Assembly: GCA_008632985.1 (NCBI GenBank)
Contig: QPGO01000005.1
Location: 641,607-705,606 of the forward strand
Reading direction: 5' to 3'
Origin: Psammoneis japonica
Lineage: Eukaryota
DNA: 64,000 nucleotides
Shown: positions 1 to 64,000 of the stretch, in pieces
How the letters are laid out: the number at the start of each line of letters is the position of its first letter
Numbering within the stretch: the first letter of the stretch is position 1
The notes under the pieces: generated by a model
Databases searched by the model: none
What the model was told of the DNA's origin: nothing
What the model saw: the letters and a program-made list of their open reading frames with translations, nothing else
Translations under genes and position numbers: made by a program

Positions 1-31
1 AGAGTTTTACAACCAGCTCCAACTGGTGCTG

Positions 32-814
32 TCAATCCTTCACCAGTTGGCACTTTAGAAGAATGACAAGGAATCTGCGATGCAGCAAACCCTTTCCAGG
101 TGCATTGCAGCCATGAACACCGGGGGCCCAAAATTTGTCCTCCTTGATTGCGGTCTGAAGTCGGCCCCACCATGCCCCAAAACCCATGGAGCATCCCAGG
201 CGAAAGTGCTTGTCTAAAACATTGAAATGCTTGGCACAGAGATGTTCATGATTGGCCTCAGTGTCCTCAGAACGAAGCCTCTTGACGTGGTCAGGCAGAC
301 AGTGTGTTCCATGCATGTTGGCAAAAACCTTGCCAGGGACCTTCTGGCCAGATCCAAACACCGCCTTGAAGGCAAAAACAGCAGCCAAATTTTCAGCAAA
401 ACTTTTGTGAGCAGCCTTGGGGTTGCTGCGCGCCATGCCTTCCCCAACAGTGGGTGGAACCTTCAGATCCATGGCTTCCTTGTGGCAAGCAATGAGGTGC
501 TGCAACAGCTCCTTTTTGCCCTGAGGCAAGGGAATGATGCCAGGTTCCACAGCAGAAGCACAAGCAGGTGCAGCCTGGCATGCAGCCTTGCGCCTCTTGG
601 GCTTGCTCTGGCCCTTGGCAGCCTTGCTGCTTGCCCTTGCCATGGGCTCCAGCGGTGCTGGCACCAGCGCCGTCACCGCCAACAGCTGTGGAGGCACCAC
701 CAGGAGGAGGAGCTTGAGCAACACGTCTCCCAGCACTGGCAATCTCAGCAGTCCTCTGCATCGATGCCAAAGCAGCAGAACATCGCCCCGGTGGGGGCGG
801 AGATGGGTCTGCAA
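32..814 (-). pseudogene. degenerate protein-coding relic, unknown family
   Basis: 260-codon Tyr-free ORF whose C-terminal half reads like a globular protein. It lies inside the TpA- and CpG-poor DNA and has no recognisable motif. Confidence 0.3.
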
Positions 815-851
815 CCAAAGGAAGAAAGAATCTCAGGTGAGTGAAATCCTT

Positions 852-1025
852 CAGCTGAGAAAAAATTTAACAAAAGGCTCAGCTGAACACTCAGCTGAGC
901 CGATGAGGGATCATTGTGCTCAGCTGAGCAGGTGGGCTGAGCTGGAGAATGGGGCTCAGCTGAGCAAAAACCAACACCAAAAACCACCAGCAGTGTGTCG
1001 TGCACGTGCAGCAGTGCAGCTGAGA
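852..1025. repeat. cluster of CAGCTGAG / GCTCAGCTGAGC palindromic repeats
   Basis: Perfect 12-bp palindrome GCTCAGCTGAGC at 918-929 and 955-966, with partial copies near 852, 877, 889 and 1017. Confidence 0.8.
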
Positions 1026-1514
1026 AGCAAAGACAAAACAACAAACCTCCTGTTTCCAAAGAGGAAGGAAGCCACGGTTCATGGCAACAACTCACCTCCA
1101 CTGTCTTTGAGATTTGCTCATCCAGTTGGGTGGGGCATGTTGACAGCAGTCGTTGTGGGTCGTCCGAGTGCGATGCGATGCGGTGTTTGCGTTTGGTCGG
1201 TTGTGTCTTTGTGTGTGTGTGGAGGAGGAGGAGGAGGAGCGAGCAAGCGATTCAAGTGAGTGAATGGTCAGAACTTTGGGGTTCGCTCTGGTGTTCGCGG
1301 ATGTCAGAATTCAAGTGATGCGCTCGGGCAATGTCACGCGCCGGAGCTCGCGGTCCGCATGTGGAGCGCACGGTTGTTTTTTCCGTGCTGCTGACGTGCA
1401 GTGCCGTGCACCATGGGATTGCATGCAGTGTCAGCCCGGGGTCAGCCGGGGGTCAGCGCGGTCAGCGCGGGGGGGGAGTGCAGTGCTGCATGAGTGCTGC
1501 ATGAATGTGCCAGT

Positions 1515-1750
1515 TTTTTTTCGATTTTTTTCTTCAGTTTCGTTTCTTTGGAGCTGCACACAATGTTTTTTGTTCGTCAACAAAATTACAATGTTTGAAT
1601 GTTTGGTTTTTCCGAAATGTTCACACGTTCATGTGTGTTTGAACAACCAGTTGTTTCGATTTTTTGTGCATTCATGGATGTTTGAATGTTTGGTTTTTTC
1701 GATTTTTTACCGCTCAAATTCCATTTTTCGATTTTTTCCAATTTTTTCAC
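1515..1750 (+). repeat. T-rich direct repeats, possibly subterminal repeats of a DNA transposon
   Basis: atgtttgaatgtttggttttt occurs at 1591 and 1678, and tttcgattttt recurs about four times. Confidence 0.6.
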
Positions 1751-2208
1751 GCGCCACCGCACTCAGGACACATGACACCCGCACGACATCAACAAAAAAC
1801 AAAAAACAAAAGGAGAGATGAACATCACAGGCTCAGTTGAGTCTGTGTGAACATGGAGTGTCAGATCGACATCGCCACACACAATGGCAAAAGGCCGAAA
1901 GCGAGTTGATCAAAACATGGGACACTTTTCTCGTTTCACAGTAAACCGCATGGCATGGAATGATCCCATGAACATGCGACACGTTCCTTTTCAACAACAA
2001 CAAGAACGAGAGCATTGCTGTCCATGAGAGTTGTGAATTCCTGTGGTTGGGAGACCTTTCAGACCATTTTTGAAATTCGCAAGGGTGGTGTCGTCAAGGC
2101 GTTCGATCGGATTGATGATGCAAGTAGAATCAGCACATTGGCTGTCAGAAACATTTTGAACCAGAGCTGCATGGAGTGGAGTTTGATGACTGGATGCAGG
2201 GTGAGGCC

Positions 2209-2235
2209 AGAGAGAGAGAGAGAGAGAGAGAGAGA
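2209..2235 (+). repeat. (AG)n microsatellite
   Basis: About 13 consecutive AG units. Confidence 0.95.
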
Positions 2236-2399
2236 AAACGCAGCGTGTGTCGTCTCATTCTCTTCCCTTGAATTCCACACGGCAAATCTTTTCTTTGTTT
2301 TGAAGAGGCTCAAGGTTTTTGTGTTGGTTGTCGTTTGACGAGTGACGATGAAACGAAACCACAAGTGTGGAAAATGACAACCCGAGCCGGATCATCAGG

Positions 2400-5045
2400 A
2401 CGAGGTGGTGTGTCAAGGTGCGGGACCCAGAATGGCACCAGGCACGTTGATTTTGGCAGTGACAATTGAGTCTGACACTCATGCCTTCCGCTCTGTTTGT
2501 GTTGACCGTGCAAGATGCAACTCCATTCGATGCCAGTGGCGGTTTGTGTCAGGTTGTGATTGGGCCAAACGTGATGACACTTCTTCGACTTTGCTTCAAG
2601 TTGCGACTCCTTGCACATTGGATGCATCCCAAGCCAAGGAGCAACGTCCGCCCATTCTCAAAGCACTGGCACATGTCATTGGACTGCTCTTCTTGGAACA
2701 AAAGCAAGTTGATGACCAGGAGAAACTCGCACCATCCAGTGGTTGGGGAGGACTGGGCAGATCAATGGTCTCTGTCGATTTTCACAATTCTCCTTGTTGT
2801 TTGCTCTCTTGTCATTTCTCCCTGAACTAGACAATGCGCCGTTCTGCTGTGAGGTTGCTGCGAGAGCAAGGCAACATGACCCGATGGACAGCGATCAAGT
2901 TTGGAATGCCAAGACGACGTGCCAGCAGCGGCTTGGTCAAGTCCATTGCCACAATGGTGGGAATCGTGCTGGACGATTGTGCATCCACCCTTGTTCACTC
3001 TGGCGCTCGACATGCTCTTTTCTGTCCTCTGATCTCTGTCAGTCGAGTGATCAAATCCATCAACAGCAAGCCATCATCCAAACCTAAACAGGAATTCGGG
3101 CTGAAGCCTGTGCTGCTGGCACTGGGGCGATCCAGCTGATGTTGGGGCCCTGCTGCTCTCGATCTGAAGCGAATTGCACCTGGTGGGGCCTCTCTCTAGA
3201 GTCCTCTCTAGTGGAGTGGAGCAGAGAGCACAGAGGGCTCTGTGAGTTGGAGCACCGAGAGTTTTCGGAGGACGGCACCAGGAACAAATTGATTGAATGA
3301 AATGGTGTTTGTCTTGTGTCGTGTGTTGTGCACACTGTTGCACAGTTCATTTCTCACACAATCATCAAAAGCAGCTCCCCTTTGTTGATTTCAGCTTTTA
3401 AAAATGACGCTTGAAGGTGTTGCAGATCAAAACGCGAGTGCTTGGACTGTGTCATGCGTGACGTGGATGAGAACTGGATTCCAGCGACTGACACTCCATT
3501 GGAACCACCATTGACCGAGAAGGGTGTTGGACAGGAACGTTTGTTGGGAGAAAAAGTGAGGTGACTCTTGTCCGAGCGCGCTCTTTTTGCTCTTTCAGCT
3601 TTTCACTCCTTGCTCTTTTCTCAATGCAAGAAAGCAGCGCAAGATGCACTCGGGGGTCGAAAACCCAATGCACATCAACAGACAAGATTGGAAGAGGGTC
3701 CACCAGAAAGCATTGATGAGAGTTGGTGCCGTTCATGGTGCCTGCTGAATCTGATGGCACTTGTGGGTTCCGCAACAAGCCAAGGCGCGAAGTCAACGAT
3801 AAGATTGATTGAGCAAGGTCCACAGCAAAGCCAAGATGCCTGTGCGGTCGCCACTGGCAAACTGTGGCAAAGCCAACAATGAGGATGCTGCAATTGACAA
3901 TGAGTGCCCTTCATTGCATCAAATTGGCAAAGCCAATCAGTGGGGAAACTTTGAGTCTCGGTTCAGAACAACGAGAGAGAATGCTCTTTGTGGTCCAGAC
4001 ACTTGCAAAGAATCACCACAGGGGCAATGCCATGCTGCTGGTCTTGCATGGTGGATCAGCGACTCATCTTTGTGAGTTTGTCACCAGCCACAAATGGCCC
4101 CTGCTGGCGAGAGCACTTGTTGCTGTAGTGTTTGCGTGCAGGGTGCAGGTCAAGGGTGGAGACTGGGAACAAATCGTTGTCAATGAGTCGATTTCATCCA
4201 CTTCTGAAAACCATGCAGGCTGGCGACACACACCGCATTGCACGACGCTGTCAGGCGCCATTGGATGCCAAGGCATGTCTCTTGCTTGAGGACAATCTCC
4301 TGAATGATCGCAAAGCAACGGCTGCCAAATTTTCAAGATGCTCAAGGAGAAACAACCCAACGATGCTTTGGCCGAAGGCAAGGATGACGCAGACAAACTC
4401 ATCGCGGTGCAGCCTGACGACTTGGTGCACTGCTTTTGTCAGTTGGAGATGATTCATGTGCCACTGGTTTGCTCAGTTCCGAACTCAATCATGTGCACCA
4501 TCTCAGTGGATTTGCAGACAATGTCTGTGCAGAGGCCTTTGTCGTGGGCCATGATCATGACATTGTGTTGGAGATTCTGGTCGTTTGTCATGCTCCCAAC
4601 CCATGAGCCACCTTGATGATGATGCTTGCCACCATGTGTGACATGCAAGACTGCCAAACACCCGCAGTCTCAAAATGTTTGCCCTCTCACTCAGATCACC
4701 GTCAACGCCTCCATCACAAGGTCTCCTCCACCGAGACGGGGCAAATCTTTGGCGCCATTGTCTGTGAAGACACGGCGACACGAGAGAAGGGCTGCATCAA
4801 TCTCAATGCAATCAACATGAACATGATGGACAGCACTCGTCTCACAACTTGTGCCGACGAGTTTGTTCGACCCATGTGTGTCCAGTTTGAAAGTGGCCAT
4901 TTCAACCTCGATTCCCATCTTGTTGGATTTTTTAAAATGACATTGTGGAGTCGACCAACATGTGTCGCCTCACTCCGCAAGAGACATCGGAAATGGGAGA
5001 CTTCCTTGCCGCCAACTCCTGCACAAGAAGGTGGTGAAACATGAG
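2400..5045 (+). pseudogene. fragmented degenerate gene(s), unknown function
   Basis: Protein-like stretches in shifting frames (e.g. LKEKQPNDALAEGKDDADKLIAVQPDDLVH; TGQIFGAIVCEDTATREKG), interrupted by TGA stops and lacking Tyr. Confidence 0.3.
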
Positions 5046-6530
5046 ACGGTGCTTGTTCTCGATGCACTTGTTGATTGTTTCCTGATTTTGTGTTGGATTT
5101 GTGCAAAAAGACTTTTCATGAGTGGCATCTGTTGACACCGGGAGAAAGAAAGTTTCGCAAAACTGTTGGTGCAGACAAGGTGCCTTGTGAGGTGTTCAGC
5201 ACACTGTTGCAAGCACGACAGCGTTCTCGTGTGGGATCAGTCCTTTGCGCGTGCGCTTTTAGCGCATTGGTGCATGAGTTGTCCTTGCGCGTGCTTTTAG
5301 CACATTGGTGCATGATGTGCATTTGCTGACAGAGTTTCGCAGTCTTGAAGATTCATCTGACTCAAGCATGCTTTTGTTGTTTTTGTGGTGTCATTGCCCC
5401 TCGTTCATGTTTCTGTCGATTTGTGTTTCGGTCAAGAAGAAGGACGATGACAAGGGCAAGTTGGCTGGGAACATGTGGATTCGTTCCAAGAGATGAGGTG
5501 TTGCTCTGAGTTTGGGCGACAGCGAGATCCACACCCGAAGCCAAGCAGTGAAACAAACGATTGGGACAGTGAACACAGAGCATGATCTGAACTAAATGTG
5601 TCACTTCTTTAGCATGAAACTGCGTGAAAATGGCTCTGCTGCCATGCCCATTGATCCCACTCTCTGGGCTTCTCTGCCCTCGATTTGGTTTCCCATGCTG
5701 GCACCACTGGGGTTGATCGCGTCCTTGACACCAACTGGGGACTCGTCGTGTGAGGGAAAAAACATGAGGCTTGGCATTCTGTGGATCAAGCATCTGGCAA
5801 TTGACAGGGTTGGTGATGATGATTGCATGGGGAACCATTTGAACTAGAACATTCAAAAGCTGCATGAATGACACAGTTCTGCACATTTGTTCTAGACGCC
5901 GTGGAATGGTTTCGTTCATTTGCTGCCACAGGGAGGAGCCGCTGTCCTTTCCAATGTGCAAACAAAGCCAAACCGTGACGCCAATGCTTGCCTTGTTGTT
6001 TCCATTCTTCCACAATTCATTCTCCGCATCCAAAATGAGCAAGGGTTTGGTTCATTGACTGCCGCAGGTCTTGAGCAAATGCAGAGTCGTCGTTTCGCAT
6101 TGAAGAACCAACCATGCCTGGTGCACATTTTGTTTTGGAAAACACAAGTTGCGGGGCGGGACCCACTGTCACTTGAACCTTGGTGCTTCAACAAAGACTG
6201 ACTGCCATGCATCGTTTCAAGTCGGGTGGTCGAACCGGGGCACAAAGGGTGCATTTCTGTGTTGACAAAATGAAGAGAAAAAGCAACGTCAGTGAGCAGG
6301 TCTCGAACGAAAAGAAAAACAGACACGAAATTGACTTACGCTGGGGGTGCATTCAAATGTAACATGGCACAATGAACGCACCCCATGGCATTGTAAATTG
6401 CACGACAAACTCGTGCAATGTCAAAGAGTCTTTGATGTGCACAAAAGCTGCGTTGCACCATGAAATGGAATCGAGAGATGCCCCCATGCATGCTCGATTT
6501 CCAAAGGTGCAAAACAAGCAGTCAATGAGT

Positions 6531-7670
6531 CTAGCGGCGACTCATGATCCCAGCAGATCTACGCACGACACTCCCAGCATTGGATGACAGAAAGATGCTG
6601 CCAGCAGCTTGACAGAGCCCAGGCGAGCATCTCAACGGGACAGTGTGGGCTTGCTTTTCTTTGTTTCTCACAAGTGTGGCATCGGGAACAACATCCTCCT
6701 CTGCTGCTGGATTGTTGTTGGCAGCCACATCCTGGACGTCGAAAGTGTCGTCAGGCTCCTCGGCTGCAACTCCAAGAACGACTCCCTCGTCATCATGTGC
6801 AGCAATCGCAGGATCGTCCATGGTGTCATCTGCAGCAGGTTCCTCAACGTCAGCAATGGGAATGCCCACCTCCGCATCGACTGGAGCATTGTCAACAGCC
6901 ACAGCAGGCTCGTTCAAGGCATCATCAGCATCAGGAACTGCTTGCTCCACCACAACAGGATTGTTGTCCACAGCTTCAGCCGGTTCAATCGCCGCTTGAG
7001 TCCGCACCCATCCATGCCAGTGATCATGTGGTGGGTGCGATTGACACTCATGAATGCATTGGCTCTGTTTCCGTTCAAACTCAAGCAGAGCTGCAGTCAA
7101 CCTCTGACCATCCAACAAAGGCATCACACGAGTGCATCAAGGGGTCTGAAGTGTTCGTCGAGCAGTCACGCTGGTTGGGACTGGAGGGGCGTCACCACGG
7201 CAAACGTCTTGAAGCATCATTTGGTCCGGTCTCCATCTGATCCGACCGCAGCCAAATGGTTTGCGCTTCAAAAGCAGCAGCCATGGGAACACAAACCGCA
7301 AGGGGACACACATGGCATGGCACATGGTCCACACAATCAATGCAACAGCGAGAGCAGCCACAACAGCATCGCACGCTCGATCCCAAAGAAGAGTGGCAAG
7401 GTCATCGATTTCCACAATCCGGCAGTGCAAGAAACAGACCTTGTCACCAATCAACTTCAACGAGGAGTGTGTGAATGTCCCAGTGTGCAAGGCGAGGAGA
7501 ACTTGCCAGATCGCAACGACAAAGGACACGAGAGCGTGAATCGTGCAGAGAATTTTGTCCCACGCTTCCGAAAGGAAACTGCCAACGATTCGGCCATGGT
7601 TCTGCTTGCTGTGAAATGAGCACAGCACGAGATTGACAAATTGAATGAGCAGTGCAATGCATGCAATCAC
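6531..7670 (-). pseudogene. degenerate membrane protein with acidic Ala/Asp/Val-rich tail
   Basis: Hydrophobic ORF 7137-7670 is followed in another frame by acidic low-complexity ORF 6531-7127 (PAEAVDNNPVVVEQAVPDADDA...). Both are Tyr-free. Confidence 0.35.
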
Positions 7671-9323
7671 AATGGGGGTGGCAGTGTCAACAAAGATGGA
7701 TTGGTGTCAGAGTGTTTCAATGCAAGCAAAACTTGAAACTGTGTGGTGAGCTGTGGTGAGCGTGACGGTCGCCCGTTGTTGCGGTTGGCCCATTCGTGTA
7801 TGCACAGAAAATGCACTGGAAGAGCCCGCAGAAAATCCGACACAGTCCCTCACGATTTTCGATTTCGCGTGATGTGGGCACATTTGCACTCGGTTAGTTG
7901 CAGGCTTCTTGGCAGGAACAATCAGAGACCGAGACTGACGATGGATTTATTCACAATGAACATTGTCCATTTTAGAGCCATTTCTCGCTTCCAGCATCCG
8001 CAGCGCATTCCTGGCACACTTTGGCATGTCAAGCAGACCATCCACTTGGGGGCTCAGACTCAAAAGCTTGCACCATCCACTTGCATCCTCAGCATCACAT
8101 GTTCGCAGATCAGAGAAGTGTGCCTGCATTGTTTTTTGCATCACTCACCAATTCAGTCCTTCTCATCTCTTGACCAAGTCCAGTGTGACGCGAACCGTGT
8201 CCAAGCCACCAAATGGTGCTTCACTTTTTTCAAAAGGCTTTGGGATCGGCAGCCAGCTGGGAAGGGGAAAAACCATCGAATGAGCGGTTGCTTCAATTTT
8301 GAACACTTCCGCGCCAACAGCAGTGGATTGCGTCACCATTCCAGCACACGCCTTTTAAGGAAACAAGTGCTGCAACAGCTGTGGGACTGAAGAAAATAAA
8401 AGGCGCTCTGCGTGATCAAAGCAATGATGGCTGATGTCCCCATGCACATTGGGAACCCGTCGTGCGCACGCAAGTCGCAACGGAGGCATCTCAATCACCC
8501 CACGTGTCCAAGGATCAATGATGGGGATGCGCCACCAGAAACAGGATGCATTGCACATGACTTGCCCATCCGCCTGAGCAAACGATCCAGGTCTGGGCAG
8601 GTCTGGGCATCATTGCGTCTTTCGTCAACTCTCTCCTTGGCATTTGCTGGCAAAGTGCGTAGAAACGGGTGATGCAAATGAGACTCGCTGCCAATTTTGC
8701 ACCGATGGCAGTCGGAGAGGAAAACCTGAGCGGGCCACAATCATGCAGAACCTGTGGCTCACCACACTGACACTGTGCTTGCACTCCGTCCCACAAGCTG
8801 TGAGGACAACAGAGTCAGGAACACTGGTCAAGGTGGCCCCTTCTTGTGCCCAGAAACAATCAAGCATTTCGCTCTTTCAGTCAACGAGACTGCCTTTCTT
8901 GGTGCTGTCCTCGAATTTGAAGATCCCCCTCAGGCAGAAGGAAGACCTCTCGTGTGACTCAGCCAGTCGACCCTTGAAATGAAGCTTCAGTGTGCACAAC
9001 GCCAACATTGAATGACCACGACAGAAGTGGAATGTGCAAAGGAAGCATTCACCTGCAATCCGGGATTAATCTTCAAAATGCTCCAAACTCGTTTCCAACT
9101 TGTGGAGATCTTCCATGAAGGAGTGATTCGGCTGGACACAACTCCGGCCTTTCTTGGCCAGCACCAATGCATCATTGCGGCTCAGTGTGAACTTTTGCAT
9201 CAAGTGCGCAAACACAATGGCCCCAGATCACAAAACGCCCTTGCTGCAGTGCACCAACACAGGTTTGCCACTGCAAATGTTCCTCGCATTTTGGTGCAAC
9301 AGTGCTGGGTGCCGCCTCTTCAA

Positions 9324-11409
9324 TCATCCGAACGCGGAAGACTCTGTTTGTTTCAAAAAGGTCAGGTTGTTGAGAAGACATGTCCCCACCCAGAAACAAG
9401 CCGCATCATTGGAAAGAGTTGATGTCTTGATGGTGCTGTTAAACACATTTTCTTCTTCTTGAAGAATTTTGGGTTCCTCCTCCAACGAAGCTGCAAGCTG
9501 CCAAGCATCATTTCCCAACATCAAATTTCCATCAAATGTCATCGTTGAAAGCTGTTCTTGAGTCATCAGTTTGTCCCAGATGACACCAGCTTGTGTCGGC
9601 GGCACTGCCTCAAAATTTCCCTGCCACACCTCACCTTGCATGCCGCCGGCAACTCCTCCTAGAAAAGAGCAGTGACTTCAAATGAGATGCGGCAGCTTGG
9701 TCAAAAGGAGAAATGTGTGCGTCACAGAGAAACATGCTTGCCTTCGGCTTTTGGAAAAATTGAGAATCCGTTCACAGCCACAAAGTCTGTCTTTTTTGCA
9801 GCACCACTGAGAACAGCTTTTGCTGCATCTTGTGGGAGGCATTTGAACATTCCGTCATCTTCTCCTGCTGGCGAGCCGATCTTGGCATCGCGCAGTTTTT
9901 TGCTGTCATGCAACCATGCAAAAGGCTTTTCAGGCTCACCTTCAAATCCACATTTTCCGCCGCATCGTTGTGTTGTGGATGTTTTTTTGTTGTCTTTTAA
10001 CTCCAGATCAATGGTTTGAGTTGAAGGATGGTTTGGCAGCACACCAACAGACATGGCTTCGTCGTCTTGCATGAGAAGCACAGTTGACTTGTGAAACTCT
10101 TGGTTGTCCAACAAGAAGGGTGACCGTGCCAACGAAGAACATCGCAGCAGCGTTCCTGCGCAAATCTTGCTTGTCCCGTTCATTGACTCTGTGGCACGTT
10201 TGATCAACAAATCAACAGAGTCAAGCTGTGTGTCGCCGTCGCCACCAAGCGTTGACGCGACAATTTTTTCAAGCTCGTCTTCTTTTGTCTCTGAGTTTTC
10301 ATCATTGTCAAAGAAAAGCATTTCTCTAGCCCATTCTCGTGGCATGAGATCTTCAAAGTCATTCTCAGACGTGGCCGCCTTTGTCTCCTCCTTACGATCA
10401 ATCACCGTCATGAGTGCATTCCAAGTTTCGATTCCCGCTTCATGTGGATCTCGGCTCTCTTGACCTTGCTTGGCAAGCTGTTGCAGCAGAGTTTTTGAGT
10501 CTGCTGCCACCACACACCAGGACTTTTGTTCCAATTCATCCAAAAGTTGCCCAGCATTCCAACCACTGCATCTGCAGAACACCCAAAAGTCGGTTGAAAC
10601 TGCGTCACCATCATCAACCAGCTTTCGAGCCCCTTCAAAAGATGTCCACTGCCGGTCATTCAAAAAGAAAAATCACACACAACCATTTCAGAAGTGCCAC
10701 AGAGATGAGAAAGAGCAAGAGATTAAACAAACCTTGACTCCATTCAGCACCGTCCTCGAAACCTCTTCGGCTGCATCACTTGTCAAAGAATGCAGGCAAA
10801 CAATCTCTCGGGATTTTCTGATGACAAACCTTTTGTGCCCCCACCAAACCAAACATGCCACTTGTTTTCCTTGTCCACATCATCCAATGGAGAACCATCC
10901 TGGTGGATAAAATCATCATCAGATGGCACCAGATTTGTGGGGCGATTCAGTGTCACGCCCCTCGCAAACATGTTTTCGTCATGCTCCAACACCAAAATTG
11001 CACACCCATGAAAGTGTTGTTGCTGCAATCCATTGCAGAAGTCTTGCTGCGGTTGACTTAGAACAATTGAACCTTCTTTGACAGCATCGCCACTCTCACA
11101 GGCCCACGACGCACCAAGTTTGCTCGAAGAAAGAGTGTTGCCATCCGAGGCATTTTTGCCGAGCTTGCCATTTCCTGTCACCAACTGCGCATGAAATTGC
11201 CTCCAGCCCTTGTCTTCGATGTCGATCAAGTCATCTTCATCATCTTTGTCTGGATCCTCAGAACTCATTTTGAGGATCCGGCCATGTTTTGTTGGGTTCT
11301 GCACATTTCGTGAAGTTCCGCTGCGAGAGCGATGCTTTGGCTGCAGAAAGGATTGAACTTTGGCCAGCGACAATGCGACAAAACAGAGCTGGATAAATGT
11401 GAAGTGCAT
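9324..11409 (-). pseudogene. DUF179/UPF0301 (AlgH-like) two-domain plastid-targeted protein, pseudogenised
   Basis: Signal peptide MHFTFIQLCFVALSLAKVQSF. Degenerate AlgH motifs: FHGCAILVLEH, RGVTLNRPT, VWFGG, FCRCSGWNAGQLLDELEQKSW, and a second domain FHKSTVLL...GVLPNHP. Introns 10649-10732 and 9659-9741 restore the frame. A 2-nt AG duplication at ~10806 causes a frameshift. No Tyr codons. Confidence 0.85.
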
Positions 11410-11580
11410 TCGACGTGAAGACTTTGTCATTGGAGATCTCTTGCCTCTCCAATCTCCATTTGCTTTGCTCTTCATGACGGTGTGTCGTGTCATCGTTGTT
11501 GTCCGCTCCCGCTGAAGTTCTGACGGCTGACGAGCCAGTCCACCGCGCGACTCGCGCGCAGCGAGGAGGAATGAGAGACC

Positions 11581-11590
11581 ATGACGTCAT
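11581..11590. promoter_or_regulatory. CRE-like palindrome ATGACGTCAT in a divergent promoter
   Basis: Perfect palindrome between the divergent DUF179 pseudogene and CDF gene. TGACGTCA also occurs at 15342-15349 and 36205-36212. It matches the bZIP/aureochrome-type core TGACGT. Confidence 0.5.
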
Positions 11591-11715
11591 TTAACGCTAT
11601 TTATGCGTGTATATCTAATATAACAGTGCACGCATCTGACACGCGCCCTCCACGCACGTCTCGAAAGCTCATCCGCATTTATTCGCTCACTTTTTCAACT
11701 TGAACAACGCAAAAA

Positions 11716-12920
11716 ATGCCATTTCGAGAAAACATGGGTGCTTCTAAACATGGCGAGGATTTTGCAAAAGAGCAGGAACCGTCGATCACCGTAGCGGGAA
11801 GAGAAATAGCTGAGGATGGAGGCCATCGGAAACCCACTAATGAGTATGTGCTCAACGTAGCCTTCGTCTCGTTCCTCGGTTTCACAGTCGTTCAAACAAT
11901 CTTTGCGCTGAGAGCAAAGAGTGAGGTGAGTGAGCAATTTCATCCAGCGTTTCGTTGCCTTTTACTCGTGTATATTGCTCACTCGTTGTTTTCTCCACGT
12001 TTTTCTCAAAGGCAATGCTAGCGGACTCGGAGGCGATGTTTGTTGATGCGCTTACCTATCTCTTTAATCTTTGGGCAGAAAGACTCAAAAATAGACCTTA
12101 CACTGCTGAAGAAGTAGCATTATCTCACAATGAGCGTCACCGACGGCGGAAGTTAAAAAGACTGTACTTGGAACTTATTCCTCCATTTATCAGTGTCTCT
12201 ACCCTTGTTGTTGTAACAGTTCAAGCTCTACAAGAAGCATTTGGAACTTTGCTGGGTACAAGTAATGTTGATGACAACGCGTCTCCTGATTTGAACGTCA
12301 TGCTGTTCTTTTCAGGCTTGAATCTGCTTCTGGATATTGTCAATGTGACGTGCTTTGCCAAAGCAGATCAGGCTGTTGGGCTCCCAATAAACTATGAAGA
12401 CATGCAGCTGTTGCATCACGGAATAACACAAGCCGATAAATCTTCGATCAGACGCGAAGAAGGTATGAAAGTTTCAGCAAAGAACTCCGTTCCATCATAC
12501 CAGGCCATTGATGATACTTCAGACCGCGTCCAAGATGACGAGGGTACTTCACTGGTAACAGACACGTTCCAAGCATCCGGTGAACACGCCTCAGACAGTG
12601 ATAGTCTCAGTTCTGACGGTGACTTTATGGGCGTCGTCAATTTGAACATGAATATGTGCTCGGCCTGGACGCATGTTTGCGCCGATACTCTTCGAAGCAT
12701 TGCGGTATTGATAGCCGCAGCTGTTGCCGTCGTCGTTCAAGGGGTATCGGCGGCAGCTGCAGATGCTGTTGCGGCAATCATTGTCTCCTTTATCATTATT
12801 TCTAGCCTCACACCCCTGATTCAGGGGCTTTTCCTTACCGCCTTTGAAATCATAAAGATGGAAAGAGAAGACCGTTTGCACCGACCATCCTCCCATTTGG
12901 GATTGACAATATCTGTCTAA
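11716..12920 (+). CDS. cation diffusion facilitator (cation efflux) transporter, paralog 1
   Basis: Intron 11926-12011 (GT..AG). CDF TM2 motif AMLADSEAMFVDALTY and TM5 motif AWTHVCADTLRSIAV. About six hydrophobic segments. Confidence 0.85.
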
Positions 12921-13136
12921 AAAGCGCAACGGTGTTCGTTGTCTGGTTTTGGGTTTGAATTATAGGCGAGGATTTCAGTTGACGACGAGAGATGAGAAAG
13001 GTGGGGCGGAGCATTAAAAGGTAGCGATGCAATTTCAAGTACGAATAGACTACAGTATGGATAAGATGGCGACTACTAGAAGGTTCTTTCTGAAACTCGA
13101 AGACCGTTGTTTGAACCCGTACTTCTCTAGCGATAC

Positions 13137-15160
13137 TCACACGTTCACGTTCACAATGGGTTCGTACATCGCCCTTCGCCCACGATGGCGAAACCACGTT
13201 AGTAGCAAGAAAAGGGAAGTGATAGCGCCAACAAGAATCGTACCACTGACAACGTCATCATGGGAACTGTTCTCGGAAGTAAGAAGCGTCGGTAGGAACC
13301 TTTGCTTCTTCTGCTTCTTTGCGTAAAGCCACGGAAGGGTGTTGATTTCGTACAGCATGGAACCCAATGCCCATCCTACTTTGAGCCCCCCAATTACATC
13401 GAGAGCGGTAACATATTCCTTGTCTTCAAAGCCGTATCCATTTCGGAGAAGCTGGTAGATGTAGACTGCACGGAAGCAATAATCAAGTACATCATCGTCA
13501 GCAGAGAGCCTGCCGTCGTTGAACTTCATGAATTCCTTTTCATTCATGGAACAAATAGTTTTAGCTTGGTTCTTCAACTCGTCCATGTTAGCACGCGTCG
13601 GAAGCTCCAGAAAGTCCCAAATATGCACAAAATTTGAGAATGCTACAAACTCTCCAAAGTGCTCTGACTGGAATGGGAGGTCTGGTTGATAAATGCCCGC
13701 AAACGAGCAATCACCCCCGTGAGAAAAGTTACACCAATCGTTTTTCTCCAAATGCAAGAGCTCGTGAGTCACCGCCATGCATGCATCAAAGTCGCCGGTT
13801 GCCCCGTCGTTTTTAAGCAGCACCTTGTAGTACCCGTCGTCAGTGCTGTTGACAGCCCGGTGATCCAACGTTTCAATGCCATTGGAATTCAGAACAATGT
13901 TTGTACGGATTGTCTTGCTTGATCCGCCAGGAAGACAAGGATTGTGCACCCCGTCAATCGCACGTTCAGTGGAATTCTTTCCATTCGCAAGACGAGCTTC
14001 CAGTCGACGGGTAGCTTCCACTATCCCGTAGTACAGGAATGAATGGCAATAGACATTCCAATGCCTACCCGGACCAATTTGAAGCTTGAAAAGGTTGGCC
14101 ATGATATCGCCATCGGGTTCGTAGAAACTGATCTGAGTGCTGCACCACCCAAAAGAACAAGCGAAAAGTTAGCCCTGGCCGTGAAGCGTGTCTTCTGCAT
14201 TTTTTTTTACGATTCGTACCTTGCACCACCCAAATCAAGCGCCCCGTATGTAAGGCGAGGATTCAACACAGTTCCTGCTCCCTCACTGTCTCGAATCAAC
14301 GTTCCCATCAAAAAGTTGACGCCGGTCCAATCATAAATGGCTGATGAAGACAAACATAGTACCTGGTGAGAAACAATTTTCGTGGTGACACACTCGAAAT
14401 CGGCCAACACGCCCCTCTTACCCTCTTCTTCTCCAGAGATTACACGGGCACGTTCTTCCTCGAACCAAAAGGGACAATAGGTTTTGTTGTAGAACAACTG
14501 ACGAACCACATTCATGACGCGTGCACGATTAGTCGGGGTCAATATCCTCATTCCACCGGTAGCCTTGAGGAAGATTGGAAATGTGTTGAACTGATCCTTC
14601 TTGATTTCCAATACCTCCTTAGCAAAGTCCATAAGGGGAAGCATATAATGTGCAACGACCGGAAGCAACTGCTCGTCGGGTGTATCTGCAAAGGCTGAGA
14701 GACCAGGTTTCAAACGATCTGTCCAGCGGGAGTCTGAGGTTGGAAATGTCAGCAAACGGCCTGACAATGCGTCTTCCACAGCATGTTTCTCAGACAACGT
14801 TCGGCGATCAAACTCGTATACGTGGATACGAGTCCCTGTGCTTCCCGCATCGATCTGTCAGGATAGCGAAACGAATGAGCGAGCAAAAAAGTTAGTCCTG
14901 GTCGTGAAGCGCGTCTTCTGCATGTATTTTTTAACGATTCGTACCATCATTCCGTGAACTGTTTCTTCTCTGATCCCAGAGTCAAAATACTTGTGTTTAT
15001 GCTTCTTGTGCTTGCGGCGCCTGTGAAGCTTTCGCACCGCAATGGTGCTACCGTTCTTCTGGTCGACAACGTCGTCAGCCAAATCGTCTCCATCGCGACC
15101 ATTCGTTCGCTCGACAAAGAGACTCCACGAATCTTCTGCTTCAATTGGATGCTTCCTCAT
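13137..15160 (-). CDS. GDA1/CD39 family nucleoside phosphatase (apyrase/NTPDase) with C-terminal TM helix
   Basis: Apyrase conserved regions IDAGSTGTRI, ATGGMR, ISGEEE/AIYDWTGVN, GALDLGGA/STQ and GWALG, joined across three introns. The true start may lie in an upstream exon. Confidence 0.92.
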
Positions 15161-15310
15161 ATTACGTTCTAGCTTTGCTCCTTTGTTATGAAACTAAAGC
15201 AAGAATGCTGTACTAACATAACATCCGCAAAGTGAGTGTCGCTGATGTTTTCGTGTCAAAAAAGTGAGACGCAAGAAAAAGATCCACACGCACGCGAACT
15301 CGAGAAACGT

Positions 15311-15378
15311 TCGCGCGCCAAAATTTTGCGCACGGAACACCTGACGTCATCTTGAATCTTCCGAAAAATGGCGGGAAA
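15311..15378. promoter_or_regulatory. E2F-like sites flanking a CRE-like site in the apyrase/CDF divergent promoter
   Basis: Reverse-strand TTTTGGCGCGCG (15312-15323) and TTTCCCGCC (15370-15378) match E2F consensus TTTSSCGC. TGACGTCA lies between them. Confidence 0.4.
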
Positions 15379-15563
15379 CAATAATTTATGCCAACACCAA
15401 GCCAATACCAAGCCAACACCGGATGTTTCCGGCCGCTTCGAAGTGCATACAAGTGTAATGAGGACGGTCTGACACCCAGATCGGCACATCCTTTACATTT
15501 TGTTTCCTCTGTGGGGTCGAATGATCATAAAAAGCATCGGGATTCTATTGGAAAATAATCATA

Positions 15564-16747
15564 ATGTCGGCAGATGATTCGACAGAACGCGGCGAGAGAA
15601 AAGATTCCTCAGCTCGCAACGAATCTGTTCGAGATTCGTATTCAATCTTTACCTTTGACGAGGAGAATGAGCGCCCATCCAACGAATATGTTCTCAATGT
15701 GGCCTTCTTTTCCTTTCTAGGCTTTATGATTGTTCAATCCTTCTTTGCCTTGATTGCCAAAAGTCAATCGATGCTAGCTGATTCTTTGGCAATGGGTGTT
15801 GACGCCATGACTTATCTATTGAATATGCTAGCCGAACGAGTTAAGAATCGACCCTACAGCGAGAAGGAAAAGCAATTACCAAGCGCAGTGCGAAAGAGGA
15901 ACCGAAGTTTAATAAGATGCTACATGGAACTGACTGCGCCTCTGGTCAGTGTCGTCACGTTGATTCTCGTAACAATATCGGTAATACAAGAGGCGATGAC
16001 AACTCTTAACCATGATGAAATACGCGTTGAAAGTCCAAACAGTGATGACGAGCCAAGCGTTGGAATTATGCTATTCTTTTCGGGATTAAATTTGTTGTTG
16101 GATGTAGTGAATGTGACTTGCTTTGCACGAGCGCGCAGTTTGTCTGAGATACATCCAAAGGATTTTCTGTCCATAAGAGTAGGACAATCTAGTCGGGACA
16201 TCAAGATAAAGGCTTCCAGTACAGTACATGAGAGTTCATTGTTGCTAAGCGGCAACGGTGGGACTTCTTCAAGCTTGTCGCGCCAATCTAGCAACAACGT
16301 TGAAATGTCAAATATTGAGGAGGCTTCCTACCAGAAAGAAAGATCTAGAATAGTCGATGTGGACTCGGACTACGACGAAGAGGGTGAGATGAATGAGCCA
16401 ATCAATATGAACATGTGCTCTGCATTGACTGTACGTGAATACTTGTTTGCATGGACTAGTTATTCGATTTCCATGTCATTCGTAACCAACCACGCATTCT
16501 GTTCTGATTTTCTATCTCTCGTTATCACTTGTAGCATGTGTGTGCGGACACAATGCGTAGTATCGCAGTGTTGGTCGCAGCTGGGATTGCATACTTGTTC
16601 GAGGCAGTAGATCCAGGCGATGCCGACGCAGTTGCCGCTTTGCTTGTTTCCGTTATCATCCTTGTTAGTTTAGTTCCACTGCTACAGGGACTGTTCGCAA
16701 CGGCATCAGAAATTTTGACGCTGTGGAGAGAAAAACCTGCACTGTAA
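15564..16747 (+). CDS. cation diffusion facilitator transporter, paralog 2
   Basis: Shares NEYVLNVAF, MLADS.AM.VDA.TY, LFFSGLNLLLD.VNVTCFA and HVCADT.RSIAV with paralog 1. Intron 16431-16534. Confidence 0.85.
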
Positions 16748-16933
16748 CTTTGTTAAAGTCGAAATATGGAATGGGTTGGGTGTTGTAGCATAGGCGGAGT
16801 GAGGCTCTCAACAAAGCAACAAGGAACACTGGTGTTGAGACTTGAGAATGCCTCACAGTAGTATTCGATTCAGCTCAACAGCTCGCTCAAGCAGAAACTG
16901 ATACCTGATTGAATTGACCACGTCTTAAAAAAA

Positions 16934-17030
16934 CTCTAGGGCTACATAGCTACTCTAGCTAGCTACTAGCTAGGCTACATAGCTACTAGCTAGCTACAAG
17001 TAGCTACTAGCTACTAGCTAGTAGAGAGGG
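16934..17030. repeat. TAG/CTA-rich low-complexity intergenic island
   Basis: ctctagggctacatagctactctagctagctactagctagg... built from CTAG/CTAC/GTAG units. Confidence 0.8.
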
Positions 17031-17249
17031 ATGTCTACCTACTGCTCTGAATTTGGGGCACTTATTATCTTGTCACGTCGACGATGTGCGAAAAATTCAA
17101 TCAATGCATAGCGACAGCACAGCCGCCGCGCCCGGCCGAGGCGCCGACTCGTCCCGTCTGTCAATCACTCCGCGTCGGTGGCGGCAATGGCCGTTCTCAA
17201 TTCGGAGACAGCGGCATGCCTTTTTGCCACTTGCCACCCCATTTTTATT

Positions 17250-18780
17250 ATGAGCCAAGGATCTCATAAAGGTAAAATGGCACAAGGATCATATACGCCT
17301 CTTCGTTATTGTGTTGGAAGCAGACGGCTACTTCCGGTTGCATTCTGGTGCTTTGCAGCGCTCATCTCGCTAATGAGCAGCGTGAGTTCTGAGCCGTCAT
17401 CTTATGACGAACCGGCTGAGTTAGAGCACATACTTTCAGAGACCATTCCACCGCCAGCTTGTTCGATTGACTGCAAATGTCCCCATATTGAGCTTGATGG
17501 GTCAGAAAGAGAAGATTTGAAACATGCTGGAGCCAGGCTGTTGTATCTCATTACGATTCATAACAACAGAACAGCTGAAGATGCCGCGTACTTGTTTCGT
17601 GCAATTCGTTCTCCTCAGAACATTGTACTGGTCCACGTTGATAAAAAGTTTGACTGGAACGAATATCTTAACACGACGCTACACCTAGAAATGGAAGCGT
17701 GCCCCTGTGGCACAAAGGTCCATGTTGAGTCTGTCTATAGCGCAAAGTGGAGCTCCTGGAGCATGAATGACCCAACGTTCTGGGGAATGGAAACGGCGTT
17801 GACCTTGTTCCGCGGTGAATGGGACGTCTTTCTTAATTTGAGTGGAGACACTCTGCCTGTATACACAACACAAATTATGGCTGAGCTGTTCGATCAAGAC
17901 CACGGTCCCCTCAGAGGTGTTAACTTTGTAACATCGAGCGCCTGCGAGACCGGCCTCCTTCCCTCAAGCGTGTACATATTTCCACCTTTTTGGCACAAAC
18001 GCAGTCACTACACGACAAAACCAGATGGCGACCCAGTATTCAATATGTTGACGACGACGGGAAGGAGAAGGAGATGACACTTGAAATCCACTTTGGAAGC
18101 CAATGGATGGCGCTACAGCCAGATTTCGTCGACTACATCATTTCATCGCTGAAGAGACCAGATAGCCTTGCCAGTGGTTTCAAGTCCTATCTCATTGAGA
18201 CGAAACGTAAAATGGCGGACGAGACATTTATTCCAACTCTTTTAGTGCACGTTTATCCTTTCAATGAGACATTGCCCGACGTGGCGAAAGACGGCACATT
18301 CAAGTCGTACCCTTCCATGCGGTCCATCCGGTATGTGTGCTTCCCGAGCTTTTCCTTTGTTGTTGTCGCTCTTGAAAAGCAAATACTAATGCAGCGCACT
18401 ATTTTGTTGTTTGTCACACCAGATTTGAGCGAATGGACGAGCACGTACCAACGGCGTTTGGATACTTTCCGGTGAATCAAAGATACGACGTGCCAAAGTC
18501 GTCTGACGCGAGTAAACCAAGAGTGTGGGGTCCATATTTCTTGGGCGTCTATGATCTTGCGGCCATCAAACAAAGTGGCGCTCTCTTTGTTCGTAAAGTC
18601 AGCGTAGCTGTGGATCCAAACATTGTCTACATGTTACCAGTTTCAGATATCGACCAGTTGCCGTCCATACAATGGCCCGACGAGGTCGAAGTTATTGAGA
18701 AACCAAACTGGGAAAAACTAAAGAAGGAATTGATGGAAAAAGCCACGGAAAAGGAGCACCATGACAAATTGAAGAAATAG
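17250..18780 (+). CDS. GT14 (core-2/I-branching GlcNAc-transferase / xylosyltransferase family) glycosyltransferase
   Basis: LLYLITIH, LVHVDKK, WDVFLNLSGDTLP, FGSQWMAL, ADETFIPT and ALFVRKV motifs with an N-terminal anchor. Intron 18331-18422. Apparent 1-nt frameshift at ~18040. Confidence 0.85.
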
Positions 18781-18849
18781 ATGAGGGGTCAACTCATTCA
18801 AGCTCTTCAAAAGCTTGAATGGGAACCAGCTTTCTACTCCATTGATCTC

Positions 18850-21687
18850 TCATTCGTCAAACTCATACTCTTCGTCGGAACTACTGTCGAAGACACTTTC
18901 TTCGTTCTCACGGGAGGCAGGCTTCATATCATTGTGACTTTCTTGTTCCGTGTCCACGTCATCGTATGCATCCGTGACGACGTGGACAAAGGCCAACGTG
19001 TCGGCTTGTTGGTCGGCAACCGCCAGAAGTGCGTCGTCCTGACAGTTTTGTTTGGTAGCAAGTCCCTCGGCTCCGCTGTAGTCTGGCCACTGCTTGCCGA
19101 CTTTGCGTTTGGTGTCGCAGTCGCAGCCCTCTTTTAGCGTGAAGCAATCGCGAAGTTCTTCCTTGGTGAATCCTTTGGCAGGAGCAGACGCCTTTTGAGT
19201 GTTGCCACCGTCTACTGTAAGATTAGCAAGATTTCCCTTTTGACACTGACGTTGGTAAATCACCTCTTCGACTGTTCCAGAGAGAAAGAAACGATACACA
19301 AAGCACGGTTTTGTTTGCCCTTGTCTGTAGATTCTTGCCATGGCTTGCATATCGGTTGCTGGATTCCAATCAGCATCGATCATGACCAACCGATTGGCAC
19401 CAATCAAATTCAAACCGCAACCTCCAGCTTTTGAACTCAATAGGAATAGGAAGCTCTGTTCAGGTGTCGCGCGGTTGAACGAATCCACCAGGCTTTGACG
19501 ATCGGACTGGTCCGTCGACCCATCCAAACGTTGAAAGCTCCAGTTGTTGTTGGAAATGAGCGAGTCTTCAATAACGGAAAGGACTGAAGTAAAGTTGGAA
19601 ACAATCACCACCTTATCGGTAGGACAGCTTGTACGAATGCTTTTCAAGAGACTCTCGAGTACCACTAGTTTCCCTGAAAGGCTAGCGTGGTTTGTATTGC
19701 TACCCGACTGCTTATCCATAACGAGGGAAGGATGAGAGCAGAGTTTCCGCAAGTTGGTCAACACCGTCAAGGCTTCTGCCGATGCGCCGGTGACAGTAGT
19801 GTTGTAAGTCATGCTCTTGTAAAGGCTCGACTGCATTTGAGAAGGACGGCAAAAGAGAAGAAATTCACTCCTTGGTGGCAGCAGTGACTTGAGAATGTCT
19901 TTCTGAAGTCGTCGAAGCATAAAGGTCTTGGTAATTCGTTCGAGTTCTCGAGATTGCATCTGCCCCTTGTTTCGCTGCTCCCAAGTTGCATTCTTGTTGT
20001 TGGAAGCCGCAATGGGTCGTTCGTATACTGAGGTGGTTGTAACATGCGATAGCAGAAATATGAGAGGTTAGCGACGACTACTGATGTTGAAAGAGGTTGG
20101 TTCGGTTCAATTTCACTCACCTCGTCGAAATGACGGCAGATCCCCAAGGATTCCCGGACAAACAAAGTTGGCAACATTGTAAAACTCGGAGAGGTTGTTT
20201 TGAATGGGTGTTCCTGTGATGAGAAGCCTTGCGTCACAATCAAGCGCCTCCAAGGCGGATAGAGTGAGCGACCCGGACGTGTTTTTGAGTCGATGGCCCT
20301 CGTCGACAACCAAGAGCCCAATCTGCTTGGCGTGGGTCAGCAAAGACGAGTGCATTCTGAACAGATCGTAGGAAACAATCAATACTAATAAATAGAAAAG
20401 AAGGGTGAGAATATCATCATGGGCGAATTCATGTATAGAGTACAATCGTCTTACCTTCTGATTGGTGTGGTTTGACGGGGACAAAAGCCCGGAGAGCGGC
20501 AAGACCTACTTCTCCGCCCTTTCGAATAACCACACGCTTTGGTTGACTGGCACGTCCAAGCCATTTGTCAAACTCCTTTCCCCAATTCGATACTAAGGAC
20601 GAGGGACACACCACAATGAATCTCTGTTTACGATTGTAGAAAGGAAATGTTAGTCACATGGACGCATGCGCTTAGGCTGAACGCAAAGAGAAGATATTAT
20701 ACTCACATGATCTTTGCGTTTTCGATGCAAGGCGAAAATCGTGGATATCGTCATCAGCGTCTTGCCTAATCCCATTTCATCGGCAAGAATACATCCCTTT
20801 AGAGCACTTGGTGACGACGCTGTTGCTCCCGTGAGACAATTCCACAAGAATCCAATCCCCAGTCGTTGATGAGGACGCAAAATTGCACGCACCGAGGCTG
20901 GAACCACAACATTACCAATCGCTCCTCCAAGTTCGTCATTGGAAGATCTCTGGCTGTGCTCTGGCGTATTGCGCTTTATTGATGGTGTCACCTTGACGAG
21001 CTTTCTTTTTTTGGCGTGCTGCAAGAGAGGATTGATCTTGGGTTTACTCGTAGTAGCTACAGCCGGAGTGGATGATGGTTCTTCTCCGTCTGGGTGATTC
21101 TCCTTATCGGTGTTGCGTTGCGTAGGCTGACGTGGTGGAACTCGTCGGGCTTGCCACGATGGCATTGCTTTCAATGTTTTGTTATTGATATTGATGGGAA
21201 CCGTCTTGACTTTGGATACAGTTTGAACTGCTCCTCGTGATATGAGTGGTTGCTTTCTTTTCAGAGGCGGAATCGGCTTTGCATTTAGAGCTACCGGACG
21301 GGTCGTTTTCCGTTGAGATGACAAGACACTCACAATCTGACATTCGACTGTTGGTAAAACAACAACGTCGTCTGCACTCAATCCTGGACCGTCTGTTCCA
21401 AAGACTCCTTTCGAAATGCTCTTGTTGATGCCGCGCCAAACAACGTTGTTACTCGATTTTGACGCCTTTTTGCGGTTCCACTTTTTCTTGCCCTTGGCTT
21501 CCTCTTCGTCTTCATCACTTGATTCAGAGTCATTATTTTCATTTCGTAGCGTTACCATACCCGACGGTTCCACCGTGAGAATTCCATCCACAGTACTGAC
21601 ACCGCGTGACTTGTGTACCTTGTTTGTGCGTTTGTAGTACAACACCGAGTACGTCGCAGGCTCCACATCATCACTGTTGTTATTCAT
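18850..21687 (-). CDS. RAD54: RAD54/RAD54B-like SNF2 family DNA translocase
   Basis: GCILADEMGLGKT, VCPSSLVSNW, VDEGHRLKN, TGTPIQNNLSE, RLDGS and LLSSKAGGCGLNLIGANRLVMIDADWNPATDMQAMARIYRQGQ. Three introns between ~19990 and 20710. Confidence 0.92.
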
Positions 21688-21913
21688 TGTAACATGTATC
21701 GAAGAATTCTTTCTTTGGAAAGGAGGATCGTTGTTGTTGCAAGAGACAGTGTGCTCCTAACTTAGTTCCCAACAACGTTGAGTTGGTTTGCTGTCGGTGC
21801 TGATGTCTGATGTGCACCTGTTCAGCGTTTTTGAAGCGAAACCAGAAACAGAAAAATGCCAATGCGCGATCGATGCGAGAACGCGCGATTCAGATTTCAA
21901 TCGAATGATTCCA

Positions 21914-21923
21914 TTTTCGCGCG
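21914..21923 (+). promoter_or_regulatory. E2F-like site upstream of RAD54
   Basis: TTTTCGCGCG in the CpG-rich divergent promoter shared by RAD54 and bL20. Confidence 0.35.
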
Positions 21924-22062
21924 AGATTCCGTCTGGCCTTTGAACGGTTGATCGACGCGACACGCGACATGCGTCGCAACGCAATGGCGGTGCCCGTTCC
22001 CCCCTCCCCGCTGTTCCTTTTCTCTGTAAATTCCATCGCGCTTGTGTCCTTTCAGCTACAAC

Positions 22063-22607
22063 ATGTCTCTAAGAACAGCTGCGCAGTTTACGTTGAACAG
22101 ATGGGTATCAAGAGCACCAGCAACACTCCATAATCATCACAACTTGATTGCAACCCGAGGAATGGCTAGCAAAAAGGTATCTGCGGCTGGCGTACGGCGT
22201 TACATGTCTATGATTTACAAGTTTGTTGGACACATCAAACTCACGCGCTCGCCCTTCATGAATCTTTTTAGCACAAGGCATATTTGAAGCACGCCAAGGG
22301 ATATCGCGGTCGGTCCAAAAATTGCTTTTCGATTGCCATTCGTCGCGTACACAAGGCGTGGCAGTACGCCTATCGGGATCGCAAGATGCAGCGACGCAAT
22401 TGGAGAAAGCTGTGGATTACTCGGATTCAAGCAGGAGCAAGGCAGTACTCGTGGAGTTATTCCAGATTTGTGCCTGCCCTCAAACGGAATGATATACAGT
22501 TGAATCGAAAAGTATTGGCAGAACTTGCTGCCAACGAGCCGTTTGCCTTCAAGGCGATTGTGGATGTTGTGGATGCATCTGCCGGAGTCAAACAAGACAT
22601 GAAATAA
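22063..22607 (+). CDS. MRPL20: mitochondrial ribosomal protein bL20 (L20)
   Basis: Basic presequence, then [29 protein letters not shown] and [14 protein letters not shown]. Intron 22177-22271. Confidence 0.95.
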
Positions 22608-22726
22608 AATAACTTTAACCATAGATATCAATACTGTCTACAATCACAAAAAAGCCTTCTATCGCATCTGAGAAAAATTGGAACGGGGGAGATCCTTACC
22701 GCTTTTCCTGTACAGTGTTCTAAACT

Positions 22727-23660
22727 CTATCCAAAAAATCCCTTCTTCTTCTTGGGTTCTTTGAACGCCGCGGCTCGACCGTCTTCAAACATTTGCAGCG
22801 CTCCTTCATCCATAAACTCCAACATTTTCTCTTTGGGTGCTGGAGCTTCTTCTTTGTCGCTACCCTTGATGAGAATGATTTTGGAGGCCGTGTCGGGATC
22901 CAGAAACAGCTTGGCAGCCTTCCAAATCGACAAGGCAATGGACGGCATGGGGTAGAGCAGGAGCTTGTTCAAACACTCTGGATAGTGATTGTTCAAGAGA
23001 CTGGCGACGCGCTTGATGAACGGGAACAGACTGTAGGCAGATTCATTCGGCCATCCGACGCCGGCACGAACATCCAACAAGACGGTGTCCTTGTCCATGG
23101 TGTTTCGGTCAACCTTGTGATACAGATAGAATGCCATGGCGAGAGCATCTAGAGGGGAGAGGGAGAAGGTTTGGTGAATAGCAGAAAAGCAGATTATGAG
23201 TGAGTGAAAGGTCATCGGAAGTCAACGATGCGCGTTCCCAAGTCCCATCGAACTTACATGTCTCAGAGGGACATATCGTGCTGTCGATCTGTGCAGGCAT
23301 AACCATAATGGCACGTGTACCATCCGACACGGTGAGTTCCTTGCCATCTCGTTCGTACGTGCGCACGACACGAGGCAGATCGATGGACTCTTCACACTCA
23401 ATGCCTGTCGCTTTTTTCGCAGCAAAAGTCCAAATGGCGTTGTCATCTGACTTGTCCACAACGTCCTCGTCAACTTTGTGCAACTCACGCCACTCCATAA
23501 AACCCTTTAGTTGCTTTGTCGCACCTTCAAGCGAGCCGTCACGAGCCACCAAGAAACGACGGCATTCTTCAGGTGTAGCTTCAGGAAAGCTTTTGGCAAG
23601 CTCTTCTTCCCGCTCTTTCAACTCTACGGGTGACACTTCGTTCTCTTCGGTCTTTCCCAT
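22727..23660 (-). CDS. CRAL-TRIO (Sec14-like) lipid-binding protein
   Basis: RRFLVARDG...FMEWR N-terminal domain, HYPECLNKLLLYP and WKAAKLFLDPDTASKI. Intron 23149-23257. Confidence 0.88.
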
Positions 23661-23779
23661 GCTGATGTAGCGTTCAATAGATACTTCTTGTGTCGTTCCC
23701 AACGTATTGTAACTCGGTGCTGCCTGCGGTAAATGGCAAACACCGCAAAAAAAATGCGTCCCCGCAATAACCCGCGCAA

Positions 23780-26700
23780 CGCATCAGGCCGCGGCCGGAG
23801 CGGAAGAAAGCGCGCATCAGCGATGCGAGAGTTTCGCAGGAGGAGCTCGCAAGCTCGGTGATGCGATGGTCCATTCCACCTGCCATCATTCCTTCCCTTC
23901 AACCGTCGCAGTGTCGCGATGCTGGGGACGTCTTTGGCATTGGCGGTTTGGAAACTTCATGCGTGCAATTTAGGTGCAATGTAATTTTCGCAAGTTTTTC
24001 AGAAGAAATTTCAAATTCCGTTGTGTGCTCCTCTGAGGACTCTTCTTTGCAGAGAGACGACTCTTTTTTTTTGGAGCCTCAGCCGCGACTTGAGCAACTT
24101 GGGGGCAACACTTGTCTGAGCAAGAGCCTTGTTGCAGAGCCACTGCTCCACAAAAAGCAATGATCAGCAGCAGCAGATCTGGCAACAACGCACTGTGGGG
24201 GGGGGGCAAAGAGAGACCTTTTGAAGGAGCTGAGCCACACGTGCATTTTAGAGTGTGTGACCAGCATCATCTTCTGCACCAGCAACTTGCAGTGCAGGCA
24301 GCAGCAGCCAAAAACAAACTGTGCTTTGTGCAATGGTTGACAGGGGGGGAGCAGCAAATGCAAAAGGTGTCAATTTTTTGTGGTGCTGCTTGACACACAC
24401 ACAGCCGTTTTTGACTCCTTGTCGTCAAGAAGCGATGCTTCAAGAAGTTGATGCACTTTGGTGTGAAGGCAGTTCTGCAACTGGGGAGGTGCTCACACCA
24501 ACAAACAGCACTGTGGGGCTGGTGATGCTGGTGATGCCTGCATTCCCTGACTTCAATGTGCCTCCTGCCAGACATGCTGTTGTCTTGCACAGCAGAGGGG
24601 GCAATTTTTTGTGATGCGTGCTTTGACAAATGAAGGAATTTGAGGGTGTGAGCAGAGCAGGCCCACTTTTCAATGTCCTCTTGTTTAAAAACAAGCCCAG
24701 ATGTTATTTCTCTTGCAGCAACAGCAGCAGTGCTTGCAAGGAGTCTTCACTTGAAAAGACACCAGAGTGGCTTCTCATCATGACTTGGCAGCAACCCCAA
24801 ATTCACTGGGATGGAAGAGGGGTGGGAAAGCCACAGTTGTTGCACCTTGCCAACATGAAATCACAAAAGAAATAAAAAAGCTGTGGGGGCAGGTGGAAGG
24901 TTCCTCCTGAAGGTGAGAACAACTCAGCCAGCACTGGGGTGGCATGTTTGTGACAGGAGTGCTTTTCCTGCAGAATGGCTTGGAGGGAAACACATTGGAG
25001 CATTGTCAAAGAAGTGCTTGGGATGCTCTTGTGCATGGCAGCATCCAGGTGGGACAGCAAAAAACAGAAGCCACTGCATGCACAAGAGACGTCAATGCAA
25101 AAAAGCTGAAAAACAAAGACAGCAAAAACCAAGGAAAGCAGCAGGCAAAAATTGGGTTGGAAGTGAGCACATTGCAAAGTCGCTGATCTTTCCAGTGTTC
25201 CAGCTGACAAACCCTTGTTTTTTGTCACCAGAAAAAAAAGATCGAAATGCTGCAACACACTGCCACTGCAGCATCATGGTGGAGCTGCTGATGCAAAATG
25301 CTGGCAAGCAGCTGGGACTTTCATGCTCCAGATTGTGCTCTCACACTTTTCGTGTTGCATGCAGTGGCCTCTTTGTGGTTCATTGTGAACAGCAAGAGGT
25401 CACACAACAAAAGAGTCCTTGCAAAGCTCCTTGCACTGATGCACTGATGCACTTGATGCCGGTGCCACATGTTGACAGAGCACATCTGTGCCATTGTGGA
25501 TGTTGAAAAGTGAGTGAAGTCATTGCAAAACAGAGCATGAGCAGTCACTTTCATGTTGGGCTCTCTCCGGCATCTTGTGCAGTGCTCTGTCTCTGTCTCA
25601 ACTTTGTGCTGTGCTCAAAATGACAAAAACTCAAGAGTCTGCAAGCTTTGGGTGAGAGAAGAAATGCCAGCAGGCCTGGTGGCAGCTGCCTGGTTTGATT
25701 TGCTGCAGCAAAGCTGGGTTTGTTGTTGCTTGGCTGGGGCCTCAGGGTGTGCTCTGGGGGAGACCATCCTAAATCTGCACACACCTGTTGGTGTCATGAT
25801 GGGCAGGAACACAGCAAAATCACATGGAACAAACTTCTTTGGGCCAAAACAAGAGCCGCCTCAGTTGGAAGACTGTGCTCAAAGGTGCCAGGCATGACAC
25901 GTCACTTTTTTTCATTGGCGTTGCATTTCTTGCTGAGCTCAAGAGTGAAGAGGAAGTGACTGCCATTTTCCTGCACTTTGCTGCCTGGCCACAAACAATT
26001 TTTTTTGATTTTGGCCCATTTGCAGTTTTGGAATTCACAGCTTTTGTGACTCTGATGGTGGTCAATGTGTCAAAAGCAGAAGCTCTCACATCTGTGAGAC
26101 AATGCATCTGCCATGTGTCAACTGCTGACATTCCAGTTTTTACAAAGAATGCAAAACAGCATTTTTCTCATTTTTGCCACAATTCACCATGCACAAATTG
26201 GCCAAGCAAGTGCAAAACTTTTTGCAGCAAAGCCAAGGTCAAACACTTTTATTTCAAGCAGCTGTGATGAACTCTGCATTTTTCATCCTTTCCATTTGTT
26301 TGTTCTGTGTTTGGAGCTCCTGCCACCCTTGGAGCAACCACCCAGCTCACCCAATGCATCATGTCCAAGGCCTGACTTTTGGCACCACACTCTCTCCTTG
26401 GCATGAATGATTGCCAGTTTTCAATTCCCTCTGCTTTTTGTCAAGAACTCCACTGCCAACTGCACAGTGCATCAAGCACCATCAGAGGTTTCCATTGCAC
26501 AGAGCTTGTTTTTCATTTTGTTCTCCTGGCACACTTCTCCTCAAGGTGTGTTTGGGTGTCAACCTTCACAAAGAATGAGCACAGGATTTGCTCCAACAAG
26601 ATGCAGTGTCACTGCCACCCAACATGCGCCATTGTCCACCCTCCTCTTTGGACTCAAGAGCAACTTCTCTGCAACTTCAGCTGCAGCTTGCTTGAGTGGC

Positions 26701-29700
26701 CTCCTGTTGGGTTGGAAGAGCACACTTTTCATTGCAACAGGGCACATTTGACTCATCCAATCTAGTTTTGTTGCTCACAAAGTCTCACAATGCAGCACCC
26801 TTCTTGGCCAAGCATGACATCTTTGTTCCAACAAAAGGACACAGTGTTTCCCCACCTCAAGAGGAGCACAACAGCTCCAGAACACAGTGGCTGGCATCCA
26901 CCATCATTGCAACAACTGGTTGCTGGTTGCTCTCTCAATTGTTGTGGGCACATTGTGCTGCAGTGGGTGAAAGACATGTTTCTCATCATCTGGCAAAGAA
27001 TGAACAAGGTTGGCTGTTGGTGCAAAAAAAAACAGCACATGACTCCAAAGATCTGCTTGCCACAACAATGACCCAAAGGACAATGTGTTGAGAAGAGGTT
27101 GTGGCTTGCAACAAGAATGAAAAAAATGAAAAAGGTTCTTCAGTGCCCTTGCAGAAGCTGCGCCAACACAGCATCTCAGCAAGAAACACAGAAAGCAAGC
27201 AACGCCTTTTCTTGGCTGGCATCACAAAGCTGTCACACAGACAAAATCAGCTCCTGCCACTTGCTCACAAGCAAAATGGACATGATTGCAAAATTCTGGG
27301 GCAAATGAGCAATCCAGCAACATCCTTGCCACATGACATGTTGCAACAACTTCCTCAAAACAACAAGAAGAGGAGGATTGACTCTGTCAGATGCAGCAAA
27401 CATGTGGAAGGGCCAAAAAATTGGAGAGAGGGCAGCCACTGCTGTTGCCCTTGTCAAGCTCCTAGGAAAGCAGCGGTCACTGTCACAAACACACCCACCA
27501 CACAAGAGCTGCCATTTTTGTGGCATCTTCTCTGTGCTGTCATCAGACTTGTTGTCTGAGTCATCACCCATGCCACCATTGCCACATTCGAGTCATGATC
27601 ACCAGAGCCATTCTTGCCCAAGTCATCCTCCAAATGCCGCCATGATTGTCCAGGTTGTCACCCAAATCTCATTGCACAAAGTGAGATGTCTGATCATTTT
27701 GCAGTGGCACCCACACCCTCCTTCTTTGCTGCTGCTGTGTCTGCAGATGATGCATCTTGTCTGGCACATCTGCAAAAACAGAGGAGTTGTCACCATGGGG
27801 GGCCAGAACTCTGGCGAACCTTTGTCAGGGGACATGGAAAAATGGCACTGCATCCAGATTGATCTTCAAACTTGTTGTTGCCCAACAAACCAATTTTTGA
27901 TGCAGCAGCTGCCTTTGCTGACATTTTAATGTGCAACGTTGTGGCTGGGAGAAAAACAGGAGAGCGCCATTGTGTGTCACTGGGGAAACTGCAAAAAGCA
28001 GTTTTGGTCATTTCAAAGAGGTTTGAGCCATGTTGTTTTGAGTCAAACCCAACTTTGACTCAAACTTGTGGACACATGTGTGAGATGCATGTCCACCACA
28101 ACAACAGATTTGGGAAATTGGCAGGTTGTGCATGTTGCATGTGAGAGTCATGCAACCACACTGCTGGCCAGCCTCAACAGGCAAATTTCTGAGCCAGCAC
28201 ACAATTGTTCCTTGAAAGCTGTCCAAGTGGAGACAGCACTGAGAAGCATGTGCAGCAGCAGCAGCAGGCAAATGACACCTGTTGCTTGAAAACAGAGTCC
28301 AGACTGGGACAGCAGAGTCCAGCAGATTTCCACATGACAACTTGGGTGTCACTGTGGATGACACACAGGAGCCCGCAGCGAAGTTGCGGAACCTGCCCCA
28401 TGTGGACAATGTGAAAAACCCAAACTGTTCACATTGTCTTTCCCTCAGATGACACCTGCCATGAAATTCTCTGGTTGGAACTTGTGCTTGGCACAGCATT
28501 TTTTTGGCATCATGCACCCAGCTCAGGTTTCAGCACACACCCATTGTGGTGTTTTGTCCTGTGCCATGGCAGCAATTGAGGGCTCTTGACTGGCAATGAC
28601 GCTGATGATGATTTCCCCCAATGAGTGCACCACACACATTGTGCAAGGAAGTGCAGAGCACACTTTGCAAAATTCCATGGCACTTGGGCATGTTCCCAAA
28701 AAACAGCAAGCACTTTGTTGCTTCATTGCCTCTGGCTGTGGCAATGGTGCCACTGGGCTTTGAAACAGCCACCACATGAAAACCAACCACCATGCTTTTC
28801 TCATGACAAAGCAGCTGGGTTTGTGGGTGGCTGCCCTGGTCAAGAAGAGAGCTTCTGGTGGCATCATGTGGCCGGTGCTCAAAGACTGCTCATTTGGTGC
28901 TGACTTTTGGCGCTGACTTTTCCTTGCTGGGTGACCCTCAAAAGATGACTCTGTTTTTACAAAGAATGCAAAATGCCCCAAATTCTTGACTCCTCATGTG
29001 TCACTCAAGGTGAGTGCAAACTGAAAGCAGAGCTCCACAAGCAGGACAACACCCAGATCATTGAGATGCTGCCCACCTTCCTGAGCCAGTCGGGCAGCCC
29101 TCTTTGGCCCAAGCACGTGCCCCCCACTGGAGATTGTGCCTGATGCCAGCACTGCAATGGGGGTTCTGTTGGTGGTGTCCAACAATGTGCTGTTGAGGTT
29201 CCTGTGGTTTCAAATCAGCCTCTCACTTGCAGTCCCCACATGTGTTTCTACATGCATCCTGGCATTGATGTCGCCCTTCTCAGACGGTGTGTGTTTGGGT
29301 CTGCCAAGCCCAACTCGACTGCTTTCATTGATGGCACAATCTCATTTTGTCATGTCAAGCAACAATCTTCAGTGGAAAACAACAGGCATCAATGCCTTTT
29401 GGTTTGCATGCTCATTGCTCTGGTCAGCAATGTTTCTCAGCCTCAGTGAAATCTCTGCACAGGTTCCAGCACAAATTTTGTGCACTTCAGACATCTGCTC
29501 CAATGACTGCTTTGTCAACTCTCTGACCTGTCTCCATCTGCACCTGTCAGTTTTCAACAAACTTCTTTCTCTCAAAGGGCCAATCAAGTTCTTCTTTGGG
29601 GTGCTCATCTGTTGTTGAATTTTTCTCCCTGTGCAACCATCCTTTGCTTTGGTGGAGTGTCCATTGTGGCTCCAGCTCAAAAAGCACAGTGAGCTCTGTC

Positions 29701-30010
29701 AAGTCATTTCTCTGTTGCAAGTTGTTTCGGTGGGGCGCTGTCTTCTGGCAATGCCCATCTCAGCTGGTCATTGTTCTCTCCTGTCTAACTTGACTGTGTG
29801 CTGGGGAGTGTGGGTTGGCCGACGTCAGCATGGCCGGCAAAGAAGGAGTGACAGCACTTTAAAAACAGGTCTGTTTTTTTCTTTGCTGTTGTTGAGGTTC
29901 CTGAAGCGCCTCTTGTTGAGGCCAGCCCTCCTGAAGATTTTTCTGCTGGCAAAGTTGTGATGTGGGTGAAGAGATGCTCTTCACGGAGGAGAGTGTTCTC
30001 GCTCCTTTTG
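23780..30010. other. TpA- and CpG-depleted hypermutated domain 2 (unrecognisable relic, probably a repeat or TE)
   Basis: Only roughly 15-20 TA dinucleotides seen by eye in ~6 kb, and CG is also rare. Saturated with TG/CA. Dozens of overlapping Cys/His/Gln-rich ORFs nearly free of Tyr. Confidence 0.9.
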
Positions 30011-30042
30011 CCAGTTACCGCATCCTCCTGGGATGGAATCTG

Positions 30043-30157
30043 TCGGAAAGGCTTCGATCTACGCGAAAAACAACTCGCTCATCCCGACAGAACACAGAAC
30101 AATGACACAGACAAAGCAATCTTCTTTCTCACCGATCTCGGAAAGGCTTCGATCTAC
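30043..30157 (+). repeat. 20-bp direct repeat at the domain 2 boundary
   Basis: tcggaaaggcttcgatctac at 30043-30062 and 30138-30157. Confidence 0.85.
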
Positions 30158-30201
30158 TTTTTTTTTAATTTTCTAATGTTTACCATGTGGTGCTTCCACC
30201 T

Positions 30202-33200
30202 TCACGAAACTCTTGCGATTGGCAACTGGACGAAATCCCCAGTCACCAACACAAGGACCAGAACAACGGTGAATGATGACGGCATGTGCGACTGTGAGCC
30301 GCTGTCTGATGGCTCCGGAGTCGGGTGTCTCGTAGTGGGAGGAAAAGCAGATGGAGCCAGTGTAGTAGGATGTAGTGTTGGAAATTCTCTACGCTCGAGC
30401 AGCAAACTGAAAGCGCCGGTTTGCGTTGTTTGGCCTTGGACAAGGATTCTAACGGAGTCGAGGTCTCTGCCCCAAGCAAACTCGCCAGTCTCGTTAGAAT
30501 GCCCAACGCACTGGAGGCTTTTGCAATTAACATAATCTGAATCCTGAAAAACTGTTAAGGTGGCGTCAAAGCCTGTGTCTAATGGCATCAAGGTCAATTG
30601 ACAGCCCCAACATCGCGCGCTATACCAGACACCGGGCGACTCGGGGTTTTGACCGCAGTCCTGAAGAGATTGGAGCTCGGCGGAGGCCTGATTACTCGAT
30701 CCTTGTACGACTGTACCTACTTCGAGACTTTCTGCATTCTCACAGTCATCATGAGGCGGAAGTATTGCACGAACCGAGATGGCAAAGTCTCGATACCATG
30801 AGTGAGGATGGTCGGCAAACACAAAGACATGGTACACTTCGCCAAGCACCGAAAACCATTGTTCGGAAGGATTACCAGCAGAATGTGTGCACCGGGTTTC
30901 GTCTAGGGCATCGCAGCTCCCTGAAAATACTTTCAATGCCATCCCCTCGTCCCTCCGGCTCGTGGCAGGGGGAAATGATACCTCGAGGTACTTGCCCTGG
31001 CCGACAACAGTGTACCAGACACCTGGCCTCTGGAATTTGCTGCCACATTCTTTGGCCTCAACCATGGAAGCGTTGACAGTCGTTCCAGATAAGGGCTGCC
31101 CATCAACCATGAGTGACCTAGCGAAATTACAATCATTGTTTTCGGGCGGATCTAGATCCAAGACAGCGAATTCGAAAGGACCCTCACCACCAACGCGGAT
31201 CTGATAATTTTCTTGTGCCTCGGAAAACCATAGAATAGATTCACCATGTGGATGTTGGCAATCAAGTGGCATATTGTACTCACCAACTTTCCTCATTTGA
31301 GAAGAGCACTCGCCGGCGAACACCATGAGATTAGTCCAGAGAACGGCTCAGTGTTCTCCAAGCAAGTTGTGGCGACAAGTGCGCTCCCCGATCCTTCGGT
31401 TCGAAACCATACATCGGTGTAATCTTGATCGAATGCATTTTGAAAAGAGTATCGAGTGAAAGTTGCATTTTCCATCGAACAATTGACCTCCGTTTCACCG
31501 GGCTCAACAACGATGGCATCTTCGCACATGTCGTTTGATGGAGTTGCGAAGCGCTCCAACTTCAAACTAAACGCAGCAGGAAACCCCTCAACAACCAGAT
31601 AATATGTCTCATTTGCTCTTGCATGCCATGAGATGCTTGAAATTTCTGCATTTGTACTATGATGCGTTTGCGGAAAAATCTCACGGCAGTTCCCTGTAAA
31701 AAGGAAGATCCCTTGGAAATCGTTATCCTGTGTCAGCCACACCGAAGCACTCAGTCCTGTAGAGATAGATTCCTTCACGGTATACCAGAGAGAATGTCTG
31801 AGACTAAGATCGGATAGTCCTGGTTCATCAAGCATGTCGTGCGTCGCCCCGATGGTACTGCCGGTGACAATTGAACCGTCGGTAGGAAGCGGTCCTACTG
31901 CTCCAGAGCATTTGTCGTTCGTTGGCGGATGGGCCTCACTCAGAGTCAACGAAAAGTCCCCAGAGCCTATGGCCCCAAGATGGTTTCTCACAAGAACATG
32001 GTAAGTCTGGTTGGCCACTGATTCCCACGCAAAGCCAGCGCTCCACCGGTTGTCGCCGAAACTGTTCTGAATACATGTCGGATCACTGCAACCCCCCGAG
32101 AGAATCGTTGGCCACGGTTCAAATGCTGTCTCTGTTGAATTTACTGTCGCGACGTAGCGTGCCCCCGACCCCACAACACTGTACCATACACCAGGAGAAG
32201 ATTCTGCACTTCGAAATGGACAGTAAACAATGTCAACAGAAGCAAACTTTGTCGACCCACTAATTGACTCTCCAGCTGCAACTATAGGTATGGCGCTTTG
32301 ACAATTGTCATTTAAAGGCTTTTCAAATGACACGGCATGGATTTCAAAGGATCCATACCTCTTGTGCGAGTCTGGAAAGTGCCCTTGGACTCTCACATAG
32401 TAACGCTCTCCCATGGTGCTATTCCAGGTTGCAATCGCAGAGCCTTCGGAGGCTAGGCAATGATAATCACGACTGGCGCTTGTATAACCGGTCACACACA
32501 TGAGTTTAGCACCTTGACAGCTACCAGAGTAAACGGACAGTGCTGTGTTAAAGTCCGTAGCTTCTGAGCAAGTTGACACAGATACGCCTGAACCTGTTCC
32601 AACTATTTCGTACCAGACCGATGGGGTGGTTGCCTCAAAGCCACAGGGCTGAAGAGTTTCAATTGTAGAGTTCCAAGTAGAACCAGGCAAAACGGTGCCA
32701 TCTGTAGGGAGAATTGTGGCTGTTATGCACTCATGGTTGACAGGGGGCTCGAGAGCTTCGACTGTCAGCACAAAATCTCCGGGCTCTTCACTTTGCACGA
32801 GAAGTGTGTACGGCTTCTCCGGAACTGAGAAAAAAGTCTGAGATGCCCTCCACTGTTCTGGGCAGCTACGATCGACAAAGCCATCAACGCAAGACAAGTC
32901 TTGGCAGTCATCTCCCGTGTACACTTCAACTCTATGGGATGACTCGCTCAGATCGTGGCGGCACATGGACGCTTGATATGTACGGCCGTCTCCCATGAGT
33001 CGGAACCAAACATCAGGAGAGCCATCTGGGCGTCCACAAAAAAGACCAACAAGTCCACCCTCAAAAACGTGTGGTCCTCCCATTTTCGTAACATAGTCGA
33101 CGGTAGCACCGCGGGTAGACCAATTAGTTGAGACAATGCTCGAGACGTCTTGAATCATTGTCGCTTCCGGACAAAGATCATTCTGCTGGAGAGAAAATGA

Positions 33201-33787
33201 AGTAAGAGTGAATTCCAAGTCAGGATAGATTGATCGAGACTCTGAAAGTATGGCAATATAATAGACTTGTCCCTCAACAGTTCGAAACTTGTGCGGATTG
33301 CCTTGTGACCAGTAGCACCACGGTTGTCTCGCATCGTCACAGGAGGAGCCTTCAAGTACCAGCACCTCATAAATACTAGTAAAGTCGGACATAGGCCTGG
33401 ATCAGATCCTGGAATACAAAGACTGGCATCGATGCCATCTCCAGTACCGACAAGTTCATAAAAGACAGCACGTCGACCTTCTCGTAAGCAGTCCACATTG
33501 TCAGCAACCATAGCTCCTTGCATGGAACCCACCGAAACGACGGAAGAGCCTGCTGCTGGCTGTTGTAATTCAATCGCTCTGTCACAAGCATCGTGCAAGA
33601 GGCGACGCAAGGAGCGCTGGTGATCCGAATCGTTGCTGTGCGTAAAAAGCTTTATCCACGAAAGTGACGAGAACAAAAGCAAAAGAAAGGCCAGGCTTGT
33701 CTTTCCACCCCTCTTCCGAATATGATCGCTCTGCTCTTCTGTCATACCCCCAATGTTGCTAAGTAAACTTTTTGGTTTCTGTGTCAT
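30202..33787 (-). CDS. large extracellular/surface protein with eight ~125-aa (P.ND.C..A ... W[YF]) repeats; frameshifted as assembled
   Basis: N-terminal hydrophobic segment followed by RSL/RRL. Repeat starts HDACDRA, NDLCPEA, NHECITA, NDNCQSA, NDKCSGA, NDMCEDA, NNDCNFA and HDDCENA. Pro/Thr stalk and hydrophobic C-terminus. 1-nt frame breaks at ~33393 and ~31327. Confidence 0.75.
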
Positions 33788-34267
33788 TATTGATTGGTCT
33801 TTTGTTCATTCTTACGTGTTTTTGATGATGCGTTGAATCGGATGGGTGCGGTGAACGAGAACCCGCTTGATCGTGGGAAACATTCACATGGTGACGCCCG
33901 CTCATTCAATCACGCTTTGATCTCCAGCAATGATCTACTATCGCCCCGTTGAATTTTTAATTCGACTACAGCAGCCTCTTTCGTGCGTTTATCCTTTCGG
34001 CGTGCTCATAATTGCAATGGTCCGATGAGTGACACTGCGACATATCCTTAATCTCCCAACTCCCAACTAACGCATGACGACGACTCCGGGAGAGAGCTGA
34101 GTCGTGATGCGCCACCTTCTTACGCAGCAAACAGTATATACGTACGTACGTGGCCACGTAGACGCGGGACTCAACTCCCGCCACTCTTCGCCACACGACA
34201 ACATAAAAGCGGAGCGAACCAATTCTCCTTCCATTTCACTCTTTCCACAGCGATTGCTGCCCTCTTT

Positions 34268-35300
34268 GTGATTCTCTTGTTGCTCTCCGAGTCGTCTCTT
34301 TGGTGGAGTTTGTCTTTTGAGTTGCTCCTCTTCGTCGTCTGCTGGATTCTTTTGTTGTCTCGCGATGAAGCAAGCTGCAAAAAGAGACGCTTGTGCTGCC
34401 GCTGTACGGTAGCTGCGAGTACAGCGGCGTCATCATCTACCTCCACAAGCTTCAAGCCATCTTCTGTTATCTCTGGAATAGTTTTCAACAAAAGCGCTTG
34501 TTCAGAGAAACGGGAAGAATCGAGAGATATCGAGAAAGCCGTACCAACGACATTAATCACTTCAACCCGAGGAGGCGAAACAAATTCAGAAGAGGATCAA
34601 TCACCAACGACGCGGTCTGAGACCGTGAAAACACCAAAGAAGAAAAAGAAGCACGCGAGGAAAAAGATTGGAAACAGGAAAAGCATGACATGCATGAAGA
34701 AGAGACCTCCACAGCAAAGGATGATAATTCCCATGACAATCATCACCGGAAACATCACCAAAAGCAAAAGGACGAATCTGTCGAATCATCGGCTCACCAT
34801 CACCATAATCTGCACAAGGCTCATCAAGACAGGGTGTCAATGATATTCTGAATTCAGACGACTATTATACCATCTTGGGTGAGACGCTGTGTACTGACTC
34901 ATCCGGACAAAATATCTTCAGGAGATCGTAAGGCGTTCGTCAGGTTGCTGAACGAAAACTGTACAATCTTTATGGAATGGCTGGAATTGACGGAGGTGCT
35001 GAAGAAGGTGGCGCCGCGTCATCTTTCTCGCAAGACTTGTTTCGCTCCTTGTTTGGAGGTGATCCGTCGCCGAGACGATACCAACCTCGTTATCGTATTG
35101 TTCGCTATCAATTGGAAGTGTCACTCGAGGACTTGTACAATGGCGTTACAAGGTCGGTCATTGTGAAACGCCTGGGGGAAGTACCCCTCACGAGGGTAAG
35201 AGAGTATTCCAAATCTGCTCATGTTGTGCACCGTGTTTGACTTGCTCATTGGCGGGCCGAGTCAACATGGGATGAGATCGAGGCTTGCGATACGATGAAA
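34268..35300 (+). pseudogene. DnaJ/Hsp40 pseudogene with internal deletions
   Basis: DDYYTILG, LTHPDK, KLYNLYGMAGIDGG, DLFRSLFGG and YQLEVSLEDLYNG are present in shifting frames. Most of J-domain helices II and III is missing and the gene is truncated at ~35300. Confidence 0.75.
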
Positions 35301-36030
35301 GTGACAAATGAAACGTGTCTCGCGAGCATCCTCATCAGCGTCCTCCAGGGAAGAGGCTAGTCTATACCGAACGGTGGCGTTGGACCACAGTTTGTCTGGT
35401 GCCATTTGTCGCACTTCTGCTTCCGTTTGATTGGAACACTCTGCATTAGTGTGACTTGCGGTTCTAAATTGTCTAAATCTTGAACAAAGTCCTTGGCCCC
35501 CGACCGGCATTTTCGCTTATTGTGTGCCACAAATTCAATGTAAGTCGCATCTGCATTGGGGAAGACGTCATGAATCATCCAGGGCAAGAAAGGATCAGCG
35601 TCCACTGACACTCGTATCGAAGGGGATAGAGCGATTTCATAGTTTGACCGACGTTTGATCCAAACTTGGACAGCAGGTAGGTGGAGTGAGTGGTCGACTG
35701 GAAGATTGTTCGCGAGATTGGAACAGGTATTGGCGTTGCTGTAAGTGTACTGGCGTAACGCTTCAGACCCATGTAGGATGTAGTGGTAACAATGGAAGCT
35801 CCGTTTCGTTAGTCACAGTAGGGAGTGGCGGTTCAACGTAGGCTGTAAAGTGGGAGCGACGATCTGTTGGTGGTGCGAAGTAAGTATCTCGAGCCGAGCC
35901 GAACCTCATCCTGCAGCCTCTCAGCTCTACTACTTGAGTCACCTGCCAATACAAAGTTGGACTTTTCAACCCGATCTTGCCCAGCGAGAACTTGCATTTA
36001 CGTTTGCGTCTTTGAAAGTTCATGCCCCTT
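35285..36030 (-). pseudogene. truncated, frameshifted fragment of a secreted diatom-type protein (possibly GT92/DUF23-associated N-terminus)
   Basis: DPFLPWMIHDVFP..IEFVAHNKRKC..LEPQVTLMQSVP and RYRLASSLEDADEDARETRFICHFH in different frames. The family assignment is from recollection only. Confidence 0.4.
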
Positions 36031-36433
36031 GACGATGCATGATGTGAGATTGTACGCCCTAATTATAGTCATGATCCGACACGGCTCCTTGCTTCTATCT
36101 GCAGCAACACGACGGCGGCCGCGGTCATGGTGCTGGTTCTGATGCAATTTTCTTTTTTCTGAAGTAAAAATGAAAGAAAATAAATAAATTGTCTTTTATA
36201 GACGTGACGTCATTTATTTGTGCGATTTTGCCTCAACTTTTGAAATTTGACTTTCCCATTTTCGAAAATCCAAGCACAGCGAGAACCTCCCGCACCCGAG
36301 CAGCTCACCAAACTGCAGCTCTTGCAATGGCGGGTACCACAAGGCTTTACAATGTCTACGATACTTAGACCTCATCGGCTCTTGACGCATTGCGCCCTGT
36401 AGACAAGGACTTCTCGGCTTTTCCATAAGCCTG

Positions 36434-37378
36434 TCAAAATGTTTGCCCATCATCTTCAGCGCAAACGCCGTCTGGAAACAAACTGGTGTTTGTGACGGTA
36501 TCCGACCTTGATTCGTGGGCGATGTGACTGCATTTGCGTGTTGAGAGCCCCTTTATCAAGTCAGTTTCTTCCTCGAGTTTCAGCCGTTGGACCGAATCGT
36601 TGTGCGCTCGACTCGCATTCTCCATCATGCTTCTTCTCTTCATGACTTGAGAAAGCTTCCTTGTTGCCTTCAAGTATTCCGGAACCTTGCTCCACGTATC
36701 GGGAGAGTATAATCGAATTGCGGCACAGCATCCTCTGAGATCCAGAATAGCAGCTTCAATGTTATCGAGTCGCTCCAAGCACCGTGCCCGAGTGTAGAGC
36801 AGCGTGGCTTCGGCTGCAGACGGCAGGTCGATCCCCCCCTCTTTGCCTTGTTTGGCAAGACATCTTGCAAGTTTGAAAAACTCAGTGGCTGCTTCAACCG
36901 TGCCAACATGGTCCTTCATCCGATACTTGATTATGGCAGCATGATAGTATGCCCGAACCATTGTTGCTGGAAAGTATCCAAACAGATGCAGATTGAGCAT
37001 TCGCATGGTAGTTCGAATATCATTCATCAGGTCTGAAAGTAACGTCAAGGCAGGTTGAACACCTTTCTTTCCTGCATGAAAGTACTCTTCTTCAATAATA
37101 TCTAATCGGCAATTCCACTCGTTAACGTAGGGACGAATCATGTCGTGCATGTCCTTGAGACCAGGAGGCTCCACAAACTCATCACGTTGGCATTGGATCC
37201 GTTTGTACTCTTGTAGACTAATTATTCCACCTACTGTTTTTGGCTTTAACTGCTTCTCAGCGTCTATCAGTATCTTTCGATCTCGTTGCTTGTTTGCTAA
37301 AGTGTATTCGACAGGAGCATCCGTACTCGGCTCATGCTGCCGGCACTTAGATGGTTGCTCTTGATTAACCAAAAACAT
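36434..37378 (-). CDS. hypothetical helical protein with TPR-like segments
   Basis: 314-codon ORF with normal composition. AYYHAAIIKYRMKD and LLYTRARCLERLDNIEAAILDL resemble TPR helices. Confidence 0.55.
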   Translation of the reverse strand: MFLVNQEQPSKCRQHEPSTDAPVEYTLANKQRDRKILIDAEKQLKPKTVGGIISLQEYKRIQCQRDEFVEPPGLKDMHDMIRPYVNEWNCRLDIIEEEYFHAGKKGVQPALTLLSDLMNDIRTTMRMLNLHLFGYFPATMVRAYYHAAIIKYRMKDHVGTVEAATEFFKLARCLAKQGKEGGIDLPSAAEATLLYTRARCLERLDNIEAAILDLRGCCAAIRLYSPDTWSKVPEYLKATRKLSQVMKRRSMMENASRAHNDSVQRLKLEEETDLIKGLSTRKCSHIAHESRSDTVTNTSLFPDGVCAEDDGQTF

Positions 37379-37663
37379 GTATCGATGTGTAAATGTGGGC
37401 TTTGAACCAATGCCTCTCCATCTCTCGACGTATCTGTATGAATTCTAGTGTTGTTTTTTGTGGTCTTTTGTGGACTATTTGGACAAGGTTTTGTGTTTGA
37501 GCGGTGCGAAAAAGTGAGCACAGAAAACACCACGGGGCGGAGGGCGGACAGAGTTCGTATGATGGCGTCATTCATAAATGTATATAATCCTGAATATAGT
37601 ATTACCATGATGAGAACCCAGTCGTCATAAATAACCACAAGATTTCAGATTGCAAGATTGACC

Positions 37664-39082
37664 ATGAGCACCGAGAGTTTTGACGATGACTTTGACGGCC
37701 CCACGTTAAAGGAGGTCGTCGATAAGGCCTGTAAGCACCTTGATATTGGTGCTGCTGTGATGCCTAAGCCTCTTCTGATGGCTGACGTGGATGACTTGGA
37801 AGAAGTTGAGACGCCTCTTCGTGACTACAGCGAACGCACGGATGATGATTCACATGGTTTTGGCGGTATGACTCGTTATGCCCGTGTACTGAACCAAGAA
37901 TTCAATGCCGTGGTGGTGGAACATCATATGAAGTGGACGCCTCTCTGTCATACCCAGCCCGGACCGCTTCCAGGCGATACGCCAACGGACCGTTTAGGAC
38001 GCTATGACTTTCATCACGCAGATCAAGTCGTAGATTGGGCCATTCGGAACGGTAAGAAAGTCAAAGGTCATGTCCTCGTATGGCACGTTACGACCCCGTC
38101 ATTCGTGGAAGATATGGAACCCTCGGAACTTAGGGAGCAGCTCAGGAGGCACATTTTCACAACTATTGGCCATTATCGTGGCCGGATCGGAGTGTGGGAC
38201 GTGGTGAACGAGGCGCTGGCACCTGATGGGAGTTTGGCGGAAAACATATTCTGGAGAAAACTAGGTCCCTCCTACATTGAAGAGTCTTTCCGCTGGGCTC
38301 ACGAGGCAGACCCGTCTGCGATCTTGTTGTACAATGACAACAAGGTCGAAGGCATTGATGGGCCAAACGCTGCCAAGTCGGAGGGATTCTATAATCTGCT
38401 CGCGGATTTGAAAGAGAAGGAGGTACCTGTGCACGGGTGTGGGATGCAAGCTCACTTTAATGCAGCTGGTACAGGTAGGCAGCGGCCACCGACACCCCGT
38501 TCAGTCAAGGCGCAAATTAGACGCTTGGGAAAGCTGGGATTATCGGTCAACATTTCAGAGATGGATGTCCGTGTCAGCCAGCTTCCTCCCGACCTTCGTC
38601 AGCCCGCTCAGCGCCAAATTTATCGCGATATCGTTGCTGCAGCCATTTCCGAACCAGCCTGTGATGGAATTTGGCTGTGGGGCTTTACCGATAGGCACAC
38701 GTGGGTGGAGCACTTTTACTATGGTATGTACACTAGAGTAGAGTTTTGCCTGTGTTTCAACTTGCTCTAGCATTGTAACTTACGACATCTTTTCTCTTCT
38801 CAATGGGACGCGAAAGACGACGAACCGCTTGTTCTGGACGAGGAGTACAACCGAAAGGAGGCATACTATGGCTTACGGGAAGCATTGGCAACTCTTGTTC
38901 CCGGTGGCACCGTTGGTGGTGGTGTCCCGCTTGAGACTGACTTGGACGACGAAGAAGAATTCTGGGGCTCGCGGTGGATGCAGGAGGAAGGAGAGAATCC
39001 ATCCGGGGCTACGTCTGATGCGGGAACATCCGATGCAGGTGACGAGAAACCGGACTGGCTCCAGCCCGTAGGTCTAACTTGA
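37664..39082 (+). CDS. glycoside hydrolase family 10 (endo-1,4-beta-xylanase-like)
   Basis: MKW, GHVLVWH, WDVVNE (acid/base), LYND, GMQAH, ISEMDV (nucleophile), WGFTDRHTW and PLVLDEEYNRKEAY. Intron 38724-38816. Confidence 0.93.
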
Positions 39083-39203
39083 GACAGTATTTGTTGGGCG
39101 TGTATGCTGCTGCAGTTGGATGTAGGATTTTCAGCAGCAACCAAATTTGAAATAATCGACAGCATTAGAGTATTCTTTTATTTTTAAACAATGCTACGTC
39201 GTA

Positions 39204-41259
39204 CTATGTGTCAGTTTTAGATGACAGTGCCGGTCGAAAGAACGAGTAAGCTGCAAGCCCAAAGAAAGGAACAAACGTTGCAACATTTCGAAGTGCTTTG
39301 TATTCACTGTCGAGGGCGCCTCGTCGTCGCATGTCATCATTGACTAGCCAGCCCTGAAAGAGCGCAAAAATGACCAAGTCCACAAGAAAACTTGATCCAA
39401 CCCGATCAATGCTCAGCAAGTCTATGAAGCTAGCATATCGATGGCTCAGATCGCCAAAGTCTGCAAAGCGTCCCATGACGCCCCAAACAATAGATCCCAA
39501 CCCTACACTTCCTAGCAAGGGACCTAAGACGCGGCTCTCGCCAGCGATGCGCCCTGGAGCATCCAAATCTTCAACATATACACCAATGCCGTCTTTGGGT
39601 AACTCCTCGGATGATCGCGTGACCAAATACGGCAACAAGAATGCAGAAGTCAAAAATTGCATACCCGCCACCATGGGAAGCATGGGGAGTGTGTTTGGCT
39701 TTTCATCACGTTCGTCACTCAAAAAGCATGCAAACAAGGCCGCCCACGACAAGAGCAAGTTGAAAACCCCTTCCAACATGGGGTGTACTACCGGAGAAAA
39801 GGGTAATTGCAACAGAGGAGCCACCAGGAAAAAGTTCAAGCTCAAATCTCGGACCTCTTCCCATGTTCGTTGCTCAAGTTGCAAGGCATTGGCACCCGGC
39901 AAAATACCGTCGGAGAAAAAGACAATGTACATGTACGCCACCCATAGTGCAAGAGGAATATAACGGACTGGCTCTGTTGTCAATTTTGTCACCACCGACT
40001 GTAATGCTAGTTTGACACCTCCAAGCTTTGCTTGGGGCTCAAGAAAATCAATTCCCTTGTTAATCAGTCCTGTTTGCGTGTCAGTGTTGTAAAAGGAACA
40101 CCCTCGTGTGAATGGGAGTTGCTCTCCGTTGTTCTCCACGTGCCACCTTACACATAGACTGCCGTCCTTACTATTCGCAACGTCATCCACAATAAATCCA
40201 AAGGTATAGGGGAAGGCGTCGGCACAGAGAAACAGATGCTGCTTGAGCGAATCCTTTCCGGAAAAGGGTTTGGGAAATACCGTGTCTTCGTATTCACAGT
40301 CTTGCGAGAAGAGGTCAATTGCCGAATCCATATCGCGTCTGTTCCAAGCCTCAAAGTATCGTTCTGCTGGGGTAATTTCATTACTTTGATTAGTTGCTTC
40401 TTTTCCTTTTCCAAACAATGGTGCAAACCATGCCGTTGTGTCGTTTTCTTCAGTTTCACCGTTGCTGCTCTGTTGCGTTCGGCGTTTGTCAACTCTCTCC
40501 TGTGCATCTGGAGGCAGACTATTAATTCCAGTTTTTTCAATGAACTTTCCGGCGGCAGATAGCACTGCGAGTGATATTTCGGCAGGTTTTATTTTGGGTT
40601 CGTTCTCCAGGAACGCACGTTGAATCAGTCCAGTGTCTGCATCAAGATTGAAAAAAGCAATTCCCCGACGATTCGGTATTTTTTCGTTTATCTTTGCATA
40701 TGTTTCCTGCCAAGTGATTCCCACTTTGGTCCCACAGTCAGACACAGCCATATTCTCGACAGCCAGTAGAGTTGCTTGCTCTTTTGGTAGAGCATCCTTT
40801 GACAAGATGAAATGTCGTTTGATTTCAGTCTTTCCGACAAATGCGGCGGGAAAAGTGGTATCCTCAAAAACTGCGTCATCGGAAAACTGTGTGATAGCTT
40901 CCTGGACGTCTCGTCGATTCCATGCTTTGATAGTAGTGATGACAAGAGAACAAGCACATCAGTCAGAAACTTATTCAAGTGTTCATCGTTATATCTGCAA
41001 GTATTCTGCATTTCTTTCTCTCACCATCCACGAAGCGATCTACCGATGTAGCCGTACGCCTTTTGTCGGAAGTTCTAGGTTGTTCAAACACAGTTGATAA
41101 GCTCGACTTTAATTCCAACTCATGTGATTGAGTAAACGGCCGAAGAATACGCCGTGACGGTCGCAAGGATGATTTCGTGGTACCAAGCGATTGAAAACCG
41201 ATTGCATCATGAAAGAATGTGACTCCACAAATCGCCAGGAGCCGAAACGCAGTTGACAT
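39204..41259 (-). CDS. plastid-targeted protein with two SnoaL/NTF2-like domains and a C-terminal multi-pass membrane domain
   Basis: Signal peptide ending AIG-F. Two AWNRRD...F.....ED..FP..F.GK repeats and LPFTRGCSFY. About six TM segments. Intron 40925-41024. Confidence 0.82.
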
Positions 41260-42022
41260 GGTGTGGCGTGTGACTATCGATTGGCGGCTTCAGCTATGAA
41301 TGCGGTTTTAATGGCACACTGTGCGTTTAATGTTACCTGTCTTCACTTCCCTCCCTCCCTGAGTTTGTCTGGGATTTGCTGACGGCAACCTTCGTTGCTG
41401 GCGCATCGGCCGGGCGGATTCAGGATTGGGCAATGCGGGGATGCGGCAAAAAAGTTCCGAAAGTTCCCTCCGACCTCCCGACGTGACTTCTGTGCGTGCG
41501 GTTGCGCGTGCGTGGCCGCCGCGGGCGCTGACGCAATATGAAACGTGGTTGGCGAAATTACCTTATTTGATCGACATCATCAGAATTCTTGATGACGTGT
41601 CAATACAATAGTATCAATGAATTCAAATATTTTATCAACCATACTCGGGACCAGCGCTGATTAGAGTGTGCTCTGGCGGAACAAACCCGTGACAGATTGA
41701 TTAGTGAGTGCCTGTTTCTATCAATATTTCTGACACAGAGAACACTTTTACGCGTTTAATCCTAAGGTTTAGAAGTGGGACACACTTCAAAAACGAGAAC
41801 CGAGCAATTTTGGATTCGAATTCTCGTGACAGCACTTCAACGGTTGTTCGGAATTAGTACACTTGTACTGGAGTCTTACGTGGTAATTCCAATGCCGTGG
41901 GTCCTCGCTTCGTCATCTTGCCAAATCAGATGCCGCATGTCGGCATCCATCAATCGCACTTCCCTTCATTCATCCCACAATCACATTTGACAACAAAAAG
42001 TAACAGAAATTTCAGAATTAGC

Positions 42023-42984
42023 ATGACGATAATCACGCTGTCACCAGACGCAATGGTAAGTCGGATAGCTGTTGTATTTTTGTAGAGGAATATACTGTAT
42101 AGCACGTTGATTTGTAACTCTTACACTCACACGATGCGCTCTTCCAAATGTTGTTCTTTCAGACACCGACAGACATTGCCACAATCAGTACTAGTCCAAC
42201 CAAAATGGACAAGAACAAACCGGCTTCTGATAAGAGCAGCCCAAAGAAAAAGAAGACGAGGCGTCGCCCTAGAAAGAACAGCGATGACAAGACAAGCAAA
42301 AGAAAACGCCGCAACAGTAATGGTAAATCGAACAACTCATCCAAGAAAGTGCCCGAACCGACACAAGAAGAAAAGAGTCGATACGTGGCTCTCGACTGCG
42401 AAATGGTTGGAGTAGGATACGGTGGATACAGGTCAGCTTTGGCTAGAGTATGCATCATTGACTGGGAGGGAAACACTCTTATGGACGATTATGTTAGACC
42501 CTCTCAGCCGGTTACTGATTACAGAACGTTTGTATCAGGCATCACACAGGAGCACTTGGAATCAGAGGATGCTCTTGAACTTGAGCATGTTAGAAGCAAG
42601 GCGCAGCACTTGTTGGAGGACAAGATCCTTGTTGGGCACGCACTCAAGAACGATTTGCATGCGCTCAACATTACTCACCCATGGTATGATATTCGCGATA
42701 CCGGCAAGTACGAGCCGTTTATGAAGACGCGGTTTGACGACGGCATTTTGTGGCCACGCAAGTTAAAGGACTTGGCCAAGGAAAAGCTGGGGCTTGATGT
42801 GCAAGCCGAGGGGATCGCACACAGTCCTTATGAGGACGCTCACACGGCTATGGAACTCTACAAGCTTGTGAGGAGAAAGTGGGAAAAGGCGATGGAATAC
42901 AAACGCAACAGGACGTTGCAAATACAAAAAGAACAGCAGCATGTCGACTCACAAGCAAGTGGGCAGCTGCAAGTACCTCAATGA
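42023..42984 (+). CDS. REX4: RNA exonuclease 4-like DEDDh 3'-5' exonuclease
   Basis: YVALDCEMVGVG, VTDYRTFVSGI, LVGHALKNDL, IRDT and HSPYEDA, with a basic NLS-like N-terminus. Probable intron 42056-42162. Confidence 0.9.
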
Positions 42985-43108
42985 TTACATTAATCATTTG
43001 TTAAATTCGCTCAACTAGCAACGTCATGATTCATCGTTAATCGTCTCTAGAGTACCGGTAGGTTTCCTTTGTAGCCTTTCTGTGTCCGTGCTTCTTCTCG
43101 GCAAATCC

Positions 43109-44777
43109 TTATCTTTTAGGTTTCTTTGTACCCTTTTTGCGTTTGCGTTTCTTCTCGGCAAATCTCTTGGCATTGAAGCTTTTCTTTTCCTTTTGGGTCT
43201 CGGTCGAAGTTGTCATGACAACGGGCTCTAGCAGCTCTCCACGATTGGCGGCTTCCATTCGTTCTTCGGCTGATCGTTCAACCACGTTTGTTTCTGTCGA
43301 CGTCTTTTCTGTCGGCGTCTTTTTCGAAGCTTCTACTTTTTCGTCGATAAAGTCACCGGGTGGTGCGAGTACTTTTGGCGTCGTGTCGACATTGGAAACT
43401 TGCATATGCGGCGCAGGCATGTCGGGCACAGAGCCAAACACAGCATCGGGGTTTGTCGTTCCAACCATGTCCAAGACGAGTGAGTCTTTTGGACTTCCCT
43501 GGATGGTACTTGGCCGTGCTGTTCCGGGAAAAGACGTTTGCCATCCCACTGCAAGAACACCTTTACCAAGAATTTCTCCATCACCCCACGCCTTGCGTGC
43601 CTTTTCCTCTAATTTCTTCATTTCAATAAACTCATTCGCCAATTGTGGTTCGGCCGCAGCTGCAGTCATGGACGGTAACCCGACCAGTGCACGGCATTTG
43701 TCGTTACGAAGAGCGGCACCTTGGAACAATGTAAAAACAAAAGAAGTAGCCAGGTAGATTTGAATACCGGCAGGAGACTGTGACATGAAGCAAGGCATGA
43801 ACACCGCTAAACCTAAAATAATAGAGAATGACAAAGCGACACGAAAAGTGAGTCCGTGGACTTGTGATGAAACACAAGGCTCCATCGCTGCTCATGCATG
43901 GTAGTAGTAACTCACTCTGGAAAAAGTCCTTCATGAGGAGAGCAATGTTGGACTTGGACGCGGTTTCACCACTCAAACTACGTCGCCCGACCGCAACTTC
44001 TACGTTCAAGTACAAGAGTGCACCAGCCATAACGGGCAAACCATACCAGGGGTCGGGTTCCGTCAAGTCTGTAACCCATAAAAAGCTACTCTCGGTCAGT
44101 TGCTGTGCGAGCTCTGGGTCGGCACCGTTGATAATTTTTCTCAAATCAATGCTGAAATAATAAAAGATGGGGATCTGCATGAGAGGTGATTTAAAGATAG
44201 CCAAAGGATGTATCCCGTGTAATTTGTAGATCCCTCGCAGTGTCTGTAGCGTCGTTCGAATCAGCCTTGCTTGCTCTCGAGCGGACGCACCCTCGGCACG
44301 CTGCTTTCTCAGGTCATTCTGAAATATGCTAACGAGAAATTGTACCTCAGGCGCTACCTTGGAAATCTTTGTGGCGGTATGGGCAGACTGCAACACAAGT
44401 GGAATCAATGAAGTCCGCACAATAACATTGGTGATGGACATGCATGCCCAGAACGGAATCACACCGCCACCGTGCAGTGTTGTGAGCAGCAATCCGCTTG
44501 CACCCCAAATTGTAAAATCTTGAGCAAACTCAGGCAAGGACTCTGATACTGATGATATTGGACGATGACCACCATTCCCAGCATATGTTTTAGTTGGATA
44601 TGGTGCCACTACTTCACTTCTCAGCGGTCTCCCCCTAAAAGGTCCTGCCGTTCGCACGCTCTCTACTTCTCTCTTTCGGTCTACCAAGTTGGCATCAATG
44701 AAAACCGAGCAGCTGTGAATAAGCCTCTTCCGTACTCCTACACGCGATTGCAGCGCAACCAAGCTATTAGACTGCAT
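43109..44777 (-). CDS. OXA1/COX18 (YidC/Oxa1/Alb3) mitochondrial membrane insertase
   Basis: IVRTSLIPL, PLMQIPIF, FLWVTDLTEPDPWYGLPV and PAGIQIYLATS, with a basic C-tail. Intron 43813-43915. Confidence 0.88.
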
Positions 44778-44959
44778 TGAAATTGAATAACCGATGTTGT
44801 TTCCCTGTACTGTAATTCGTTAGACTGAGACGCGGCCACGCCTCATCGCTCATCGCAAATATTGAAAATTTATTGCAACAAAAAAATGTGAGGTGGAGCT
44901 TCGCAGGTTGACGGACAGGCTGCATGTTCATAAATTCATTTCATTCCCCCGGATCCCGC

Positions 44960-45172
44960 CTCTCTCCTACCTCTACTCTATTCTCTACTGTAGCTCTAGC
45001 TAGAGAGTAGCTAGCTCTAGTAGAGTAGAGCTACAGTAGCAAGCTAGAGGTTCCTCTCCTAGAGAACTCACATCATCTCCTTTACGAGCGTGAAAAGCTT
45101 CTTTAGCATATATGTAGAGTAGAAGTACTTAGTAGCTACTACCGGCATCCTAGTAGAGAGAGGTAGAGTACA
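44960..45172. repeat. TAG/CTA-rich low-complexity intergenic island
   Basis: ctctactgtagctctagctagagagtagctagctctagtagagtagagctacagtagc... Confidence 0.75.
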
Positions 45173-45340
45173 GACAATCCACTCTTTTATCTTCAAAGCA
45201 ACCACGACTCTAGCGGAAAACAAGTCAAAGCTTGATGATACTGTTGTATGATCAATCTTCTGGAACTGCGTTCTTCATACAGACATAACTTGAGACCTGG
45301 TCATCGGGGGTGAATGCGCTGGGGTTTCGAACGAGTTGAG

Positions 45341-45412
45341 AACACACTTATTAGGTACGTTTTACATTTACTTTTCAACACACTTATTAGGTACGTTTTA
45401 CATTTACTTTTC
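45341..45412 (+). repeat. perfect 36-bp tandem duplication in a 3' UTR
   Basis: aacacacttattaggtacgttttacatttacttttc occurs twice with no spacer. Confidence 0.95.
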
Positions 45413-45432
45413 AACTAACAAACAAAAATATT

Positions 45433-48400
45433 TTAGGCTCTCTTTCCGCCTTTTCCACCCTTTCCTCTTTTGCCGTAATAACTCTTGCGTTTATCGTAAC
45501 TCGAGGTGTAGCCATACCGGTAGCCACCCTTGTTGTACGGCTTGCTATACGGCTTGCTGTAAGGCTTCCTATACGTCTTGGACGGTCCCGGCCTTGGTCC
45601 AGGTGACATTCTCGGTCCCGGTCTCGGTCCAGGTGACATTCTTGGTCCAGGGGCTGGTCCACGGGCTGGTCCAGGGGATGGTCCAGGTCCAGGGGACGAT
45701 GACTTCCACCAGTTCGCTCCGAATTTCCAGTTCGACGGGTTGTATTTCGATGCACCGTAACCAGATTTGAATCCTGCCATTTTCGCCCTCTTGTCGTCGC
45801 TGCTGTCACAATCCTTGTCGGGTCTCTTTGGTGTCCGTGTCCGTCTGACATCTGGACGTCTGCTTGGACTTGGTGGTCGCCCATCGCCTGGTCTACTTGT
45901 AGGACTGGGCCTACCTGTAGGAGTTGGTGGTCGCCCATCGCCTGGTCTACTTGTAGGACTGGGCGGACTGGTAGGAGTTGGTGGTCGCCCATCGCCTGGT
46001 CTACTTGTAGGACTGGGCGGACTGGTAGGAGTTGGTGGGCGCCCATCACCTGGTCTGCTTGAAGGAGGATATGTTGGCCTTGTGTCAGGGTTCTTGGGCC
46101 TTGCCGTGGGGCTACGTGTCTTTCGAGGCTTAGGCGTGGGTGGTCTTCTATCGAGCGGCCTTTTAGTCGGATTTGGTGTTCGTTGTGGCCGTGGCTTGCG
46201 CGTTGGCTGACTAGTTCTATCCAGAGGCCGCTTCGTGGGATTACGTGTCCTCGGAACAGTAGGCTTCTTGGTTCTCTTTGGCTTGGGACGCTTGGGACGT
46301 TTGGTCTTGGGTCTCTTTCTGCACTTCTTGCCGATTCGGCCGTACTTGCACTTCTTCCTTCTACTCCTGCTCGAGCTTGTGGTGTACTTGCTTCTGCTGG
46401 TCTTCTTCCTACAGTTCTTGCCATTCTTGCCGTACTTGCATTCTTTGCTGCTGGAAGATGACGAGGAAGGTCTGGGCCTCTTGGTTGGCTTCGGCTTTTT
46501 CGTTCTTGGTGCCTGGGTCTTCTTGGGTCTCTTGGGCCTCTTTGATGGCTTGGGTTTCCTTGTCGGCTGTTTCGTCGGGGTCGTTGGTCTCCTGTCGCCC
46601 GGTCTGGGTTTGCGAGTAGGAGCCGGTGTCAAATTGACACTTACGTCATAGGTATCGGAGTTCTTGCATATGTCACCTCCTGCTGGCGGGTCGGCTTCAA
46701 CGAGAACGCTCGTTTCAAACAGTCCTTCATCACATCTGTTCAACCTGATCGTCTCGGTGACGACACTGGTTTCTCCAATGTCGAGGAAAGAGGGACTTAC
46801 TTCATCAAGCATGTCTGTCGTAGTTCCATCCTGCGATCTCTCGAGTACAGTGATGTCCATCGGAATACTTCCCATGTTCTCCATTGTGTACGAATATTCG
46901 ATGTCCATGAAACAGTCTTTTGTATTTCCGGCTTCATCTTTGCATTTCTGCAAAGTGATGCTTCCAAAACGGTCGCGTAGTCGAAGGTCAACAGTTCCAG
47001 ATGTATCGAATGTTACTTCTTGACAGACAGTACCTCCGTCTTCCGTTGCGATTGCGCATGTAAGGGAGTCGGGAAGAGTAGATCCTGCTGGTGCCTTTAC
47101 TATAAAGACTCGTTCGAAGCGGACAGTGTCTTCAAACACGAGATCTCCGTCGTCATCTTCGCACGTGATTAAGACGAGGCTAGCTGCAGCGCAGTCGTTC
47201 TCGTCGTCAGTAGCGGTACATGTGAAGGTGCCTTCGTCCTGTTGGCTATTTGCACTATCAGCACATGTACTGAAGGAATACAGAAAGGAAAGACTTGTGA
47301 GTGGGTCGTCGCCATCGGCACACTGGCTCGCCACCTGAGGGATATCTTCACATGATGTTCCACTAGGGACATCGTCGACGCCTCCCTTGACCTCGCAATC
47401 AATGTCGACCTGAGACAACGAGGCATACACAGAAACGTTAGGGCGCCATGTCAGAAGAAAAAGAATCGCACTCGTACGTCATAGTCTCGTTTCTGGCACT
47501 TACGTCAACCAAACATTCACGAGAAGGTGTGCGAGTAGGCGCGGGTGTCAATTCGACGCTAAACTCGTAGGTGTCGGTGTTTTGGCAAATACTACCTCCA
47601 TCTGGTGGGTCGGCTTTCACAATAACACTGGTCTCAAGAAGTCCTTCGTCGCATCTGTTCAATCTCACAGACTCGGTGACGACACTGGTCTTTCCGATGG
47701 GGATGAACGAGGGATTCACTTCATCAAGTATGTCCGTTGTAATTCCGTCCTGCGACCTCTCGAGTACAGTGATATCCATTGACATACTTCCCGTGTTCTC
47801 CATTGTGTACGAGTATTCGACATCCATGAAGCAGTCATTTGTATTTCCGGCTTCATCTTTGCATCGCTGCAAAGTGATACTTCCAAAACGGTCGCGTAGT
47901 CGAAGGTCGACAGTTCCAGATGTATCAAAAGTTATTTCTTGGCAGATAGTGCCTCCGTCTTCAGTTGCGATTGCGCATGTAAGAGAGTCGGGTAGAGTAG
48001 ACCCCGTTGATGCTTTCACTATAAAGACTCGGTCGAAACGGACAGTGTCTTCAAACACGAGGTCTCCATCGTCATCTTCACACGTGATTAGGACGCGGCT
48101 AGCAGCAGCGCAGTTGTTCTCGTCGTCAGTAGCGGTACATTTGAAGGTGCCTTCGTCCTGTTGACTGTTTGCGCTATCAGCACATGTACTGAAAGAGTAC
48201 AGAAACGAAAGACTTGTGAGTGGGTCGTCGCCTTCTGCGCACTGGCTCGCCACCTGAGGGATATCTTCACATGATGTTCCGATCGGGACGTCGTCGACGC
48301 CTCCCTTGACCTCGCAATCAATGTCGACCTGAAATCGAGCACAAAGTAAGAAGGAAAGGATTAGATATGAAAATGGGGACTTTGCAATGATGGCTGCTAA

Positions 48401-51107
48401 CAAGTTGGTACTTACATCAACCGAACACGTCCGGTCTGGTGCTGGCTCGAATGTAGGAGCCATTGTAGGCAGATTCCCGATCTTCGACGTGATGTCCTGT
48501 AAATCTCTTTCATCAAGATTCTGAAGATCTTCAATTTCGAAATCAAAGGCATGAAGTTCATCTTTGCGGTACACGTTATGAACTTGAGTCTCTAAAATGG
48601 ATGGCAAAGAAATGTCCGAGTTGCTCTCGTTCTCAAATGCCAAAGGAGCCTTTTTCTCAGATGCAGCAGAGCCTTCCTTTTCCGCGGGTGGCACAACAGC
48701 AGCTTTCATTGGTCCTAGGAAAAAACGCATCATACTGCTCAGCCTTGAAAGGTAGGTATGCTCACGTGCAACCAAACCCATTAGGTTAGCAAGGTCCCGC
48801 AAACTGGGATCATGAAGGCTTGCCGCACGGCATAGCTTCTCTTCGTCTTCCTGGAAGATGATCGCAGAGGAATTGCCTAGGAATTCCATCGCGGCGGGAT
48901 TGTTCGTCAGTGGGAACATTCCCATGGAAATAACGTTTAAGATTCTGTCTGCAATATAGGAATGGCCAGAGAGATTGTCCAAATGGCAGCTTCCTTGAAA
49001 GGCAGGGGCGTAGAGACTCTGTGACACCCGGAACACGTCCTCGACAGAGCGCTCACCGAGATCGTCCACTGTTCTGAAATTTGGAAGTTCAGTGAGAGCC
49101 TCAATGCTACTGGAGAGCATCCACTTTCCATGGCGTGTAACTGTCACGTTTTCCTGGAGGCAGCCACGAGTAAAACTAACAAACTGCTCCAGATTGCAGT
49201 CCCAAATGGTTCCGACGAAATGCATTCCGTGTTGCTCCTCGTTTTCAATTCTCTCTTTGTTCTCGACTCGCTTCTGGTTTTCCAAGATCTCCGTTGGCAG
49301 GTACTTTGATGCCCAGGGCATAACAACTAACCTCTCGTCAGGACACTCGAAGTGCTTGCCACGAGCATCAAGCTTGCACCCATCATGAGGTCTCCACACG
49401 TCGCCCCTGACAAATTCTTGAGAATCAAAAAGCGGAACATGACCATCAGGTCCCCATGTCTCCCATTCGGCGGCTCGACCCATGCGTTTGAGTGATTCAT
49501 GAGGCCGTGGAGTCATACCATGAAAGATGTAAAATGACGTTTCCTCGATTGGCAACGTCAGGAAACCCATGTCGTGAGACCAAGTCATATGCCTTGGAGA
49601 AGCGAACACGAGGGATCTGGCCAATTTTCCTCGCGAGCTATCACCGTAGAGCATGCTCCCTAGATCAAAGCCAGGCGTCTCTCTTACGTAACAGAGATGG
49701 CGAGGCGTGGGTGATTGATCCAAAGCAAACTCCACAGCTTTGTGAATAGCTTCATGGACGAATCGGTGAGAATGCCCTTCTTCTGGTCGGATCCCCCAAA
49801 TTATTACTCCGTCCATATTTGCACGGTCGAGATCGCTGAGGAATTCTGATGTTGCTTGATCAATTGTATCAGAAATCGTGGCGCCGCCATGCATGGAGCA
49901 GTGGCGTTCTATCTCACGATGAACTTGCGTACTTCGTACACAAAACTCATCATTGCCACGAGAACAAAGATCTGCCATCTGGTGCAGTCTTCCGAGCTCA
50001 GCTTCCTCGGGAGTATTAGCTTGTTGCAGAGCTTCAGTGTTAATGCTAACCATATTCTGTACCGGGGATTGACTGATCCTCGACATGAGGAATTTGTCGA
50101 ACTGAGGAACCTCGGTTTCCAGCACCTTTGCCCTCAGTTCACCGTCCGGGTCACAGACAGGCTTGAGCGAATCCTCCTTGCTCCTAAGAAGACTGTCAGA
50201 CTCTTCAGATTGGACAAAAAGTCTTGGAGAAGTGAAGTAGATGTCGAGAACACCCTGTCTTCCAAGCATGTTCACCGTGTGATCCTGAGACAAGGAATGC
50301 AAAATTCAAACATCAGAAGAATGCTTAGACAACAAGGACGGAATATCAATGTGCTGTACTTACGTATGGCAATAAAATAGGCTGGGTATACTGCAAGAGC
50401 TTCTCGGCTCCAGCCCTGGTTATTAGGTAGGCATGTGTGCACATTTCCCATCCCTGGCTTCGCTCCAGGGTTCCTCTGGACGTTTGATGGGCAGCGTTTG
50501 TTACGTTGAAAGTTCCGACGACTTGCTTTCGACTAGCATCGCAGACATCCCAGCACCGCCCAAGGTTAATGTAGTCCCATCCTTGTGGCGCGATCTTGAT
50601 AACTTCTTTGACATCGAGGGCAATGTGCTCTGACAATCCAACCGCATCATCTTCGAGAACAAGCATGGTCTGTTCGTTGCTTAGGAGAAAGCTCTCCAAC
50701 ACGCGTCGATGAGATAACGTGCAAGACACTTCTCCTGATTGTGGGTATGTCACACTGTAGATCCTTCTCATTTTGCCTTCATCGTCCCAGTGCCTGTCGA
50801 GGAGCTGCGCCGACTCCATAAGATGAAGATCAGCGTTGTTCTTTTCGAAGGCACGCACCATACTCATACTTGGAAAGAGTGCTTTGAGCTCGTTGTTTGC
50901 TTGCTCAATTCTTGATGGAACAACCACGGCCTTGACAACATACTTGCCCTCCGCCATCGCGGCGTTCAATACCCCGCCATTCATTAATCTTGTGATGTAG
51001 ACAGAGATAAGCAGAGTAGTCGAAACCATCAGCAATCCCCATTTCAACATGTAGCGCTTCCACGAGATTCCCTCTGTCGCTGGTACGACATTGGAAGACC
51101 GGTTCAT
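45433..51107 (-). CDS. ~1800-aa fusion: TM anchor + GT25 + second GT-like domain + two Cys-rich repeats + Pro/Lys/Arg/Thr-rich region + Tyr/Lys/Gly tail
   Basis: Introns 50285-50363, 48329-48415 and 47410-47503 join three ORFs in frame. GT25 motifs GEVSCTLSH, LVLEDDA, THAYLITRAGAEKLL and LPYD. CgeB/Glyco_trans_1_2-like RILNVISMG..PLTN and REHTYLSRL. Confidence 0.85.
45870..46060 (-). repeat. 54-bp coding tandem repeat (SRPGDGRPPTPTSPPSPT)
   Basis: ggtggtcgcccatcgcctggtctacttgtaggactggg recurs at 54-nt spacing, about 3.5 copies. Confidence 0.9.
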
Positions 51108-53054
51108 GGTCGCAGAGGAAAGATCGCAGTTGTTTGTTTTATGGGGAAACCTTTGGTTGTTTTGTTGGTCGATTTCGTGAGTGACCAGTTTGGTGGAAGT
51201 CCGACAGTCATGATTCGGGATTAGGCATTGGAGGGCCAAGGGGCTTATCATTGAAATGACCGAGCCAAATATTTCGAAAAAACTGGTCATTGGGGCTTAT
51301 TGCAAAAGTCATCAAAGTCTGCTCATTAAACTTATTAAAGATTGATGAATTGTCAACTAACATGCAAATTGTGCATGTCTGATTGTTTAGGCGGGGGTTT
51401 TGAACTGTTACTAAGAGGTCATAATGCCGGACATCGACCATACCAAGCAGAGGTACTGTACCGTACCTGGTACTGTAGTCGTAGACAGACAACTTGCCCT
51501 CCGGCATCAGGACATTCGACAAAACTAGCACCAATAGACAATTTTGACTTCGACATCGAACAGATAGGCCCCGCCAAACATTTTCGTCCCGTCAGTGTTG
51601 ATTATGGACGAGCGGCATCAAACATTAGGCCCCGACCTTCCCATCCTCAAAAATCGAAAAGCACCAAGTTAGGTCGTGATGTCTTGGTCATCCCGTAATA
51701 CAGTAGTACTTCGAGTTGCCCGGTCCAGGCGCAGAAGAGCGAAAGAAAGGAGGAGTCGTTCTCGTCACGGGATTCGTGACTGATTCACGAATACGATCAA
51801 ATCAATGCAAGGTGAGCATGAGCAAATTTCGTGACGTTGCTCGCTGGGGGCGGCTAATTTGAAAGCGTGTCCATGTAAACGCACGAGATAAAAAGAGTGA
51901 TAATTCTTCTTTACTTTCTACAGAGCTAGCAACTTACAGGTAGCTTCGAACGAGCAAAACAGAACACTGCCGATTGTTGTGGAGTCTTTCACGTTGCCCG
52001 TGAACCGCAAGCCGCCAAAATGTGCATCGTGGTAACCAATCAGGATCTCTTGATTGTAGAAGAATCACAAGGCTCAAGCTGTGGATTCAATGCCTTTGAT
52101 GACAGACCGTCGAGTTGCGCTCCTCCCTGTCACCGCCACGCACCACACTAAACAGTTTGAGACATGTTCCATTCGAGGGCCAAGGGATTATACACTAAAG
52201 TATAATCCCTTGCGAGGGCGTCCAGGTCAATGGGAAGGAATCGTACTCAGCTCCGGTGAGGAAGTGACCCTGCTTCCTTGCGAAAAACACACCTTCACCA
52301 CGATCTCGCCAGCAAATGGCAGCTTGCGCCCCCCCCTGTTTCCCAACCCAGACAACATGGAATACTTCTTTCCCAATTTGTTTTGGACGATCCGAAACAA
52401 GCACAACCCGGTGCAAATAGTTTATGCAGGAATGGATTCAGTCTCGCCGACATGCCAGCCATGCTCCACGAGGGCCTGTGCGTGATACTGAATGTACTGG
52501 CTTCCTAGGCTGGATTTCAACTCGAACAACCGGAGTACGCCTATAAAGCAACTTGCTACAGTGCCGTTTTTGGTCGATGGAAGGCATTGGCATTTTTCCA
52601 TACATAAATCGCATTTTTCATTTTTCTGAGGCCTTTGTCCATCGCGCATAAGGAAAGAGTGACGCAGAGTTGCCACTCGAAAGAAAAGCGGATCTTGTCC
52701 TTGTCTACGGGGAATTTGAATATTGCCGCTTCTTGCGAAATACGACACTCTGCTGTCTCACTTCTACCGATTCGACAGTCACAGCTAGTGCCTCAATCAC
52801 TTTCATCTGTTTACTCCCATTTTGCCAAACTCACTTTGTTCGCTACTTTGGGGAATAACATTTGAGTACATCGATGATGACTTCTCTTCTTTTCGTGCAA
52901 TAATTGTCTTGAGACCAATAGATTCATCGGCTGTTATCCGGCTCAATTGTAGTTTTAGGCCTTGCAGGCTCCATTTCGCCTCTTACGCTGTGACAGTGCC
53001 TTCTTTGTGCCTTCATCCATGATGGACTCGCGCTGACAGCAGATTTATCCTGCT

Positions 53055-53112
53055 GCTCTCTCTCTAGTAGAGAGTAGAGCTCTCTCTAGAGCTAGAGTAG
53101 TGCCGGTAGCAG
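53055..53112. repeat. TAG-rich island at the left edge of domain 3
   Basis: ctctctctagtagagagtagagctctctctagagctagagtagtgccggtagc. Confidence 0.75.
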
Positions 53113-55360
53113 CCGTGGCAGAATCACAGGCACAGCGGGTCTTGCAGTCGTCGCGATTGGTCGCCAAAGAACTTTGACAAAAAGGGAGACAACGTTTCGT
53201 CACACACATGAGCAAGAGTGCACGAGACCTCGAAAGTGGCGATTTGTTTCTCTCAAAAGAGCGCTCATCATTTTGGGAATGGATGTCTCGGGTTCAGTTT
53301 TGGCGATCGAGCGATGTCTTGCATCCCCCCTGTGCGGGGAAAGGGAGAACACTTGAAACAAACACTGGCTCTTTGCACCTCCACCTCACCAAACTCTCAG
53401 ACTCAAAAAATGTTGAATTTCCCAAGAACAACCGTGCCCCTTGATGTTGATGACATTGCCTTTCTTGTGATCATTGCCACATGCTCTTTTGTGAGGAGCG
53501 TTTTGTGAGGAGCATGCCGGCCATTGTTGCAGAAACAAAAATGTTGCACAGACGTGCTCAAGCATTGTTTTCTTCTCTTTTGCCTCATTTGTGCATGAGC
53601 AATCTGAGCTCTGCCTGAGAACATCGCAGCTCTTCTTCTCTCTTTTTGGCGCACAAAGCAGGGCACCCGTGGCTCTCCTCTTGCCATGCCCAAACAAGTG
53701 GAGTGACCTCATGGTGTGGGCAAGAGCTGTGTTGTCAAAGTGAAAAGTGAGCAAGCAATGGAGATGGCGCATCATCAAAAACATGACAGGCTTGCTTCAG
53801 AGACACCGCTCCAGAGCACACCAGGAGAGGAGCACTGCCTGAGGGTTTTTGTGCATCACCTGCAGTTGTGTTCAAATCAGGTGGGATTTTGGGAGGCATG
53901 CGCCCATTCAGGATTGTGTGCTCATGCTTTGTTTTTGACAGCGGCTGAGCCTCAACACTCATGTTGCCTCTCAACAGAGGCAGCAGCTGCTCTTTGTCTA
54001 AAAAAAAACAAGCAAATCTTGAGGAGAGTTGCAGCTGCAAGGCAATGTCATTGTTGCACATGTCCTGTTTTTTTTTCTCTTGGGCTTGGCATTTGTGACA
54101 GCTTGCAAACACAGACACAAGGCAAACCAAAATGATGTGGCAACACCCTTTTGAAAAACAGCCAACGTGCAGAGCCTCACCTTTTCTTGGTGTGTGTTGG
54201 AGCTGCTGATGGGAAGCCAATGTGTTCAATGGTGAACAAGCTTCTTCCTTGAATGACTCATGAGCTGCTGTGACGCGCCACTCTTGTTGGTGACAGGCAG
54301 GCAAAATTCGCGTTCCAGGGTTGCAGCAGGATTGGTGGCATGTTGTTCGGAAGGAGATGGAGAATGAGTGCTTGCAGCTTGCAGGCGGAGCACGTGGATC
54401 TGTTACGACGATTCTGCAGAATCTGAGATTCTGCTGAATCCTGGCATGGAATCTTGTGAAAATGAATTCTGTGGAATCAGACCTTGTGCCCATGTTTTGA
54501 TTCTTGTGAATGATAGATTTTGAAGAATCCGTCTTGCCCACTCACCAGAATTCCTGTTTCTTGCAGTTGCCGGATTCTGAAGAATTGGCTGCTGGCTCAA
54601 GACGTGGCACCCTTGTCTCTCAGCCTCTGTTGCTCTTTTGCAGCACCTCTTTTGTTGTGATTCTGTTGAGTTTCTTGGTCAAGAGGAGAGTCTCTTTGTG
54701 TTGCTTTTGCCGCCATCATGTCAGTTGCCCTTCCCCCCTCCCGCCCTGATGCCACTGCTGTGACTTCTCCCGAGAAGGTCAGGAACATCTTCATGGAGAC
54801 CAAGCACCGAGATGCCTTCAACAAGGCTGCATTTGGCGTTGAGAATGATGACTTTGCCAGTGCTGTGATCCCGCCAAAGTCCAAGCTCCTGCTTTGATCT
54901 GAGTGGGAGAAGAGGGTTCGGGCAGTGAAGTTCTGGAACACGGGAGCTGATGGGCTCAGTGCAAAAGAGTTTCGCAAGCTTTTCACCCACCAAGCTTGCG
55001 TGTGGCAGAAGGTTTTTTTGGTGGAGACAAGTGACCTTGGCCATGACACGCTTTTCCAGATCAAGAAAGGCGCAGATGGATCTGTGACATCCAAGCTCAT
55101 TGTTCTCTACATTGAGCAGGTTTTTGATGTTGTGGCGCAGCACCATGGACAAACAGGTGGTCATCTCAAAATTGGGTCGCACGTTCAATGACATCAAGAA
55201 AAAGTTTTACAATGTCACAGAATTGCTGGTTTCTCACTTCATTGACCTTTGCCCCACTTGCAGCAAGGCGCAGCCTTCTGTGTCAAGAGTTGAGGGGGCT
55301 CGAGTCCCCATCATGAGCAGAAGTTTCCGGGACCGTTTCCAGATTGACTTGGATTACCGA
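53112..55360. other. TpA-depleted hypermutated domain 3
   Basis: Very few TA over 2.2 kb and TG/CA-rich. TA reappears progressively from ~55108. Confidence 0.85.
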
Positions 55361-55400
55361 AAGGACCCTTGCCAGTTCTACCCAGGGGGACCCCAACTCG
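54750..55400 (+). mobile_element. truncated Ginger/KRBA2-type DDE integrase (transposase) relic
   Basis: HHCC zinc finger (HGQTGGHLKIG/RTFNDIKKKFYNV...FIDLCPTC) followed by PIMSRSFRDRFQIDL, the first catalytic Asp strand. In-frame TGA at ~54895, frameshift at ~55175, and truncation before the rest of the DDE core. Confidence 0.75.
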
Positions 55401-55587
55401 CGCGTCACACGGTGCTAGAAGCGCATGCGCAGTGCACGCAGATCTGCCGCAGCGGCCATGAGCCACTACATAAGGCTCTATTATTTTTACCGCCGCACCA
55501 TCACCCAAACGGTATGCAACGCTTGATCCACCGTCTCTCATTCAGTAGTTAGTAAAGAACTGGTATATATGTCACAGCTATAAAGCC

Positions 55588-58500
55588 ATGAAACGAACGC
55601 GTCAAGAATCAGGCGTAAGTCAAAGTTCTGGTTCTGCTTGGGATACGGCGCCGCTGGGTTCACTTGAATTTTCAGCTGCTTTGAATGGAGATGACGCCCA
55701 CGGCGTTTTGAAAGCTCTCGAGCGATTTACAAAGACGGTTCGTCGACAGCGTCGTGAAGCTCTGTCGAAAGATGATTCTGATAACAATACGATGGAAGAC
55801 GATAATGAATCAGTCGCTTCATCAGAGGAAGACGAAGAAGAATTGCAATATCAGCAGAAACGCCAGAAAAAATCGCCCAGTTGGACGAAAGACACAAAAT
55901 CGTACAATGTTCCATTTGTTGGAACATCAGTAGCAAAGGGAGACGTCGGAGTAGTCGTGAAGGGCGAGTGGCCAACTGGTTTACTCAAGGCATATCTTCA
56001 GTCAAGCCCCCTAGGGACTGAGCTATCTGGATCTGCACTCGTGCCACCTCACGGGTCGATTCATAAGATGCTCCTCAAGAAACATTCATCGTCAAAACAA
56101 GGCCACAAAATGTCACACTTAATCCATAAGGCTTACTTGCGAGCGTTGGAGCAGCTCGTGACAGCCGCCATCCCAATAAGCAAACTCCAACATGCCACGC
56201 ACCCAGGAGGTCCCTCCGAATCTACAGATCACAAATTTTTGACACCGTTGCTACGAGATCGCTTGCCAGAGCTGTGGGCGTTGATACAAGGAGGAAAGAA
56301 AGACTTGGCCGAAATGTCTTTGCGAATTATCGCTGGACTTGCCGCTACATCTGTAGGGACAGCACGACATATTGCACGATCGCTCGACGACAAGCTCAAG
56401 CCAGGTACACTCCGGGGACTGTTGCGAACAGCACACCGCAAAAGGGACAACGACAAAAAAGCGGAGCAACAAAACGATTCAGATGAGGGAAATGAAGACG
56501 CTGAGAAGAAAGGCAAGGATATGCAAGAGGCTAGTGCGAGAAACGCCCGCTCCCCCGATACACAGACAGCCTGCCTCATGTTAGCGTCCGCCTTGCTAGA
56601 GTCGTACGATACGACTGTGTTATCACTTGTTTCCACATCGGGAAACCGAGAAAAGAAAATCAACCCCGGTGTGCTTTATCTTGGCCTGCGAAATGGTCTC
56701 GTACATAAGCTTTTCTTGAAGAAATCATCCGACAAACAGCATAACGACCTTGCGCGAACCGACCAAAGGTACATTGAAACGACCATTCGACTGCTTGGTA
56801 GCTTTCAACGCATGATGCGCGCTTGTGGAAGTGAGCCCTCAAGGAAGCCTATTATGAGTCAAAAATCACTTGCCGAGTTGTTGTCTGGAGATGCTCTAGA
56901 GAGACTATGCCATGTCGCCATGTCTTCGCCGTTGTTGCCTCTGGAACGAAATGCAAATCTCTACCAGCTCGCTCTGTCAGAAGTGGCACAAGAAATGGAA
57001 GACAACTCTCCAATGAGTGTAGCAGCGTTTGCAGGACGTCAGCTATTGTTACCACTACTGGCCAACAAAGGCAAGTCACCCTTTTTGATTCGACTTGATT
57101 CGGCGGCGTCCGATGACAAGACCGCGTCTCTGTATATGCAGCAGCTGGCACGTGCCTTGGTCTTTCTCGTCAACGAAAATAGGCAAATATCTATCAGGTC
57201 CTTTGCGATACAGAGTGTAAATGCCACACCCGCTCTTCGTCCAGCTTTTCTTCGATTGCTGACTATACCAAAGATTCGAGATTCTTTCGCATTTATTTCT
57301 CGCATGTCTCTTATCTCGCATATCATCAGAGGTAGCACAGAAACTTTCTTATCAGGCTTACTCCGCAACAGAGACACCGACCATGTGTTATCCACTCTTA
57401 TTCCGTTTCATTTGAAAAAGAGTGTCATGAGTAAAGCGATACAAAGCTCGAACGCTGTAGTCGTTGCTGAGATGCTCAAATTTATCATTTGCCTTCTCGA
57501 AAGTTTCCGTATTGTCGTTTCTCACCTTCAAAACCATCCCACGGCCGAGGATGCTGCTGTGAATAAACTGCAGGAAGAGTTCCAGAAACGACTCCCCGAG
57601 CTCCAAACTCTGCTGGGAGTGCGGTCAAAGTTTGATCCATTCGTGGCGGCGGATGGCGAGAAGGAGGCTCTGAATAAGGCCGAGGTTCTTACTGGGATTT
57701 TGTGTGATCTCTTGGTCAGATTATCTACCATACTTCCTGTCACTATTGATTCGGTCAGGTTTGACTGGACGAAACTTCTTCCTGACGATTTGCGCTTATT
57801 CGGCCTCTCCAGTCCGTTCTTACAGCTGAAGTTGATGCGAGCCCTTGAGTCCGTCCTTACAAGGCACCAGGTAAGATTTTTGATTTATGGCTTGTGCTGC
57901 TTTCTTGTGAATGTTTGTGGGAAAGTGCCCTAACGCTTCTTCGGTGTTGTCTTAAATGGTTTCTACGTGTACAGGGCACGACAGGCGAACGACTCAATGT
58001 AAAGTCCTCTAGCAGATGCGAGGCGTTTCTAACAATAATGATTTCTACACATCGGTTACAAATTTATCGCATTGCAAGGAAACTTGCATGTGATACGATT
58101 TTGTGTTGCATTTTGAAGGAGGAAAAAGACAGCGAGGCTCTTGAATGCATGAGGTACGAATTAAGCGTGTGGGTCGATGGCGTCACAACGGGAACAGTGA
58201 ACGACTTCTGCGCTCTCGTGGACACATGCAACCAGTCGACACTTCAGCATACAGTGATGGTTGCCGCAGCATGGCGGGAGGCCTTTCCATCCGAACCACT
58301 TGCTGAAATTCATTTTTCTCCACTGCTTGTTGCGGCTCTCTGCTCAATGCCAAACTTGCCAAGTCGCATAAAAATGCTCACGCAACAAGTCGCACTGAAG
58401 TGCCTGCTCTACCACCGATCTCCTCTTGAACTCGCGGCACTCATAAGTTACGTGTGTAGTCCGAAATTCAACGAAAAGGGACCCGAATTCCATTCAGGCA

Positions 58501-61500
58501 ACGCTTTGCAAACTTTTGCGAAGAGCCCGCTCGCTAAGTATGCGCAGATGTTGCTCGGTGATGTCTGGAAGCCGGACGTTCAGCGATCGAATTTCCTAAA
58601 TCAAGCAACCCGAGAGCTTTTCTCTGCAGACGATTCATCATTTTTGAGCGACTCATCGGTTTGCACGTCTTCCGAGTCCTTCTGCAAGAGCATTTTGGAC
58701 CGGTACCGTTGCAATTGGTTGTCGTTTGGCGACGATGGTATTGCGTACTTACGACAGTGCCTTCATCAACTGTCTCTCATAGACCCGCATTCGGATGTTA
58801 CCTCGTCTGCGAGAACAATGGCGTTCCGCAAGTTATACGTCATGTTTCAATTGGTGTCTCAGGTGAGGTTTTACCGTATCAATCGAAAATTTCAGAGGGG
58901 TTAGGGAGTTGATTTAACGCTATCTTTCCAACTGTGTCTCGATCGTAGGATACAGACGCCACGGTGCTGAAACGGTGCTCCGCGGCAGTGTTCAACCATC
59001 CGTTTGTTCTACAAGGCCTCTTCCTGTCTTCAGAACGTTTTTCCTTGGCTCTCTTGGTAGTTACCCGTGGGCAGGATCGTCATTGCCACGCTGATCTACA
59101 CGACTGCGGTTTATTCGCATCGATCGACGGCATGTTTTCTGACTTAGTCGAAACCGTATGTACCTCAAATACCCCTGAAACCGTATTTTCGTTGCCTGCT
59201 TCAACGATTAACTGTCTTTCAGGATTCATGTTGCTGCCTTACATGCAACAAAGAGCTCCACCTTGGTCATGGAACAGCTACTTCGAATAAGCTGTCATAC
59301 CTTGTCTATCGACGAAGCGCTCGACTTTCTGGATATTAATGTCGCCTTTGCTCTTAACTGGTTACGTATTTTGACTGAATCAATTCGACTGGTCGACCTT
59401 GAGTCGTACACGTTTATGGTAGATGCATGGCGGAACCTTGTCGAAGCAAAGCAATCAGTGCCTAACGATGCGACTGTTTGGGCATTGTGTGATCAACTAA
59501 AGAAGGTTATCCTGAGCGCACTTAATGACACAAGCGAGGGTATTCAGTCTGCCTTAATGTACTCGCTTCTCCTTCTCATCCCAACTGAAGCACTGGTGAA
59601 CCTTTCTTTTACTTCTGACTTTTCATTCGGCGGAAATACTTGCGCAGACAATACTGCTTCGGGAGAGCCAAGCCTTCTAAATAGTTTGATCCAATTTGAC
59701 AGTTCTAAATTCGCACCTTTGGTTCTGCGGCATTTTCTATCAATTGCAGAGGACAAAAATCGCCTTGAGGAGTTGTGGGCGTCAGTTTCCTTTGATTTGG
59801 TGGTGTCAGCCTTCATGACAAGCAAATGCGTTCAAGAGAGTCCATTATATGACGCAGCCGTTAAGGTGGTTCTTTCTCGCGTGATTACGTTGCTCATGAA
59901 TGCGGTACGTACTTGCTTCTTCTTTTATGGTTGAGGAATCGGACGTTTCTGATTCTTTCCAGCTTTCTTCCGTAATGGTTTCTCTCTTGCCAAGGCCGGA
60001 AAGCTCAACTTGCGGCAACACTGGATTTTGTTTGAAATTGTTCCAGACATAGCTTGTTGTCGCTCTGATCACGTTCGAAATCTTCTGAAAGCTGCAACCG
60101 AGGCCTTAGCATCCACCGTTGACACTGCTTCGGTTGATATGAACTCTGACTCCGAATGCCGTCTAATGGAGCTCTGCCTATCCTTATGCAACAAGGAAGC
60201 CTCTGCGGAAGACCTATCAGAAAGAGATCGTCTCACCACACAGTGTCTGGCCACTCAGCTGTTTCTTCGACTATGTGACCATCTTCAGAGATCGTTGCGT
60301 CGCTATTACCACGGGAAGAGCTGCTTTCACCCTATGCGCATTTATAATATCACGTTCAGGGTATTTCACTGTGTCACTCAGTTTGACAAGGGTATGTTGA
60401 ACAGTGGCGAATCTGTGTTGGTTGGACTCGTTCGAACTTGCCTCAAGTACGGGCTGAAAAATGAAGGGGAAACGGCGGCGGTTTCTGCGCATTGTTTGGG
60501 GTTTGTTCGTGCGCTTATCACCGAGGAAGCTTGTGCGGCTTTCGAGTTCCGGAAAGTGCCACTCACGGAAAGCGTGAAACCAGCGCGCATCTTTTATATG
60601 CTCACTACTCATTCTAGGTTCTCTCAAGTTATGATTGATAAATCGACAAGTCAGGAATCTCTCGAAGTGCCTTGCGTTCCATTCCCAACGAGAAATGTTA
60701 AGTTGGAGCTTGTACGTCTTCTTGTCTGCTGTGTATCACGGTCGTCAAGGCGGCTCGTTCTCGATGCTCGAACGTGGAAAGTATTGCTGGCAGGATACGG
60801 TGCGGGTGTGGGTACGATTGACTGTACCCTGCGTCGCCTCATGTATTTGTGTTCAAACCAAAGGTCCAACGAGGAGATGGTAAGACTTGAGGCAAAAAAG
60901 AGAACTTTGGTTCATGGTCAATTATTGTCCTCACGCCTAACCCCTTTATAGGATGAATCAATGCCAAATATGGATGAGTTGAGATGGGCTGGGACAGCGA
61001 TCGCAGACCTCGAGATAGACGACGAGTCGAGTGCGTGGGACAGAGGCTCCAGCGACGAAGGAAGCAAGAGATGGGAATGGTTCATCAATGCTCTTGACTT
61101 AGTTCGCGTGCGAGCCACTATCTCATCTTTCCCAATCTGGGATCCATTGGTACCCAATCCGATTGCCGACGTCGAAATTCGGACGGAAAGTATTGAGCAA
61201 GAGATTCGCACCAATCCTGAGTTTGTCGAAATTGATGGCTGTCAACTTAGGACTACTTCTGTAGCTGCCCAGAGTAAAACGGCGCGTGACCTTCGGTATA
61301 GTCCTGCTTATATTCTGTCGCTACAATATGCCTTGCTGGAATGGTATTTCTTGAAGGCAGGCTTGACTGAACATGATACGAGTAACGAGGGAAAAACGAA
61401 CGAAGGCAGTGATGACATTGATTCAGTCGATCGCGAAACTTTTGCCTTTGCTACTCAACGATTGTGTGAACGAGGCGGGCTGTCGCTCGCTCTTGCTGCT

Positions 61501-62937
61501 CTTTCTAGCCATTGTCTTCGCGTGCGCCAGCTCGCAGTTGGCGTCATTTTCTTTGTGCTCCGGGTGCTCCAACTTAAAGAAGCGCACGCATTGTCAGCCT
61601 GGAGGGATAGGCCGCAGCTTGAAATGATACTCAACGCAGTTCAACGTGGTTTAAGTGTTAGAAGGGCAACGAGGCAGTCTCAAATGAGCGAAAGAAAGCC
61701 AGAGGCCGACATTGTTCTACCAAAGTTTCCTGCGGTTTCTGCGATTTTCCTCGCTCGCGCTTGTTTTGTTGTCGCAAAGCCTGGTGATGCCTTATTTGCG
61801 CCCATCAATCGCTTCTTCCTAAGGACTGAAATAGATTGTGGGGCATTTCAAGACATTGGTCGTCTTCCAGCTTTCATATCTCTTTTCTGTTCGTCTTCGG
61901 ATGAACCCGGACAGGCTCGAAGAGAGCGACTGTGGGCACTCCAGCAATTAAAGGATGGCTTTGCTGATGAGTTCTGTTACAGCGCTGTTGCATCGTGCCA
62001 CGCCCCTGAACTTGTGATGACTTCTTTCGAGAGCTTACCACGTCGATGCGATCAAACTGAAGGTGACTTAGAGTGCGTCCTGCTATTGAATACGTTGGCA
62101 ACCATTGTCAGTCGTGGTGGAAAGCGTGCGGCGCATCATCTATTCATTCGGCTCGGCCTTTTTTCTTGGCTTCGGTCAGTTTTAGTCGGTCGAAATGTAT
62201 GTGAATTGCTCCCCACGGTCGCTTGTCGACTGTCGTTTCTTCATCTTGTGACTGTTGCTGCTCGGATAGTGGACCAAGCTTACGACGGTGACAGCAAGCT
62301 TTCCACCGATAGCACAGTTGAAGAAATCTTCAATTTAGCCAACCCCATTCTACTTTTGCACGAGACTGGGCACCAGCGGTTGAGACATGGAGGTGGTTTG
62401 GTGTCTTCTGATTTGGCCAGTGCGATTTGTGATTCACTTTTTTCCTTGGCAACTGCTGTAGACCGTGCGTTTGCGACGGGCAGAGGGTCATACCACCGTC
62501 TTGGTGCAAACCCTTTTGGACTATGCATTTCATCAGCATTGCAGTTACTCGCCATGACTCCCGCGGCTTCTTTAGAAAAAGCTGTTGCTTCATTTTGCCG
62601 TCTACCGTTTCGTTTCGAGCCTACCAAGGCGAAGGAAGCTTCTGATTGTTGCGAATATATATTGACGTTTGTTTTGAAGAGCAAGGATTCTTCAGTTATT
62701 ATCGCGGATGTGTTACGGCGGGTTTCGCTGTTTGCCAAGCTCTTTGGAAACTCACTTGAACCTGATGGTCGCATTTTAGCGCTCACTTTGGCATCTAGAC
62801 GTTGTTGCAATGGTCTTCTTGGCGGCAAACAGGAGTTTACAGAATGCATATCAATTCTTTTGGAGTGTCATTCAAAACCCAGTCGCCTTCCTGAGGATGT
62901 TGCTGGCATCGCTCATCGGATACAAGAATCTAGTTGA
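55588..62937 (+). CDS. URB1: nucleolar pre-ribosomal-associated protein 1 (URB1/Npa1)-like
   Basis: Very large helical protein with about four introns. C-terminal YSPAYIL, LALAALSS...R, AIFLARAC.VV..P...LF..INRFFL, LPAFISLF.SS and ERLWALQQL match the NopRA1-type domain. One apparent frameshift at ~59250. Confidence 0.75.
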
Positions 62938-63239
62938 GCGAATAATGGCGTCATAGACGAGTGAATTCAGATTTGCTATTAGACCATGGAGCAATCATTG
63001 TCTTGCTCGTAGTCATGGATTCGATTCGGAGCTAGTAGTGTTACGCACGCTACATGGGTCGAGGGGGACTCATCGCCGCATTGATCTTTCGTGGCGTCTC
63101 TCTCGAGAGAGCTTGTGTAGCCAGCATTTACCACTGTAGGTCCGCTTCATAGATCGCGTGCGCGACCGATCTCTACTCAATTGATGGCTGCTGTAGCTGG
63201 GGCCCTGCCGGCACTCTCTCTAGCTAGCCATCTCTACCC

Positions 63240-64000
63240 CAGAGCCACATGAAGGTGGGCTTTGGCAGATTTGCCATCTTGTTGTTGTTGAGACAAGCCA
63301 GCTGCGGTGCTGACAAGCTTGACTCTTGTCGTGCCAAACTTTTCTTCCAGCACCAGTGTTGCCACTTGGCTGCAGCAGATGTCATTTTCTTCAACTGCTT
63401 TTCTTGCCATCTTGTTGCAGGCTGCCCACACCATGTTCTTGAAGTTGAGCAGTGGCTGTCTCTGTCTGTTGCCAGTTTCAACAGCTTGTCAACAAACTCA
63501 ACCATCTGGTCAACGTGCAGGGGCACACTCCAGTTGGCCAGCTCAGCATGTGGCCAGGCTTGGTTGCCACCTTTTCTTTCTCAAACAGCTGATCAAATGC
63601 ATGTTGCAAAGCAGTGGCAGCTGGCTGCAGGGACACATGGGGCTTGTGACACTGCAAATTTGTGGGGACAATGCATTGATGCGCTGCACAACATGCTCAA
63701 AGAGCAACATTGTCAGCAGCGCCCCTTTCAAGAAATCTGCCTCAGTGCCCCACCCAAAAATCAACAACAATCATGTGATGTCTTGAGGTGCTGGCAAAGT
63801 TCAGCAAGTTTTGGTCAAGACCTGCAACACATCATCCTGCCTCTAAAAAGGAGTGCACACATCAAGCGCAACATCTTGTGACTGCTCACCACCCTGCTGA
63901 GCTGCTTGGCAAAACTTTTTTGTGTGCCAGATTAAAACCTGGGCTTTCCACCTTTCTCACAGCACCAAGGGACAAGTTTGTGGTCTGATGTCAAATGAGC
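63240..64000. other. TpA- and CpG-depleted hypermutated domain 4 (runs off the window)
   Basis: Only about two TA (ctaaa, attaa) and very few CG in 760 nt. It starts immediately after ctctctctagctagccatctctac. Confidence 0.85.

What the first reader, a model, noticed from the sequence alone, without database searches (positions are those of the whole stretch)
1..64000. Candidate regional TpA->TpG/CpA hypermutation system ('reverse RIP') erasing repeats and silenced genes
Seen: four sharply bounded domains (about 1-11590, 23780-30010, 53110-55360, 63240-64000; roughly a third of the window) almost lack TpA and are loaded with TG/CA, while the intervening intact genes have normal TA. Every recognisable sequence inside is dead (a frameshifted host gene, a truncated integrase). 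Established: fungal RIP and 5mC deamination change C to T, creating TpA or destroying CpG, and neither removes TpA. Inference: a distinct process converts A:T to G:C at TpA in marked chromatin. Candidate mechanisms are a DNA adenine deaminase with TA preference (TadA-derived enzymes prefer TA) or error-prone repair synthesis of the polymerase-eta type (WA hotspot) recruited to methylated DNA. I do not know of a described system of this kind in diatoms.
Basis: partly seen in the sequence, partly recalled or inferred. Interest (0 to 1): 0.95.

Follow-up and report, generated by a model that had tools for sequence, protein, structure and literature searches.

The report
TpA-erasing hypermutation domains in algal genome
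About a third of this algal chromosome piece lies in sharply bounded silent blocks where nearly every TA step has been turned into TG or CA, a local mutation process so far reported in only one unrelated alga and whose enzyme is unknown.

Summary
Four blocks (1-11590, 23768-30010, 53107-55360, 63235-64000) hold 71 TpA in 20,853 bp, where about 809 are expected at the flanking density. CpG is also low and TG/CA are raised.

The summed density of TA+CG+TG+CA is the same inside and outside the blocks, so TA and CG were converted to TG/CA rather than being natively absent. Host-gene wrecks inside block 1 show conserved Tyr replaced by Cys or His. A contig that Logan assembled from a public run spans block 2 with the same TA-less sequence, so a base-calling artefact is unlikely.

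Products are strand-symmetric and ApA is untouched. That argues against RNA editing followed by retro-copying, and against polymerase-eta WA errors. An 807-bp duplication in active genes is spared, which argues against a purely repeat-triggered rule. Surviving TpA are YTAR, so TAY is the preferred target, as for TadA/ADAT-type deaminases.

The same TpA-only A:T>G:C signature was measured in Bigelowiella natans (bioRxiv 10.64898/2026.01.13.699255). This window is not that species; its few named relatives are stramenopiles. No integrase, reverse transcriptase or viral domain was found. Verdict: a real new member of a barely known kind. The enzyme is inferred, not shown.

The parts
1..11590 (.). 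TpA-erased block 1. It runs off the window start and contains host-gene wrecks. CpG is only partly lost.
   Evidence: 44 TpA in 11,590 bp (O/E 0.06), CpG O/E 0.63, TG 1.54, CA 1.63. The 4-mer spectrum correlates r=0.95 with in-silico converted normal DNA and 0.75 with unconverted DNA.
4332..5520 (+). Truncated, frameshifted pseudogene fragment of coatomer beta. Only about the C-terminal third is present.
   Evidence: Pfam Coatamer_beta_C, E 3.9e-10 and 2.7e-5. PDB coatomer beta, E 3e-7. tblastn pieces lie in frames +3, +2 and +1 with in-frame stops, and there is no N-terminal part upstream. Tyr count is 0 against 4.8 in homologues, Cys 9 against 2.2, His 10 against 3.4.
9069..9227 (-). Fragment of a dual-specificity phosphatase domain.
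   Evidence: Pfam DSPc, E 7.2e-7 but 29.5 bits, below the curated cut-off of 33.5. Only profile positions 87-132 of 133 are matched.
9725..11593 (-). AlgH-like (DUF179) gene remnant in two reading frames. Its start coincides with the block edge.
   Evidence: Pfam DUF179, E 1.3e-13 for profile 90-143 and E 0.0016 for profile 2-60 in another frame. The solved bacterial AlgH-like chain reads GYSGW where the window reads RCSGW, a Tyr to Cys change.
3185..3250 (.). Mutated copy of the CTAG/TAGAG-rich low-complexity element that is otherwise found intact between active genes.
   Evidence: This locus has TAGAG 3, TGGAG 3 and CAGAG 3. The four intact loci have TAGAG 3-13 and no TGGAG or CAGAG.
23768..30010 (.). 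TpA-erased block 2, also almost CpG-free, with no recognisable coding remnant.
   Evidence: 17 TpA in 6,243 bp (O/E 0.04) and CpG O/E 0.19. No Pfam hit at E<=0.001 in its stop-free ORFs. Purine/pyrimidine period-3 signal is at background. Spanned by an 18.6-kb Logan contig of run X1. The first 200 bp (23768-23970) are CpG-rich and may be the neighbouring gene's promoter.
53107..55360 (.). TpA-erased block 3, between two active genes.
   Evidence: 7 TpA in 2,254 bp (O/E 0.05) and CpG O/E 0.45. The left edge is sharp to the base, next to a CTCTCTAG-rich element.
63235..64000 (.). TpA-erased block 4, which runs off the window end.
   Evidence: 3 TpA in 766 bp (O/E 0.06) and CpG O/E 0.13. The left edge lies next to a CTCTCTAG / TGCCGGCA element.
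46607..48332 (-). Internal control: an 807-bp duplication (87% identity) inside two adjacent DUF7467 genes that has not lost TpA.
   Evidence: blastn 87.1% over 807 bp. TpA counts are 31 and 32 per copy, which is normal density. Of 104 differences, 11 are TA<->TG/CA.

Best explanation
The four blocks are ordinary nuclear DNA of this alga. They hold dead gene fragments, pieces of dispersed repeats and unrecognisable filler. A local, DNA-level hypermutation process has changed A:T to G:C specifically at 5'-TA-3' in them, hitting either strand at random, until almost no TpA is left. Slower decay of CpG to TpG/CpA, most simply by 5-methylcytosine deamination, runs in the same blocks.

The process stops within about 100 bp at the promoters or ends of neighbouring expressed genes. 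This points to targeting by a chromatin state (silent, probably methylated DNA) rather than by sequence repetition.

What is shown: the signature, its confinement, its strand symmetry, its strict need for a 5' T, and a preference for a 3' pyrimidine (TAY over TAR).

What is inferred: the chemistry. The most likely route is deamination of adenine to hypoxanthine in DNA, which is then read as G, by a TadA/ADAT2-type deaminase recruited to silent chromatin. This is the mechanism proposed for the identical signature measured in Bigelowiella natans. I put about 0.85 on the process being real and TpA-specific, and about 0.4 on an ADAT/TadA-type enzyme being the agent.
For: - **TA and CG were converted to TG/CA.** TA+CG+TG+CA per kb is 241.9, 238.2, 226.7 and 249.3 in the four blocks and 239.9 outside. 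Only the split among the four steps differs.
- **The blocks look like converted ordinary DNA.** Their 4-mer spectrum correlates r=0.94 with normal DNA of this window after in-silico TA>TG/CA and CG>TG/CA conversion, against r=0.72 before conversion.
- **Direction of change, from the coatomer fragment.** I aligned it to 55 homologues. The 4 consensus-Tyr columns read TGT (Cys), CAT (His), TGT (Cys) and AGC (Ser) in the window. Tyr is 0 against 4.8, Cys 9 against 2.2, His 10 against 3.4, Met 9 against 3.5.
- **Direction of change, elsewhere.** The AlgH-like GYSGW stretch reads RCSGW. A TAGAG-rich element reads TGGAG/CAGAG inside block 1.
- **Specificity.** ApA is 77.5/kb inside against 73.3/kb outside, and no other A- or T-containing step falls by more than 15%, while TpA falls to 9%.
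- **Strand symmetry.** TG and CA are equal in number (2141 and 2182) and not clustered in runs (z -0.3 to -1.9, as in normal DNA).
- **Context.** The 68 TpA that remain are 38 YTAR (15.9 expected from the TG/CA context pool) and 1 RTAY (16.5 expected), chi-square p=4e-10. Retention is 0.40 for TTAA and 0.25 for CTAG, but 0 for ATAT, GTAC, ATAC and CTAT. A fit of product asymmetry gives 3'-base rates C >= T > G > A.
- **Not a genome-wide bias.** Normal DNA outside long ORFs has TpA O/E 0.68.
- **Present in reads.** A Logan contig of run X1 (18,640 letters, word depth 60) covers 15818-31000 with 26 letter differences and 17 gaps. It joins block 2 to genes on both sides.
- **Precedent.** In B. 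natans mutation-accumulation lines, 230 of 231 mutations in two regions were A>G or T>C. All of these A>G/T>C changes fell on TpA, at about 6e-7 per site per generation, and 124 TpA-poor/CpA+TpG-rich clusters were found genome-wide (Results read).
- **Enzyme family.** TadA/ADAT2 is listed with a 5'-ACG motif and ADARs with 5'-UAG (passage in PMC10661471). A TadA-derived editor prefers YAC (passage in PMC13109818).
Against:
- In the coatomer fragment only 8 of 45 mismatches at conserved columns are undone by one TG/CA reversal. Another 21 need a transversion and 13 need more than one step. The wreck has therefore diverged far beyond this one process, and the blocks may be old; a moderate rate over a long time is not excluded.
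- From (TG+CA)/TA = 4323/71 I infer only that the forward rate is at least about 60 times the reverse transition rate.
- None of the listed differences between the X1 contig and the window in block 2 is TA<->TG/CA. They are CpG<->TpG/CpA changes or TG<->CA doubles (the table showed 40 rows and 182 more were not shown). Ongoing activity is therefore not shown.
- The product-asymmetry estimate of 3' preference is stronger in the CpG-poor block 2 than in block 1, so part of it may come from CpG decay.
- No deaminase gene could be examined.
- The sequencing platform of X1 is not on record.
- No viral or transposon protein domain was found, unlike the B. natans targets.
Confidence: 0.75

Rival explanations
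1. The signature is real, but the chemistry acts on thymine. A TET/JBP-type oxygenase makes 5-hydroxymethyl- or 5-formyl-uracil at TpA in silent chromatin. The oxidised base mispairs with G, giving T>C.
For: T>C at TpA on one strand cannot be told apart from A>G on the other, so every compositional result fits equally well. In this model the context reads R-T-A. That oxidised thymine mispairs, and that some protists modify T before A, is my recollection and comes from no call.
Against: No tool result favours it. The 3'-pyrimidine preference matches what is listed for TadA-type enzymes. No such preference for thymine oxygenases was seen in any call.
Confidence: 0.1
2. A RIP-like, duplication-triggered process: any repeated DNA is recognised by homology and then mutated at TpA.
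For: Block 1 holds partial copies of host genes. Several X1 contigs of 80-90% likeness lie on 11034-11468, and block 2 has repeated pieces around 25.7-26.3 kb and 29.0-29.9 kb, with 11-14 contig ends at 29843-29880. Differences on those laid contigs are 161 transitions of 216.
Against: An 807-bp, 87% identical linked duplication in active genes keeps 31 and 32 TpA, the normal density. There is no similarity among the blocks in the window, even in purine/pyrimidine coding. Most of block 2 lies at single-copy word depth, 60-65. Block edges follow gene ends rather than repeat ends.
Confidence: 0.08
3. The blocks are foreign or mobile DNA that was natively poor in TpA and CpG.
For: Blocks 2-4 have no recognisable host gene. 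In B. natans the hypermutated regions are viral.
Against: Functional coding DNA cannot lack TpA, because both Tyr codons contain it. Block 1 carries host-type genes with Tyr replaced by Cys/His. The YpR-step total equals that of host DNA in all four blocks. The 4-mer spectra match converted host DNA (r 0.77-0.95 per block). No relatives were found in two scans of viral contigs.
Confidence: 0.03
4. Adenosine-to-inosine editing of RNA (ADAR-like hyperediting), followed by reverse transcription and insertion.
For: ADARs favour a 5' U (passage in the preprint's Discussion; table in PMC10661471).
Against: This route would mark one strand only. Here TG and CA are equal and interleaved. No reverse transcriptase was found. 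ADAR motifs list a 3' G, whereas TAG and TAA are the survivors here. Edges match gene ends rather than insert ends.
Confidence: 0.02
5. Error-prone repair synthesis of the polymerase-eta type at WA motifs, recruited to methylated DNA.
For: TpA is a WA motif.
Against: The other WA motif, ApA, is not depleted: 77.5/kb inside against 73.3/kb outside, ratio 1.06.
Confidence: 0.01
6. A base-calling or assembly artefact on modified DNA.
For: The platform behind the window and behind run X1 is not on record. X1 may come from the same sample.
Against: Logan's own contig from X1 reproduces block 2 at word depth 60 over 15 kb, with 26 letter differences and 17 gaps. In my judgement that contiguity is not expected from error-prone reads, and polymerase-based reads do not change the identity of methylated bases. 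Host-gene wrecks also carry frameshifts, stops and many transversions, which no miscalling of TA would create.
Confidence: 0.01

Closest known systems
TpA-restricted hypermutation of integrated viral DNA in Bigelowiella natans (Mettrop et al., bioRxiv 10.64898/2026.01.13.699255; abstract, Results and Discussion read)
   Same: The mutation is A>G / T>C only and falls on TpA only, giving TpG or CpA depending on strand. It is confined to discrete regions. The long-term footprint is TpA depletion with CpA+TpG gain in clusters of 1-kb windows. Many affected sequences cannot be annotated.
   Different: The organism differs. The best relative of a 661-aa protein here is 44% identical, and the named relatives are stramenopiles. 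Depletion here is saturated (O/E 0.05, against rho 0.45 for their NCLDV region). No viral or transposon domain was found, but host-gene fragments are hit. CpG decay accompanies the TpA loss. A 3'-pyrimidine preference is seen here, and a term search of the preprint for 'trinucleotide', 'context' and 'flanking' found nothing. No de novo rate is available for this organism.
Repeat-induced point mutation (RIP) of fungi
   Same: Regional, transition-only, dinucleotide-specific hypermutation that kills the genes in the affected DNA and leaves a dinucleotide footprint.
   Different: RIP turns C to T, mostly at CpA, and so creates TpA (abstract starts of PMC2621366 and PMC3318451 in the listing). Here TpA is destroyed. 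The duplication trigger that defines RIP is not supported.
CpG decay of methylated DNA (5-methylcytosine deamination)
   Same: CpG is lost to TpG/CpA in the same blocks (O/E 0.13-0.63). Allelic differences in block 2 are mostly CpG<->TpG/CpA.
   Different: It cannot remove TpA. TpA loss is more complete than CpG loss in every block. For example, block 1 retains about 9% of its TpA and about 70% of its CpG.
TadA/ADAT2-3 tRNA adenosine deaminases and TadA-derived DNA adenine base editors
   Same: They convert A to I, which is read as G. The natural substrate is A34 next to U33 (recalled from memory). They are listed with a 5'-ACG motif and a YAC preference (passages), which matches T-A-Y here.
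   Different: The natural enzymes act on tRNA. Activity on chromosomal double-stranded DNA in a defined chromatin domain has not been shown for any natural member. No gene of this family could be examined for this organism.

Membership tests
TpA-restricted local hypermutation (B. natans type) | Changes are A>G / T>C transitions only | tested here: met
   Indirect evidence. The YpR-step total is conserved at 227-249/kb inside against 240/kb outside. The 4-mer match to converted DNA is r=0.94. Three of 4 consensus Tyr columns became Cys or His.
TpA-restricted local hypermutation (B. natans type) | Only A or T within the TpA dinucleotide is hit | tested here: met
   TpA falls to 9% of normal density. 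AA, AT, AC, AG, GA, CT, TT and TC stay within 0.85-1.09 of normal.
TpA-restricted local hypermutation (B. natans type) | Confined to discrete regions, with the rest of the genome unaffected | tested here: met
   Edges are sharp to within about 100 bp or less. Normal DNA outside long ORFs has TpA O/E 0.68.
TpA-restricted local hypermutation (B. natans type) | Targets are of viral or other foreign origin | tested here: inconclusive
   No viral, reverse-transcriptase or integrase domain in 313 ORFs. Two viral-contig scans were empty. Three host-type gene fragments were found instead. Heavy mutation may hide foreign genes.
TpA-restricted local hypermutation (B. natans type) | De novo rate about 1000-fold above background in mutation-accumulation lines | not testable with these tools
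   This needs mutation-accumulation or pedigree sequencing. The only bound available is inferred: at least about 60-fold, from (TG+CA)/TA = 4323/71.
Fungal RIP | C>T at CpA, creating TpA (high TpA/ApT index) | tested here: not met
   TpA is 71 and ApT is 1075 in the blocks, the opposite direction to RIP.
Fungal RIP | Triggered by sequence duplication | tested here: not met
   An 807-bp, 87% identical duplication is unaffected. The blocks are not similar to one another. Most of block 2 is at single-copy depth.
ADAR-type RNA hyperediting fixed by retro-copying | Strand-coherent A>G with a 3' G preference | tested here: not met
   TG 2141 against CA 2182, with no runs. TAG and TAA are the survivors.
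Polymerase-eta WA hotspot mutagenesis | Both TA and AA are mutated | tested here: not met
   The AA ratio inside/outside is 1.06.
TadA/ADAT2-type polynucleotide adenine deaminase as the agent | A deaminase gene of this family, with a means of reaching chromatin, is present in the organism | not testable with these tools
   No genome or proteome of the organism is held.
TadA/ADAT2-type polynucleotide adenine deaminase as the agent | Target context is 5' pyrimidine (U/T), then A, then 3' C or pyrimidine | tested here: met
   The 5' T is strict. RTAY sites are eliminated (1 seen, 16.5 expected) and YTAR sites survive (38 seen, 15.9 expected). Fitted 3'-base rates are C >= T > G > A (partly confounded by CpG decay).

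The most novel reading that the evidence does not exclude
A natural, chromatin-guided DNA adenine deaminase system, derived from TadA/ADAT2 and preferring T-A-Y, permanently inactivates any silenced DNA in stramenopile algae as well as in rhizarians. It acts on foreign DNA, mobile DNA and redundant host gene copies alike. It would then be an ancient genome-defence mechanism across the SAR supergroup: a mirror image of fungal RIP, and a natural counterpart of laboratory adenine base editors.
Probability: 0.3. Interest if true: 0.9.

Novelty: new member of a known kind. Interest (0 to 1): 0.72.

Why it matters
TpA-specific A:T>G:C hypermutation has been reported once, in a 2026 preprint on a chlorarachniophyte, and no enzyme has been identified. 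Finding the same footprint at saturation in a distantly related, stramenopile-like alga has three consequences.

- **Distribution.** The process is probably widespread rather than a curiosity of one species.
- **A route to the enzyme.** Genomes with and without TpA-erased blocks can be compared for deaminase or oxygenase genes that track the footprint.
- **New constraints on mechanism.** It acts on both strands of DNA, needs a 5' T, prefers a 3' pyrimidine, stops at active promoters, does not need duplication, and also hits host-derived sequence.

A natural enzyme that deaminates adenine in chromosomal DNA would interest genome-defence biology and base-editing technology alike. There is also a practical point. 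Such blocks lack TAA and TAG stops, so they produce long spurious ORFs that gene predictors may annotate as proteins.

Tried and rejected
- **Whole genome.** None is held, so there was no genome-wide scan, no paralogue alignment and no search for deaminase genes.
- **Earlier notes of this scan.** There was nothing on this genome, and nothing relevant turned up by words.
- **The search for homologous proteins on two wrecks.** The coatomer fragment and the DUF179 fragment each gave no scored relative, probably because the mutated residues break the exact 5-residue words. The exhaustive HMMER search then found 114 coatomer relatives.
- **Pfam on whole six-frame translations.** I scanned stop-free ORFs instead.
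- **Hidden repeats.** Self-blastn and purine/pyrimidine-coded blastn found nothing linking the blocks. A transition-tolerant alignment of the six block edges found nothing above shuffled controls (best score 53, null maximum 57.5).
- **Edge motifs.** A 16-bp inverted match flanking block 2 and a 21-bp match between the left edges of blocks 3 and 4 are no better than shuffled controls.
- **Viral origin.** Two ORFs from blocks 2 and 3 scanned against viral contigs gave no relatives.
- **Protein atlas.** Two calls, meant to place the organism, gave no useful taxa. Cluster look-ups gave one named stramenopile.
- **RNA.** No RNA holder was listed by the run search. Run X2 behaves like RNA, with GT..AG joints, and had no contig on 24341-29676.
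- **Loose end at 11620.** The 76-letter loose end of an X2 contig is not found elsewhere in the window. It probably reflects a divergent allele of the promoter.
- **tRNA scan.** None found.
- **Literature.** Four searches found no report of TpA-specific hypermutation or a RIP-like process in diatoms. Supplements of the bioRxiv preprint, which hold the mutation tables, are closed. I therefore could not compare 3' contexts with B. natans.


Full report
**1.

In 1-kb windows the TpA observed/expected ratio is 0.01-0.09 everywhere inside four blocks and 0.39-1.06 in windows wholly outside them. The window holds 1746 TpA. The 31 longest TpA-free gaps (267-1239 bp) all lie in the blocks, and the longest gap elsewhere is 264 bp. 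I place the blocks at 1-11590, 23768-30010, 53107-55360 and 63235-64000, a total of 20,853 bp or 32.6% of the window. The first and last run off the window.

| | Inside blocks | Outside |
|---|---|---|
| TpA count | 71 | 1675 |
| TpA per kb | 3.4 | 38.8 |
| TpA O/E | 0.05 | 0.58 |
| CpG O/E | 0.47 (0.63, 0.19, 0.45, 0.13 per block) | 0.98 |
| TpG O/E | 1.61 | 1.15 |
| CpA O/E | 1.71 | 1.17 |

At the outside density about 809 TpA would be expected in the blocks. Ordinary DNA outside long ORFs has TpA O/E 0.68 and CpG 1.07. The depletion is therefore regional, not a general neutral bias of this genome.

**2. It is in the DNA, not only in the assembly.**

When laid, one Logan contig of X1 (18,640 letters, word depth 60.1) covers 15818-31000 with 26 letter differences and 17 gaps. 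It joins block 2 to normal genes on both sides.

X1 may come from the same sample as the window, and its platform is not on record. But it is a separate assembly from the reads, and in my judgement contigs of that length and depth are not what error-prone reads give. The gene wrecks described below also carry frameshifts, stops and transversions, which no miscalling of TA would create. I rate an artefact at about 1%.

**3. The blocks are converted ordinary DNA.**

- The summed density of the four pyrimidine-purine steps (TA+CG+TG+CA) is 241.9, 238.2, 226.7 and 249.3 per kb in the blocks and 239.9 outside. TA and CG have been exchanged for TG and CA one for one.
- I converted the window's normal DNA in silico (TA to TG or CA, and CG to TG or CA). 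This raises the 4-mer correlation with the blocks from 0.72 to 0.94. Per block the values are 0.95, 0.90, 0.84 and 0.77.
- Side effects fit the same picture: GpC rises 1.26-fold and ApT falls to 0.85. This is expected when TAC becomes TGC, GTA becomes GCA, TAT becomes TGT and ATA becomes ACA.

**4. What lies inside the blocks.**

I scanned 313 stop-free ORFs of 45 aa or more from the blocks against Pfam (92, 87 and 134 ORFs). Only three credible families appeared, all in block 1:

- Coatomer beta C-terminal region (E 3.9e-10 and 2.7e-5).
- A dual-specificity phosphatase fragment (E 7.2e-7, but below the curated cut-off).
- AlgH-like DUF179 (E 1.3e-13 and 0.0016, in two frames).

No reverse transcriptase, integrase, transposase or viral domain reached E<=0.001.

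An exhaustive HMMER search with the coatomer piece gave 114 relatives. tblastn with these shows that only about the last third of the protein is present (4332-5520). It is split over three frames with in-frame stops, and nothing of the N-terminal part lies upstream. It is a truncated dead copy, not the working gene.

Purine/pyrimidine period-3 signal is blind to transitions, so it would reveal recently coding DNA. It is at background in the blocks (median 0.93, against 2.9 in real ORFs). The exceptions are the coatomer piece and an unexplained peak near 6480-6960.

Read laying suggests that parts of block 2 (about 25.7-26.3 kb and 29.0-29.9 kb) and the 11.0-11.5 kb part of block 1 have diverged relatives elsewhere in the genome. 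Most of block 2 is at single-copy depth.

**5. Direction of change.**

I aligned the coatomer fragment to 55 homologues. The four columns whose consensus is Tyr read TGT (Cys), CAT (His), TGT (Cys) and AGC (Ser) in the window. Over the aligned stretch the window has 0 Tyr against a homologue mean of 4.8, with 9 Cys against 2.2, 10 His against 3.4 and 9 Met against 3.5. These are the outcomes expected from TAY to TGY or CAY, and from ATA to ATG.

In the AlgH-like remnant, the stretch that a solved bacterial chain shows as GYSGW reads RCSGW.

A CTAG/TAGAG-rich low-complexity element occurs intact between active genes and at two block edges. Inside block 1 it has three TGGAG and three CAGAG, which are absent from the four intact copies.

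The counter-evidence should be stated as fully. Of 45 mismatches at conserved coatomer columns, only 8 are undone by a single TG/CA reversal. Another 21 need a transversion and 13 need more than one step. The wreck is old and has diverged in many other ways, so the amino-acid evidence is supportive but thin.

**6. Properties that constrain the mechanism.**

- **Strict 5' T.** ApA is 77.5/kb inside and 73.3/kb outside, and all other A/T-containing steps stay within 0.85-1.09 of normal. This removes the polymerase-eta WA model.
- **Both strands, independently.** TG (2141) equals CA (2182). A runs test shows no clustering (z -0.3 to -1.9, the same range as normal DNA). This removes editing of one RNA strand followed by retro-copying.
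- **3' context.** The surviving TpA are 38 YTAR (15.9 expected if they were random reversions of the local TG/CA pool) and 1 RTAY (16.5 expected), p=4e-10. Retention is 0.40 for TTAA and 0.25 for CTAG, but 0 for ATAT, GTAC, ATAC and CTAT. A fit to the TG-versus-CA product asymmetry gives relative 3'-base rates of C 1, T about 0.7-0.8, G about 0.2-0.4 and A below 0.1. That fit is stronger in the CpG-poor block 2, so it is partly confounded by CpG decay. The survivor analysis is independent of that confounder. T-A-Y is therefore the preferred target.
- **Not triggered by duplication alone.** Two adjacent DUF7467 genes share 807 bp at 87% identity and keep 31 and 32 TpA, the normal density. Only 11 of their 104 differences are TA<->TG/CA.
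- **Edges follow gene ends.** Block 1 ends at the start of the AlgH-like reading frame. About 30 bp further on, a TpA-rich promoter and an RNA-like contig of the next gene begin. Blocks 2-4 fill the space between genes.
- **Faster than CpG decay.** Block 1 has lost about 91% of its TpA but only about 30% of its CpG.
- **Rate bound.** From (TG+CA)/TA = 4323/71 I infer that the forward rate exceeds the reverse transition rate at least 60-fold. This is an inference and a lower bound.
- **Activity now is not shown.** The listed differences between the X1 contig and the window in block 2 are six single CpG<->TpG/CpA changes, two TG<->CA doubles and four others. None is TA<->TG/CA (only 40 of 222 rows were shown).

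**7. Most likely mechanism.**

The best reading is a DNA-level process that converts A:T to G:C at 5'-TA-3' on either strand, confined to a silent chromatin domain that also undergoes CpG decay. That domain is probably cytosine-methylated, which is an inference from the CpG loss.

The chemistry is not shown. The best candidate is adenine deamination to hypoxanthine by a TadA/ADAT2-type enzyme. That family's natural target is A34, which sits next to U33 (U33 is my recollection). It is listed with a 5'-ACG motif, whereas ADARs are listed with 5'-UAG (table passage in PMC10661471). A TadA-derived editor prefers YAC (passage in PMC13109818). I give this about 0.4.

A thymine-oxidation route (TET/JBP type, with mispairing of the oxidised base) predicts the same footprint and cannot be excluded. 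I give it about 0.1.

**8. Comparison with what is known.**

Four looked for the phenomenon itself and the fifth for deaminase sequence preferences. One direct precedent came up: bioRxiv 10.64898/2026.01.13.699255, of which I read the abstract, Results and Discussion.

In mutation-accumulation lines of Bigelowiella natans, 231 of 302 nuclear mutations fell in an integrated giant-virus region and a virophage region. Of these, 230 were A>G or T>C, and all of those GC-biased changes fell on TpA, at about 6e-7 per site per generation. The genome also holds 124 clusters of TpA-poor, CpA+TpG-rich windows and 324 predicted genes with almost no TpA. The authors propose an ADAT2-like deaminase.

The present window is not that species. 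A 661-aa protein has no relative above 44% identity in a collection of 5.8 billion clustered proteins. The only named relatives seen are a diatom (Cyclotella, 32% identity) and a chrysophyte (Paraphysomonas). It is therefore a stramenopile, and 'diatom' is plausible but not proven.

No paper reporting such a process in diatoms was found in those searches. The preprint's supplements are closed, so its mutation contexts could not be compared with mine.

**9. Verdict.**

The details 'repeats', 'integrase' and 'polymerase eta' are not supported.

This is a new member of a kind that became known only in 2026. It occurs in a different eukaryotic lineage, at saturation, on host-derived as well as unidentifiable DNA, and it adds constraints on mechanism. 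The enzyme, the trigger and current activity remain open and need the whole genome and experiments.

Noticed in passing
window 16933-17024, 44950-45200, 53040-53107, 63170-63235 (and mutated at 3185-3250): CTAG/TAGAG-rich low-complexity elements lie between genes. CTCTCTAG occurs 7 times against 1.0 expected, and 0 of 100 shuffles reach 7. Two of these elements sit exactly at the left edges of blocks 3 and 4, and the one at 16965-16979 has word depth up to 400 in run X1. They may be boundary or promoter/terminator elements, or a dispersed repeat.
   Followed up: partly
window 45433-50305 (-): Two adjacent DUF7467-domain genes share an 807-bp segment at 87% identity. One also contains a 54-bp tandem repeat (45866-46066, 3.7 copies) and other short repeats. 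This looks like a recently duplicated, repeat-rich gene pair.
   Followed up: partly
window 11620-11780: Contigs of runs X1 and X2 carry a divergent version of the promoter and 5' end of the cation-efflux gene, with many substitutions and small indels. One RNA-like contig continues upstream of 11620 into 76 letters that are not in the window. This is probably the other haplotype, so the block 1 edge may differ between haplotypes.
   Followed up: partly
window 23724-23739 and 30007-30022: A 16-bp inverted match (15 of 16) flanks block 2 just outside both edges. Its score of 13.5 is only just above the shuffled maximum of 12.5, so it may be chance.
   Followed up: partly
window 6480-6960: The strongest purine/pyrimidine period-3 signal in the blocks (up to 23 times the mean power) has no Pfam hit and no tandem repeat called. 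It may be the ghost of a coding region.
   Followed up: no
window 29843-29880: Eleven to fourteen contigs of run X1 share this roughly 40-bp core and then run on into unlike sequence on either side. It is a high-copy short element near the right edge of block 2. Some other copies show TTAGCCGG where the window has TTGGCCG.
   Followed up: no
window 55549-62937 (+): A very large ribosome-biogenesis gene (Npa1/URB1 N-terminal features and the NopRA1 domain) appears to span several long ORFs directly after block 3.
   Followed up: no
all four blocks: Because TAA and TAG are almost absent, the blocks give many long overlapping ORFs on both strands (up to 343 aa) that encode nothing recognisable. 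Gene predictors may annotate these as proteins.
   Followed up: partly

Follow-up and report, generated by a model that had tools for sequence, protein, structure and literature searches.

What leaves a gene of some 640 codons without a single tyrosine, and what kind of DNA has been changed in this way? The question is raised by a stretch of the diatom Psammoneis japonica (assembly GCA_008632985.1, contig QPGO01000005.1, positions 641,607 to 705,606; the window, 64,000 nucleotides in all), in which a first-pass annotation had proposed a native nuclear DUF179/AlgH gene whose altered residues record mutation away from the dinucleotide TA. A Pfam DUF179 match, a gene model and an alignment to homologs place a two-domain AlgH copy at 9324–11409 on the minus strand, running from an ATG at 11409 to a stop codon at 9326–9324 through the exonic segments 11409–10807, 10804–10733, 10648–9742 and 9658–9327. 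The conceptual frame, in which 2 nt are skipped, has 638 codons with no Tyr, no stops and 7 TA, in line with the proposal, and its N-terminus appears hydrophobic by eye. Exon 2 matches Pfam DUF179 (PF02622) over profile positions 90–143 with 51.7 bits (cutoff 27, E 1.3e-13), and exon 1 matches positions 2–60 with 19.5 bits, under that cutoff. The alignment is full length with homologs P0005–P0007 and partial with P0001–P0004; the stretch bounded by the 'DWR.FRA' box and the C-terminal 'W..T.LL' box has the architecture of the former three, which are 573–710 aa long. Full-length two-domain homologs are present in marine protist transcriptomes, one of them from MMETSP.

Two introns interrupt the copy, as had been proposed. 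Intron 1 (10649–10732, 84 nt) has GT..AG ends, and intron 2 (9659–9741, 83 nt) begins with GCAAGC and ends with CTAG; the homolog alignment continues unbroken over both junctions. The GCAAGC at the 5' splice site may derive from an earlier GTAAGC by a TA>CA change. Both introns are of host length, resembling the 80–90-nt introns of neighbouring genes in a spliced-looking read run. Run X2, RNA-like in that GT..AG intervals are skipped in neighbouring genes, has no contig on 9339–11339, which counts neither way for expression.

As it stands, the reading frame terminates at '...ERLFACIL*', owing to 2 nt inserted within a short TC/GA run (10805–10806, between '...ENPE' and 'IVCLHS...'), which shift the frame. 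Minus these 2 nt the frame agrees with homolog P0006 ('..PEIVCLHS'), and two contigs of another run (X1; depth 158/356) lack them at 10804. The first-pass annotation had passed over both this insertion and a loss of CpG in the same block. A working DUF179/AlgH gene is not what we find: beside the frameshift, 52 of 199 consensus columns are altered, including all four consensus Tyr. On its sequence, the copy is a frameshifted extra copy, a pseudogene and no working host gene. The idea of a native nuclear gene holds as far as host origin is concerned, given the protist homologs and host-length introns, and fails in that the copy is neither the only one nor functional.

We derived the direction of change from a comparison with seven Tyr-containing homologs (70% consensus, 199 columns), in which ancestral codons are deduced from the protein consensus and not from DNA, the nearest homolog being 53% identical. 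All four consensus-Tyr columns are Cys or His in the window. Ten of the 52 departures are replacements expected from TA loss (three Y>C, one Y>H, two I>T, two L>P, one I>M and one V>A), against 1 of 219 in the seven homologs (p 3e-7). At the codon level the changes are far from evenly spread over contexts: TA>TG/CA accounts for 13 of the 52, and in the three remaining contexts that transition accounts for 2, 0 and 2. Codon changes that involve CG only (CG>TG/CA) account for 7, and CA>TA, the change made by fungal RIP, fits none. Thirty departures lie beyond TA or CG loss, 13 of them other transitions and 17 with a transversion, and of three successive A>G changes at 11005–11008 just one is in TA context.

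The residues singled out by the first-pass annotation bear the same direction out, since the orthologs have Tyr, Ile and Leu at these sites where the window has Cys or His, Thr (ACA) and Pro (CCA). The SWC of the window is SWY in 6 of 6 homologs and QQHFH is QQYFH in 3 of 3; GVTLNRP has Ile in place of its ACA-encoded Thr, as in GIILNRP, in 3 of 3; and GVLPNHP, a form of G..LN.P, has Leu in place of its CCA-encoded Pro in 7 of 7. The derivation of RCSGW from GY.GW is weaker, with Tyr in just 2 of 4 homologs and Phe and Asn in the other two. Both kinds of product, TG and CA, occur on the AlgH coding strand. At the homolog Tyr content of 1.1–2.8%, a run of 638 codons without Tyr has a probability of ~1e-6 or less. 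This absence is nevertheless not special to AlgH, because TA itself is nearly gone, every whole 1-kb bin of 1–11000 having 0.05–0.09 of the TA expected; among ORFs of at least 120 aa in the TA-poor blocks, whatever their frame, nearly all have a single Tyr or none.

Four such blocks lie in the window: block 1 at 1–11580, cut by the window start and with a sharp right border at ~11570–11590; block 2 at 24000–30000; and, on composition, block 3 at 53100–55250 and block 4 at 63250–64000, cut by the window end. In whole 1-kb bins the ratio of observed to expected TA is 0.01–0.09 within the blocks (0.03–0.09 in block 1, where CG is partly reduced, and 0.01–0.06 in block 2, where the CG ratio is 0.02–0.20) against 0.39–1.06 outside. 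Intermediate values occur only in bins that straddle a border, and in no whole 1-kb bin. The four pyrimidine-purine steps sum to 0.2398 outside and to 0.2419, 0.2386, 0.2279 and 0.2493 in blocks 1 to 4; the combined loss of TA and CG compares with the combined gain of TG and CA as 0.052 with 0.054 in block 1 and as 0.085 with 0.084 in block 2. TG and CA increase about equally, which, with both products found in the coding strand, indicates that both strands were mutated.

TA retention is alike in all four blocks (6–10%), and CG retention is as low as 13% in one block and as high as 70% in another, so the saturation of TA loss is independent of CpG decay. Retention depends on the following base, at 17% of normal frequency for TAA, 13% for TAG, 4% for TAC and 2% for TAT; of the 66 TA that survive, none is in ATAT or GTAC, and there is an excess in TTAA (4.9x), CTAG (3.0x) and CTAA (2.6x). 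These figures bear on the possibility of passive decay, in which old heterochromatin carries a mutagenic mark at TpA, such as a modified adenine or thymine, that turns slowly into TG or CA much like methylated CpG, and no dedicated defence enzyme is involved. CpG has decayed in the same blocks, so methylation there is probably long-standing, and the AlgH copy and a coatomer copy described below bear many unrelated substitutions. We nonetheless consider passive decay unlikely: uniform TA retention and the lack of intermediate bins favour a fast, saturating process over a clock-like one, and the TpA-directed process of Bigelowiella natans, as its preprint describes it, comes in bursts and in some lines only (Mettrop et al., bioRxiv 10.64898/2026.01.13.699255).

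The recognizable content of block 1 consists of three host-type genes or fragments, most block DNA being without a recognized family. Besides AlgH, a coatomer beta fragment lies at 4332–5031 on the plus strand and covers about residues 712–895 of ~950, with an in-frame stop, no Tyr and the scars of TA loss. Its identity is given by the PDB coatomer beta (E 3e-7), 114 library matches and tblastn hits with E down to 5e-37; the N-terminal 700 residues have no tblastn match. Replacements of the TA class make up 5 of its 44 departures, compared with 10 of 657 in 47 homologs (p 1.5e-3). The third piece is the C-terminal half of a dual-specificity phosphatase domain at 9066–9323 on the minus strand, which with its TGA read as X matches Pfam DSPc over positions 72–131 of 133 (50.3 bits, cutoff 33.5, E 2.8e-13). 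It begins one codon past the AlgH stop and in the same frame, is interrupted by the TGA and bears the same scars as AlgH. Among the 159 ORFs of at least 70 aa in the blocks outside AlgH, Pfam gave sub-threshold matches only, the coatomer fragment excepted, and block 2 has no Pfam family in ORFs of this size or in 4 long read-through frames, which are 4 of the 104 segments of the blocks. Neither viral nor transposon families turned up in the Pfam scans of the ORFs and of these 4 frames, the best match, Transpos_assoc (E 1e-3), being under its cutoff. In the Protein Atlas, a 343-aa ORF in the highest-copy part of block 1 (6588–7616) had no usable match and one neighbouring gene had no informative taxon; the genes that flank the block are diatom genes.

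Sharp compositional borders and a dearth of recognizable protein families are what one would expect if the DNA were viral or otherwise foreign and had little TA from the outset, in place of being mutated host DNA. A proteome without Tyr is, however, implausible. Such an origin also leaves the three host-type pieces and their host-length introns unexplained, together with the replacement of conserved Tyr, Ile and Leu in just the way expected from TA loss; moreover, copies of the block differ, some having TG and others CA, at a codon for which the orthologs have Tyr. We hold it to be extremely unlikely.

These copies were detected among the contigs of one sample (run X1), probably the source of the assembly, compared with positions 1–20000. 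There, 760 contigs show a likeness of at least 80%, and 600 of these are under 99% alike; among 1634 contig differences, the 40 listed all fall within 155–11016. Block 1 is multi-copy and the adjoining flank is single-copy. Over the AlgH gene, other contigs match at 80–99% and the summed depth is 300–350, against ~57–64 for the window's own contigs. The Tyr-132 codon of QQ[Y]FH (11015/16) reads CAC in the window, TGC in two other contigs and Tyr in orthologs; at position 4496, in coatomer beta, the window has CAC, other contigs have TAC and orthologs have Tyr. Block 1 is a patchwork of gene pieces with related copies in the same genome. The blocks themselves show no relation to one another in a plain self-BLAST, and a self-BLAST with purines and pyrimidines collapsed likewise left all four unrelated and gave neither long terminal repeats nor inverted repeats of at least 80 nt; a repeat search on 1–12500 returned short, chance-like families only.

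The first-pass annotation had implicitly pictured AlgH as the one native locus of the gene, mutated where it stands because mutation spilled over from adjacent repeats. The full length of the copy is in keeping with this, as are its two retained introns, its ~170 bp of upstream sequence and the block border just past it, beside a normal gene. The copies speak against it: contigs 80–99% alike cover the gene, two of them without the 2-nt insertion and two with TGC at Tyr-132, the summed depth is several times that of the window's own contigs, and half a phosphatase domain abuts the AlgH stop codon. A single locus mutated in place is, on this evidence, very unlikely.

A further alternative takes in sequencing artefacts and RNA editing. 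Modified bases can mislead some sequencers, so a base-calling artefact at modified DNA might be imagined. Equally, ADAR-like A-to-I editing of double-stranded RNA could have been followed by reverse transcription and reinsertion, and ADAR enzymes favour a U 5' of the edited A, as noted in the preprint on B. natans (10.64898/2026.01.13.699255). Against this alternative, the introns and upstream flank are kept and are TA-depleted to the same degree, and the two strands are equally affected. Run X1 contigs are identical to block 1 along 1155 nt and show 3 differences to it in 2029 nt, although the assembly may itself derive from this run, and the frameshift, in-frame stops and non-TA changes are marks of real pseudogenes. 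We give next to no credence to either.

A chromosomal process of the required kind is known from B. natans. As described in the preprint, de novo mutations in its mutation-accumulation lines arise only at TpA, giving TpG or CpA; its genome holds 124 clusters depleted in TpA and enriched in CpA and TpG; and it is chiefly single-copy viral DNA that is targeted (Mettrop et al., bioRxiv 10.64898/2026.01.13.699255). The two cases, as far as that text goes, have in common a change solely from TpA to TpG or CpA on both strands, a sharply clustered loss of TpA with gain of CpA and TpG, host-type domains in some affected genes and many affected regions that are unannotated. They differ in host, a diatom (Stramenopiles) here and a chlorarachniophyte (Rhizaria) there, and in target, which is multi-copy host-type gene pieces here and, in the preprint's account, a single-copy giant-virus insert and a virophage insert, the regions with measured mutation. 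They differ also in depth, with observed/expected TA of ~0.05 here against a Rho of 0.45 for a B. natans NCLDV region; a subgroup of its CDS has a TpA frequency of 0.0018 (10.64898/2026.01.13.699255). In the diatom, TA loss favours a 3' pyrimidine (TAY) and goes together with a loss of CpG; the term 'CpG' is absent from the preprint's main text. By analogy, the diatom would be a further instance of a TpA hypermutation already known in B. natans. The targeting rule in the diatom may differ.

In ascomycete fungi, RIP converts C:G to T:A, mostly CpA to TpA, and so raises TpA. It resembles the present case in its dense transitions on both strands of repeated DNA within sharp limits, with genes destroyed and copies diverging independently. 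Polarity and context, however, are opposite: here TpA is depleted ~10-fold and none of the AlgH departures is CA>TA. Block 1 is multi-copy beside its single-copy flank, but elsewhere in the window an 807-bp tandem duplicate (87% identical) retains its TA (31 and 32), and duplication by itself is therefore insufficient for TA loss. The CpG decay described for methylated transposons (PMC9998398) has its likeness in the CG>TG/CA changes at 7 AlgH codons and in the CG ratio of block 2, down to 0.02, but it covers the CpG part alone and the removal of TpA goes beyond it. Restriction of viruses and retroelements of the ADAR/APOBEC type, as summarized in the preprint, likewise leaves a neighbour-dependent deamination signature (10.64898/2026.01.13.699255); these enzymes act on RNA or single-stranded DNA, whereas here double-stranded chromosomal DNA is symmetrically affected, introns and flanks included.

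We consider it probable that 9324–11409 carries a defunct duplicate of a two-domain AlgH gene native to the diatom nucleus, in a block hypermutated from TpA to TpG or CpA in the manner of B. natans, likely by a deaminase. On this reading the block in its entirety, non-coding as well as coding DNA and each of the two strands, has been point-mutated to near saturation at two dinucleotides. At the first, adenine would be deaminated to hypoxanthine in double-stranded DNA at 5'-TA, with 5'-TAY preferred, on either strand, turning TpA into TpG or CpA (A:T to G:C); the deamination would be directed at silenced or repeated chromatin and would halt at sharp borders. At the second, CpG would pass more slowly to TpG or CpA through the usual decay of 5-methylcytosine in that silenced DNA. 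Composition, direction of change, sequence context, multi-copy state and loss of function are shown by the data; an enzyme, a targeting signal and any role in genome defence we infer from these end products. More tentatively, and at somewhat less than even chances, the diatom may possess a RIP-like defence of opposite polarity: a 5'-TAY DNA adenine deaminase drawn to repeated or silenced chromatin, shared with chlorarachniophytes and old in SAR.

In the openly readable full-text literature searched, we found no report of TpA-directed mutation in diatoms, and chromosomal A:T>G:C hypermutation limited to TpA has a single prior report, a 2026 preprint on one chlorarachniophyte. With the end product described here, a second major lineage joins the first; it has ecological dominance, and some of its model species are open to genetic work. 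Composition alone cannot give the direction of change, of which the AlgH, coatomer and phosphatase pseudogenes are internal records. The TAY flanking preference is a property that any candidate deaminase must reproduce, and candidate enzymes can be narrowed through what the diatom and chlorarachniophyte lineages share. Mutation of duplicated host genes points to repetition or silencing, and away from viral origin, as the possible signal. If the diatom does possess such a defence, duplicated host genes would be erased as readily as mobile elements, and foreignness as such would not be the signal.

Scoring TA observed/expected in 1-kb bins delimits four depleted blocks in the window: 1 to ~11580 (block 1), ~24000–30000 (block 2), ~53100–55250 (block 3) and ~63250 to the window end (block 4). 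Whole bins inside the blocks have values of 0.01–0.09, versus 0.39–1.06 outside; no whole bin is intermediate, such values being confined to bins that straddle a border, and the borders are sharp, resolved to within ~100 nt. Within the blocks TG and CA rise to 1.5–2.0 of expectation, and CG is lowered as well, partly in block 1. The sum of the four pyrimidine–purine steps is nonetheless unchanged (0.2398 outside versus 0.2419, 0.2386, 0.2279 and 0.2493 in the blocks), with the loss of TA and CG balanced by the gain of TG and CA (0.052 versus 0.054 in block 1; 0.085 versus 0.084 in block 2), as expected of transitions confined to TA and CG. In block 2 CpG is nearly gone besides TpA (observed/expected 0.02–0.20), and this block may therefore be older than block 1.

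Block 1 carries, on the minus strand (11409–9324), a two-domain DUF179/AlgH gene that matches Pfam at 51.7 bits in exon 2 and 19.5 bits in exon 1 and can be aligned end to end with full-length homologs of 573–710 aa. Our model comprises four coding pieces and two introns; intron 2 begins GCAAGC, from which we infer a former GTAAGC. The first-pass annotation had described the gene as native host DNA that lost its Tyr codons by mutation. The absence of Tyr is borne out: no Tyr occurs among the 638 residues of the conceptual product, versus 1.1–2.8% in seven homologs. This absence is not peculiar to the AlgH frame, as nearly every long open reading frame of the blocks, in whichever frame, has at most one Tyr. 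Host origin is likewise supported, as the introns of 84 and 83 nt resemble those of 80–90 nt in neighbouring genes. What the first-pass annotation missed is that two surplus nucleotides within a short run of TC (10805–10806, between ‘...ENPE' and ‘IVCLHS...') break the frame; two contigs of run X1, a run of the same sample, are shorter by exactly 2 nt at this place.

We scored the direction of change by aligning the conceptual AlgH product with the seven homologs and comparing each sequence in turn with the 70% consensus of the others. The copy departs from consensus at 52 of 199 columns, and in ten of these the replacement is one that a TA>TG/CA change inside the codon yields (three Y>C, one Y>H, two I>T, two L>P, one I>M and one V>A), compared with 1 of 219 in the homologs (Fisher p 3e-7); all four consensus-Tyr columns read Cys or His. 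The proposed direction of mutation is thus upheld, although among the five motifs cited for it GY.GW is weaker than the other four, with Tyr in only two of four homologs. At the codon level TA>TG/CA alone accounts for 13 departures, whereas A>G/T>C in the other three contexts (after A, C and G) accounts for 2, 0 and 2; CG>TG/CA accounts for 7. Another transition is needed for 13 departures outside these rules and a transversion for 17; with the nearest homolog only 53% identical, much ordinary divergence is mixed in. The CA>TA change of fungal repeat-induced point mutation (RIP) explains none of the 52 in this codon-level scoring. RIP has a similar effect to the process seen here, but its polarity and context are opposite, and we rejected it as the cause of the blocks on those grounds.

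Two other gene pieces of host type in block 1 bear similar scars. A coatomer beta fragment on the plus strand (4332–5031, possibly to 5520; PDB E 3e-7, tblastn E down to 5e-37) covers only the C-terminal quarter, approximately residues 712–895 of ~950, and tblastn found no match to the N-terminal 700 residues. It has an in-frame stop, no Tyr, and replacements of Tyr by Cys or His and of Ile by Met or Thr. Of its 90 consensus columns, 44 show departures, 5 of them TA-class; among 47 homologs the figure is 10 of 657 departures (p 1.5e-3). At 4496 the window reads CAC where other contigs of the same sample, including the spliced-looking run X2, read TAC and orthologs have Tyr. Half of a dual-specificity phosphatase domain, the C-terminal one, starts one codon past the AlgH stop and shares its frame (9066–9323, minus strand; PF00782 positions 72–131 of 133, E 2.8e-13, obtained by reading one TGA as X). 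That TGA occupies what we take to be the catalytic Arg position of the active-site pattern HCX5R(S/T), which fits CGA>TGA.

Contigs of run X1, probably the assembly's own source, were aligned to 1–20000 at a likeness of at least 80%. The 760 contigs placed fall into bands of ≥99% (160), 95–99% (92), 90–95% (195) and under 90% (313). Exactly matching contigs have a depth of ~57–64 in block 1, while summed depth reaches 300–350 over the AlgH gene; the single-copy flank is covered by its own contigs only. Differences from the window are mostly transitions (A>G 255, T>C 252, C>T 334, G>A 312; each transversion class 41–65). Among the 40 of 1634 differences listed, all within 155–11016, the other copy has TA against TG or CA in the window at six and CG at ten, and four are adjacent TG/CA swaps. 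The Tyr codon of QQ[Y]FH in orthologs is CAC (His) in the window and TGC (Cys) in two other contigs, indicating that the same ancestral TA went both ways in different copies. The multi-copy coverage and the further gene pieces establish block 1 as a multi-copy patchwork, in which the AlgH copy is a frameshifted extra copy with CpG decay alongside. The AlgH observation is confirmed, with CpG decay and extra-copy status added to it. Pfam searches of block ORFs of at least 70 aa and four block 2 read-through frames found no transposon or viral family, and self-comparison found no terminal repeats in the blocks. The most repeated part of block 1 is 6004–8004 (summed depth ~1370 versus ~60 in single-copy DNA), which is also well covered by run X2; it matched no protein family, gave no hit in the Protein Atlas and showed no terminal repeats.

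Retention relative to normal DNA is 17% for TAA, 13% for TAG, 4% for TAC and 2% for TAT. TTAA (4.9x), CTAG (3.0x) and CTAA (2.6x) are over-represented among the 66 TA that survive, and ATAT and GTAC are not represented at all. A change of A>G in 5'-TAY on either strand is the simplest rule, both strands being hit since TG and CA increase about equally. At 11005–11008 the plus strand of the window reads CCCA where two other contigs read TTTG (coding strand TGGG versus CAAA): three consecutive A>G changes, only the first in TA context, which hints that hypermutation may sometimes run on past TA. Each of the four blocks retains 6–10% of its TA, but CG retention varies from 13% to 70%; together with the lack of an intermediate TA bin, this is suggestive, over only four blocks, of TA loss that is fast and saturating and CpG decay that is gradual.

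Duplication alone is insufficient to trigger TA loss. An 807-bp tandem duplicate in normal DNA (46607–47413 and 47526–48332), within two DUF7467 genes, is 87% identical and differs by 66 transitions and 38 transversions; its TA content is normal (31 and 32 TA), so it escaped TA loss. Short tandem repeats with units of ~54 and 108 nt lie at 45860–46066, where a long ORF adjoining these genes begins. In the cation-efflux and GDA1/CD39 genes, run X2 skips stretches of 80–90 nt with GT..AG or CT..AC ends (11923–12010, 14139–14220, 14340–14422 and 14854–14945); these mark introns and suggest that X2, though it carries no such label, derives from RNA. A neighbouring RAD54-like helicase has its best named relatives exclusively among diatoms (Attheya, Skeletonema, Cyclotella, Mayamaea, Thalassiosira and others; 56–63% identity), placing the DNA in a diatom without a close relative named in the database searched.

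The composition, direction and context of TA loss are demonstrated here. The literature searched contained no report of TpA-directed mutation in diatoms. The same TpA>TpG/CpA signature is described in a 2026 preprint on the chlorarachniophyte Bigelowiella natans, whose main text mentions neither diatoms nor CpG (10.64898/2026.01.13.699255). According to that text, 231 of 302 new nuclear mutations in mutation-accumulation lines fell in two integrated viral regions, the main one single copy; with a single exception these were A>G or T>C changes, every one of them at TpA. Across the genome, 124 clusters are depleted in TpA and enriched in CpA+TpG, and 324 CDS form a subgroup whose TpA frequency is 0.0018; some of these CDS have host-type domains. 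The enzyme proposed there is an ADAT2-like deaminase. As far as that account goes, the window differs in its diatom host lineage, multi-copy host-derived target, saturation, TAY preference and accompanying CpG loss. The best reading of the process at work is hypermutation of the B. natans type in a diatom, in which an adenine deaminase would convert TpA to TpG/CpA, a targeting signal would direct it to the blocks, and the hypermutation would have a defence role.
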